Shown here piece after piece: positions 1-64,000 of a stretch of DNA of 64,000 nucleotides. The position numbers were made by a program, and so were the translations under genes. Location of the stretch: positions 15,525,197 to 15,589,196 of the forward strand of contig NC_081356.1 in assembly GCF_030684315.1 (NCBI RefSeq), read 5' to 3'. Each line of letters starts with the position of its first letter. The first letter of the stretch is position 1. This stretch comes from Stegostoma tigrinum. Its lineage: Eukaryota. The notes beneath the pieces are model-generated. The model saw only the letters and a program-made list of their open reading frames with translations. It did not search any database and was not told where the DNA came from.

Positions 1-136
1 AAATACCATTCAGTTAATGATGACAGCTAATTACCGCCAATTCAAAAAGAAAGGAATGAATGTCCTTTGGATTATAAGTATGGAATTTTGTTTGTAATCT
101 ATCCATTGCAAAATAAAATTGCACACTTGGTCTTAC

Positions 137-324
137 CTGAAACCAAATTTATCCATTGATACAGCCAGGTGCCTTGGTTGGCTGTAACACCTGTATAAAT
201 TTCGATCATCCATGGGAATCAAATCAACATCACTGAACACAAAGCAGTTGTAGTCGTATTCTTTCAAAGCTTCCATAAAACCTACGTTGAGAAGTTTGGC
301 ACGATTAAAAGTATCTTCTCCATG
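137..324 (-). CDS. B4GALT1: Beta-1,4-galactosyltransferase 1(-like), coding exon 3 (188 bp); gene continues beyond the left window edge
   Basis: The minus strand reads HGEDTFNRAKLLNVGFMEALKEYDYNCFVFSDVDLIPMDDRNLYRCYSQPRHLAVSMDKFGF, containing the GT7-family FNRA and DVD metal-binding motifs. Acceptor ttttttcag at 326-325, donor GTAAGA at 136-135. This exon is not in the ORF track. Confidence 0.93.
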
Positions 325-1149
325 CTGAAAAAAATTAAATTGGAGAAATGGAACACCAAAACACCAAACACAAACTAGGGAGCTATTAAATCAACGTTTT
401 TACATGTAAAGCTCCTTTCCTATTTTGAAGCATTAGAAATTAAGGCACAATTAAATCAATGCAGATTCTTAAACGATACAAAAATATCCAAAGTTCAGAT
501 TCTGAATACTGCAATGGTGACTTTTCACACAATTTTGAGAAGTGGTACAGGTACAGCACCTTCATTTACATTGACCCACACAGTGGTGGTACTCAACTGC
601 CATTTCTGGATCAAAGCACAGTGGACTTAAAGGACTATGCAGTCACAGTATCTTTGCAGCCTCCTCCACCGAGTGGTTTGGAGGATCATTACCACCTTAA
701 GAGCAACAACTATCAGTGACATTTACACCTGCTGAAAGATCAAAAATGTTCACTACTACTCATGCCTAATGTGCTTGGGCTTGCAGAGCTCTGATCCGAT
801 CTATTGGTTGCTTGGATTACTCAACCATTTATAATATGCAGCTCCCACTACTTAGCATGCGTCCAATCTTGCGTTGTAGGATGAACAGGCTAGCGCTATA
901 TTTTATCGTATGCCTGATGATGCTCTCCTACAAACTCAAGTTCACCCCAGTACTTCGGCATCATGGCTACACTCAATCAAGGATTGGTCCTTTGACAACA
1001 TCATAAAGAAGAATGTCAGGTCATGAGATTACAGACTTAGCCATATACAATTCCACTGATAATGGTCCAAAGTGCCACGTGACCAGCTTTGAGCTGCAGG
1101 ATTTGTTTCACATCTGTCCCAGTTACTGTGGTAACAGTTCTACACAACG

Positions 1150-1380
1150 CAGTGGTCACTTATCATGGTTGATCAACCTAGCCTGCACATCCCTGGACAC
1201 TACAGGGCAATTTAGCATGACAAATCCACCCAACCTGCACACCTTTGGACTGTGGCAAAAGTTGGAGCTCCCAGCAGAAACACACAGACACAAGCGTGCA
1301 AAGTCCACACAGACAGTCGCTGAAGACTTGAATTGAACCCAGGCCCCCCTCACAGAGGCAGCAGGACTAAACACTGCCTC
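1150..1380 (-). mobile_element. Degenerate HE1/V-SINE fragment
   Basis: Contains gggcaatttagcatgacaaatccacccaacctgcacacctttggactgtgg, the reverse of the family body. Confidence 0.7.
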
Positions 1381-3435
1381 ACCAAGCTGTACACATGCTT
1401 TGTATTTAACCAGGTCAAGAGGTGCTCCTGTGCCAGTTTTGGTGATCAGCATGCAAGTCCCCCAAACAGAGTACACTGTGCTGTTTTTACTCAAAGTTTA
1501 GTGGTGGTCACCACGAAGCACACAAAACACGAATATCAGCAGGTTTCTCTCCAACACCATCTTGACCGAAGGCAGATCCATGTTTCAAATGTCACTGGAT
1601 GAAAATCTCAATGCGCTTACTAAACAGCAATAAGAATCTGCAAAGAGTGGGCTGCAGGAGTTCAAGAAAGCAGCTTAATGCTTATTCCCGGGAATTAATA
1701 GCACCCTTGCCAGAGATGCACACACCCTAGTAATTAATAAGGCAGGTAAATGCCAAGCAGGAGAGGGAGGAGCAAATCTCCAGTAAGGCAGTAATGGGTA
1801 GACTGTAGAGAGAGGAAGGGTGAAGCAACAGAGACTGGAAGAAATGCCTTCGCTTACTAGCAATCAAGAAGGTGGTTAATACGTAACTTATTTAAAACCA
1901 AACTCCTACTTTCTGTAAATATCAGTTAACAAAATTACAGCTTATGGCTATATATGATCTTGCTTACGTTGGTCTAAAGCACCTCAATGAATAGCAACTT
2001 TGAATTTATTTGTTTCACATCTATCCCATCATAGTAGTTCCATGTAATGCAGTAGCCAGATTCTACAGTGATAAGACAGGACTTGGTCTCCACAAGGACT
2101 GAATGATTACCAATCACAAATGCATCTGTCCATGGCAGTATTAGTAGGGGTGGCAAACTATTCAGGGCAACTAAAAATTGTATGAAATAATAGTAAGCCC
2201 TGTGGCCTCTCAAGCCAGCTCAACCATTCAGCAGATCATTGCTGGTCTCTTAGCTCAAATCCTTCTTTGCCATCTCTTCCCATATCCCTCAATTCTTGGT
2301 TAATGATTCTCTCAACTTACATATGCGTCCACGGTTCTGATCAGGTACAGGAAGTCCAGATTGCAAATGCATTCCATTCTGGAATCTGTTTGCAAGTCAA
2401 ATTATATGCAAAGCAGGAGAACGGGATAAGTACAGGAAACATTCCTATGTTGGTCTTTAAAATTGTAAACATGCATGGGATTGTGTTCAGGAGGGTAAGC
2501 ATAAGTCAGATGTTTGTAAGTCAGGAACCACTTGCAATTCAGAGGTGAGGAAATTGACCAGCGAATTTCTCGATTCTGGTGCCTCAGCCACACACACAGT
2601 CACTGTTCTCCCATTATAGTTTGATCAGTGATCTACGAAAACCCCATGCAATAATGTTACACAGCATGTTGACAAACCACATCGCAGTAACTAAGGATCA
2701 GGTCATGGACAGTGAACTTTCTAGCATTCAGATTTATCAAATACTGCAGATAATACAAAGATCTAATTCAAAACATAAAAGACCAAAATAAATCAAAAAG
2801 GAACACTTGGGACAAACAGGATAAAAGTAATTTAAAGAGGGGACATTTAAATCAAAAACTTCAGAATTAGGCAAACGTAGATGTCGGCATTAGCTTCATG
2901 CATCAGGCCCTCACTGTGTGGTGATATTGCTTGTATGCAAAGTAATTATTCTGTTTCCTACATAAACTCAAGTACATTTCAAAATTCATATTGGGATGGC
3001 CTTAAACACATTATGCAATTGCAACACTTTCTTTTTAGTGCTTAAAAGTTCCACTCCATCTTCGAGATCTTGATTTTTCCAAGAGATCACTGGATTATCT
3101 AGCCACTGATGCATTTATGAGCAACTATTCAGCTCAATTCAAAATGGACGCTGTTTAAAGTGGATCTGAATCTCTAGCTTTACATATTTAGATCTGAAAC
3201 TCTAGTTCTGTTATGTCATTTCTACTTTTGTAAATCTGCTTACATTGAGTTGAAACCTCATGTCGAAATTACTACAATTAAATATCCATAGTTGCTACTC
3301 CCAGGTTTCAGTTATACATCACAATTTTCTATTTTTAATAATTTACTAAACTCTATACATTGACGACAATGCAACAATGTTGCATTTCTTCTGCACTCGT
3401 CACAATATGCATTCAAGTCTACTATTTCATCTCAG

Positions 3436-4548
3436 TTGATAAGGTTCCCCATGGTAGACTCATTCAGAAGGTCAGGAGGAATGGGATACAGGGGAACTTA
3501 GCTGTCTGGATACAGAATTGGCTGGCCAACAGAAGACAGCGAGGGGTAGTAGAAGGAAAATATTCTGCTTGGAAGTCAGTGGGGAGTGGTGTTCCACAGG
3601 GCTCTGTCCTTGGGCGTCTACTGATTGTAATTTTTATTAATGACTTGGATGAGGGGATTGAAGGATGGGTCAGCAAGTTTGCAGACGACACAAAGGTTGG
3701 AGGTGTCGTTGACAGTATAGAGGGCTGTTGTAGGCTGCAGCGGGACATTGACAGGATGCAGAGATGGGCTGAGAGGTGGCAGATGGAGTTCAACCCGGAT
3801 AAATGCGAGGTGATGCACTTTGGAAGGTTGAATTTGAAAGCAGAGTACAGGATTAAGGATAGGATTCTTCGCAGTGTGGAGGAACAGAGGGATCTTGGTG
3901 TGCAGATACATAGATCCCTTAAAATGGCCACCCAAGTGGACAGGGTTGTTGAGAAAGCATATGGTGTTTTGGCTTTCATTAACAGGGCGATTGAGTTTAA
4001 GGGTCGTGAGATCTTGTTGCAGCTGTATAAAACTTTGGTTAGACCGCACTTGGAATACTGCGTCCAGTTCTGGTCGCCCTATTATCGGAAAGATTGGATG
4101 CTTTGGAGAGGGTTCAGAGGAGGTTTACCAGGATGCTGCCTGGACTGGAGGGCTTATCTTATGAAGAGAGGTTGCCTGAGTTCGGACTTTTTTCATTGGA
4201 GAAAAGGAGGAGGAGAGGGGACCTAATTGAGGTGTACAAGATAATGAGGGGCATAGATAAAGTTGATAGCCAGAGACTATTTCCCAGGGCAGAAATGGCT
4301 AATACGAGGGGTCATAGTTCTAAGGTGGTTGGAGGAAAGTATAGAGGGGATGTCAGAGGTGGGTTCTTTACACAGAGTTGAGAGAGCATGGAATGCATTG
4401 CCAGCAGTTGTGGAAGTAAGGTCATTGGGGTCATTTAAGAGAGTGCTGGATATGCATATGGTCACAGAAATTTGAGGGTGCATACATGAGGATCAATGGT
4501 CGGCACAACATCATGGGCTGAAGGGCCTGTACTGTTCTATGTTCTATG
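3436..4548 (+). mobile_element. CR1-clade (HER1-like) LINE, 5'-truncated, fairly young; C-terminal RT plus 3' UTR
   Basis: Encodes DKVPH...GVPQGSVLG...KFADDTK...RPHLEYCVQFWSP. One frameshift near 4095. Ends in a GGGCTGAAGGGCCTGT motif and a TTCTATG tail. Confidence 0.93.
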
Positions 4549-5749
4549 TGCCCCTATTTTGATTGAATCAGATACTATCCTAACCATTCCTATTGTTCCA
4601 ACTACTGAATCATTCATAAGCTTATTTCCACTTAAATGTCCAGCATATTCCATGGCTCGTTTGCCCTACCAAATCCTTATTTACAGATCATGTATGTAAT
4701 TACATACAACAAATGAAAAACAGCAAACGAGGAATCATCTGGTGTTGCACGCTGGCACCACTTCGTTCAACTGGGAACGTCGGGTGGCTTGACAGAAGTT
4801 GAAATTCCTAGATTAAGATTAATGCAGTTGATCTTAATCAGGAAGATAAATCCTCTGTCTTCTTACACAGAATGAGGTAAGCTGCCTCATCACAAACATT
4901 ATGCAGAGGAAAGTTGATGGCACATTAGCACATAGCACTTGTGTATCTACTCACATTGCAGGCGTTTATACTCAATCCGGTACTGCGGTTTCAGTGTTAT
5001 GAAAATTGGGATTTTTACATAGGAATCAAACAGCAGTGTTAGATTTCAAACATCTTGAAACTTTGTACACGATACAGTTTTTAATTAGATGTTAAGAGAA
5101 TCAAAGGAGAATATAGCAAAACATGGAACAATATTTTTTCCATTATGAATTAATACACGAAGCAGTAGAAGATACAGTTGGCAGGCGATTTGGCAGGAAG
5201 GAGCCACTGCCAGGCACCACAGTGGTTGGGTTACATTCACTTATAAAAGTCATCAAATGCCACTGATCAAAGTGAGTGTAGATGGTGTTAAATTTAGTTT
5301 ATTTAAAATACAGTGTTCAGAAGATGACTTTTTGCAAATATCTAATTCATGGTCCACGTGTTTTAAAAACTCACTTTACATTACAGTATCAGAGAAGAGA
5401 AACAGACCCTTTGGCCAAATCAGTTTCCTAACCTGAACTAGACCACACAAATTTTATACCTCTTAGCGAAAGGTCACCAGCCAATGTTCCAGGTGACATA
5501 CCTACATCTCTAGGTCTCTAAACTCAGCTGATTAGTTTCTGAAATAATTGAGAAAGTGGTACAAACAGCCCTGAGTAATTGCAATTAGTACAAGCTTAGA
5601 TTTTATTCATTGCAAGAGTGTGGCCATGTAGAATTAAAAAGTCAATAACAGAAAGGCAAGACCTTAAAACTACAGGTGACCTCACGTACAAAAAGAATTA
5701 GACATGATATGTGTAATCCTTGAAGTAATAACAGTTTTTAAAAATTATG

Positions 5750-6066
5750 GGGTGAGGGCAATGCTGGCTAGGCTGACGTTTATTGCCCAGAGAGCAGTTA
5801 GGAGTTAATTATGTTGCTATGGATCCAGAGTCACAGATAGGCCAGACCAAATAAGAATGGCAATTTCCCCCTCTGCAGAACATTAGTGAAGCAGGAGGGT
5901 TTTCCAACAAACAATGGATTCATGGTCATCATTTAACTCTAATTTCAGACCGTTGATTTTAAACTCTACCATCTGCCATGGGGGAATTTGAACCCAGATT
6001 CCTAGAACATTACCTGGATCTCTGGATTAACAGTCAGGTGATAGTACCACTAGGCCATCACCTCTC
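5750..6066 (-). mobile_element. Second tRNA-headed SINE family copy
   Basis: The minus strand shows TGGCCTAGTGG (A-box-like) and GGTTCAAATTCC (B-box-like) followed by a repeat body. Confidence 0.6.
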
Positions 6067-9000
6067 CTAACTACAGTTCACAGATATTTTTGATTTTGGG
6101 AGTTATAGTCAAGTTAGCTTGAAGACATTTGGACCCTGAAGGAGTGAAAGGAAAACAAAAGGGAGAGAGTTCACAATCAGTTCCAACGAGAAATGTGAGG
6201 GAGCGATCCTTAACCAAAAGGTCTACTTCAGGGCATTCCAGAGCTTGCAATGCCATCATGGATATGAATGGATCACAGGGAATTTCTCAGGTTTCAGTTT
6301 ATCCAGGCCTTAACTGAGAGTGTTTTTTGCAGCTCATAGAAAAGACTGTCGAAATAAATAACAGCTAGTATGCCTGAACTCTCAGTAAAAACAAAACTAA
6401 CTTCATTTGCTGAGAAATTAAGGTATGGTTTAGTCTTGGTTTGGATATTAAGAAACTGAACGCCTTTGCTACTTTCAGGTTGGACAACAAAACCATTGTG
6501 ATCCTCACAGTCTGGTGTCTAAAGAGGACAAATCAGATTAGTTGAGAAGGCAGCCAGAACAAAGGATGGAGGCAGAGACAACAGGTAGTGAAATAACATC
6601 TTACCTCTGAGGGATAATATTCCTAGAGGACTGAAGCATACCTTGGAGTGCAGTCAAAAGTAGTAAATAACTCTGAAGTGATATGATCAAGTGTAAGAGA
6701 ATTTTTGGGGAAGTAAAACACAGTGCATAGTGTGTAACAATGTTTGTTACCTATGCAAGTTAATTACTCTAAATCTTTTTGTGTACTACTACAATTGTTT
6801 TTGTTCAAGGCCATGAAAACTTGTGGCCTAGTATCCACTGGTTACATTACTGTAAGCTTGCTTTTTTGGTCAATGATTCCAATCCAAATGCTAACAAGCA
6901 CAAAAAAAACCCACATTTTTATCTACTGTTGAAAGCAACCTACTTCCCTTAGTCATGAGAAATTTCAATCTTATAATTATTTTCTTGGTTAACGTGCCTG
7001 CTTCAATTTTGAATTCATTTGGCACTGTCCAGAGAGTTTAAAAAAGGCCAAGAGAGATATTATGTATTATGAACATCACTTTTTTAAAAAAAAATAAGAA
7101 ACCTAGTTTAACAGTTGTCAACTGAGTTTAAGATAACCCATTCACATCTTTCCTTCTGTACCAATATACAAACAAACACTGATACTAATTTCTAGCCTGA
7201 AATTCTCTAATTCCAGACAGTACATTCAGATCTCCAGTTGATGTCACTTCCTAGAGAAGCTTCATCACAAATCTTTCAGAAAAGTTGTCATAAAGGAAAG
7301 ATAACCAAAAGCAATAATGCCCTATACATAGTCTTCTATCCTTACTATAAATGTTTATGCTCCCTTTACATATATATTTTAAAACAAAACCTTGACATTA
7401 ATTATTGCAACAACAGCAAATACAATTCATATCAATTACTGTTGCTGCATTAACTCTGTAAAGACTTGACAAAATTGTAAAAGCACCATGCGATATTTTA
7501 GCTCACTGATATACACTAAAAATTAGACAAGGAAAACAATGAATCTTGATAAAATTACTGTGCAGCATTTGATCCTTTGGTACAACACCAACTAACAATT
7601 CATCATAGGCCACTGATGAAGTGGCCATTTTCCTTCTAATTATAGGTAAGCATACAGTGTCCACAATTACCAATTCCTTATCGGGCATGAAGCACATATC
7701 ACTTTACCGGCCCAGCTGAGCAGAGGACTATTTCTTCCTTCTCCATCTGAGCTAGCTAGTGCAGGGAGGGAGAGATGCAATCAGATTCCACTGCAACCTT
7801 CACAATCTCAATGTTCTGCAGAAGATAGAAGAAACAAGCACAGATCTAGAAAAAAAGCAAGTGGGATGCAGGTGGGGGAGGGAAAGAAAAGAAGAGAAGG
7901 ACATGAGCCGTGAACACTGAAATAAGCAAAAAGACATTTTCAGAGTTTGGTTCTCCCCACACCCTCCTCCCAACAACAGCAGTGTGATTACTGAGTAGGA
8001 TTGCTAAAAATTTATGCTTTTAATAACAGGTCATTTAAACTTTAATAAAGTAGGAAACATTTCTAAGAACACAACAGATCTACAAAATTTTTATAAAGAC
8101 AGAGCTAAACAAAAAAGTCAGAATGTGATGGAGACAAATATTGTGTTACCTGCCACTGTGGTCTTCCTCACTGAATAAATTTCAATTTTCACACACAAAT
8201 AGGAACTTCTGTCAAGGGAAAATTGACTGACAGTGCTGTCGATGAACAATTCTGAATTAAGTGACATGTCCTACAACATTCAGTTCATTCTTTAGATACA
8301 GAAACTCTGATATTATTACCAAGTCACCACAATTCTAAGTGAACTGTTTTGAAGAGGAGATACACCTGGTTCAAGAAACGCAAAGACGAGGACAAAAATA
8401 CAATTCCCACCAGTGACCAAATTCAAACCTGGAAAGGATAAGTTAACAAGCTAGATTGAAGGAGCAAAATATTCAAGTGCTTAAAAGATCCTTAAAAAGG
8501 AAAAAAAAACAGAACTGAATGAAGCTTGTGATTCCAATGAAGTTTGAAACCAGGGGATATGGGCTCAAACCTTAAAAGGAAGTTGAAAACAGACAGTTCA
8601 TGTTTATAGAGTATATGTAGAAATTCACAAAGCTGTGGGAGAAGTTCATGAAGACAATGCAGGCAACAGCATGAAACACATGGAGGCAAGAGGACACCAC
8701 CACGAAACAGCCATAGGGGAGAACCAGGAGATGCAAGAGGAAACAAGTGACTGATAGGGCGATTTTTTAAAAAATCTACTCTAATAGAACAAACAATATT
8801 TAAGACCTGTACTTTTATTATAGTCTGCTTATAAGTCCATTTTAAAACAGAATGCAATCTTCAGACAAAGATATCAATTTTTTAAAAAATCCAAGTCATT
8901 CTTTCTGTTATCTTTCTAATGTTCCTTCACCACATCTGTGGCTCTTTTCATCCCTAAGGGGCCACTTCAATATTTATTTGCAAATATTATTAATATGCTA

Positions 9001-10787
9001 ATAAGGTATTCCCTTCTCCATTGTTGTAACAATAGTATCAATCCATTTAAATAAAACAATTTTCTGTCCCTGCTAGAAGATATTCACATCAAAAACTCAA
9101 GTCTTTGTCCACAAGTTTTCATACAGCATCTAAACATTCGCCTCTAATAACAGAACTATTTTAAAACCTAATCAGCAGCAATAATTTACAACTTAAGACT
9201 CCTATAGGATTTCTCCTTCTGTCACTGGATTCCAGGAGTCAATGAACTGCTTTGAATAAAACTGTCCTTTCTTATACAAATAGATCAAAGCTGTACACAT
9301 TATGCCCCATGTGATCTCAGCAAAGCCCTGTACAATTGTAGCAAAATTCTTATACTCCATTCTCCTTGCAATAAAACACACAAATGACATGAACTGCATA
9401 CTTAACCTTTCAGGATTCACATACCTGGATATCTAGATCTCTGTGCGCTGTGGAGACCTGCAATCTTTCTTCACTTACATGCTATGTTTCCTGTTCTTCT
9501 TGCCAAATTGGATGAATTAATTTGTACTGGCATTATACGCCAACATTTCGCCCACTCCCCCATCCTGTGACCCTTTGCAGATACTTCACACTCCACTGGA
9601 GCAACGATGGACATTTGTGTCTGATGTGAATATTAAATAATGTCTAAATGAGAAACAAACTAGTCACCTCTGCACTAAAACAAACTAAGTGTACGTGAGC
9701 TGTGGCATGTGAATGAGTACAGCGTCATTGGTCAGATTTGTGAGCCATCTTCAATCTGTGACTCTACATTCAAGACATTCTGTCTATCCTTGAATGCCAC
9801 CAAAGCAAACCTGATCAAACCAGATCTGGCCAGTCAAACATTTCTCCAACACTACATATTACAAAACCCTCTAGAATACACTGAGCACTTTATGCAACTT
9901 GACAGTCATCTCTGTCAAAAAAACACAGAGATCCAAGCCAGCCCTGGCTTCTAAAAACTATGGGATCCTAAAAGCACGAGGAAAATTACAACAGCAATGC
10001 CTCCACCACATCGTCCAATCTTAGTGCTCACCTTGAAAATAGCTCTTCAGGCATCCAGGCAAAATTCCAAAAACAAATACAATCAAGAGCATACTTGAAC
10101 AGCTGAAAAGCATCTCCCCTGCTAGGTCCATTTTTAAAAAACTTTGAATGGTCAATTTTCTAGACTAGGCAAGGGTAAAGGCAAAGAAAACAGAGACACT
10201 TTAAACTCCCCTTGAACCACAGCCGCATTGACATAAGTGGCTGGGAGGAGCTTGCTACCAGTCATTGAAACGGCAACAACTCATCCAACAAGCTGCATTT
10301 GCTTCGAGCAGTGGCAAAGGAGGGAACAGAGGAAAACCTTGCACACTGGATCTCACCAGATGTTGCATCCTTGTGCCAAAACATCTGCATGTCAAGAATT
10401 AGCCTAGCTAGTTACATGAACTCCCATGGCAGAAACATGAGTAATGTCATGCTAGAAATGACACAGCCAATCACAGATTCAGACAGCACAGAAGAGACTC
10501 TTTGGTGAATATCCAATGGAAAACTGCTGTCAATGATCTGATAAACCTCTACAAAAGGACAGAATTATTATACAATTCACTGGGTTGCTATATTATTTCA
10601 GCAGACAGCCAACAATGCTAGAGTGACATTAGAAATAACTTCTTTAAAGAAGGACATATGCAAACCGATTGGGGATTTAAAAACACAAGATTCTAGTTTT
10701 GTTCCATATTTTATGCAAATTCACAAACTAGCATGCTTTGAATTAACATTTTCTTGTTTAGTTCTTTTTGGTATATTACTACACAAC

Positions 10788-10980
10788 CACCAAACTACGG
10801 ATGCTGAAAATCTGAAATAACAGAAATTGCTGGCAACTTCAGCAGTTCTGGCAGCCTATGGCAGTAAAGCAGAGTTCATGTTTTGGATCCAGCAATCCTT
10901 CTTCAGAAGGGCCTTTGTTAACCAGTTTTTCTTCCACAGATGCTGTCAGACTTGTAGTTCCCCCACTGATGTGTTTTGGT
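10788..10980. mobile_element. Older Penelope-derived fold-back element, second family
   Basis: ggatgctgaaaatctgaaata...cttcttcagaa followed by the inverted cagatgctgtcagac arm. Confidence 0.6.
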
Positions 10981-12167
10981 TACTAAAAACCTGAAATAAC
11001 ATGCAGCCAGCAAATTGACCTTAACGATTTTTCATTAACTAAATTGAATTTTATTCAAGATACAAATCTACAGCATGCCAATTACTAATTTATGGCCAAC
11101 TCTAGTATGGTAATAACGACAACCAAATACTAATAGACAAGCTACAATTCTCATGCTCAAAACCAACATGTTTCAAAGTGCAGGTAGCAACACAAATCTG
11201 AAAAAAAAAATTAAGTGGCCCCAGAAAATTCACTGGGCGCTGCATCAACTATTCTAGCCTTTTGAGAGAAACCCACATCAGTTCCACCATCAAGCAATTC
11301 CAATTGGAAGCAATTTCAAATTCTTAAACCCAGGAAAAGAGCATCAGAAACAAAGACAGGGAGTGAAGCTGAGAAATAAAAGGAAGCCTGGAGGGGCTCT
11401 GGCTGTAAGCTGCAAGACTTAATCAAATGGGAGGGTGGAAAGTTAAAAACAAAATCGTGAAGACACGCACAAGGAAGTAGTTATACGGTGCAAGTACACT
11501 GGTAGACATTTAATATACTCTAACTATATAATGTAATTACCTTATCAATAAAGGTAATGTGGAAACTAAAAGTTAAAGCTAACTACATGCATCAAGTGAA
11601 AAGTGTGCTTGTTTAAACAATTACATCTAGACTATTCAGTCATTTGGATGCATACATGGATAGGAAAGGTTTAAAAAGGATATGGGCCAAGTGCAGGGAA
11701 TTGGGGTTAGCGTGGACAGACATTTCGGTTGGCACGGACTGGTTTGGGCTGAAGGACCTGTCTGCGCTGTAGGACTCAGTCTATAAATATTGAACGGGAA
11801 CACAAAGGCTGTCTAATCTTTTAACTTAAAATTATTTAAAATCCGTTAGATTCTAAGAATGAAGCAAAAACATTTTCATTGAACTCCCTATATCATAAAG
11901 TGAAGTCACCTGAAGATAAGCAGCTGGCTGTTGAACAGTTGGTGAGTCTTTGTTATATTTTGAAGCTTACTACTTAAGTAAAAGTATTGCAAGGCAACTT
12001 CAAGAGCTTGAAGTACACACCCTGTTCTATGTAGGAACTTCAGAATGCTTCCTGTGTCCAGGATGGCCACATGTTCAGGTGCTGTAGTCAGCTGCAGATG
12101 TGAAAGTTCCAGCACTAACCAACATCACTGCAACACCCCCAAAAAATTTGAGTTTCAAGGTTTGCAT

Positions 12168-12387
12168 NNNNNNNNNNNNNNNNNNNNNNNNNNNNNNNNN
12201 NNNNNNNNNNNNNNNNNNNNNNNNNNNNNNNNNNNNNNNNNNNNNNNNNNNNNNNNNNNNNNNNNNNNNNNNNNNNNNNNNNNNNNNNNNNNNNNNNNNN
12301 NNNNNNNNNNNNNNNNNNNNNNNNNNNNNNNNNNNNNNNNNNNNNNNNNNNNNNNNNNNNNNNNNNNNNNNNNNNNNNNNNNNNNNN
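12168..12387. other. Assembly gap (220 N)
   Basis: Run of n characters. Confidence 1.
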
Positions 12388-13099
12388 AATCAGGAGTAAT
12401 TTGCAGAAGGGGATGGGATCCCATACAAAATCTGCCAAGACAAAACAATTTTAACTAGTCCAAAAGCAGTTCAGACAGGTAAATATAACCAGGATGCCAA
12501 TGGGACAGAAGCCCAGGTCAAAAGCTTATGACGGTAAGGTGCAAGTCTAAACATTTTGACACGGTAACCGACAAAGGTGATGTTTCTTGGAAGGGTGGAA
12601 ATCTCATACGGAATCTGAAAAGGAAGAGTGTACTGAGGTGCGATACACAGCAAGGACGTTTTCAGGTTAACCACTGAACAGAGCACTAGTGAGGACAGAT
12701 ACCTGGTTCTAGGATAAGGCTCATGAAAAGACTATGGTATCACCAGAGAGTGTGCCTTGCTATTGGAGATCTACATCATTATGCTGAAATGGTACAATTA
12801 TATTTTGTAAAAGAAAACGTAAAACCAGAGGAAAAAATAAAGTAAGGTTAGTTTTCTCTGAGTAAGCTGTGTAACGTTAAAAACATGATTTGGGTTTTCA
12901 GTCATGTAAGAGATTAATAAGAAATACCTTTTCTGTAGTTTAGTACATTAGCTTAATCATTATTTCGTAGTAAACTGATTTTTAGTATCTTACAATAAGA
13001 GTCTTAAAACAACATCTTGTTGAGCAATCCTCCAAGTTGGTCACTTCAAAATTCACATCTCTTAAAACACTGCAGGTAACTATACAAATCATACCAGAC

Positions 13100-15010
13100 T
13101 ACAGATATGGTCATTCCACAGCTTAAAGTCATGGGGACAGAGCAGAGCAGTCAAGAAGAAACAGGTGAGTAGTGCAGCACTCGAAGACTGTATTTCCCTC
13201 TTCCAACTCATTCCATTCTGTAACTGACAAGAATAAATGGTTCCTCTCGAATGTGCAGTGAGTCTAGTCTACAGCACCATGGCTTACTGAACTACAATGG
13301 GGATCAAGGAGAAGATCTGAAATCAATAGAACAGGGAGACAAAGTCAAGCAGCACAATACATAGCGTCCTAGTTGGAGCTAAAAAGGTTTGAACCACATT
13401 ACCAGTAGAAGCAAGGAGTTTGAAGCCTACTCCAGCCAGGGTGGTTTTGGGATCTGCCTCCTTGACTCAATAGTAGCGAAAGCTGCAGTGCTGTGAATCA
13501 AACCTTCCATCAGGCAGAGAACTGAAGAAGTGATTGGGGGAATTCAACAGTTAGCATGATAGACAGATGTTTTGGCTGCCTCATCCCTAAATTTAGGACA
13601 TGACCCTGGTGATAAAGTAAAAGGAAGTAACTAGGCAGCAGCACATTACTTCAAGGGCAAGAATAAAGAAGCCAACAGTCACAGCTCAGATGGAAACTAC
13701 TGACACGGTTAGAAACAAGGAAGAGGTCCTGCAGGCAGAACTTAGGAGCTGGGAGGGAAACTAGTAAACAGTAGCTGAAAAAAGGTAGTCACCTCAGCGT
13801 TACCAGCATCTCTCAAGTGAATACAGAAAAGAGACAGAGCAGACAAATGTGTGGCAGGAGACATCACAGGGGGAAGGCGGGATCTAATTTTCTTGCCAAG
13901 TGATTTGTTAGGGAGGGTTTGAACTCATTTGAAAGGAGAAAGAGAATGAGTGGGTAATGACCAAGGCTTAGATTGATACTAAGTTATTAGGCAAGGTCAA
14001 AATAAGAAGGAATATACAGTTTAAATTAGATTTACTATGAACATATGTGAATGTACTGATGGTGGTAAATAATTGTGAACTGCAGGTGCAAATTGCCACA
14101 GTAATCTGGCTTAAAAAGAAAATGGACAGAATGAAATATTATGGATACAGGGTACTCAGGAAAGATAGAAAAGGAAAAGAGAAAGGGGCAGCACGGTGGC
14201 TCAGTGGTTAGCACTGCAGCTTTATAGCGCCAGGGACCAGGATTCGATTCCAGAACCGGGCGACTGTGTGAGGAGTTTGCACGTTCTCCCCGTGTCTGCG
14301 TGGGTTTCCTCCCACAGTCCAAAGATGTGCAGGCTAGGTGGATCAGCCATGCTAAATTGCCCGAAGTGTTCGGGGTGTGTGGGTTATGGGGGATGGTTCT
14401 GGGTGGGATGCTCCAAGGGTCGGTGTGGTTTTGTTGGGCTGAAGGGCCTGTTTCCACACTGTAGGGAATTTAATCTAATCTAAAATCAGAAGGCAGGATA
14501 ATAATATCGATTAAGGACAACATTACAGCAGTAAGAGATGCTGTCAAAGGCAATCAATTTGGTCAGAGCCAAAACAATATTGAACAGTGTTGAGTGTATA
14601 CTACAGGGCACCAACTAGTGAGATAAGATTTAAGACTTAGAAACACTATAATCAGGGCATTTAATGAGGCTAATATACAGAAGAAATAGTAGTGAAGTGT
14701 AAAGTCAGAGTGAGAGAGGCAAGAATTCTGTGTGTGTATAAGCATGTTTCCAGTGCAACAAAGCTGGTATTTCAGGAAATAATGAAGTATAAATAGGGAA
14801 ACATTCACGTAACAGTGACCATAGCAACATAAGCAGCAATCCAGCATAAGAATAATTAAATCAGCGAAGGTCAATTTCAACAGGGTGTCAAGATTCATTT
14901 GGTGATTAAAGGTGTACAGGGAGGTCAAAATAAAACGGCACAATGCTTAAGGTTAGGCTGGAATCAAACAAGCGGTCAGTCTGGAAGAGAAGATAGTTCG
15001 GGTGAAATCC
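13100..15010 (+). mobile_element. Highly decayed CR1 5' region (ORF1 esterase-like and endonuclease remnants) with a nested SINE
   Basis: Resembles the CR1 ORF1 V-I-G-D-S-x-V region near 13530 and ORF2 start sequence. No open frame remains. Confidence 0.4.
14186..14483 (+). mobile_element. tRNA-derived SINE (HE1/V-SINE type)
   Basis: Head GGGCAGCACGGTGGCTCAGTGGTTAGCAC (A box) and GATTCGATTCC (B box), central GGAGTTTGCACGTTCTCCCCGTGTCTGCGTGGGTTTCC domain, CR1-like tail and (AATCT)n. Confidence 0.9.
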
Positions 15011-15128
15011 ATGCTTGACAAGAGAGAAAGGTAGTGTTGACAAATCCAGATCTCCCTGCTCAAAGAGTTAGACAGCAAGATAAAACAGACAAATAACACA
15101 AAAGTCAACCAGGCTGAACATAAAGTTT

Positions 15129-15158
15129 CTGAAGAAGGGTCTAGACCTGAAACGTCAG
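15129..15158 (+). ncRNA. Minimal hammerhead ribozyme motif in a short Penelope terminal fragment (15127-15208)
   Basis: CTGAAGA-A-GGGT(CTAG)ACCT-GAAA-CG-TC/AG. Core intact, stem I weak. Confidence 0.65.
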
Positions 15159-15742
15159 CTTTCCTGCTCGGTCTGCTGTGTTCATCCAGCTCTACATCTG
15201 GTTATCTCTGAACAAAGTCTGGTGTGATCTGGACAGAGTAAATGATAGAGAAAGGAGGAGACCAGTAAAACCTGCTCTACCATTTCACATGATCATGGCT
15301 GATCAAACACTTCAATGCCTTTTACTCACTATCCCCCTAATTCTTCAAACCAATAATGAAAAATTAACCAACCAGCAATTCAAATATACTCAAGAACTGA
15401 GCTTCCTCAGCCCTCTGGGATGGAAACTGGGATAATTCTTTCCAGTTGGCAGACAAAACAAAAACCAGACGACACCAGTGTAACGTGAATAGCAAAAAGA
15501 ATCAATGGCAACTGGAGAAAATCCTTTCGAAGATAAGCATTTAGGATCTGGAATTCATGATCTGAGCACGCAGTGGAGGTGTATTCAAACAAAACCTTTG
15601 TAAGTGAACTGGACAACAGGAAGTCGCAGGGAGTGGGATCAGGTTAGTTACTCTCAGACTCAACACAAATACAATAGATCAAATGGCTTCTAATGTGCAT
15701 TCATTTCATGATTCTACTTGCATTAGAAGACAAATTCCTTAC

Positions 15743-15978
15743 CTGGTTAATGATATACACTCCATAATCCAGTTGCTGGCGCTGAAGAATTGGATGCAAG
15801 TAATACAACCAATATTTCAAATGCTCAAATCGATTGCGAAAAGGAATAATGATGGCAACTTTCTGAAGAGCTGTACAGTCTATTGGAGCAAATCTGCCTC
15901 CTTCCCTTAACAATGGATTAGTATTTTTCACATCTTCTAGATCAACAGTCTGAGAAAATTCTATTGAAAGTGGTCCCA
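15743..15978 (-). CDS. B4GALT1: B4GALT1(-like) coding exon 2 (236 bp)
   Basis: Reads (M)GPLSIEFSQTVDLEDVKNTNPLLREGGRFAPIDCTALQKVAIIIPFRNRFEHLKYWLYYLHPILQRQQLDYGVYIINQ. Acceptor ttttctctgcag, donor GTAAGG. Phase 1 in and phase 0 out, compatible with exons 1 and 3. Confidence 0.95.
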
Positions 15979-16347
15979 CTGCAGAGAAAACAAAATTCCA
16001 GAATCAGCTCAAAAAGAATATGAACTGCTCAAAGGGGCTTTGAACAGCTTTGAAGCTGAGCCAGTGATAAAATGACTGGCATACTGGTACTTTCAATGAT
16101 CAGTAGCTAGGACTTAAGGGAGATTTTCCTTTCAGCTAGGGAACCCCTACATGTCACTCAGGTGAAGTTTAGCTAAATACAGCAGAATTCATAGAATCAA
16201 GTTAGGAAATCACATCCTGACGTAAAATTATATCCTCCAAACACACAGCTCCTTCATCAGTTCCAGCCTGAAAGAGCATAACCTATCCCAAGACTCAGTT
16301 GGTATCACATGTGCCAGCACCAAAAAATGATGAGCCCCTAACACTTA

Positions 16348-16585
16348 AAAACCAAAAGGACTGCAGATCTGTAAATCAGGAACAAAGACAGAAGTTGCTG
16401 AAAGCTCTGCACGTCTGGCAGCATCTATTAAGAAAAAAAAAAATCACAGTTAAAGTTTTAGGTCTGTGACTCTTCCTCAGAATGGAGGAAGAGTCACCAC
16501 ACCAGAAATGTTAACTGATTTTTTTTTCCTTCACTGATGCTGCCACAGATGTTGAGCTTCCAGCAACTTCTGTCTTTGTCCCTGA
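16348..16585. mobile_element. Penelope-derived fold-back element, second family
   Basis: Inverted arms around GTGACTCTTCCTC-agaatg-GAGGAAGAGTCAC. Flanking AACACTTA on both sides. Confidence 0.8.
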
Positions 16586-16677
16586 CAACACTTACTACAG
16601 TTCAGAAAACTGTTGCACAAACAAATAAATGGTCAACTTTTCAGATCAGGTTCTTCAGCTATGAGCCATTAAATGAG

Positions 16678-16972
16678 GGGCAGCACGGTGGCTCAGTGGT
16701 TAGCACCACAGCCTCACAGCGCCAGGGACCCAGGTTTGATTCCAGATTTGGGTAACTATCTGTGCGGAGTTTGCACATTCTCCCCGTGTCTGCATGGGTT
16801 TCCTCCCACAGTCCAAAGATGTGCAGGCTGGGCAAATCGACATGCTAAATTGCCCACAGTGTTCAGGGTTGTGTGGGTTATAGGGGGATGGGTCTGAGTG
16901 GGATGCTCCAAGGGGCAGTGTGGACTTGTTGGGCCGAAGGGCCTGTTCCCACACTGTAGGGAATCTAATCTA
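16678..16972 (+). mobile_element. tRNA-derived SINE (HE1/V-SINE type)
   Basis: Same head, central domain and tail as the 14186 copy. Confidence 0.9.
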
Positions 16973-17349
16973 AATGAAATCCCTCCTATTTTCACATGAA
17001 ATTGAATTAAATTCTGTGCCACTATTTCAAAAAGAAAAAAGGGGCAAAGGTAAATGCACGAAGTTTTACGGCAGATTTGACTGTTTCAGCAATGAAATAG
17101 TAAACACAAATGGCAACCAGATTTTTAAAAAATAAACAGAACTCTGTTGTGGTCAATTGGTGATTGGAGAAAACAGTAATCCACTCTTTTAATCATCGCC
17201 TGACATTAATATTTATTTCTTGCTGTTTTCTCTAATTTAAGCATTAGCCTTCACAGACAGGTTTTTTAAAAGTTTTGTTTTTTCATTCGTTCATCTTTCC
17301 TCACTGCAAACCATGCAAAATAAATTGCATGAGTTGAAACAGAAAGTTT

Positions 17350-17712
17350 CTAAATTAGCCTTGATAGGTTAGAAGCAGAAAAATTGATCCGAATTGTAGA
17401 GGACTCCAGAATCAGGGATCACGGTTTATGGATAAAGGGTAAACCATTTAGGATTGAAGGGAGAAATTTCATCATCCAGACTTGGTGAGTCTGTGGAACT
17501 CACTATCAAAGAAAGTAGTGGGAACCAAAGCATTGTCCCTTTTCAAGAAAGCAGACATTGATATAGTGGCTAAAGAGATCATGATGGGAGGGGGTTGCGG
17601 AAGACAGGATTAGGGTTTTAAGCTCGATGATCAGCCATGATTGTAGAGAATGACAATGCAAGCTCAAGAGGTCAAATAGCCTACTCTTGCTCCTGTCTTC
17701 TAGGTTTCTGTG
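17350..17712 (+). mobile_element. CR1 3'-end fragment
   Basis: Contains tccagaatcagggatcacggttta...gatcagccatgattg...cctactcttgctcct, typical of CR1 3' ends. Confidence 0.65.
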
Positions 17713-19759
17713 ATGAGAGGCAGATATAAGGCATTAAGTACAATATGGCCAAGCAAAATTACAACCACTTTGAACCTGCGAAAGACAAATCAGAGATACC
17801 ATTATACTTGTCGTGGAGAGAGTGGGACTTTAACCTACGCCTCCTATTTCACAGACAGGGGCATGACCTCTACATCACAAGGGCCCTCAAAGAGCAAACA
17901 TTCACCAAGCTTCAGCAATGCAAGGATAGCATACAGTGTGGCACCTTAAGCACTTAGCCATCCACAGAAACTGTCAATATTTTTAAAATCAAAAGACAAA
18001 ATCAGAATACTGCTTTAAATAGTGAGACATTAAGCACTGCAAAGGGGCATAAAAGATTCAGCGTTTATGTATTCAAAAAGGTCAATGTTAAGTCAGTCTT
18101 CATATCAAGTGGACTAGAGTAGAAAAGTGAGTAAGCAATGTTGTGTCTCATTTGGAGCAGACAACTCATTATTGGGGGGCAGGAAGAATATATACTGGCA
18201 TTGGATGAGGTAAGCTGTTTCAAAGTTATAGCAGGGCCGGTGAAGATGGGACTGCTTAAATTTAGCATCTATTTCTTTTGAGTTCAGATCCCACTAAAAT
18301 GATTAAGGGATTAGATAGATTAGTTAGGAATGCATAATCTTAAAATTACAGGATGGATGTTCAGGAGCTAAATCAGGAAACTGCTTTGCTCAAGGCTCAA
18401 GAAAATATGGAAACTCCTGCCATCCCTTGGAAGTGTCCCTTATTGGGATAAAGGCATTAAATTGATAGTTTTTGAAACTGAGTTTTATGAAGAAGGGACA
18501 TTAAGTGAAACAGTGGAGGTTAGAGTTCACCCATTTTCTAGGAGAACGGTGCAGCAATCTCAAGTGGATGAATAGTTCATTCCTGCTCCCATATTCCATA
18601 AATTGCACCTTAGCCAAAAGTGGCGATGATTTGGTCAGGATCAGCTATTTAGTTGTTGGTTATCCTCCAGCACTTTACTAAAAATAGCAATTATTCAAAC
18701 AGGAATTTGAACAACGAATGCTGATAGATGATCTGACCAACAAAGAAATCTGCAATGCCCAGTCGATTTTCTCCTGCAATGGATGTTTACAATTTGCAGT
18801 ATTAAACTTGGTCACCTCCTGCAAACTCAGCACTAAGCCAATTAAAACATCTGACAAGCTCATTTGCACTGTTGTTGAATATCAATCTTGATTTAAATGG
18901 TTCTTTATAGTTAGTATTGAGGTTTAGTCATTCAAAAACTTCAGTGAACAATCTCTGGGCCACCAAGAAAGTGCTGCAGTGTCAGGAATGCCGTTCAGCC
19001 TGAAATATTAGATCCTTTCAGAAGCGACATCATGAAGCTTTTACAAGTAGAGTGATTTGAAAGGAATGGTGACATGTCTAAATGAGAAGAGTAGGTGAGG
19101 AGGGAGCTTAGTGGTATCCCTACTGTTGTTAGCCTCTCCATTCATAAGTGGTAGGTTCAAAGGATTAAGAAGTGTTAACAAATTGCAAAATTATATGCTG
19201 TAGATGGCAGGACCCAACAATGTGCATTGGCTAGCAGGTTATAAGTAACTAAGTCTTGTTTAATAGGGCTGCCATTTACAACTGCCCATTAGTATCCCTT
19301 TTGAACTGCTGGAACTGCTTATAATTTATCCTAATTAATCATGATTATGTCGCATACGGTGGAAACCCTCTGCAGTGCAAATTTAGCATGATATTGTTTC
19401 CACAAAGATGCTTGTGATGGTCATACCTACAAATAAACAAACAGAGTACCACTGTACCACAATGGCAGAAATGCAGTCTAACAGCTGTCCTGAACTTGAG
19501 CAGCGACTAGTGACAAATATGTTGAACTGAAATTCCCCATCCACAGTATTCTGTACCCATGTCATCCTTATGGTCCATTCAAGTGAGGAGAAGTACTGAT
19601 TCAACAGCTGACAGAAGGCAGTCACTGGAGTTGGCAAGTTTCCTTGTTCTATTTGATCTGATACTGCAAGACTCCCTACGGTTTGGGGTTAGGAAGAATA
19701 AAAGGTGACTTCATTGAGGCATACAAGTTCCTGAAGGACCTTGACACTTGCATGGAAAG

Positions 19760-20140
19760 ATGCTGTCACGAAGAGAGGGTGTGTTAACGGTTACTGAGGC
19801 ATGAACTATTAAAAGGAACAGAACCTTCAAAACACAAAGGGGATAGCAGGCAAAGAGAGCATGCTGGAGCTGGTAAAACACTGTAGTATGATCTGTTGAA
19901 AATGAAGGCTGGTGCACACAAACGATTGGATAGGGAGAATCCTATCAAGGGGTCCTGGGAAGGAAGGGGTGACAGAAGTTCATAAAATGAATATAATAAG
20001 TTGGAGGACCCTCTACACCATGGCAAGTGGTAATTCTCAGCTGACGTAAACAGAAGACATTACAACGAGCAGACATATGTAAAACTGCATCATCAGAACA
20101 GATGCGACAGAGACGAAGAAACTGGGAAACTGGAATGACA
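19760..20140 (-). mobile_element. Old Penelope-like fragment
   Basis: IPVSQFLRLCRICSDD motif. Confidence 0.65.
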
Positions 20141-20159
20141 AGTTCATAAGGCACAGGAG

Positions 20160-21600
20160 CAGAATCAGGCAGGGTGCGCTCCACTATTCAATCGTGGCTG
20201 ATATGTTTTCCAACCCCATTCTCCTGCTTTCTCCCCATGTCCTTACTAAGGAAGAAACTAACTCTGACGTAAGAACTTGGCCTCAACAGCATTCTGTTGC
20301 AAAGTCAATGAGCCCCACTGATTCACTACCCAATGGCTGAAGAAATTCCTCCTTAGCTCTGTTCAAAAGGGTCACCCCCTCACTTTAATGCTGTGCTTTC
20401 GGGCCCCAGTCTCTCCTACTTGTGGAAACAACTTTTCCACATCCATCGAGGGCTCTCAGTATTTTCTAAGTTTCAACAAGATCCCTTCTGATCCTTCTAA
20501 ACTCCACAGTAGACCCAGAGCGCTCAACCACTCCACATACGACAAGCCCTCCATTGCCAGGTTCATTCTTGTAAACCTCCTCTGGGTTATCCTCTAATGC
20601 TAGCACATCCATCCTTAGGTCTCAGACACAAAATTGCTCTCATTTTCCCAAATGCGGTCCTACCAGTACCTTTTACAGCCTCAGCAGTACACTTCTGTTC
20701 TTGTATTCTAGTGTTCTCGAAATGAATGCCAACATTGCATGTGCCCTCTTAACTGCCAACTGAGCCAGCATGTTAACCTTAGGAGAATCTTGAACGAGGA
20801 CTCAGGTGTCCCTTTGTGCTTCAGATTTTCAAAGCCTTTCCCGCTTTAGAAAATAATCTAAGCCTCTATTCTGCCTCAAGTGCATAGCCTCACGCTTTCC
20901 CACATTGTATTCCATCTGCCACTTCTTTGCCCACTCTTGTAGCCCGTCCAAGTCCTTCTGCAGCCTCCCTACTTCCTCAACATGACTTGCCCCTCCACCT
21001 ATGTTTGTATAATCTACAAATTTAGCAACAATGCCACAGTTCTTTTGTCCAGATTGTTAATGTATAACATGAACAGTTATGGTCACAACACTGACCTCTG
21101 TAGAACTTTACTGGTCACTGGCTGCCATTGCAAAAAGACGCCTTTATCCCTACCCTCTGTGAGTCAGCCAATCCTTTATCTACATCAGTAGATCTTCCCT
21201 AATGGGTTCTCATTCTATTTAGCAGCCTTCTGCGTCACCTTGTTAAAGATCTTCTGGAAATCCAAACAGATCACATGCACTGGCTCTCCTTTATCTATCA
21301 TGCTTGTTACCTCTCAAAAGAATTCTAACAGACATGTCATGAATGACCTCCCCTTGATGAGGCTGTGCTGACTCAGCCCTATTTTGTCATGCACTTCCAA
21401 ATCCTCCACAATCTCATCCTTAATAATGGATTCTAAAATCTTACTGACGACTACGGTCAAGCTAACCAGCCTATATTTTTCTGTTTTCTGCCTCCCTCCG
21501 TTCTTAAACATTAGCCATTTTCCAGTCCTGTGACCTGCCCTGACTCCAGCAATTCCTAAAAGATCACTACCAATGCATCTACAATCTCTTCAGAATTCTG
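20160..21600 (-). mobile_element. Degenerate CR1 LINE
   Basis: Minus-strand fragment YRLVSLTVVVSKILESIIKDEI...SQHSLIKGRS, with a CR1-like 3' end near 20160-20220. Confidence 0.8.
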
Positions 21601-21989
21601 CGTGTATGTAGCTTGTCCTGAGGAAAGCTTGCTAAGCAGAAATCCCTTCCAAATAATAGCTATATGCAGGATATGTTCCCAACCAGTAATTTTTACATTA
21701 TAAACCTGCTGACAGCCTTAAATCAAAGCAACTCCAAAACTCACTTCCTGTTAGCCACTTAAGTATCCCAGGCTCCCCTTTCTGCCAATTCTACTCCTCA
21801 ACCTGCACTGTTCTACCCATTTCCTACTCAACTTTCACATAGGGGCAAGCAATGAGCTGGGGAGGCTGAGAGGCAGCAAAGGAAAACAATTGCACATTCT
21901 GAAATCAGAAATTGCTGAGAAACTCAGCGGGTCTGGAAGTATCAGGGAGAAAGTGGTGTTAGTGTTGAGTCCAGTGACCCTTTTTCAGA

Positions 21990-24155
21990 GATAGTGGGAA
22001 CTGCAGATGCTGGAGAATCGGACATAAGGTGTAGAGCTGCATGAACATTGCAGGCCAAGCAACATCAGAGGAGCAGGAAGGCTGACATTTCAGGCCCAGA
22101 CCCTCCTTCAGAAACGGGAGAGCGAAAGTGGGTTCTGAAATAAATAGGGAGAGAGGGGGAGGCAGATAGAGGAGAATATAGGTGGAGAGGAGACAAACAG
22201 ATCAAAGGGGCAGGGATGGAGTTAGTGAAGGTGAGTGTAGGTGGGGAGGTAGGGAGGAGACAGGTCAATCCAGGGAGGACGGACAGTTCAAGGGCGTGGG
22301 TTGAGGTTAGTAGGTAGAAGATGGGAGTGGGGCTTGAGGTGGGAGGATGGGATAGGTGGGAGGAAGGATGGTTAGGAAGGTTGCGGGGGGGGGGGGGGGG
22401 AGAGAGAAGAAGAGGAGAGATGAGCGGGGTTGGTTTTGGGATGCAGTGGGGGAAGGGGAGATTTTGAAGCTTGTGAAGTGCACATTGATATCATTGGGCT
22501 GCAGGGTTCCCAAGCGGAATACGAGTTGCTGTTCCTGCAACACCCCACTGACATCCTCATCCACTTAGCCGAACTCGTCCTCACCCTCAACAACTTCTCT
22601 TTTAATTCCTCCCACTTCCTACAGACAAAGGGTGCGGCCACAGGTATCCGCATAGGCCCAAACTATGCTTGCCTCTTTGTAGGTTACGTGGAACAATTCC
22701 TCTTCTGTACCTACACTGGCGTTAAACCCCACCTCTTCCTCCATTACATTGATGACTGTATCGGCACTGCCTTGTGCTCCCATGAGGAGCTCAAACAGTT
22801 CATCTACATCACTCCAACCCAACCTTAAGTTCACCTGGACCATCTCTAATACCTCTTTCTCCTTCCTGGGCCTCTGTCTCCATCTCTGGCAACCACCTAG
22901 AAACCGACATACATTTCAAGCCCACCCACTCCCACAGTTACCTAGAACACACCTCCCCCCACCAAACTTCCTGCAAAAATGCCATCCCCTATTTGCAATT
23001 CCTTTGCCTCCATCACGTCTGCTTCCAGATGAGGCATTCCACTCCCACACATCTTAGATGTCTTCGTTTTGAGGATGTAACTCACCCCCCACCTCAGTAG
23101 TCGAGAAAGCCTTCGACTGTGTCTCCTGCATTTCCCACAACTCATCACTCACACCCCCTCCCCGTAATAACAACCAAAACAGAATCCCCCTCATCCTCAC
23201 GTACCACCGTATCACCCCAACAACCTCGGGATCCAACACGTCATCCTCCGACACTTCCACCATCTGCAATCCAACACTACCAAAGACATTTTACCCTCGC
23301 TACCCTTATCTGCTTTCCGGAGGGACCAGTCTCTCCAGGACTTCCTTGTCCGCTCCACACTCCCCTCCAGCCCCATCAGACCTGGCACTTTTCACTGCAA
23401 CTGCAGGAAGTGCTACATCTGCCCCTACACCACCACCCCCCACCTCACCCCCATCCCAGACCCAAGACTTTCCACATCAAGCAGATGTTCACCTGTACGT
23501 CTGCTAATGTGGTATTCTGCATCCGCTGCTCCCATTGTGGCCTCTTCTACATTGTGGAAACCAAGCGGAGGCTTGGGGACCGCTTTGCAGACCACCTACA
23601 TTCAGTTCACAACACAAAACAGAATCTCCCAGTTGCAAACCATTTCAACTCCCCCTCCCATTCCTCAGACGACATGTCCATCCTGGGCCTCCTGCACTGC
23701 CACAATGATGCCACCCAAAGGTTGCACGAACAGCAACTCATATTCCGCTTGAGAACCCTGCAGCCCGATGGTATCAATGTCGACTTCGCAAGCTTCAAAA
23801 TCAACCCCCCGACCGCATCCCAAAACCAGCACAGCTTGTTCCCGCCTCCCTAACCTGTCCTTCCTCCCACCTATCCCCTCCTCCTATCTCAACCCCCATC
23901 TCCTACCAACTAACCTCATCCCACCCCCTTGACCTATCTCCTCCCTACCTACACTCACTTTTACTGACTTCATCCCCGCCTCTTTGATCTATCTGTCTCC
24001 TCTCCTCCTATCTTCTCCTCTATCCATCTTCCTCCCCCTCTCTCCACAATTCAGAACCCCCTTCCCCTCCCCCATTTCTGAAGAAGGGTCTAGGCTCAAA
24101 AACATTGCCTTCCTGCTCCTCTGATGTTGCTTGGCCTGCTGCGTTCATCCGGCCG
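21990..24155 (+). mobile_element. Penelope-like element (RT plus GIY-YIG remnants) with an inverted copy of its 3' end and a 14-bp TSD
   Basis: RT remnant QTKGAATG..GPNYACLF..LHYIDD and GIY-YIG remnant FTCTSANVVFCIRCSHCGLFYIVETKRRLGDRFADH. 21990-22541 is the reverse complement of the 3' part. GACCCTTTTTCAGA occurs at 21976-21989 and 24156-24169. Confidence 0.9.
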
Positions 24156-24223
24156 GACCCTTTTTCAGAATGGATCATCAGACCCAAAACATCAAAATTA
24201 GGCTTCTATTCATTGGAGTTTAA

Positions 24224-24495
24224 CACGGTGGCTCAGTGGTTAGCACTGCTGCCTCAGCACCAGGGGCCCAGGGTTGATTCCACCCTCAGGTGACTGTGTG
24301 GAGTTTGTACACATTCTCCCCCTGTCTGTGTGGGTTTCCTCTCACAGTCCAAAGTTGTGCAGGTTAGGTGCACTGGCTATGCCAAATTGCCCACAGTGTT
24401 CAGGGATATGTTGATTAGGGGGATGGGTCTGGGTAGGATCTTCTAAGGGGTGGTGTGGACTTGTTGGGCCTGTTTCCACGCTGTAGGGATTCTAA
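24224..24495 (+). mobile_element. tRNA-derived SINE (HE1/V-SINE type)
   Basis: Same family, slightly 5'-clipped. Confidence 0.88.
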
Positions 24496-25469
24496 TGATC
24501 TAAAAAAAAAGTGTTTTTGTACAGCCGCAGAACCCCTATCGGAGAATCAGGTTCAAGTCCTACGTGCTCTAGGTGTGTAATCATATCTCTGAACAGGATA
24601 TTATAAAACCACCAAAAGAATGAGTCAATCTTCCAGAGACATGAAAGATTCAGACGTGGACAGCAAAGACAGAGAGAGGCTAGAAACTGATAGGGTCCCT
24701 TCAAAAGGAAAACCAAGGGAGGCAGCTTCAAAACAAGCAGTTGCCCAAAATTAAATCAAAAAGTGAGGAAAAATATATTTTCTGAAAGGTTTGCAGGATT
24801 TTATTCTGCCAGAAAGCCACTGGCTCACTGAATACGTTGAAGGCTGAGCGACAGACTTTTAATGAAAAGCACTCAAAGGTTACAAGGGTAGCCAGGCAGA
24901 AAAGTTCGATCAGTTGCAGATGACAGAGAACCTAATGACCTAGTCCTGCTCCTCAGTCTCACGCTCGTTCACAGCCCAGCAAAAAAAAATTCGGGCGGAT
25001 TTTGCAAGGAAATAGAGACGTTACAGCGTAGTCTCGTCAGCTTCTCTCCATTATCCTGTCTGCAGGTCCTGTCAGCTCCTGCTGGGGTTCTCCAAAGCTT
25101 CCCCTTAAAAGGTGATTTAAGTTTCACTGCCAGTTGGGAGACGGTGAACAGCTCAGGGAGCGGGTCACATTTAGAATCGGGGAGGGTCGGGACGGGAAAG
25201 ATATGGGATGGGGCAAGGGGGAAAATAAAAGAGAAGGCGATTTGGAGTTGGACGATGAAGGGACTGGATTTTAAAAGAGGGGCTGTTGGTTACGAACCCC
25301 GTTGGTGCTTTAAGAGGAGAATGGGTGAAGTGAAGGTACATTTTTAAGACTCAGCTGACTGGACGTCTGAAACCCAAACGTTAACAAAATAACAGGACTG
25401 ACACAGAACTGTAACGTTAGAAAAAAAACCCCAGCAGCTGCAGGAAATAACCGCTAGGTCTGTAAATCC

Positions 25470-26260
25470 AGCTGCGTTATTCGGTTCTTTCCCTCGGGGG
25501 GTCGACAAATAAGAAGAGGCGGCTCGCGGAAATAAATAGAAAATTAAACAGCAACCGTCCACCCCCTCCCCTCGAGGCCGCTTACTCAGATGCGGTGAAG
25601 TGTCCGGACACGGCTGCAACGGCAGGCGAGGGGGAGACGGGGACTCGACGCTGCCATTGGCGTTTGTGGTGTTGGGGACCGGGCCCGCCGCTGTGCCGAT
25701 CCCGTCCGCCACCAGGAAGCTGCCGAAGCGCCGCACCATCTGCCCGCTGTAGACGTGTATGTCCAGGTAGTAGAGCAGAGTGACGGCGAGGTGAATCCCG
25801 CTCAGCACCATCACCGCCAGGCACGTCACGTGGAGCCCACGGCCCGGCATCACCGAGCTCAGCGCCATGCTTTGCCAAGCACCACCACCGTCCGCGTACT
25901 GGCGGCTCCGCTCCCCGTCGGGGAAGCCTCCAACGACGGCTCGGAAGCCAACCCGGAGGAGGGGGGGGGGGGGGTTGGGCCCGCGAGATAAACCAATCAG
26001 AGACGGACCACGTGCCGGGTGGGTTCGCCAAACCAATCAGAGCCGCGCCAGCTCGGGAAGCCTATCAGAACCGGGATGGTTTGGTTGAGGGGGGGGGTTC
26101 GCCAATCAGAGCTAGGCCTTTTCGGAATACCGGGCCATTCAGGTCCTTCGGACTAGAGCCAATCAGAACCTGCTATCTTCGAACATTAGCCAATCAGAAC
26201 CGGGTCCGCTGGTAGAGAAAATTGGTGCGGTGTTCGTGGGAAGGCTGACCGGATCTGAAA
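25470..26260 (-). promoter_or_regulatory. CpG-island promoter of B4GALT1(-like) with clustered CCAAT boxes
   Basis: High CpG density against a CpG-poor background. CCAATCAG starts at 25993, 26033, 26102, 26159 and 26190, with a variant CCTATCAG at 26061. E-box CACGTG at 26009-26014. Confidence 0.75.
25586..25868 (-). CDS. B4GALT1: B4GALT1(-like) coding exon 1 (cytoplasmic tail, type II transmembrane anchor, stem)
   Basis: Reads MALSSVMPGRGLHVTCLAVMVLSGIHLAVTLLYYLD...PLQPCPDTSPHL. The hydrophobic anchor with H-L-x-V-T-L-x-Y-Y-L resembles the B4GALT1 TM segment. Donor GTAAGC at 25585, phase 1. Lies in a CpG-rich island. Confidence 0.9.
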
Positions 26261-26264
26261 CTTT

Positions 26265-26417
26265 TGAGATAATAAAGTGTGAAGCTGGATGAACACAGCA
26301 GGCCAAGCAACACAACGTCAGCTTTTGTGCTCCTGAGATGCTGCTTGGCCTGCTGTGTTCATCCAGCTCACACTTTATTATCTTGGATTCTCCAGCATCT
26401 GCAGTTCCCGTTATCTC
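26265..26417. mobile_element. Penelope-derived fold-back element nested in an older terminal fragment of a second family (~26232-26530)
   Basis: Inverted arms GATAATAAAGTGTGA...GGCCAAGCA / TGCTTGGCC...CACACTTTATTATC. Confidence 0.85.
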
Positions 26418-26918
26418 GGAAACACTTAACTCTGATTTCTCTCCTGAAATGATGCCAGGCCTACTGAGCTTTTCCAACGACTTCTTTTCACGTTCCTGAT
26501 TTCCAGTAGCTATAGTTCTTTCAATTTTTTTTTAAATGGAGCATGGTTCTATCGTGAAAGATCCAATATTCGAGACGTCTGGAAAACTGACCAACTAACC
26601 AATCAATGTCACCCCTAGGAAAATGCAACAGTAGCCCCATTGAGGGACAAGGGGAACCAGACTGGCCCATAATCCTCAGAGTGTGAACCAGTCAGAAGAG
26701 CAGTGGCATTTAAAAATTCTTTCATGTAGTGTGAACATCAGGCTAGGCCAGCATTGACTGCTCATCCCTCATTGTCTTTGAGAAGGCAGTGATTGTATTT
26801 TTGAAGCAGTCCTCAGGGTGTTGATCGATCCACAGGACTATTGCAGAGGGTGTTGCAGGATTTCAATCCATGTGCCCTCAAGAGCTATCACTTGTGACCA
26901 GGAACACATCGTTTTTAG

Positions 26919-27107
26919 AAACAGTAGGAACTGCCGATGCTGGAGAATCTCAGACAACGAAATGTAGAGCTGGATGAACACAGCAAGCCAAACAGCATCA
27001 GAGGAACAGGAAAGCTGATGTTTCCGGTCTAGACCCGAAAGTCAGCTTTCCTGCTCTTCTGATGCTGCTTGGCCGGCTGTGTTCATTCAGCTCTACACCT
27101 TGATGTC
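26919..27107. mobile_element. Penelope-derived fold-back element
   Basis: Arms joined at GGTCTAGACC. Flanking ACACATCGTTTTTAG (26904-26918) and ACACATCATTTTTAG (27108-27122). Confidence 0.88.
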
Positions 27108-28945
27108 ACACATCATTTTTAGTTCCTTGACCATCAAATCAAGTCCCATTGGAGTTACATATTCAGGCACTATAATAAATCATTTTTGTAGTGTTAAGCA
27201 TAAGCCTGACAAAGACACCTACAGGAACCCCAACATTAAACTACCAATTGAAAACCATTTGATCACAGTGACCAGAGACTGAGGTAGAAGACAAGCTGCA
27301 CATTTGACTCTGGGAATAATGGATTCCCTTCCTCAATATTTTGGTGCGGTATAGGTGCTACAACAGGCTGCTCCAGCTGGACCAACGTAGGGATAACCTT
27401 GTTCTCACTGACTTGCTATGTAGACAGTGCCTCAGTCGAAAGGGTGATAACAGCAGCCAACAATCAAAATACCCATGAGAGGTGGCCAGCTTCAGGACTT
27501 TTCATGTCAAATTATGCCAATTTGAATGAACCAGTAGTGGTAAGGCAGATACTTATACTAAAATCCATGCATCTGTTTTGTTTTTGAAATGTTAGATTCC
27601 ACAATAGCTCCTGCAGATTAGAAGGTAACAAATGTAACTCCCCTATTTAAGAAGGGAGAGACATTATTACATTGGTAAGTGGGGAAAATGCTACAATCTA
27701 AGATGTGATAACTCATCATATAAGAATAATTGTAGGATGGGGCAGAATCAACATGGATTTATGAAATAAAAATCATGTTTGACAAACTTTTTAGAGCTCT
27801 GAGGCTGTAATTAGCAGAATAGATAAGGACCATCAGTGGATGTAGAATGTCCCACTCAAGAGGTTCGTAAACAAATCTGGAACAAATGAGTTTGGAGGTA
27901 ATATTTCTAGCATCAGTTGTGAATTGGTTAATAGATAGTTACCTGGTTATTCTCAGGTTGACAGGCTGTGGCAAAGAGATGCCACCAAAAGAAAAAGGAG
28001 TTTTGTAGTCGTAGTTAGGAATTACTTCACCTGTAGAGCTTTAGTAAAGCCGTAACTGGCAAGTTATGGTACCAAGTGAATCAGTTTTATAATTGAGTTA
28101 GGGTAACTAAAGGGATGGACCTCCGGTCATCGACATTCATGCTCTCAAAGTCTACAAAAATATTATAATTTCAGTACACATTAAAAACATACAGAAATAC
28201 AAGATATTTAAGATGCATAGAACACAAGTCACAATTATCAATAAGATGAGTACAATTCTTCAAAGTATATTTCAGCAGCTTTACTAGACACACTGATTTA
28301 ACACTTTTCATAAATGTACTGAGAACGATGTCAACAAAAGAAAACAATTCACCAATTGTAAAGACAAGTAGAATGTACAAGCTTCAGTTTTCTGATTTGA
28401 TACTGATCTTTTGCGTAAAAATATGAACACAGTAAAAGGTCAAGTATAATACAGCATGCAACACTGAAACCAAATTTATAACATAGCACTAAAATCTTAC
28501 TGTACACACAAGCACCACTTGTGTAGACTGAAAACACAAAAGGCAGCAAATACTTTGATTTTAAAAGAAAATAAATCCCTTTTGTTAGTTCATAAAAGCT
28601 TTACGTCAAAGCTTACAAAGTAACAAATCAAACAGTTGTTTCCTCTCAAAAATATTTCCTACAAAGTTGCAATTGATTTTGTCACTTTTTTGATATGGTT
28701 ATTAATGTTGCACCAGTAGGGATTGCAAAGTCAAACCATGTCCTGATGTGGAAATAATATTTAGGCTAACAAAGAAGGATACAGTCACTTACAAATGCAC
28801 ACTTGTGCAGACTATCAAATGTCAGTGGAAAATGTAACAAATCAGCGTATCTGGTGTTGGACAGTAGTTGATATTATCGCAGTCTTTTTTTGGATGAAGT
28901 CTAGTTGTGAACATTCTCCCTCCAGCAAATGTTGGCATGTGTATC

Positions 28946-29062
28946 TCACCATTGCTGCCAGCTAAAGTCGTCATTAGTGCCGAAAACCATAAAAAATCCC
29001 AGAATGGTTGCAAAGATGATTACATTGCCTGTTAGCACCAGTGAACACGCTCCCCATTGAAT
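28946..29062 (-). CDS. LEPROTL1: LEPROTL1 last coding exon (117 bp including TGA)
   Basis: Reads [38 protein letters not shown]. Acceptor tttcag at 29064-29063. The [10 protein letters not shown]-terminus is typical of LEPROTL1. The four exons total 399 nt (132 aa plus stop). Confidence 0.95.
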
Positions 29063-30788
29063 CTGAAATTATATTAAAGAAATAACAGTTTAAAAATAAA
29101 TACTTTGGCACATCTGTAACCAATAACATCTGAGCTTGATACAACACTGGTTTAAGGACGTATAATATTCAATATAATCTTATAATTTTTGTACTGGAAT
29201 CCTGTCTGTGACTTGACATAGAATACATCAAAGTATTAAGACGTCATTCACATTTAACAATCATATTTTCCATCTGATGTAAACTCTATTGACATGATGG
29301 GTGGATAGAGTAATGGTTATCCTCCCAGAAGTGTGTGTGAAGGGCAGCAGATTCCTGGCGACAGTCTCGAACATGCAGACCATGGCCCAATAAACACCCA
29401 TGCTATTATACCATAATGGTGGTCTAGTTGATGCAGCCATTTCAATTTTAGACATATGTAAAAAGCAGTGAAAGGGCAAGTCCCACTTGCACCTCTCTTG
29501 CCCTACCTGTATCAGAAAAGGACACCATTCAGCTTCAAAAGGCTGCTCACAGCCCTTAATTGGATGGTATGTTTGCACACTGGCCATAAATGTGTCATTT
29601 CATTGACAGTTTTGATGGATGACTACGCACAGCAGTGCAGGATTCAGGCATGAATCTGATTACATCATCAGGGTCCTGGTGGCAAAACAAACTTCCAGCC
29701 CTACAGGAATAATCTTTCATCAGGACTATAAAAATTTGATAATGGACCATCAGCAGTGAGAGAAAGAAGCATTTCCACCCTGAAGGCTAGGATTAATTGT
29801 TGTAAAATTTCATTTGCAAGATGTTGCTTATTTGCATAAAACAAGCAACATCCACCTACAAAGTTGTGCATTGTGTGTTAACATTATTGGCAAATCTTTC
29901 AATCTTGCAGTCATAGCACAATCCAGATGGTTTAAACATTTACAAAAATAGCTATTCAAATTACATTTTGTACTGACAAATGCAAATGACTACACATTGT
30001 CCAAAACAATTTGGAGATACATGTACAACAGGTTAGAATTAGAACAAGATGATTCAAAAAACACAATGGTTAATTTTAAACTAGGTTAGGTTAATGTCCA
30101 AGGACAGTAATGAAGGAATTAAGATTATATATAAGACAGGGATATAGAAAGAAGATTTGCACTATCAAACTAATAGACAGATCTTAAAACTGCATTAGAC
30201 AACAGAGTGTATAAATTTGGTCACGATTCTACCAGGAGTACATAAATGTTAGAAAAACAGCAAGATGTTTCAAGTTGTGAACTCCATCTGTTTAGTACTG
30301 CAAGACGATGGTGAAACAGGGCAAATGTGTTCCTTATTTTTAAATAATATATTAAAATTCTTAGGCTTGGATGCACTTCCTGACAATGTATTGAAAGTAT
30401 ATGCTGTATGCAAATGTGTCATACTTCAGAGGTCCTACATCCTGTTCGGTATTAAGTTTAAAAACTTGCTCTAGAATTTCCTTTAGGCATAGATTCACTT
30501 AAGTAAATATTCTCAACATATTGAAGGATACGTCTGCACTGTCCAATGGCTAATACTTTAACTTCGAGGCAGTAAGAAAGGTATCACACCCTACTTATTT
30601 TAAAAAAGCGTTAATAAAAAATAAAAAAAACTAAATTATCCAATGGAAGTATACATTGGATCATTGAAACAAGGGTTAGGTAAATTTTATTTGTAATCTT
30701 TTTTAAGTGTCAGCTTTTTAAATGTGAATGTGCAGTCAGCAAATGTTATTGCATCATTGTTGTCAAAAAAAACATTTTATATTCAGGG

Positions 30789-30966
30789 ATAATGGGAACT
30801 GCAGATGCTGGAGATTCCAAGATAATAAAATGTGAGGCTGGATGAACACAGCAGGCCAAGCAGCATCTCAGGAGCACAAAAGCTGACGTTTCGGGCCCGA
30901 AACGTCAGCTTTTGTGCTCCTGAGATGCTGCTTGGCCTGCTGTGTTCATCCAGCCTCACATTTTAT
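30789..30966. mobile_element. Penelope-derived fold-back element containing a perfect 142-bp palindrome
   Basis: 30825-30966 is its own reverse complement (centre TCGGG|CCCGA). Direct repeat ACATTTTATATTCAGGG at 30772-30788 and 30958-30974. Confidence 0.92.
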
Positions 30967-30989
30967 ATTCAGGGTTTGTTACGTTCTAG

Positions 30990-32350
30990 AAGGATTCCAG
31001 CATATTACAAAACCACTGATGAAACACCTCTGTTCAAGCAGGAAACTACAGGCCAGTTATCTGTTGTTGGGAAAATGGTATAGAGTCCATTATTAAGGAA
31101 GAAAGTAACAGAACATTTAGAAAAGCTTAATGCAATCAAACAGTTAGCATGGTATTGTAAAAGGGAATTCATGCTTGACTAATTTACAATTGTTTATTGA
31201 ACACTGAAGAAGCAGATTTGATGAAATAAAAATAACTTGTAAATGTGCTGCACTTGGATTTCCAGAAGGCATTCAATAAGGTGTCACATAAAAGATTATT
31301 GTACAAGATAGGAGATGTTAAAACTGGAGGTAATGTATTACCACAGATTGGGGATTGGTTAACACAGAAAACAGAGTAGGATTAATGGGTCTTTTTCAGG
31401 TTGGAAAGATGTAAATATTGGAGCGTGGTTCCACAAACATTAGTCCAAGGGCCGCAATTATTTACAATCAATATTAAGGACGTGGAGGAGATGGCAATAT
31501 GCAACATATCCAAGAGTGTCAATGACACTAAAAACTGGCAGGGCATGTTAAGATGAAAACATAAGTCATAATCAAGGGGCACTGATGAGTACAGTGTGTG
31601 TATGAAAACTTGGCAGATGAAGTTTAATGTATGGAGTAATGAGTTTTGGCAAGAAGAACTAAAAACCTGATTATTTAAATGAGGGAGTCTTCCAAAAAGT
31701 ACAGCAGAGGGATAGGAGTACTTGTGCATGAAACACAAACATTTTGGACAGAGTGCTGCAAGTAATTAACAAGGGAAATGGAACTTTAACCTTTATTGCT
31801 TTGGGGCTGGAGTTTAAAAAACATAGAAGGGCAGGATGGTGGCTCAATGGTTAGCACTGCTGCCTCACAGCGCCATAGACCCAGGTTCAATTCCACCCTC
31901 GGGCGACTGTCTGTGTGGAGTTTGCACATTCTCCCCATGTCTGCATGGGTTTCCTCTGGGTGCTCCAGTTTCCTCTCACAGTCCCCCCCCCCAAAAGATA
32001 TGCAGGCTAGGTGGATCAGTCATGCTAAACTGCCCGTAGTGTTCGGGGATGGGTATATTAGGTGGGTTATAGTGGGATGGGTCTGGGCGGGATGCTTCTA
32101 GGGCTGGTGTTGACTTGTTGGGCCAAAGGGCCTGCTTCCACACTGTTGGGATTCTATTAAAAAAAGAGATTTGTTACAACTGTACAGGGTGTTAATGAGG
32201 CCACACCTAGATATCAGGTACAACTTTAATAAATCACATTTAAGAATGGATGTACTACTATTGAATGCAGTTCAAAAGTGAGACACTAGACTGGCTCCTG
32301 GGACAACGGAGTTAAGGAGTTTAAGCCTTTATTTATTAGTGTATAGAAGA
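30990..32350 (+). mobile_element. Degenerate CR1 LINE with a nested SINE
   Basis: RT-like remnants (ttggatttccagaaggcattcaataaggtgtcacat = LDFQKAFNKVSH; aggccacacctaga). Confidence 0.75.
31829..32157 (+). mobile_element. tRNA-derived SINE (HE1/V-SINE type) nested in CR1
   Basis: Same family. A-rich flanks on both sides resemble a decayed TSD. Confidence 0.88.
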
Positions 32351-33029
32351 ATCTTAAACTCTCTTCCACCATCTTCTGTCAGGCAGAACATATAAAAGTT
32401 TGAATACATGAACAAACAGATTCAAGAGCATCATCTTCCCCGCTGTCATCAGACTTTTGAACTGAGCTCTCAAATGTTAATTCTGATCTCTCTCTCTCTG
32501 CAGCTGTTACACTATTTTGCACTCTGTTCTGCTACCTTGATGCACTTTGTATGGTATGGTGTGCTCGTATAGCATGCAAAACAAAACAGAGTTAATACTT
32601 CAAGTTTGTGACCTTTCATCAGAACTGGGAAAATTTACAGCAGTAATTGACTTTGAACCAGGAAAAGAGACGAGGGTTGGAAGAACAAAAAATATTGTCT
32701 ATGTTTTGTTGGAGGGCAACATAAGTTAAATTACAAGAGATTTCATGCTACAAGATGCAGGGGCGTGGGAAAGGGAAACGTAAAGAAACAAAATGCGTAT
32801 CAACAACTGGTGTAAATGTCACAATAGAAAGCACAAACTAGGAAAAAAATCACTGTTATGCTGCTGATAGATCTTCCTTTCTCATGACACAAATATTCTT
32901 GCCCATCACGGTTGACAGAGTCCTTAACTACATCCATTTCATTTTGTGTACTTATGCTCCTCACCTCCTTCGGAGACTGTTCTGCCAAAAAGACAAGTTC
33001 AAAACTTCTTGGAGGTATCCACAATTGAA

Positions 33030-35330
33030 GCTCTGGCATATAAATGACTATGTCATCTTATGATCCTGAGACAGAAAGGATGTCCTCATTACAAAGCAAT
33101 GATCAGTTCAGATAATATTTGGACAGACTTCTGACTCATTCCTCTACCTCCATCAAATGCTACCAGGGGCAGCTGAAGAAACAATTCAGGGAAAAAAAGC
33201 GCTCAACACTGATTGGCTTCAAGAACTGAGCCCACTAGCAAAATTCCAACAGTGTCTTCATCAAAATCTCCAAAGTGTTTATTTTAACACAATGGAGGAA
33301 ATCTGGAAAGAGCTGAAGACAGCCATCATTTCATGCTGTGAAGAAACCATCAGGTGCAAGGCCAGGAAACACAAAGACTGGTTCAAAGAAAATTACCACA
33401 ACATCCAAGACTTTATCAACAAGAGGTTGAAAGTTCTCCAAGCCTGGCAAAACAACATCACCCATGAGTCAAACAGGAAATTTCAAACAGCAAAGCTAAG
33501 TTACAAAGAAGAACAAAGGAAATCAAGAACCAATAGTGGCCTGAGAAAGCTAAGGAGCTGCAATTCATTAATGACCATCACAATTCCTGGGGTTTATTCA
33601 GTGGGACCAAGATAATATATGGGCCCAACAGCCTTGGCCTTGAACTGATTGGATAAGGATGGAACTCTTTCGAGAGGCAGAAAAAAAAATCAGCCTCTGA
33701 TGGAGAGAACAGTTCAAAGATCTCTTAAATCATGATGCAATTGTCGATGATGACACGTTTGAGGAAATCTCCCAAGTCCCCAAAGATGATCCTGGACTCC
33801 CAACTAGTTTGGCAGAAATTGAAGCTGCCATTAGACACATGAAGATTGGAGAAGCCAGAGGAGACGGGATTCCAGCAAAGATTTTCAGAGAAGAGCGGAG
33901 TTTACCCACCATCTCCATCAACTATAGCTGAAAATCCAGGATAAAGAAAGCTCCAATCTGATCTTAGGGTTGCTGGTATCACTACCACCTTGCTGTGGAC
34001 TGTGGGAATTACGAAGAAAAATCCCTACTCTCCATCGCTAAGACGATCATCACCCGAATTCTCGCAAGGCACCTTCTCCCAATCTGTGGAAATCCTTCCT
34101 GAAAGTCAATATTAATTCCAATCAAACCATGAAACTATGGACATTATTTTCACTGTTCAAAACCTCCAAAAAGTGGGCTGAATGCCAATCACACTAATTT
34201 GGTCAAGGCCTTGACTTGGTCAATCAGGAAGTGCTATTCAAGATCCTATCTGAAGCTGCTCTCCAGAGAAATTCATCAACATTCCCACCTCCTTCATGAG
34301 AGGACGTGACTGCCAGTTATCACAGATGGTATTATGACAGAATTGAGGTCAAGCAGGGATGTGTCATTGCCCCCATCATTTTCTCCATCTTCGTTGCTCC
34401 CGTTCGTCGTCCTGTCGAGAACAAAAGCTTCTAAGCGAGTCAGGCAGCATCCTTGGAGAGTGATCAAGTTAATGCTTTGAGTCCAGATGTGCTCTGAAGA
34501 GGAGTCATTTCAACTTGAAATGTTAGCTTGCTTTCTCTCCGTGGTCGGTGCCTGACTCGCCACGATTTCCAGCGGGTTTTGTTTTCAGAACATATTCCAG
34601 CATCTGCAGCAATTTGCTAAACTTCCCAGTGGTGTGGACATTGTCTACAGGATGGACAAAAAACTTTTCCACCTCAACCTGTTGAAGTCCAAGAAGAAAA
34701 CAAAACTAACCTCGCTTGTGAAGCTGCAGTATGTGGGTTACTAGTTCCTATCCGCACTCTTCAATATAATCTTGAAGCCTTAATTAACACCTTTGGGGAA
34801 GCATACCGAAGAACTGGTCTCAATCTCAACGTCAAGATGACTCAATCCTGAACAGGTCAAGTTGAGTCCATCGCTCCATTAAAATCAATGGAAAAATGTT
34901 CCCAAATGTGGAGCATTTCTCCAAACTGGGAGGCTACCTCTCGTTTAATGTTGATATCAGTACAGCAATTCAACGTTGCATCCAATAAGCGAGCATCATC
35001 TTCTGACGCCTAAGGATGAGAGTCTTTGATGTCTGTGATATCCGTGCTGATACCAAGATTCTTGCGTATGAGGCAGTCACCTTTCTGACCCTTCTGTATG
35101 GCTCCGAAACCTGAACTCCATATAGATACCACCTCACATACCATCAATGCTGTTTAAGATGGATTTTTTGCATCAGCTGAGTTGACAAGCTTACTCACAT
35201 CAGCATCAAGTTATGACCATGTGACATCAACTCGGCTGGGCCGGCCACTTGCTTAGGATGCCAGAGTTCTAATTATCAAATCACCTTCACCCAGCTCAAA
35301 GACGGCACTCAAGCAAGAGGAAAAACATTC
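33030..35330 (+). mobile_element. Decayed RTE-clade LINE (ORF remnant)
   Basis: Remnant translations HKDWFKEN, DCGNY..ISLLSIA, VKQGCVIAPIIFSIF, LQY and LLYGSET match RTE-type reverse transcriptases. Many stops and frameshifts. Confidence 0.75.
34430..34618. mobile_element. Penelope-derived fold-back element inserted in the RTE remnant
   Basis: GCGAGTCAGGCA...TGCCTGACTCGC inverted pair and an attccagcatctgcag terminus. Confidence 0.7.
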
Positions 35331-35439
35331 ATAGACCATTTGAAATAGAAGCACATTTGAAAGGGAGTGCAGGAGTAGAGGGAATGGGGCGTATATATTC
35401 ACTGACGATTGAAATTGGCAGAATAAGTAGAGACAGCAG

Positions 35440-36070
35440 TAAGTAAAGCATACAGCATCGTCTCCTTTATTAACAGAGGCGGAGTACAAGAGTAGAAGCT
35501 GATGTTGAAATTGTATTAGACAATTGTTAGAGTACTCCAATCAGTTATAGTATTGTGTAGTTCTGGGTGCCATATTACAGGAAAGATCTGAACGCATTGG
35601 AAAGATTGTAGAATCAATTTACAATGGTTCCAGGAATGAGAAACTTCAATTAAGAGGACAGACAGAAAAATTTGGTGCTATTCCTGTTGGAGAGTAGTAG
35701 ATGGCCAAGAAGAGATCTGATAGAAGTTTGCAAAATCATAAGGATTAATAGGGAGAAACTGTAACTGCTTGTAAAAGGAGCAGAAAAAGGTATGAATTTA
35801 AAAGTGTTCTGTAACAGAACTGAGAATGAAGTGACGAAAACTTTTTCACTCCGCGAGTAGTTAAGGTATGGAATGTTCTGCTGGGATTCAAGTTCAAGTG
35901 AGGCATTCAAGAGGCCATTGGATAACTATTTAGATAAAATGTAACATGCTAGACTACGGGGAAAAAGTGAGAAATTGGCATTAGGTAGTTGATGCTCATT
36001 TAACAAACTGGTGCAGGCACAATGGGCCTCTTGGTTTCCTTTTGTGCTGTAATGTTTCTGTCTGTGATTT
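35440..36070 (+). mobile_element. Degenerate CR1 3' fragment
   Basis: Contains tattgtgtagttctgggtgccatattacaggaaagat and agagatctgatagaagttt motifs. Confidence 0.65.
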
Positions 36071-39000
36071 TGTAATTGAAGTTTTCAAATGGAAAATCAA
36101 ATTTTTACCCAAAAAGGAAGAATGACTGGGACTATGAGGAAAAGGCAGTGAAATAACAGTCGATGAGTTACATCTTTAGAGGACCAGCACAGACATGACC
36201 AGCCAAAGAGCCTCGTCCTGTGCTGTAATCATTGTGATTCTATTTATTGAAAATATGTTCTCCTTGACATGAACCAAACGTACATGCAGTGACTGTCTTG
36301 TAAAACACCTCAGTTCATTTTGAAAGCATTGCCTTGTCTGTTTTTGTTACGTGGCTTTTTAATTCCCAATCTGGTTCCTACAATGACCACTGTTTCGGTC
36401 CTGCTGTAGCATTTCAGTCAAATTCAACATATTGCTTGTTGAATAGCATGCACTTCATTTTATGTCTATGTGCAACACTGAATTCAATGATGTTAGATCA
36501 CAACGTCTATTTCATTTCATCTGTTTCTTTGCTGGTTTGTTTTTTACCCCTCTCATTTGCTTCTTAGGTTTGTGTTTACGTGGCTGTTATGATGTCATTC
36601 ATACCAATATACTTATCTTCCAATCCCTTCATTTATCTCCCCGCCTACATCTTCTTGCACTTGCTCAAAATTATTATATATCTGACTTTTCTCAAGGCTG
36701 GTGAAAGGTCACGAGTGTGAAAGATTAATTATTGTTTTCTTTTCCTCTTGATGCTGTCAGACCTGCTAAGTATTTAAGCATTTTATTTTTGTCTTCACTT
36801 CAGATTTCCAAAATTAACAGTATTCTGCTTTTGTAGATCAACATATTATTTTCTTTGTTTGCTTACTTTCGGGGTGGAAAATTACAGAGAGCTATAAAAT
36901 GATACAGCATAGTAAACCATTCAGTAATTTTCTTATTAAAGGTATATGACTAGTCCCATGTAACCCTGCTGTTTCTCAACAGCCTAAACATTTTTTCTTT
37001 CAATACCTATCCAGTTTCTCCCTTAAGGTTTCCAGTGACTCCTGAACATTGACTCTAGACCCCACATCAAATCACACTGAGCACGGCAACAGTCTGCTAA
37101 TAATCACCACAGAAGCACTGAGGGTGGCGAACGCAAAACATGCACTTCAACATCCAGCACCAGCAGCCAAGCCGGTCCAGCCCTTAAGGATATAACTGTT
37201 CAACTGGGCCTGTGGCAGGTGGTGAGGAAGCCAACGTGACAGTAAAACATACCTAGCCTTACTAATCTACCAGCTGTGGATGCATGTATCATGACCGTAT
37301 CAGTTGTAGTGAGTTCCTTGTAGAGACCAAGCATATTGTACATTCGGAGGATACCCTCCTGTGTGTTGTTTAATATTATTAAAAATGTGTTAGACTTTGA
37401 CCACATCTAACAACTCAGGATCCACAAGGAGACGAGGGCCATTAACAGCAGCAGGATTCTACTACAACACAATTTTTAATCTCATGGCCCAGCATATCTC
37501 TCACTCTACCAATAACATTAAGCTAGGAAGTCAAATCTGGTTCAATGGAAAGTATAGGACAGCATGACAGGAGCAGCACCAAGCATGCCCAAAAGTGAGG
37601 ATTCTATCTGGTGCAGCTACAACACCTCTTCTTTGCCAAAACAGCATAAGCAGCAAGTGATATACAGGACCAAGTGATTCCACAAACAGTCTGTGGCAGT
37701 CTAGCCACATTCAGTTGTTAATGATAGTGGACAATTAAACAACTTACTGGAGGAGAAGGCTTCACAAAATCCACCATTCTCAATGATGGGGAAGCCCAGC
37801 ACATCAGTGCAAATGATTAAGCTGAAGAATTTGCAAACAATCTCCAGATAGAAATGCCAGGTTATGGATACCACTGTTCAACCAATTTGATTCACTTCAC
37901 GTGATATCAAAAAAATTGAAGGGATTGCAAAGGTTATGGGCCCCCAATAACCTTCCAGCAACAGCACTGAAAACTTCTACTCCAGAATTTGACATGCTTC
38001 TAGTCAAGCTGTTCCAGTACAGCCACAACACTGACATTTATTCAACAATGTAGAAAATTATAGTTATGTCCTGGACACAAAAATCAAAACAGGGAAACAG
38101 TGTGATCATGACCATTTTTGGAGTGCCAGCATGGATTTGATGGACTGAAAGATCTGCTTCTTTTCTGTAACCATTCTATGATTCGGTGAATTTATGATTT
38201 CCCATAGCATTGCCTCAGCCAGAGGAAAGCCTCCTGTTCCAAGTTCCAGATTACCTGTGAGCACAGTTCTGCAAGTAATTGTAAACTCTAATGCAAATTC
38301 AGAAATTGCAGCTGATTCACAGCGTTTGTAAAATTGCCACAGTCCTAAAGGACCATAGCTGCTCTCTTATTAGAGAGATGACAAGTGGTGAGTTTAACCT
38401 CAGGCAAGGCGGGAGATTGAGAAATCTGGTCCTTTTTGGCAGCCTCAGAATGTTAGTAAGCAAAGATTAAAAGAATCACCCCTGTGAAGGGAGTGGGGAA
38501 AGAAAGAGAGTAGAGTATGATGGAGAGACAATAGATTATATAGTAGCAATTTTGAGGAGTTGGTGTAATTTGGATCAAACAAAGGAGAGACCTTGAAGGA
38601 AATAACAGGAATAGAAAAAGAAAGAACAGTTAAGAAATATAAAAGGTGAGGAAGCAAAGCATTAGAAATGAAGTCAGTAAAACTGACATGTCAAATAGAA
38701 TGGAACAAGATGACAAGGTAACTCTGACAAAGTTGAACTTTACCCAGAAAAAGATGGTAGATGAAAAATTAATCTGCATGTAACATTGCCATGCTCACAC
38801 ATTACAGAGATGTGAAGAGTAAATTTGAAGTGAAGATTAGAGGAGAAACAGGGATCAGATAGCCTTCTTTTTTGTTTATCCCCAATATATATGGATCTAC
38901 AAACCTCTAATATAACCTTTCATTTCTAGAAAAGTCCTAATTATGTTAAATGGCAACCAATCTTACTGCACATATCATGTTTGAAATGTTATTAAAATGT

Positions 39001-40949
39001 AAAAAATGCTTACCGTGGTTAATGCAGGGCAGGCAAAAGTGAGGGTCATAACCTAACTGGTGTCATGCTAATTGAACATCGGCCACTGTGGAACTCCATC
39101 AGGGTTACAACAGCTGCAGTCCCACAAAAACAGGCCTCAGCTCTCAGCCCTCAGCCCCTAAGCCCTGCTCAATGAGGGGTCGTGACAATTTACAAGTCAC
39201 AAAATGGGGTCATAATCTGGAAGATTTGTGGAAGCAATGGATTAATGTTTGCCCCTCTCCACATGCTTTGCCTAGTTTTCAAATTTTGCTTGGGTTTCCA
39301 AAACTAAAATCGTGAAGATCACCATCAGCGAGATCCACTCAAAATCACAGCATACTGACTTGGAACTATGTCGCCAGTTTTTCCGATGTTGCTTGGTTGT
39401 AATCCTGAAACTCCCAAGCAGCACTGTCAACGTAACTACACCCTGGGGATCGCAGCAATTGAAGAAAGCAGCCAACCACTATTTTCTCAAGAGCAGTTAA
39501 GGATTAGCAGCATTGCCGCACATGAAATACAATTATGGGGGTCTCCAGACTATGAGCATCCAACTTACGAATGCTCATAATTATTAACAAGATCCCACAG
39601 TACGAATAATTTTAAGGATCTGACATGTGACTGTTTGCTCGTGCTTCCAAACAAATATTTTATATTGTACTGTATTGTGTTCCAACTTGCATATACAAAC
39701 CAACTCACAAACATTCTCAAGGAATGGAACCAGTTTGTAACCAGGCATCCGCTTGAACTACCTGAGTTTAATTTCATCAGCTGGCACTGTGGGAGTTGAA
39801 CACACTAGCCTGTGCTTCTGGGTATTAATATTATGTCAATGCTTCACCGTATACCTAAATAGGGACAGATAAAAACGGAATACCTCTGAAAGAAGAGAAT
39901 CGTTTAAAGCAAACCTCTTATTATATAGCATGGGATTCAACAGTGTATTTTATCACTTAAATACCAAAACACAGAGGTAAAAACATCATAAATGAAGTGA
40001 AAATGGTTTCCATCCTAAAGAGACAAGTTCATTCGAACTGAACCATTTCTCATTTTTAGTCAGCAGAAAACGATTATTAGTGTAGAGCTAGATGTGTAAG
40101 TATGGACATTACTTGCTTGGTTTAACATATAACTACAAAAAATACAAAGAATCTATGAAGAATGTATGAAGAGGTTTATTGAAGAGAATCCATTATTGAT
40201 ATCAGTGTGAATTATCACTTGATTCAATGTTATTGAAGATTATGTCAATTTGGAAAATTAAACCTTAAGCAAATTCCAAATTGAAGGATTAGCACTTGAA
40301 GTCAGAGGCATTTTCTTTTGTAAGTGGTGTAGTAACAATTGTAAATCATATCTTATAAACATCCTTTTTCTACACATTTGAAGACTGGAGGAAGATGGGA
40401 CTAGATAAACATTCTGATTTACCCAGAACTATTTCAGTGCAGTCCCAAAGTAGCAGAGGATGGAAGGGAAATCGCATAATACTAGTGTGGCATAGGGTGT
40501 GAATGTATTTTATGGAGTTACCATTTGGTCTTTTTCATGGTTTAAAATGTTCTAAATTTGTTAAGGAGCCTACCATATCGTTTACTTGGAAATTCAATTA
40601 GAATGTTGGTGTACTCTGGGCAGTATTGTCCTTAACTCGACAAAGTCCAGGTAGAGAGAAGTGAAAAGATACAACCACAGTAAAATATTAATGATCCAGC
40701 ATGTGCAGGAAAGGGTCATGTTGGTTAATCAAACATGCTGGTTAACAGAGTTACATTGCTGATGGAATACAGCACAATATCTGGAGCATGAAATTTCAAA
40801 AAAAGAATATAATGTGCAGCAACTAGGGGAGTAAAAACAATTTCTTTTACTTCTAATCTGCAACAGTAAGTCAAAATACAAAGTATAAAGTGATACTTCA
40901 GTCTTACATTAAATCCTTCAAAAGTTTCTTTTCAAAAATGTGCTAACAA

Positions 40950-43900
40950 GTGTCCAGAGACAGTTTGTTCCTGTTAGGGTGAAGAGCAAGGCTGGTAAGT
41001 CTAGGGAATGCTGGATGACTAGAGAAATTGAGGTTTTGGTCAAGAAAAAGAAGGAAAGAGATGATGTGAATCCCTAAAAGAGTGTAAGAACATTAGGAAC
41101 AGTTCATTCATAAAGTCAGAAGGTATGGGATACAGGGTGATTTGGCTGTCTGGATTCAGAATTGGTTGGCTGACAGGAGGCAGAGAGTGGTTGTAGATGG
41201 TAAGTATTCTGCCTGGAGGTCAGTGCTGAGTGGTGTCCCGCAGGGCTCTGTTCTTGGGCCTCTGCTCTTTGTAGTTTTTATAAATGACTTGGATGAGGAG
41301 GTTGAGGGGTGGGTTAGTACGTTTGCTGATGACACAAAGGTTGGAGGTGCCGTTGATAGTATCGAGGGCTATTGCAGGCTTCAGCGAGACATTGACAGAA
41401 TGCAGAGCTGGGCTGAGAAATGGCAGATGGAGTTCAACCTGGATAAATGCGAAGTGATGCATTTTGGAAGGTCGAACATAAATGCTGAATATAGGATTAA
41501 AGGCAGGATTCTCGGCAGTGTGGAGGAACAGCAGGATCTTGGTGTTCAAGTGCATTGCTCCCTCAAAGTTGCCACCCAGGTGGATAAGGTTGTTAAGAAA
41601 GCATACGGTGTTTTGGCTTTCATTAACAGGGGGATCGAGTTTAAGAGCCGCGAGGTTATGCTGCAGCTCTACAAAACCCTGGTGAGACCACACTTGGAAT
41701 ACTGTGTCCAGTTCTGGTTGCCCTATTATAGGAAAGATGTGGAGGCTTTGGAGAGGGTGCACAGGAGGTTTACCAGGATGCTGTCTGGACTGGAGGGCTT
41801 GTCTTACGAGGAGAGGTTGACAGGGCTCAGACTTTTCTCTCTGGAGAGAAGGAGGAAGAGAGGTGACCTGATCGAGGTGTACAAGGTAATGAGAGGCATG
41901 GATAGATTCGATAGCCAGAGACTTTTCCCCAGGGCAGGACTGACTGCCACGAGGGGTCATAGTTTTAAGGTGTTAGGAGGAAGGTATACAGGAGACGTCA
42001 GAGGGAGGTTCTACACCCAGAGAGTTGTGAGCGCATGGAATAGTTTACCAGTGGTAGTCGTGGAAGCGGAGTCATTAGTGACACTTAAGCGACTGCTGGA
42101 CATGCACATGGACAGCAGTGAATTGAGGGAATGTAGGTTAGGTTATTTTACTTTTGGATTAGGAATATTCCACGGCACAACATCGTGGGCCGAAGGGCCT
42201 GTACTGTGCTGTTCTTTTCTATGTTCTATGTTCTATGTTCTAGGAGTATAAATAAGAGGGAAATCATGAAGGCAAAAAAAGGGACATGAGACAGTTTTAG
42301 CAAATAGGGTTAAGATGAATCCAAAGGGATTCTACAAATACATTAAGGTCAAAAGAGCAACTACAGAAACATCAGCGAGGCCGTCTATGTGTGGAACCGC
42401 AGGAGACAGGGGAGAAGCTAAATAAATATTTTGCATCAGTGTTTACTGTGGAGAAGAGTATGGAAGACAGAGAACATGGAAAAATAAATAGTGGCATCTT
42501 GAAAGATGCCAATATTACAGAGGAAGTGGTGCTGGACGTCTTAAAATGCATAAAGGTGGATAAATCCTCAGGACCTGATCAGGTGAATCCTAGCGGTCTG
42601 TGGAAAGCTAGGAAGTGATTGCTGGGCTCCTTGCTGAGATATTTGTATTGTCAACAGCCACAGGTGAGGTGCCAGAAGACTGGAGGTTGGCTAACATGGT
42701 GCCACTATTTAAGAAAGGTGGTAAGGAAAAACCAGGGGAACTGTAGGCTGGTGAGCCTGACATCAATGGCGGGCTAGTTGTTGGAATCCTGAGGAACAGG
42801 ATTTACATATATTTGGAAATGCAAGGACTGATTAGGGATAGTCAACATGGCTTTGTGCACAGGAAATAATGTCTCACTAACATGATTGAGATTTTTGAAG
42901 AAGAAACAAAAAGGATTGATGAGGGCAGAGCAGCGCACGTAATTTATATTCACTTCAGTAGGGCGTTCACCAAGGTTCTGCATGGTAGACTGGTTAGCAA
43001 GGTTAGATTACATGGAATACAGGAAGAACTAGCCATTTGAATACAGAACTGGCTCGAAGGTAGAAGACAGAGGGTAGTGGTGGAGGGTTGCTTGACAGTC
43101 TGAAGGCCTGTGACCAGCAGTGTATCACAAGGATTGGTGCTGAGTCCACTGCTTTACATCATTTATATAAACGATGTGGATGTGAACATACGAGGTATGG
43201 TTAATAAGTCTGCAGATGATATCAAAATTGGAGGTGTAGTAGACAGTGAAGAAGGTTACCTCAGCCTACAATGGAGCCTTGATCAGACGGGGTGAAGACT
43301 GGCAGGTGGAATTTAATTTAGATAAATATGAAGTGCTGCATTTTCGAGAGGCAAATCATGGCAGACTCATATAATTAATGGTAATGTTCGGGGGAGGGTT
43401 GTTGAACAAAGAGACCTTGGAGTGCAGGCTCAATGTTGTCAGTAGATTCCCAGGTTTACAGGATAGTGAAGACCATGTTTGGTATGCTTGCTATCACTGC
43501 TCAGTACAGGAGTTACCAGATCATGTACAGGAGATTGGTTAGGCCACTTTTGGAATAGTGCTTGCAATTGTGGTCTATATAGGAAGTATGTTGTGAAACT
43601 TGAACAGGTTCAGAAAGGTTGTACAAGGATGTTGCCAGGGTTGAAGGGTTTGAACTACAGGGAGAGGGTGAACAGGGTAGGGCTATTTTCCCTGGACCAT
43701 CCGAGGCTGTGGGGCGACCTCATAGAGGTTTATAAAGTCATCAGGGGCATGGACAGGCTGATTAGTCAAGGTCTTTGCCTGGGGTATAGGAGTCCAAAAC
43801 TAGAGAGCATAGGTTTAAGGTGAGAGGGGTAAGATTTAAAAGGGACTTAAGGGGTAGCTTTTTCACACAGAGGGCTGTGCATGTATCAAACGAGCTGTCA

Positions 43901-44067
43901 GAGGAGGTGGTGGAGGCTGATACATTACAACATTTAAAAGGCATCAGAGTTTAGACGGATATGGGACAAATGCTGGCAAGCGGGACTACATTAAGTTAGG
44001 ATACCTGGTCAACATGGACAAATTGGACCAAGAAGTCTGTTGCCATGCTGTACAGCTCTATGACTCT
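40950..44067 (+). mobile_element. Older CR1 LINE (ORF2 central and RT region plus 3' end), interrupted by the 41104-42241 copy
   Basis: Fragments such as LNKYFASVFT, VDKSSGPD, SQHGF and SADDIKIGG carry stops and frameshifts. CTATGACTCT-type tail. Confidence 0.88.
41104..42241 (+). mobile_element. Young 5'-truncated CR1 LINE with uninterrupted RT reading frame, nested in an older CR1
   Basis: 369-aa ORF with GVPQGSVLGP and FADDTK motifs and a (TTCTATG)n tail. The flanks on both sides are older CR1 ORF2 sequence. Confidence 0.94.
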
Positions 44068-44167
44068 CAGCTCTTGTTTAACCAAGGCACTTTGGCAAAG
44101 ATATTCTGAAGGAGCAGCCACTGGGTGTTGAAAGTTTTAACATATCTAAAATTTTCATGGAACAGAA

Positions 44168-44524
44168 CCATGGAATCCCTACATTGCAGGAAGAAGCTAT
44201 TTGGCCCATCGAATCTGCATTGTCCCTCTAAAGAATATCCCATCCAGGCCAAGCCCTCCAGCCTATCCCTGTAACCCCGCACTTCCCATGGATAATCCAA
44301 TTAGCCTGCACATCTTGGACACTATTGTCAATTTAGTATGGCCAATCCATATAACCAGCACACCTTTGGCCTGTGGGAGGAAACAACAGCACCTGCCCGA
44401 ATCCCACACAGAAAAAAGGAGAGTATGCAAACCCCACACAGACAGTCGACCAAGGCTGGAATTGAACTCAAGTCCCTGGCACTGTGAGGGAGCAGTGCTA
44501 ACCACTGAACCACCATGCTGACCC
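44168..44524 (-). mobile_element. tRNA-derived SINE (HE1/V-SINE type)
   Basis: The reverse complement begins GGGTCAGCATGGTGGTTCAGTGGTTAGCACTGC. Confidence 0.85.
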
Positions 44525-44943
44525 TGACAGGTTTTAAAGAAAAACGTTTTCTTTAAAAAAAACGTTTAATACCATAAACCATCACCTGCCTTTGAGCTGA
44601 AGACCAACCATAAAAAGCATGTCTTCAACTTGTGACAGTGGGAAGAGTGTGGCAACGCATTTTGCTGATTGATCTCTCAATGTGCTTCATGTGGACATTG
44701 CCACAGACAGCTGAAGTGCCCACTGCAGCTAACAAACTAGCTAAGTTCTTGTTTCTCATTGTACCTAGCAAATACCACTGCTTCATCGCTGACTGCAAAA
44801 CCCAGGCCAATATATTGGTCAGCACTTTAAAATATAGCAACTACTCATTGCAATAGTATAAAAATATCAACCATTTCTTGTCTCCTCAATTTGCAAAACT
44901 GTTCAAAGTCCACACTGTATAGTAATGTGGCAATGATACTCAC

Positions 44944-45133
44944 CAATTGTGCTCTTGCAAAAATTATAGGCAGCCCAAAAGCTGAGACGACAATGCCTGT
45001 AGTGAGAAATATGGCAAGTTCTTTACATGCACTGCTGGCTGCATCAGTAGTATCATCAACTACTCTCCTTCCTATGTAGTAGGGGATTGGAGAAAGAATG
45101 TAAAAGAAAAGAACAAACAATGGCCAGTATTTG
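44944..45133 (-). CDS. LEPROTL1: LEPROTL1 coding exon 3 (190 bp)
   Basis: Reads [63 protein letters not shown] (Vps55/OB-RGRP family). Long polypyrimidine tract plus cag acceptor, donor GTGAGT. Confidence 0.96.
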
Positions 45134-46954
45134 CTGCAAGAGAAACAGGAAAGAAAAAAAAGAGAAAAAAACAGATGAAGCATAAGACAAATATCTTGAT
45201 ACTACCAAAAGCAATCACATATTTAGCTATTGAAACTCCCTTTGCAACTCGTCAGATGATCACATTTTTTGACACGATCCCCCATATAGTTCATAACTCT
45301 GTGCTGCCCCATGCATTACAGATCGAATCTTGATTTTCATCACTGCAATTCAAATCAGCGCAGGCAATTACCAAAACACCACTTCAGTGAAAATTAACAA
45401 TGCTCTAAGGATCGTCTGTTTGCTAGAAGTATCGATTTATCGTTAGCCATTACATAAAATAAGCATTCGAAACTGCTCATCTCAGCTACACAGAAATATT
45501 TTTAGAATACATAAATGCTTGAACTAGCAATGTTGATGGAGGGGCAAATCATTGATAAAAGAACTACATACAAAAGTGTAGTGAAATGGGACACTATTCT
45601 AAATTATCATTCCAAAGGGACAATGAGAAAATATAACCTGGGACAAATAGAGGGATTGATGAGAATAAAAATGGGAACAAAGCAATGTGAAACCTAACAG
45701 GATCAGAACTGCAGTTGTTCTACACACGTGTAGAAAACACGAGAAATGATGACTGGAGAACTAGACTCACTAATTAGATTGGAAGGATATGACATGGCAA
45801 CCTTAACAACTTGACTTTAACCATAATAAAACTAGAAACTATAAACGTCCTGCATAAATTCAAAAATGTAAGGAAGTCTCTGTAATTAAGGATATTTAAT
45901 TCCTGCCACAGAAAAAAGATTTTATTGTGTGGCAAATGTGTCCTGGATTACACAGAAAGGAAAAGTAAGATAAGAAAATACCATGAGGCCAATGCTTCAC
46001 ACCTTCCATTAAGACAGTCCACCATCCATGCAAACACTAGTATACTACATGCTAGGAAAGGCAAAAAGCTCAAAGCAAAAACTTTGGGGAAATTCTTTCC
46101 AAAAACACTAATTATACTCAATGAATCTCAATAGACTAAGGTTACCCATAACACATTAAACACTGCTTGAATGAAGGAACTAGAATAATCATGCCACCAA
46201 CTGGACTGGTCTGAAACAGGTTAACATTTTATTTTATATCCAATATCCTTTATTATTTCACAAGCTTGACCACTTATACTTATCATACTCATTTTCAGTT
46301 TCTCCACATACAACTCCCTCTGCAACGAGTTTGAATTATTTGACCTTGATCCAGGCCATCAGAGGCCAACTTCAACAATACTCCTCAAGCTTCTAAATAC
46401 TCTAGCCCAAAATAAACACCCTTGACACCTCCAGCCTTTTGTTTCAGCTCAGACAGGCATTCATCTCTAAGCTTAGGTGCCTTTATAATCCCCACACGTC
46501 AGCTACACTTGTCAACATAATACAGCTTTCTGATTTCTGCGCTAATCTCAAAGTGGGGTTACAAATTAATTGTAAGTTTCATGCTATATTATACAACAAA
46601 GTAAGAAAGAATCAGGATGACATTTACAGAGGCCTTCTGCAGTAACTATTACAATAGTTGAAATAATGTGGTGTCTAAAGTTACCTGGGAAAATACAAAG
46701 ATAAACGTCTTAGAATGGACCCAGGGCTGTTGACCAGTGAGCCTCCTGGCCAAATGTGGCTTTGATTGACAAAGCAGATAGAATATATCAGTTATAGATA
46801 GGAATATGTTCAGGAAATAGCGTGAAAGAACAGGGTCAAACATTTTGGGCCATTCTGGATTTGAAAAAGTGAGGAACTGGCACAGAAGCTTAATAAGTAT
46901 TTTGCACAGGATAATAAAAAACTTGTTTCAGAGAATGTGAATTTTTTTTAATAA

Positions 46955-47357
46955 TTAAAGCCTTGCCTTGAGGGGAGATCTCATAGAAACATATAAGATT
47001 ATGAAGAGAATAAATAAGGTGGAGGCAGGGAGGTTGTTTCCGCTAGCAGGTGAAACTAGGACTAGAGGGCATAGCCTCAAATAAAGGGAAGTAGATGTAG
47101 GATTGAACTCAGGGGGAACTTCTTCACCCAAAGGGTTGTGAATCTGTGGAATTCCCTGCCCAGTGAAGCAGCTGAAGCTACCTCATTGAATGTTTTTAAG
47201 GCAAGACTAGATAAATTTTTGAACAGTAAAGGAATTAAGGGTTATGGTGAGTGGGCGGGTAAGTGAAGCTGAGTCTCAAAAAGATCAGCCAAGATCTTAT
47301 TAAATAGCGGGGCAGGCTCAAGGGGCCAGATGGCCTGCTCAGAGTTCTTATGTTCTA
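46955..47357 (+). mobile_element. CR1 3'-end fragment
   Basis: ttgagggggagatctcatagaaacatataagatt through to a TTCTTATGTTCT tail. Confidence 0.8.
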
Positions 47358-49719
47358 CCTATACACATCAGGTCTCATTTAGTTACAATGCAGGAGACAG
47401 AGATACAGGAAAAGGAAAAGTTCTCTGATTGGTGGGGTGTGACAAGTGAGATTTGGCAGGAAATTTTACTGAAGTCACACCTTTTAGTCATATATGGCAA
47501 TGATCTGAATGAACAATAGAGAGCTGTATATCCAAACTTGCAGCTAAGACTGGGTTAAAAGATTGATTTGTGAAAAGGGCAGCACAAATTACAAAGAAAC
47601 AAATTACTGCACGGGCAAACTAAGAACAAATAGGGTTATATGGGTGAAAATGGGAGATTAGCCACTTTTAAAGTTATTCTGATTTCTCCAAACTGCAATA
47701 CAAGCAGTGAAAGCTAGCACACAAGAACAAAAACACAACCAGAAAGAATAATAAAATGTTGGATTGAACTATTTAGGGTCTAACAGGATTTGGTAAGGAG
47801 GCAGACTAATGACGAAAACAGTGCCACTGTCCTGCAAGGTGACCTATATTCCAATCTGAGGCCATTTTCCCAAAGGTGGAATGGGGCAGATGACAATGCT
47901 GCAAGCAGTCGGGTAGACAAGCGACCTGTATAAAATATTCAGTAATGCTGATTGCTAAACTTCCAATGCCCCATAGGATTAGCACTGATGCTCGAAGGCA
48001 ATTTCCCAACTGTAGATCAGGTGCCAAGAATCCAAGCATGCTTAATGACCCTTAGTGCCTGTCTAGTATTGAGGGACAGACCCTCCATCGTAATTACCCT
48101 AACTACAAAGTTTTTTTTCTTCTGGGTTTCAGGAAGTTTAAATAAGCTTGAAACAGTGAGCATCCAGGTCACGCTACAGCTGCTTTCAAGTGGGAAGCCT
48201 TTCTATTGAAGATCCACATGCTTCCCACTGTACAATTTAGAAAATATCATAGGGAAGTGTTTGTTCCCCACACTGTGGGCTTCTGGCTCTTGGTTGAGCC
48301 TAACGCAGATGAAATCCCACCCTTGGTCTTTTATCTCAAAAGGAGAGGAATTATAGAAATTAGAAAGTGGTATTTTTGTCATTCAAACCCCTAGTGAATT
48401 CCCAACAGGAGCACTCCAGTAAGCTTTGAATGCAAACTTCTGAAAACATATACTGCCCTTGGATGGAGTATAGTACAGCACAGATCATCCAGAAATATTT
48501 CACAGTTGAAAGGATTAAGTTAGGAGAACAGATTGCATAAACCTGATTTGTACTCCCAAATATTTAGATGGAAGATATTTTTAAAATACAAAAAAGGATT
48601 TGTTCAGGTTGCCACAGTGAAACAATTTCCTCTGTTGGGAAATTCCAGGCCAAAGATATATAGATGTAGCCCAAATGGAAATGAAACCAGGAAATGAACT
48701 TCAATAAACACTAATAAATTTTAACCCTTAAAAAAAAGCTGTGGACATTAAGATAATTTAAGTTTACGAAACATTTTTATTCGATAAAGGCATCAAGATA
48801 TAAAACAAAAGCTGGTTTAAAAGAAGTTGACAGACACATTAGCCATGAACTAACAGAACATTAGAATAGGTTCAAAGAGATGAATGGTCTATTTCTATTC
48901 CTATTTACCACAAGAAATTCCTGAAGGAGGGACTATTATTTAAAAGGGTGTTTGATAAATATTTGAGAAGAAATGATTAAAAGAAAGAAATTGTACAAAG
49001 GTCCAGCTGAAGGAGCACTGGAACAAAGATGATGCACTGGATATTTTTTGTCTGTCAATCCTATCATTCTAGATAACACACATCTAGATACAGTCTCAGA
49101 GCTTTCACTGCATCAGCAACCAGAATAGTCAACTTCATCACAGACAATATGAGTAAAAACAATCAGCATTATATTGACATTTGATTTGGACAAGAGTAGT
49201 TATGGAAAAGAACAAGAGAAAAAGCAATGGCAAAGATATTTAAATGGAAAGGATGAATTTAGAAAGCTGGTAGTTCAGCAAGAAACTAAACTATTCTGCT
49301 GAGGGACTAAGGAAAGGCATCCAAAGCTGCAGCTTCATGAACAACCAAAAAAATTGACCTTAAATGAAAAGCAAAAAAAAGGCTTATGACACAATATGAT
49401 CTGGTTAATAATACGATAGGGAATTAAGCTTAACACTATAAAGACCATATTATTTTCTCTTTATTGTTTATTATCACTTAATTGCCATCATCCATAAAAT
49501 GCAGCATGGGTCCCATCTCCCAAAAGTACAGGGCTACCTCCTGCTTTCAGCCCCAGAAGCAGGATTTTTGCCACCTCAGGAGAATTCTCATTCTCACACC
49601 TGACTGTTAAAGAAGACAATGCTGCTAATGTCATAATAAAGAAGAAAAAGGTAGAGAAATTATCTGGGACATAAATAGATCAAGGAGGTGATTAGAAGTT
49701 TGTTTTCTTGGAGTACTGC

Positions 49720-51390
49720 TAGTTAGGAAGGGATGTACCCAAGATACTCAATGAAGCAAGGGTGGACATTGAGGCTTTGGCAACAACCTCCCAATTTGCC
49801 TTGGACACGAGTAACCCCAGGGAATGAAGGATTGCTAGTACTTCTGTTCCCACTTTTGAACAGTGGAAGAAATAAATCAGGCAGTGTTGTCAACAGTATG
49901 AAAACTTCTACAGATCATAATCCAAGACAATATTAATATCACTTGATTAATAAATGATAGTCAATACAGATTTTTTAGTGGGAAATCATCTCTGACAAAC
50001 TTTATTTAATATTCTCATTGCAATTACTGAGAGGTGATGAAGGTGATATAATTAACGTTGTATGTATAGGTTACCGAAACTGATTGATAGCGTGCATAAT
50101 GGACATACAAAAACTGAAGCTGATACAATCAGCAGGGCAGCAAAGACACAAGAGTAGCACCAAGAAAAACAAATTATAAGTGACTGATTATTTTTCACAG
50201 TAGTGTCCTCAGCAGTCAGTATTAGAATCACTGCTATTCATCATGTGTATTAGCAACCTAGACTCAAGGATATAAAGCATAGCTTCAAGCATTACAGATA
50301 GCACAAAGCTCAGAAATGCAGTCATATATATTATAGAGGAGAGCAGTAAACTGAAAGAAGACCTACGCACACTGTGACGTAGGAAGGTGCATCACAGATG
50401 AAATGCACCCTATGGAGTGTGAAGTGATGATAAATTTTGGATAATAAATTTGATGAGCACATTATAAATAAATAAAATTAAAGAGGTTAACATTGTTTCA
50501 GAGATAGTAGGAACTGCAGATGCTGGAGAACCTGAGATAGCAAAGTGTAGAGCTGGATGAACACAGCAGGCCAAGCTGCATCAGAGGAGCAGGAAAGCTG
50601 ACATTTCGGGCCTAGACCCTTCTTCAGAAAATTTTCTGAAGAAGGGTCTAGGCCTGATACTTCAGCCTTCCTGCTCCTCTGATGCTGCTTGGCCTGCTGT
50701 GTTCATCCAGCTCTACACCTTGCCATCTTAAAAGAGGTACATGATCAGAGCGTCCTGGAGATGTGAGTAGATAAATCTTTAAAAATTGAAGTTTTAAAAA
50801 GCATATTAGTTGCTTTGCTGTAGATAAGGAAGCACAAAAGAAAGATAGATATACTCAACATTTGAAAAAATCATTAGGTTTTAGCAAGACAATTGTATCC
50901 AATTTTGGGCACCCACTCTTTAGAAAGGACATCAATACCAGGCTGTTGGTACAGAGAAAGTTTATCAGAATAATATCAAGCATGATGAATGTCAGTTACA
51001 TAGAAAGACTGAAGGAACTGGGATTATCTGCCCTAAAGTAGGAAAGGTTAATGGGAGATTTAATAGTTGTGCTTAAAATTATGAAGGTTTTTAATAAGAT
51101 CAGATGGAAAGAAATTGTTTCGATTGGCACAAGAGTTGGATGATCGATTTAAAATAATTAACAAAAATAAGAATGGAGATACAAAATGCCAGTGAGTTAC
51201 AATAATCTGTGATGCACTGCCTGAAAGGATGATGGTGGCAGATTCAATCAGAATTTTCAAAAGGGCATTGGATTTCTGTTTTTAAAAAAAGTACTGTATC
51301 ATGGAAATGAGCTACTAATAGTAGCTTCTCCAAAAAGCTTATAAAGGCAAGAAGGCCAAATAGCTTCCTTTTGTGCTGCATAGTCCCATG
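49720..51390 (+). mobile_element. Old decayed CR1 LINE containing a Penelope fold-back insertion
   Basis: Scattered RT-like remnants (gtgtcctcagcagtcagtattag; gtatccaattttgggcaccc; ggagatttaatag). Confidence 0.55.
50499..50728. mobile_element. Penelope-derived fold-back element with a hammerhead motif in each arm
   Basis: Inverted arms centred on CAGAAAA|TTTTCTG (50631/50632). Decayed flanking duplication TAAAGAGGT / AAAAGAGGT. Confidence 0.88.
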
Positions 51391-51819
51391 ATCCATTAAT
51401 CCAACACCAGTCTTCACTGAAATTTTATTCTCAATATTGATCTATTTGCTTCCAGTCTCCTTTAACATATGTAACAGTTTCTTACACATTAGTGGATCCT
51501 ACAGCAAATGTAGCCCAAAAAAATGAAACCAGATTTCCTATATTAACCTTGTAACATAGTGGAAGGTTTATGACAGAGTATACTTGTAACTTCCCATTTT
51601 GTGTGGTAAATATTGCTCAAGTTTTGAGAATTAGATGGCATGTGTGTAAAGCACATTGTCCTTAATTTTCTTCTAATTCAATCCAGTCTAGACTAATAAA
51701 TAAAATGTCTTGTGTGTTTAGGTTAATGGGCTGTGAGAAATACAGCTCCTGGTGATGCATCTTTCCAGCATTAAATTTGAAAATAAAAATATTGCATTTA
51801 TATTGTGCCTTTCATTACT

Positions 51820-52190
51820 TCAGGACAAAATGTTCTCTACAGCCACTTTTGTGGCAACTACTGTCAAAATGTGGAAACATGGCAGGAAATTTTCCACAGG
51901 GCAAGTTTCCACAAACAAGGTAATCATGACCAAATAAGGTGTTTTTAGTAACGGTAGCTGCAGATGAACATTGGCCTGAGCATTACGAAGAACTCCACTG
52001 CTCCCCAACTAATGCCATGGGGCATTTTACATCCATCAGATGAGACAGACAGGTCCTCAGACTTATTTGAAAGCCAATGCATCCAATAGCATAGGTCTCA
52101 TTTAATACTAAAATCAGAAGTGTCACTAAGAATGTGTTCAGATCTCTGCTGTAGACTTTGAAACTACATCTTCTGTCTCAGTGAGCTGCA
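51820..52190 (-). mobile_element. Old DeuSINE-like element (resembling SacSINE1/AmnSINE1)
   Basis: gaactccactgctcccc...tgccatggggcattttacatcca...gacag matches the reverse complement of the Deu core as I recall it. Confidence 0.5.
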
Positions 52191-54214
52191 TTCTTAAACT
52201 GCTATAGACCAATTGGTGCAGGTATACACATACAATACTATTAAGGGAGGACTCCTTCCAAATGGACAAGGCGGCATACCTACACCAGATTGACTGCAGT
52301 TCAAGCAGCAGCTTATATCCACATTCTTACGGGGAAAGAAACATGGGCAGTAAATGCTGGCCCAGGCCACATACCCACAACACATGAATGAAGTGCTTTT
52401 AAAAAAAAGTCCACAAATTTCATCATTTTTTGGAAAATTTTAATAATAAAAACTTACTATTTTATATATTTGTTTGATCCTTTAGAATCATGTTTTGAAT
52501 CTGTAATATTTTTACATACACAAATTTCTTCCAGCTTGACAAGCAGCCATTTCTAATTTGATTTCATGCTTTGAAATTTCATGGACTTATTTTTGCCTCT
52601 TTTCATGCAGATACCTTCACAATGATATTTAGTGTTGTAGCCTTGATCCTCAACTATCTTGCCACTAGACTCCTAAGATGGCCTTTTGGGCTCCTGACTC
52701 TAGCTCTGCTCTCTTTATTTCAGCCCTTAATTGTGTCCAAACCTGCTGCTAAAAATGAAAAGTAATGGAAACATGTCCTCTATGCATCTCCACTCTCCCA
52801 ACCTGGGTGACAAAAACAAAAGTCTTCCTGTAACCTCCTATTGTATTGTCTATTTATTGCTTAGCTTTCTTTCCCCCAGTTGTTCACATATGCCAGCTCA
52901 GTCCTCCTTTGCACTGCATACTTCCAGCTACCTAACAAGCTTTAATTTTTAAATACAGCTCCATTAATCTCATTGCTCAGCCCAGGAAAAGGCTATATTT
53001 TGGATTAGTTGCACATCACAACTGTAAATGACTTATCCATTTGTTCCATTAGCTCTGGATTTATTGTTGGAACACATACTCAACATTACTGTTGCACAGC
53101 CCAATAGCTCTCCTTATTGTTGCTGCATTCTTCAGAAGTGGTTAGTGTATCCTATTTAATAGCACTCTTCTAATCTTATCTTTGGTTTTGCGTGGAGCAT
53201 AACATTTAGTTTACGCCACTACCATTTACTGTCCGTTCCAATTTCATTGTTTTGTATTGATCTTCACTAACTGGTATCTGAAACTCTGTGGCCAGCTTCT
53301 CAACTGGTTAATATCCTCCCAGCAAGGACAGCCAGTAAAACTTGTGAATGACATACTGATCTGCCTCACCTTGCATCCTTAAAGAATGAAAACCCTGTAA
53401 AACCAGGACAAATCATTCTAAGTAATACCACTTAAAAAAACTCATTTCTATTTCCCACTTGTCGGTTGCATTTGATTGGTTTCTTCCTTGCTTACATTTC
53501 CCTACTGTTTGGAATCATTTGCAAACTTGGAAAGATTATTCCAAACCCAATTCCTATTTAAAATGTAGATAACTGGTAATAATAGGTCCATATACCACTT
53601 CCCAAAGCATCCCACATCAATCAGCTCTTACTTCCTCCCATTCCAAAATCTTTGGCTCAGTTTTTTGATATCCTGGGAACTCTATATCATGGTGTCCATT
53701 ACTGTAGAAATTTACTACAACCTATGAAACAGAAATAGGCCACATGGTTCAACTGGTGTGTGTCAGTATATTTACAAATCTCCTCTGAATTGAACTACTT
53801 TTCTCAACCCCTCTTACATGCAACAGAAAAAAAACCAAGCATGTTTTCAATCAGGAGTATAAATTACAAGAATTATAACTTTTACATACAGTACAGACAT
53901 AGACCTTCTGTCCAACCAATCCATATCAAATATAATCCCAAACTACACTAGTTGCACCTGCATGCTCCCGACCCACATCCCTCCAAACCTTTCCTATTCA
54001 TCTACTTACCTATCTGAAAAATCTCAACTATTCATACAAATATTTTTAACAATTTACAATGCAAACCAGAATTATATACACTTAAGAACTCAGTTTTAAT
54101 CTTTAGTCATGATTTTTATTCTCTCCTCCAAGAGGTCAGTGATGTTCTATTAGTTTTAGTGTTAAAAGATAAAACAAAGACGGTGTTACATCTTGTTTAG
54201 CACCAAAAACAAGG

Positions 54215-54440
54215 TAATTGCTGCTTGGGAAAAAAAAAACCTGGAGACTCTCAGAAGGGCTGGCAATGCCTGTGAAAAGAAAAAGGCAGAGCTAACATTT
54301 CAAGTCCAATATGATCCAGAAATTCCAATGAAGTCATCTGGACTCAAAACATTAACTTTGTTTCTCCCTCCACAAGAGACTGCCAGACATGTTGAGGTGT
54401 TCCAGCAATTTCCATTTTTATTTCAGGTTTCCTGCATTCA
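54215..54440. mobile_element. Old Penelope-derived fold-back element just downstream of LEPROTL1 exon 2
   Basis: Degenerate inverted arms (ctcag..gctggca / tgccagac..gag) with gactcaaaacattaac. Confidence 0.55.
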
Positions 54441-54465
54441 TTTTATCGGAGTACTTATTATTTAC

Positions 54466-54541
54466 TTGTACTCTGGAAGGGCACAACCAAGCATCAGGAA
54501 CATCAGTCCAATGGCTCCACCGAATGATAGGCTGATCAACG
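54466..54541 (-). CDS. LEPROTL1: LEPROTL1 coding exon 2 (76 bp)
   Basis: Reads ALISLSFGGAIGLMFLMLGCALPEY(N). Acceptor ttttccag, donor GTAAAT. Phases fit exons 1 and 3. Confidence 0.95.
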
Positions 54542-54779
54542 CTGGAAAACACAGACAAAACACAAATTATTAGCCAAATCATCCGTCCTGTAAACTCACC
54601 ACACACTTCCAGCTAACTACATATCTGATAAGGTAAGGAATGACTGTAAGGCGTAGGTCTGTGGAATTTGCTCAGGTTAAATGTTGGCTGCTGCTGGTGG
54701 TGCCTGTAGACAGTCCTCCAATTCAAGGGTTAAAAATTAAAATCTAGTTGCACTGGGCACTTCCAGGGGAGGGTGTGAA

Positions 54780-55180
54780 GCAGTGGGTGGGCCGCGAAGG
54801 AGCCGTCGGTATGAACGGGGGGGGGGGGGGGAAGAGGGAGTGGGATATGGATCTGAGGAAGACAAATTCCACCCCCGCCCAAGGTCAGACCCACGCCCGG
54901 CAAGGAAGCGGGGCACAGGGAGCCTTTAGCCCAGCCGGATACCGCAGCAGCTACAGCGGAGACAAAAACCACCCGATCGCCCACCTTTAATCCCCGCCAT
55001 GGTCCCGACAAATAAACAAACACCCGCACGACCGGGTCGAAGGTCACGCCGGGGTCACCACCCCGCCAGCAGCGGAAACTACGTCAGGCGGCGCCCGCTA
55101 TCCCTCCTCCCCCCCAGACCCGTGTGGCTGCGCGCGCAGCCTTTTGGTCCCTGGCTCCTTGCATCAGCCTCCCCGAGAAG
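54780..55180 (-). promoter_or_regulatory. CpG-rich promoter / first-exon region of LEPROTL1
   Basis: Local CpG and GC enrichment around the ATG. A CRE-like TGACGTAG lies on the minus strand near 55079-55086. Confidence 0.65.
54985..55000 (-). CDS. LEPROTL1: LEPROTL1 coding exon 1 (16 bp, MAGIK+G)
   Basis: gggaccATGGCGGGGATTAAAG|GTGGGC: strong Kozak context and a GT donor, inside a CpG-rich region. Confidence 0.9.
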
Positions 55181-55249
55181 TTCAGATGAAACGCAATATG
55201 GGTGTTAGTATTTATTACCTTTTGTTGCTGGTGAGCTGCCTCCTTGAAC

Positions 55250-55280
55250 CTGAAGAAGGAGTGAGCCTCTGAAAGCTTGT
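55250..55280 (+). ncRNA. Minimal hammerhead motif of a third Penelope family (fragment ~55245-55345)
   Basis: CTGAAGA-A-GGAG(TGAGC)CTCT-GAAA-GC-TT/GT, with an AGCT palindrome. Confidence 0.55.
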
Positions 55281-56979
55281 GTTTTCAAACAAACCTGTTG
55301 GACTATAAACCTGGTGCCATGTGACTTCTGACCTTGTCCACCACAGGCCCAGCACCAGCCCCTCCACTTTTTGAACCACTGCCGTCCATTTTCTGCACTT
55401 AGGTCTGGGGGGGGGGGGAAAGTGACATATTTCCAAGCCAGGATGGTGTGCACCTTGGAGGGGAACTTGCAGGTGGTGGTGCTCCCATGTAACTGCTGCC
55501 CTTCTCCTTCTACTTGGGAACCAAAAGAACGGCAGATGCTGTGAATCAGAAACAGAAACTGAAGTTGCTGGAAAAGCTCAGCGGATGTGGCAGTATCTGA
55601 GAAGTAAAATCAGAGTTAATGTTTCGGGTCTGGCGACACTTCCTCAGAACTTGCAGCATGGTTTAGTACATGCTGTCCAAGAGCCCTGGGGAAATACAAT
55701 ACTTGCATCTTGTAAATGGTAAGGTGCTGCTCTCTTACAAGAGAGATGATTCAGAGGTGATTTTTAAACTGAGGTTCGCCATACCTTGGACAATTGAGAA
55801 GATGGGACCTTCATGGTAATCTCAGCTGGCATAGGAATTAAACCCCTATTGTTGGCATCACTCTGCATCTCAAAGTAGTTATCCAACCAACTGAACTAAG
55901 CAGACAGCAAAGGTCATCACTATATTCCCACAGGCCCATAAGGCTGCTAGCTCATGAAAGAGAGACAATGGAAAGTGATTTGAATCACCATGCCTCAGGC
56001 AAAGAATGAAGTTGATAAGGCAGAACCTTCATGATGGTGCACACTACTCCTGAGCATTGGTGGTGGAGAGAGTGAATTTTTATGGATACGGTCCCAATCA
56101 AGTGATTTGCCTTGTATGATGTCAAGCTTCTAGTGTTGCTGAAGCTGCAAATATCTGGGCAAGTGGGAAGTATTCCATCATACTCCTTCCTTGATGAGCT
56201 TTGGGACTAAGGAAATGGGTTAGCTATGCAGTATTACTAGACTTTGATCTGTCATTGTAGCCACAATGTTTATTTTGCTGGTCTGGGCCAATGTTAAACT
56301 CTAGGATGGTAATACCTCTGAATACCAAATAAAGTTGGTTGGATTCTCTCTAGTTAGAGAAAGTAATTGCCTTGTGCTTGTAAGGTGTGAATGTTACTTA
56401 CCACTTACAAGCCTGAACCTCGATGTGGCCCAGGTCTTGTTGCATTTGGTCATATGCTATTCTAGTATCTAAGAAGATAAGTGTGATGATGTACATTGTG
56501 CAATCTTCAGTGTAAACAGTCAATTTTGATATAAAGGCAGGACAGTTGATGATGGAGCTGAGGATGATTGAACCTAGGATACTATCTTGAGCGATTAAGG
56601 GCTGTTGTGGCACAGTGGTAATGTCTTGCCTTTAAACCAGAAGGAGTGGGTTCAAGTTCCACCTGGTCCAGAAGTGTGCAATAACATCTGTGATCAGGTT
56701 AATTATAAAATATATACCTTTAGAATATCCCTGCATTAGTGGCTTGGGGCTACAATGATTGACCTCAAACATCCACAGATTCTTCCTTTGTGCTGTGGTT
56801 AAGTCCAACCAGTGAAAGTCTTTTCAACCTGATTCGGATTGACTCCAGTTTTGCTCGGGCTGCCATACACCGTCCTTGGTCAAATGCTGGCTTGATGTCA
56901 GGGGCAGTAACTCTGGATATTAGCAGTTTTGTCCATGTTTGGACCAGGAGTTAAATGATAGTAGCAAAATACAAAAGCA

Positions 56980-57192
56980 TCACGAACCATTTCAATTCTT
57001 TCTCCCGTTCCTCAGATGACATGTCCATTCTGGGCCTCCTGCAGTGCCACAACAATGCCACCCGAAGGTTGCAGGAACAGCAACTCACATTCCGCTTGGG
57101 AACCCTGCAGCCCAATGGTATCAGTGTGGACTTCAAAATCTCCCATCCCCGTACTGCATCCCAAAACCAGCCCAGCACATCCCCGCCTCCGT
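56980..57192 (+). mobile_element. Penelope-like 3' ORF fragment, inverted relative to 57393-58352
   Basis: NHFNS...DDMSILGLLQCHNNATRRLQEQQLTFRLGTLQPNG is shared with the adjacent minus-strand copy. Confidence 0.85.
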
Positions 57193-57392
57193 AGCATCGA
57201 TACGCAGGATATTGCCGAACAATTATTGCCTGATAGCACAATCTTGCAATCATATTAATGTTAATTGTTTTAATACAATTGTCTGATAGGGATATTCAAT
57301 TTTAGTGTTGTATTTGTGATTCGACTTCATGTAGCTTATTAAATTTGGCATAACCTTTTGCATATAAGAGCCTTATTTAAATTGCTCAGGAG

Positions 57393-58352
57393 ACTGGGCT
57401 GGTTTTGGAATGCAGTACGGGGATGGGAGATTTTGAAGCTTGTGAGGTCCACATTGATACCATTGGGCTGCAGGGTTCCCAAGCGGAATGTGAGTTGCTG
57501 TTCCTGCAACCTTCTGGTGGCATTGTTGTGGCATTGCAGGAGGCCCAGAATGGACATGTCATCTGAGGAATGGGAGGAGGAGTTGAAATGGTTCGTGACT
57601 AGGAGATGCACATGTTTAGTGCGAACCGAGCGTAGGTGTTCTCTGCTTGGTTTCCCCGATGTAGATGAGGCCACAACGAGAACAGCGGAAGCAATATACC
57701 ACATTAGCAGATGTGCAGATGACCATTTGCTTGATGTGGAAACTCTTATAGGGGCCTGGGATGGGGGGGGAACTGGGGACGTGTAGGGGCAGATGTAGCA
57801 CTTCCTGCGGTTGCAGTGAAAAAGTGCTGGGTGTGGTGGGGCTGGAAGGGAGTGTGGAGTGGACGGGGAGTCACGGAAAGAGTGGTCCCTCTGGAAAGCA
57901 GATAAGGATGGGGAGGGAAAAATGTCTCTGGTGTTGGGCTGGATTGCAGACGGCGAAAGTGTTGGAGGATGATGCGTTGGATCCGGAGGTTGGTGGGGTA
58001 GTACGTGAGGACGAGGAGATTCTGTTTTAGTTGTTATTGCAGGGAGGGGGTGTGAGGGATGAGTTGTGAGAAATGCGGGAGACATGGTCGAGGGCATTCG
58101 CGACGACTGAGGGGGGCAAGTTGTGGTCCTTGAAGAACAAGGCATCTGAGATGTACGGGAGTGGAATGCCTCATCCTGGGAGCAGACGCAGTGGAGGCGA
58201 AGGAATTGGGAATAGGGGATGGCATTTTTGCAGGAAGGTGGGTGGGAGGAGGCATATTCTAGGTAGCAGTGGGAGTTGGTGGGCTTGAATTGGATATCGG
58301 TTCCTAAGTGGCTGCCAGAGATGGAAACAGAGAGGTCCAGGAAGGAGAGAGG
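57393..58352 (-). mobile_element. Penelope-like element fragment (RT C-terminus plus GIY-YIG)
   Basis: Reads LSFLDLSV...HPPSCKNAIPYSQFLRL and CTSANVVYCFRCSRCGLIYIGETK. Same family as 22541-24155. Confidence 0.88.
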
Positions 58353-58944
58353 ACTAGGAATAGGCAATAAAAGACCTCTTCTACCAATGGCAACAAATAA
58401 TTTAATATCTGTAAGTTATCTCTCCTGACCTTTGAGTTCCAACAGTGCACAAATTCTTCTCTCCCTGAACTTTGCATCTGAGTTCTCCTATATTTTCACT
58501 TTCCCTTCCTACATAAGGTCACACCTTCGTCTGCCTGGGTCTCAATCTGAATTTCTCTCTTTACACCCCTCTACCTTGATGAGGAACATAGAACATTGAA
58601 CAGTCCAGCACAGTACAGGCCCTTCGGCCCACGATGTTGTGTCAAACATTTACCATAATCCTAAAGTCTATCTAACCTCTATCTCTACCTTATACTAACA
58701 TGCATATGCCGATCTAGGAGCTGCTTAAATGCCCTAATGAGGCCGACTCCACTACCCTCTCTGGCAATGCATTCCATGCCCTAACCACTCGCTCCAATAG
58801 CTTTTGGATCTTCTAAATATTTAAATCAATCAGTCAATGAATAAAGTTTGGCAATATGGATAAATAAACATAATCTAAATGATGCAATACCTAGGTCTGA
58901 TGTAATGTTTTTGAACCCTTAAGCAAATCATACAAAAACCAGAA

Positions 58945-60167
58945 ACAAAAACAAAGTTGCTGGAAAAGCTCAGCAGGTCTGGCAGCACCTGTGAAGGAGA
59001 AAACAGAGTTAACGTTTCAGGTCCGGTGACCCTTCCTCAGAACTGGTGGTGGCTGGGAAGAGGTCAGTTTATATGCCGAAAATAGGGAAGTGGGTGGGGT
59101 AGGGAGTAAACGTTAGGATAGAGCCCAAAGAAAGAGAAAGACAGTTGGACAGACAAAGGAGTTACTAATGATCAGGCTGGGAGGGTGAATAGTTGTTAAT
59201 GGGGACTGTTAGTGACTAACAACTGGGGGTGTGTAATGGCAGGCTGTGTGGTAACAAGACCTGGTGTGTGGGGTGGAGGGCAAGGACATGGGAGAGTTTA
59301 GGCCCTAAAATTATTGAACTCAATAATTTGAGTCTGGAGGGCTGTAGGGTCCCCAAGCGGAAGTTGAGGTGTTGCTCCTCCAGCTTGCACTGGGCTTCAC
59401 TGGAACACTAGAAAGCCGGAGACAGAGATGTTGGCCAGGGAGCAAAGTTGTGCATTGAAGTGGCAGGCAATGGGTAGTTCAGGGACTTATGGCAAGCAGA
59501 ATGTAGATGTTCTGCAAAGCGGTCACCAAGTCTATGCTTCGCTTCCCCAGTGTAGAGGACCATGTTGTGAGCAGCGAATGCAGTAGACTAGATTCTGGGA
59601 AGTGCAGGACCTGGAAGGTATGTTTGGGCCCTTGAATATTGGGTAGGGAGGAGCTAAATGGGCAGGTGTTGCACCTTCGCTGGTTACATGGGAAGGTGCT
59701 GTAGGGCTGTGGGGAGGTGTTGGGGTTGAAGGAAATATGGACCAGGGTGTCCCAGAGGGAATGGTCCCTGCGGAAGGCGGACAAGGGAGGTGAGGGTTGG
59801 AGGTGGCGGAAATGGAATCTGATGATCTCCTGCACGTGGATGCTGGTGGGACGGTCAGTAAGGATAAGGGGAACCCTATCGCTGTTGCAGTTGGGAAGAG
59901 AAGGGGTGAGAGTGGAAGTGCGGGAGATGGGTCGGATCCAGTTGAGGGCCCTGTTGACAACAGAGCTAGAGAAACCTCAGTTCAGGAAGAAAGTGGACAT
60001 TTTCCCTTGTCAAAGTTAGCCTCATCTGAACATATGTGATGGAGATGATGGAACTGAGAGAGTGGGATGGAGTCTTTGCAGGAAGTGGGATATGAGGATG
60101 TATAGTCCAGGTGGCTGTGGGAGTCGGTGGGTTTCCTGATTTACAGCATCGGCAGTTCTTTTGTTTT
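58945..60167 (-). mobile_element. Penelope-like element of a second family with an inverted terminal piece and a 15-bp TSD
   Basis: GIY-YIG-like remnant CTSQNLVYCIRCSQ. ATACAAAAACCAGAA occurs at 58930-58944 and 60168-60182. Confidence 0.85.
59007..59044 (-). ncRNA. Minimal hammerhead ribozyme motif in a Penelope terminal repeat
   Basis: AGTT-CTGAGGA-A-GGGTC(ACCG)GACCT-GAAA-CG-TT/AACT: intact core, 4-bp stem I, 5-bp stem II, ACGT palindrome in place of stem III. Confidence 0.75.
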
Positions 60168-60724
60168 ATACAAAAACCAGAATTTTGCATTTTTTAAATC
60201 TCCTGCATGAATCTATTCCAAGAGAGATTACTTAACAGAATATACTTCACCATTATCTAAAGAAAGAAGAACGTTCAGCAAACAGTGTCCCGATCAGTAT
60301 AAGGTCTCTATGGTTGTGCCTACTTAGCTGTCTGCTCAATCCCCTAAACCACAAGTTATCAGACTCCCTATCAATGTACAATGTAAATGCCTTCCTGCTG
60401 TAACTTGGCTGCCTCTGTCTCTCTCTTAGCTTAGATGCTGCAATCTGTTGGCAGCCAGCAATAAAAAGGGTTAGGGGGTTGGGTAGATGGAGTGGGTGTG
60501 GGTTGGAGGTGTTAGGGAGTTGGGTTGGGGGGGGCATCTGGGTAGGTGGGATGAGGGTTGGTTGGGTTTGGAGCTATGGATGGATGGGAATAGGGGTGGG
60601 GGTGGGTTGGGATGTGGCTAGGTGGGAATGGGGGTGAGGTTGGGTTTGGTGTGTGGGTGGGTGGGTTTGGTGTGTGGGTGGGTGGGAGTGAGGATGGGGT
60701 TGGGCTTCGGGCTACGGATGGGAA

Positions 60725-61215
60725 TGGGGTGGGGTTGGTTTTGGGGTATGGGGAGGTGGGAATGAGGGTGGGGTTGGGTTTGGGGTGTGGGTAGGTGAGT
60801 GTGAGGGTGAGGTTGGGCTGTGGGGAGGTGGGAGTGAGGGTGGGGTTGGGTTTGGGCTGTGGGTAGGTGGGAGTGAGGGTGGGGTTGGGTTTGGGCTGTG
60901 GGGAGGTGGGAGTGAGGGTGGGGTTGGGTTTTGGGGTGTGGGTAGGTGAGAGTGAGGGTGAGGTTGGGCTTTGGGGTGTGGGGAGGTGGGAGTGAGGGTG
61001 GGGTTGGGTTTGGGCTGTGGGGAGGTGGGAGTGAGGGTGGGGTTGGGTTTGGGCTGTGGGGAGGTGGGAGTGAGGGTGGGGTTGGGTTTGGGCTGTGGGG
61101 AGGTGGGAGTGAGGGTGGGGTTGGGTTTGGGCTGTGGGGAGGTGGGAGTGAGGGTGGGGTTGGGTTTGGGCTGTGGGGAGGTGGGAGTGAGGGTGGGGTT
61201 GGGTTTGGGGCTATG
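60725..61215 (+). repeat. G-rich 39-bp minisatellite (about 12 units, degenerate toward ~60470)
   Basis: Unit GGAGGTGGGAGTGAGGGTGGGGTTGGGTTTGGGCTGTGG, near-perfect from ~60980 to 61208. Shows up as 13-aa repeats in the ORF track. Confidence 0.93.
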
Positions 61216-61279
61216 GGTGAATGGGAATGGAGGTGGGGTTGGGGTGGTGTCAGTGGGTGGGTCTAAGATTGGGGTCAAA

Positions 61280-61430
61280 CTCCGGGCAGAGAAATGGGCG
61301 CGGCCTATCCCTGATGACGTCGACAGGGTGCCGCGCGGTAATGACGTAGTTACGCGTCATTGCATTGTGCTGTTGACCGCAGGATTGCGCATGCGTTCCC
61401 CTGGGCTGGGGTTTTCGTTAGAGGAGGAGG
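61280..61430 (+). promoter_or_regulatory. SARAF proximal promoter with CRE-like and NRF1-like sites
   Basis: TGACGTCG at 61315-61322, inverted pair ATGACG...CGTCAT at 61341-61360, TGCGCATGCGT at 61386-61396. CpG-rich. Confidence 0.65.
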
Positions 61431-61533
61431 ATGTCACTATTTCATAAGTACCGCCTTGGCGTAGGCCTCGGCTTTTGCTGGTACCTGTGCTTGCTGCCGT
61501 CTTTGCTGCATGTGAACGGAGCACAGGATTCAG
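61431..61533 (+). CDS. SARAF: SARAF (TMEM66) coding exon 1, signal peptide (103 bp)
   Basis: Reads MSLFHKYRLGVGLGFCWYLCLLPSLLHVNGAQDS, resembling a signal peptide. Donor CAG|GTAGGA, phase 1, joins exon 2 in frame. Confidence 0.82.
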
Positions 61534-62527
61534 GTAGGATCCGGAGACAGGTATTCTCATTGCTTCGCCGATGCAGTCCCGTAGCTGTATATAGAGGTCT
61601 TCACTCCCAATATGGCAGGGTACATGACCTGTCATCACCAGTCATGGGTCTGCAACCGCCACTTAATATCCTTAAATAGTGGAAATCAATAAAGTGTGAC
61701 ATTGTTCTCGGCCAATATTTGCCGCGAGAGAGTCATGGATCTCCACTGCCCTTTATAAAAAGATCCCCGAGTTCTGCCAATTAAGAATGTCGACCTCAGT
61801 GAGATGGGAATGTGACTCGATGATCATAACAGCAAAGTAAATGCACTCTGGGGATCTGAAATAAAATTTCTGTTTTAATAAAATGGTGTATGGGATAAGC
61901 CATGGCCAGCATATCAGAGAGAGCTTTCTTGCTTATCAAAATGATGCTGTGGGTCCTCCTGACGTGAGGGAGCAGGTAGCATTTCAGTTAAAATCTGACC
62001 TGATAGTAGTCCTGCAATCCATAAACCACCTGATGCAGAAGCAAGAGTGTTACCAATTGAAGCAATGCAATTAATTGCCAAGTGATTAGTAATTGATTTC
62101 TGTTGCATTAGTGCTCATGCTGTCTGGAGTAGTTTTCCCCAAAGGGCTCACTAAATGGCTTTTTACCCCAAAGCTGTCACAAAATGGCTTTAAATTTGCC
62201 AGCATACATGCTGAGTTGCTCTTACTCAGTCATCAAGGGCTTGCTGAGGCTGAGACACTCCATTCTTCCCCATTAACAACTAATGTTATAATCAACTAGA
62301 TATATGTGTATTGTCCTATGTTCACATGTGTCTAATATATATGACTTATTTTGGTCATTATTTTCACTATATTTGCACTATTCCTTTCCACTTAACTTGC
62401 CTGCTGAAACCTCTGCCAATCATCCCTCAAGTCTGAAATTAAATGAAGATGGTTCGATAAGATGAATCAATAACTTTTCCGTGAACTAGCTGGTAAGACT
62501 TTGTGTAATGTCTCTTTTTGTTTACAG

Positions 62528-62706
62528 AGAGAATTCTCCTCCGGGAAGTCCAAGCTTTGACATTGTACAGTGAGAAGTATACTACTGGCCGCAGAACACA
62601 TCCTGTTCCTCAGCTGCGGTGTGTTGGTGGCTCAGCTGGCTGTAATGTCTTCCTTCCGAAAGTGGTGCAGTGTTATAACAAAGGGTGGGATGGTTATGAC
62701 GTTCAG
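62528..62706 (+). CDS. SARAF: SARAF coding exon 2 (179 bp); gene continues beyond the right edge
   Basis: Reads (E)RILLREVQALTLYSEKYTTGRRTHPVPQLRCVGGSAGCNVFLPKVVQCYNKGWDGYDVQ, recognisable as the SARAF luminal domain. Acceptor tttgtttacag, donor GTATGT. Confidence 0.95.
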
Positions 62707-62870
62707 GTATGTAGTTGAATATTCTGAGGTCTGATTTCGAAATATACCTGGGTGATATTGAATTAGTTTACACTGAAGGCTGCTGTCTGGAAGCAGCAGC
62801 CACTGTTGGTGGAGTTTAACATTGGAGATGATTCCTATGCAAATTCTCAATCTTGGAACATACAATTTTA

Positions 62871-63289
62871 TGGATGTAAGTTTGCTCGCTGACGTTTCGT
62901 CACCATTATAGCTAACATTATCAGTGAGCCTCTGGTGAAGTGCTGGTGTTATGTCCCGCTTTCTATTTGTGTTTAGGTTTCCTTGGGTTGGTGATGTCAT
63001 TTCCTGTTCTTTTTCTCAGGGTGGTCGATGGGCTCCCAATCTGAGAAAAAGAACAGGAAATGGCATCGCCAACACAGGAAATGGCATCGCCAACACAGGA
63101 AATGGCATCACCAACCCAAGGAAACCTAAACACACAAATAGAAAGCGGGACATAACACCAGCGCTTCACTGGAGGCTCACTGATGTTACCTGGAATGGTG
63201 ATGAAACGTATGAAAATGAACCTTCCAGCTCAGCGAGCAAACTTACATCCAGACCCTCAACCTGAGCTACAAATCTTCTCAAAACTCGC
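62871..63289. mobile_element. Larger fold-back element (probable Penelope terminal repeat, distinct family) with a 16-bp TSD, in SARAF intron 2
   Basis: Arms of about 150 bp are inverted about ~63020-63040. CATACAATTTTATGGA at 62859-62874 and CATACAATTTTGTGGA at 63289-63304. Confidence 0.82.
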
Positions 63290-64000
63290 ATACAATTTTG
63301 TGGAATAAGAAGAGTGCTTTAAGGGGTGGAGTACAGGGGGAAAGTGATTATTTCCATAAGTACAAGGTAAATATTGCAAAGTTAGAAATGTGGAGGAGAA
63401 AACAAAAAGCTTTTCTCAAGTACAGAACATCCATTGGTTATTTGCACCACAGAGAATTGTGTGTGATAATACCTAGAATAATAGACTGAATTTGCAGTAG
63501 AAATGATAATGTTTCCTTCAGCACTGCTAACCGCAAGAGTTTCAGAGGAGTAATAAGAATATAAGAACTAGAAACAATGATAGGCGACTCTGCATCTCAA
63601 GCCTGCTCAATCGTTTGATGTGATCATTACTGGTTTCATCTTGACCTCAACTCCACTTTCCTGCCCACTCCCTGTAACCCATTATAAGAACATAATTCTT
63701 CTCGTGAGCAGGCAATTGAGTGCTAAGTTCTGACTGACAGACAGGACTACATTAATGATGGCAACATAGATAATTTCACCGCAGTTACTGCTATTAATGT
63801 TACCTGACAGATCCTAACCAAATTCTGTATTGTCAATAACAATTCTTTGGTCTGATTCGTTAAAAATCGCACAATTATTTGTTTTTGTGCTCTGTAGAGG
63901 GCACACACCTCTTTATTAGTTAACTAACTGGAACCTCCATGACAAAGCCAATAAGAAATATCTGGGTGAGTGCACATTAGAGTCGTAGAATGATATCTAC

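What the first reader, a model, noticed from the sequence alone, without database searches (positions are those of the whole stretch)
15129..63210. Dispersed minimal hammerhead-ribozyme motifs in about four Penelope-derived families, with covarying stems
Seen in sequence: one topology, CTGAnGA-N-[stem II]-GAAA-NN-TH, recurs in otherwise dissimilar repeats. Cores look intact at 15129-15156 (+; stem II GGGT/ACCT), 34494-34524 (+; stem I GCT/AGC, stem II GAGT/ACTT), 50600-50627 (-; GGGT/GCCC), 55250-55278 (+; GGAG/CTCT), 55618-55647 (-) and 59011-59040 (-; stem I AGTT/AACT, stem II GGGTC/GACCT). Core-mutated copies lie near 16453, 22084, 24078, 32594, 50636, 62891 and 63180. The stems change sequence but keep pairing, and the best copies have a 4-nt palindrome (ACGT or AGCT) where stem III should be. 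Established knowledge: Penelope-like elements carry minimal hammerheads in their terminal repeats, and these are thought to cleave as dimers via a palindromic stem III. Inference: about 13 motifs in 64 kb would imply a very large genome-wide population of ribozyme-bearing, mostly non-autonomous insertions that gene and ORF annotation misses. I cannot tell whether this is already described for this species.
Basis: partly seen in the sequence, partly recalled or inferred. Interest (0 to 1): 0.8.

Follow-up and report, generated by a model that had tools for sequence, protein, structure and literature searches.

The report
Hammerhead ribozymes at Penelope transcript starts
These scattered self-cutting RNA motifs are real leftovers of a known kind of jumping gene, and the ends of the copies suggest that the jumping gene's RNA begins right at the ribozyme, which would help explain what the ribozyme is for.

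Summary
The motifs are real. They are minimal type I hammerheads (HHR) at the ends of four Penelope-like element (PLE) families: three Neptune-type, one Poseidon-like. That association is published (Cervera 2014), and this scan has notes on PLE hammerheads in at least 29 other genomes.

The core pattern occurs 294,280 times in this 3.2-Gb genome against 3,597 controls. Most belong to one family whose stem I is only 2 bp; the published descriptor would give about 37,000. Inserted copies decay neutrally and rarely lie in same-strand tandems.

New here: 20 of 58 young copies end 5' within a few bases of the HHR core, none just upstream. Copies ending 4 nt before the core carry G at the junction in 80 of 100 cases (about 26 expected). 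A TATA-like box lies 29-31 nt upstream in three families. I infer that the capped transcript starts at the ribozyme, and that 95-140-nt HHR-plus-tail insertions are cDNAs run from the first tail to the cap. No spike of ends marks the cut site. Cleavage and the start site are untested; no RNA run was listed.

The parts
15126..15208 (+). Family B short insertion (HHR 15129-15156 plus shortened tail). It starts 3 nt before the core, after a G that ends an imperfect target-site duplication (TSD).
10816..10908 (-).
16353..16585 (.). Head-to-head inverted pair of family-A-type copies; motifs 16452-16480(-) and 16483-16512(+); 8-nt TSD
21987..24154 (+). One family B (Neptune-type) insertion with a 14-nt TSD: inverted 3' arm 21987-22541(-), RT/endonuclease ORF remnant 22545-23850(+), 3' UTR and HHR
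22084..22111 (-). Family B HHR with A9 changed; TATA-like TATTTAT at 22140-22146(-)
24078..24106 (+). Family B HHR, degenerate, at the 3' end of the ORF remnant
26265..26417 (.). Family B inverted pair; the forward arm starts inside the HHR (about 6 nt before the cut site)
26917..27110 (.). Family B inverted pair joined inside stem II; 7-nt TSD
30785..30966 (.). Family B palindrome centred on GGCC in stem II; 10-nt TSD
32594..32622 (-). Family-A-type HHR with one core change (GAAG), 4-bp stem I, short copy
34494..34524 (+). Family-A-type HHR with intact core, preceded by its own inverted arm; apparent stem I probably accidental
50500..50728 (.). Family B palindrome; motifs 50600-50627(-, intact) and 50636-50663(+, mutated). 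Both arms stop 4 nt before the core and meet at 50631/50632; 8-nt TSD.
54241..54430 (.). Degenerate inverted pair of family-A-type copies, cores lost
55209..55380 (+). Family C 3' end: TATA-like TATTTAT at 55209, HHR 55250-55278 (palindrome AGCT), tail
55522..55651 (-). Family A short insertion starting 4 nt before the core; HHR 55618-55647 with one stem II mismatch
58911..60134 (-). Family A (Neptune-type) 3' part: ORF remnant 59300-60134, 3' UTR, TATAAA 59068-59073, initiator-like CCAGTTC 59040-59046, HHR 59011-59040 (4-bp stem I, 5-bp stem II), tail
62871..63290 (.). Family D (Poseidon-like) head-to-head pair; motifs 62891-62924(-) and 63180-63210(+), both core-mutated; 11-nt TSD
56985..58349 (.). 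Further family B ORF remnant with an inverted arm and no HHR retained

Best explanation
The motifs are the minimal hammerheads in the pseudo-LTRs (pLTRs) of four PLE families (shown). In the active partial-tandem element the order is 3' UTR, TATA-like box, initiator, HHR, about 100 nt ending in the tail, then the ORF (order shown; promoter role inferred). Transcription starts 4 nt before the core in families A and B and about 8 nt before it in C, so the HHR is the first structure of a capped mRNA (inferred). The element's RT/GIY-YIG protein primes on nicked DNA and starts copying internally at the tail (shown in vitro for the anole element in PMC11167929; assumed here). Starting at the 5' tail it reaches the cap after 95-135 nt and leaves an HHR-plus-tail insertion; a cap-derived extra C in the cDNA pairs with, or leaves, a G at the junction (inferred). 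Starting at the 3' tail it gives ordinary 5'-truncated copies. Two cDNAs joined at their 3' ends give the head-to-head palindromes (inferred). Most inserted cDNAs came from RNA not cut at the HHR (inferred). The ribozyme is maintained in the master lineages, where its likely job is protein-assisted removal of the capped 5' 32 nt of some transcripts, a switch out of the translated state (inferred, untested). After insertion the copies are promoterless relics that decay neutrally (decay shown).
For: PLE context: ORFs of 617-791 aa with RT and GIY-YIG and an HHR 20-250 nt after the end of the open frame; ORF remnants lead into 24078 and 59011; family C lies behind a degraded PLE ORF in L044; family D lies behind an endonuclease C-terminus in L043 and L054. 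Covariation on 10 real copies: 83% of cells paired against 70% shuffled, 14 two-sided changes against 5.3, 0 of 500 shuffles as high; slid registers reach at most 49%. Ends: 20 of 58 young family B copies end at -33..-26 from the cut, 0 at -40..-34. 4,327 matches end exactly at -32, with G at the junction in 80 of the first 100 (hand count; expected 0.255, p 6e-30), and 31 of 46 when only host-looking flanks are kept (hand classification; p 3e-9). Controls: host-flanked upstream truncations 4 G of 14; boundary -8 gives 34 G of 100 where 40 are expected. Family A: 15 G of 22 copies ending at -4 (p 3e-5). TATA-like box 30 nt before the start in B (34 of 47 TATWWAW hits at one offset), 29 nt in 3 of 3 long A copies, and about 31 nt before a TCACT-like initiator in most of 21 C matches. 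Untemplated G as a cap sign: PMC4859970 (passages). In 20 G-start loci picked for unrelated-looking flanks, all are short (end +62..+110), they carry several subfamily variants, and 7 have clean TSDs ending in that G. Neutral decay: G12 and the palindrome G are changed in 27% and 25% of 84 family B cores, the CpG rate.
Against: No RNA evidence of the start site or of cleavage. A first tally gave G at 17 of 32 junctions away from the start; splitting by flank put the excess in element-derived flanks (22 of 56) and in five ends at -27..-16, but numbers are small. In that split the 'edge' class itself was only 5 G of 10, four of the T cases being subfamilies that differ from the reference there. 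Several of the 15 family A G junctions can be read from an inverted arm. After correcting for the negated letters (my arithmetic), ends at -32 are about 9,000-12,000 against about 3,700 at +1 and 4,700 at +8, only 2-3-fold. The G is usually part of the TSD, so a target preference cannot be fully excluded. The dominant family folds its CUGAUG onto CGUCAG and hides the core (65% of the ensemble); the dimer fold is 17 kcal/mol worse than two monomers, so it may hardly cleave. Covariation shuffles ignore relatedness, and the pair-count and pair-type measures were not significant (59 and 88 of 500). Family D copies were not shown to end at the HHR.
Confidence: 0.75

Rival explanations
1. The 5'-edge peak comes from RT stalling or cDNA fold-back at the CUGA/UCAG hairpin, not from an RNA 5' end; the G comes from terminal-transferase activity or a target preference.
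For: Family B forms a 6-bp CUGAUG/CGUCAG stem; fold-back junctions at CTGA occur (L045); G also appears at -27..-16 ends.
Against: Families A and C lack that hairpin as their best fold yet also end at the HHR edge. The peak is one-sided, with nothing at -40..-34. It does not explain a TATA-like box 29-31 nt upstream in three otherwise dissimilar 3' UTRs. Upstream host-flanked truncations lack the G excess.
Confidence: 0.12
2. The short copies form a separate SINE-like or retrozyme-like non-autonomous element with its own G-starting master, amplified by the PLE protein.
For: Thousands of near-identical 95-140-nt insertions with TSDs; short non-autonomous PLE derivatives are published (bioRxiv 10.64898/2026.07.22.740005, parts 1-3 read).
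Against: The G usually belongs to the TSD rather than to the element, and G-start copies carry the same mixed subfamily variants as long copies. A full-length ORF-bearing copy (L085) starts the same way. They are not tandem arrays (2 of 61).
Confidence: 0.06
3. Published model: HHRs cut multimeric RNA into units that are ligated into circles, and circles are the main templates; the motifs work as dimers.
For: PMC4209133 discussion (read). Of 13 loci (12 distinct) with an HHR 566 nt upstream of the ORF anchor, only 3 start at the HHR edge; the rest read seamlessly further upstream. 27 of the first 50 palindromes with a short centre are centred on AGCT exactly at the cut site, against 2 on ACGT and about 8 on GGCC (hand count; 1,542 in all).
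Against: A circle has no 5' end, so it cannot give the -32 peak or the G. Simple ends at the cut (+1) are not more frequent than at +8. AGCT is also where RT would meet the hairpin. It may still account for a minority of insertions and for the long pLTRs.
Confidence: 0.15
4. The dispersed copies have been co-opted by the host as functional ribozymes in introns or transcripts.
For: About 250,000 copies keep core and stem II; several window copies lie in introns of a glycosyltransferase gene.
Against: Catalytic G12 decays at the neutral CpG rate; monomers lack stem III; same-strand partners are rare.
Confidence: 0.04

Closest known systems
Minimal HHRs of metazoan PLEs (Cervera and de la Pena 2014, PMC4209133; parts 1-2 of 4 of the main text, and passages plus part 3 of supplement 2)
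   Same: Type I core, extra base after A9, G10.1-C11.1, palindromic 15.2-16.2, location in pLTRs, mostly solo or opposite-strand copies, many families per genome.
   Different: The dominant family has a 2-bp stem I and fails their 3-7-bp descriptor. Like for like the estimate is about 37,000 (8 hits in 700 kb) against about 9,000 in Xenopus and 4,000 in coelacanth; with 2 bp allowed, about 220,000. No shark entry was found in the searchable supplement (file 1 could not be searched). They do not place the HHR at the transcription start in the parts read.
Neptune-clade PLEs (Craig et al. 2021, PMC8557442; passages)
   Same: RT plus C-terminal GIY-YIG, CX2-5CxxC linker, partial tandems, inverted 5'-truncated partner, 30-40-bp optional tail, HHR near the 3' end.
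   Different: The passages read leave HHR function open and mention no start-site class of short insertions.
Anolis Poseidon element PAc (Frangieh et al. 2024, PMC11167929; parts 1-2 of 4)
   Same: Internal RT initiation at two tail sites, both DNA strands cut and extended, HHR cleaving only with the protein, uncut RNA as the main template, no RNA-seq ends at the cut site.
   Different: A different clade for three of the four families here; its ORF starts inside the HHR, whereas here two short upstream ORFs overlap the HHR and tail; its start site was not mapped in the parts read.
Drosophila virilis Penelope promoter (PMC2377424; passages) and Adineta Pen2a pLTR (PMC3846280; passages)
   Same: The promoter lies in the pLTR of a partial tandem; in Adineta a putative TATA box and TCACT initiator were noted.
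   Different: D. virilis has a TATA-less internal promoter with a 46-nt exon and a 75-nt intron before the HHR region. Here the TATA-like box lies upstream of the inferred start, so a copy that begins at the start has lost it. PMC2377424 states that no mechanism for pLTR regeneration is obvious.
Pr77/L1TcRz of Trypanosoma L1Tc (PMC3383444; abstract and opening only)
   Same: Promoter and self-cleaving ribozyme coincide at the 5' end of a retrotransposon RNA.
   Different: That HDV-like ribozyme cuts upstream of +1 and keeps the element whole; an HHR here would cut 32 nt inside and remove the cap.
Non-LTR retrozymes (bioRxiv 10.64898/2026.07.22.740005; parts 1-3 of 5)
   Same: Non-coding, pLTR-derived, HHR-bearing; one chondrichthyan was surveyed.
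   Different: Defined as tandem arrays; these copies are solo or inverted.

Membership tests
Minimal type I HHR (Cervera 2014 descriptor) | CUGANGA and GAAANNUH core boxes | tested here: met
   6 exact cores in the window; 294,280 against 3,597 genome-wide
Minimal type I HHR (Cervera 2014 descriptor) | Stem II 3-7 bp with G10.1-C11.1 and an extra base after A9 | tested here: met
   95% of stem II cells paired; 43 of 61 sampled hits have at least 4 bp; 55618 is an exception
Minimal type I HHR (Cervera 2014 descriptor) | Stem I of at least 3 bp: families A, C, D | tested here: met
   A 4 bp, C 3 bp, D 3 bp
Minimal type I HHR (Cervera 2014 descriptor) | Stem I of at least 3 bp: family B (dominant) | tested here: not met
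   2 bp only; sample counts fall from 48 to 8 between the 2-bp and 3-bp rule. The second pair varies T-A, T-G, C-G among B subfamilies, so it looks maintained.
Minimal type I HHR (Cervera 2014 descriptor) | Palindromic 15.1-16.1 tetramer | tested here: met
   ACGT in A, B, D and AGCT in C; decayed in 3 of 6 window copies
Minimal type I HHR (Cervera 2014 descriptor) | Self-cleavage as a dimer or with protein help | not testable with these tools
   Folding only: the active dimer is less stable than two monomers in A, B, C and D
Neptune-clade PLE (families A, B, C) | RT followed by GIY-YIG endonuclease | tested here: met
   Pfam RVT_1 E 1.9e-6 and GIY-YIG E 0.0027 on L067, both just under the curated cut-offs; remnants for A and C
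Neptune-clade PLE (families A, B, C) | CX2-5CxxC linker between RT and endonuclease | tested here: met
   CNRRKCYTC in B and CNQRRCNTC in A; not readable in the degraded C copy; motif defined
Neptune-clade PLE (families A, B, C) | Partial tandems, inverted truncated partner, optional 30-40-bp tail, TSD | tested here: met
   (3' ends cluster near +64 and +100)
Neptune-clade PLE (families A, B, C) | Placement in an RT phylogeny | not tested
   No reference PLE proteins were fetched; Nematis shares the linker, but one search reports only Neptune and Poseidon in vertebrates
Penelope/Poseidon PLE (family D) | Endonuclease C-terminus directly upstream, no zinc linker | tested here: inconclusive
   An endonuclease-like C-terminus precedes D copies in L043 and L054; the Poseidon label is recalled and the linker region was not seen
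Non-LTR retrozyme | Head-to-tail tandem HHR units | tested here: not met
   2 of 61 intact motifs have a same-strand intact neighbour within 500 nt

The most novel reading that the evidence does not exclude
The pLTR works like a retroviral LTR. The 3' UTR with its TATA box is U3, and the HHR stretch, present at both RNA ends, is R. Reverse transcription starts at the 5' tail and runs to the cap, giving a strong-stop-like cDNA. If that cDNA is integrated at once it makes the tens of thousands of HHR-plus-tail insertions. If it jumps to the 3' copy of the HHR region it copies the rest and rebuilds the upstream promoter. The 3' HHR may itself make the RNA's 3' end, and the 5' HHR acts as a decapping switch. 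A 2-bp-stem-I hammerhead that folds into an off state until the element's protein opens it would then be the most abundant ribozyme motif in this genome, about 200,000 copies.
Probability: 0.25. Interest if true: 0.85.

Novelty: new variant of a known kind. Interest (0 to 1): 0.6.

Why it matters
Papers read here state that HHR function in PLEs is unclear (PMC8557442) and that no mechanism for pseudo-LTR regeneration is obvious (PMC2377424). This genome holds a recently active family (full-length copies 97-99.6% alike) with about 10^5 insertion ends, enough to read the RNA template's structure from DNA alone. If the ribozyme occupies bases 5-32 of the capped mRNA, its cut removes the cap. That gives direct tests: CAGE, cyclic-phosphate sequencing and in vitro TPRT on capped RNA. 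The dominant 2-bp-stem-I variant is also invisible to the published descriptor and was not found by Rfam, so ribozyme counts for such genomes may be several-fold too low.

Tried and rejected
Rfam scan of the window: no hammerhead family among 16 matches up to E 10; the miRNA hits are the palindromic insertions.

First genome pattern had one N too many and caught only 62 indel variants; corrected (4,044 against 0).

A cleavage footprint as a spike of 5' ends at the cut: not found (+1 no higher than +8). The AGCT-centred palindromes are suggestive but confounded.

A 3' splice-site-like stretch (TTAAC, pyrimidines, CAG) follows the family A cut site but is not kept in B or C; not pursued.

MAFFT alignment including family D was unusable, and one row had wrong coordinates. 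Covariation was counted on A2, which has no D row.

A CR1-type LINE stretch mimics the core pattern (3 of the first 100, 3 of 61; the LINE label is recalled), so raw counts are a few percent too high.

Lunse, Weinberg and Breaker 2017 on dimeric PLE hammerheads could not be read; only its citation and a summary in PMC6765202 were seen. It may already list shark copies or short-stem variants.

Searches for a prior report of the start-site/cap signature or of shark PLE hammerheads listed none. The library lacks most subscription papers, Repbase entries were not seen, bioRxiv supplements were closed, and supplement file 1 of PMC4209133 was not searchable.

Full report
Setting. The window is G000:C3:15525197-15589196 of a 3.2-Gb animal genome. 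It holds exons of a family 7 glycosyltransferase and a Vps55-domain gene on the minus strand, plus LINE-type RT remnants. A cartilaginous fish is likely from a recalled SINE type; this was not tested.

1. All 13 listed motifs are present. The pattern CTGANGA-N-G..GAAA-NN-TH gives 6 hits in the window against 0.08 in shuffles, 61 against 0 in 70 evenly picked 10-kb loci, and 294,280 against 3,597 in the genome. A covariance model built from 10 real copies finds 12 window sites at E below 0.001, four of them training copies; family D is outside that model. Rfam finds none.

2. They are PLE ends. Long open frames found with the window's endonuclease piece encode RT and GIY-YIG with a CX4CxxC linker and carry a family B HHR 20-250 nt after the end of the open frame. 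That linker marks Neptune and Nematis, and only Neptune and Poseidon were reported in vertebrates. In the window, ORF remnants run into the motifs at 24078 and 59011. Family C lies behind a degraded PLE ORF in L044. Family D lies behind an endonuclease C-terminus that I recall as Poseidon-type. The paired motifs are single insertions: head-to-head arms inside 7-14-nt TSDs, the inverted arrangement known for PLEs.

3. Structure. Between families the stems covary: 83% of cells pair against 70% shuffled, 14 two-sided changes against 5.3, and slid registers reach at most 49%. Two of the five measures were not significant, and the shuffle ignores relatedness. Stem I is 4 bp in A, 3 bp in C and D, and 2 bp in B, whose second pair runs T-A, T-G, C-G across subfamilies. 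The published descriptor needs 3 bp. Applied to the 700-kb sample it gives 8 hits (about 37,000 genome-wide, wide error); allowing 2 bp gives 48 (about 220,000). Published counts are about 9,000 for Xenopus and 4,000 for coelacanth. Family B prefers a hairpin that pairs CUGAUG with CGUCAG and hides the core. Inserted copies are not kept functional: G12 is changed in 27% of 84 cores, like other CpG sites, against 0-7% at most non-CpG sites. Only 2 of 61 intact motifs have a same-strand partner within 500 nt.

4. Where the copies end. 3' ends cluster near +64 and +100 from the cut, the known tail. 5' ends do not scatter evenly. Of 58 young family B copies, 20 end at -33..-26, none at -40..-34, and 0.01-0.05 per base further up. 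Families A and C also end at the HHR edge. Genome-wide, 4,327 pattern matches end at -32, four bases before the core, and the next base is G in 80 of the first 100 (hand count; 25.5% expected), or 31 of 46 with host-looking flanks only. At -8 the share is 34 of 100 against 40 expected. At +1 it is 66 of 100, but about 40 are one recurring inverted junction, leaving 26 G to 34 T. At +8 it is 48 of 100, with 32 from one junction.

Against this reading, a first tally gave 17 G of 32 junctions away from the edge. Split by flank, host-flanked upstream ends gave 4 of 14, element-derived flanks 22 of 56, and ends at -27..-16 gave 5 of 5. In 20 G-start loci, chosen for unrelated-looking flanks, all were short and 7 had clean TSDs ending in the G. 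One had a lone extra G, two had it at the end of filler, and the rest had no clear TSD. A TATA-like box lies 30 nt before -32 in B, 29 nt before the A of CCAGTTC in A, and about 31 nt before a TCACT-like initiator in C; the initiator consensus forms are recalled. Untemplated G at full-length 5' ends is taken as a cap sign for LINE-1 and SVA. Together these point to a capped transcript that starts at the ribozyme.

5. How it most likely works. Shown: the order TATA-like box, start region, HHR, tail, ORF in partial tandems, the end distribution, the G excess and neutral decay. Taken from the anole element: internal initiation at the tail, extension on both DNA strands, protein-dependent HHR cleavage, and uncut RNA as the main template. 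Inferred: initiation at the 5' tail gives 95-135-nt HHR-plus-tail cDNAs that stop at the cap; initiation at the 3' tail gives ordinary truncated copies; two cDNAs joined at short self-complementary ends give the palindromes, as at 50500-50728, where both arms stop four bases before the core. Cleavage of the 5' HHR would remove the cap and 32 nt. Only 3 of 12 distinct full-length tandems start at the edge; the others read on upstream, which needs a strand jump through the duplicated HHR region, read-through transcripts, or circles. These data cannot separate the three. A cleavage footprint is weak: ends at +1 are no commoner than at +8, although 27 of 50 short-centred palindromes are centred on the four bases after the cut.

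6. Known and new. PLE hammerheads, their palindromes, solo and inverted copies and large copy numbers are published. Families A, C and D are members by the published structural features; B works like one but fails the stem I rule. I found no report of a start site at the HHR edge, of the G signature, or of shark counts. However, Lunse 2017 was unreadable, Repbase was not seen, and a TATA-initiator pair was already noted in a rotifer pLTR. Earlier scan notes show PLE hammerheads in other genomes; none of the eight shown bears on this point.

7. Verdict. Real, and of a known kind, with a probable new piece of mechanism that rests on DNA evidence only. Interest 0.6; new variant of a known kind.

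Noticed in passing
window 15715-15936 and about 25590-25870 (-): Exons of a family 7 glycosyltransferase (B4GALT-like) gene; several PLE insertions lie in the intron between them, and the intact 15129 motif is antisense to the gene.
   Followed up: partly
window about 44945-45135 (-): Exon of a Vps55-domain (LEPROT-like) gene (Pfam).
   Followed up: no
window 14195, 16687, 24227, 31838 (+) and 44485-44514 (-): Five copies of a tRNA-like SINE head, recalled as the shark HE1 type.
   Followed up: no
window 3342-4381 and 41097-42251 (+): Two CR1-like LINE RT remnants, 83-84% alike (the CR1 label is recalled).
   Followed up: no
window 60519-61300: G-rich 39-nt minisatellite with GGG runs, about 18 units.
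   Followed up: no
window 58985-59012 (-): The family A cut site falls inside a branch-point-like TTAAC followed by pyrimidines and CAG, like a 3' splice site; not kept in families B or C.
   Followed up: partly
L090 and other full-length family B loci: Two short upstream ORFs overlap the HHR and tail (the first AUG is core A6-U7-G8) before the main ORF; the inferred 5' end is cap-C plus five pyrimidines, like a TOP mRNA (recalled).
   Followed up: no
L030, L051, L119: A LINE RT stretch matches the hammerhead core pattern without pairing and inflates pattern counts by a few percent.
   Followed up: partly
L016-L065, L117-L136: Family B alone covers about 6.5% of the 700-kb sample (45,707 bases).
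   Followed up: no
window 12168-12387: A 220-base run of N; nothing inferred from it.
   Followed up: no
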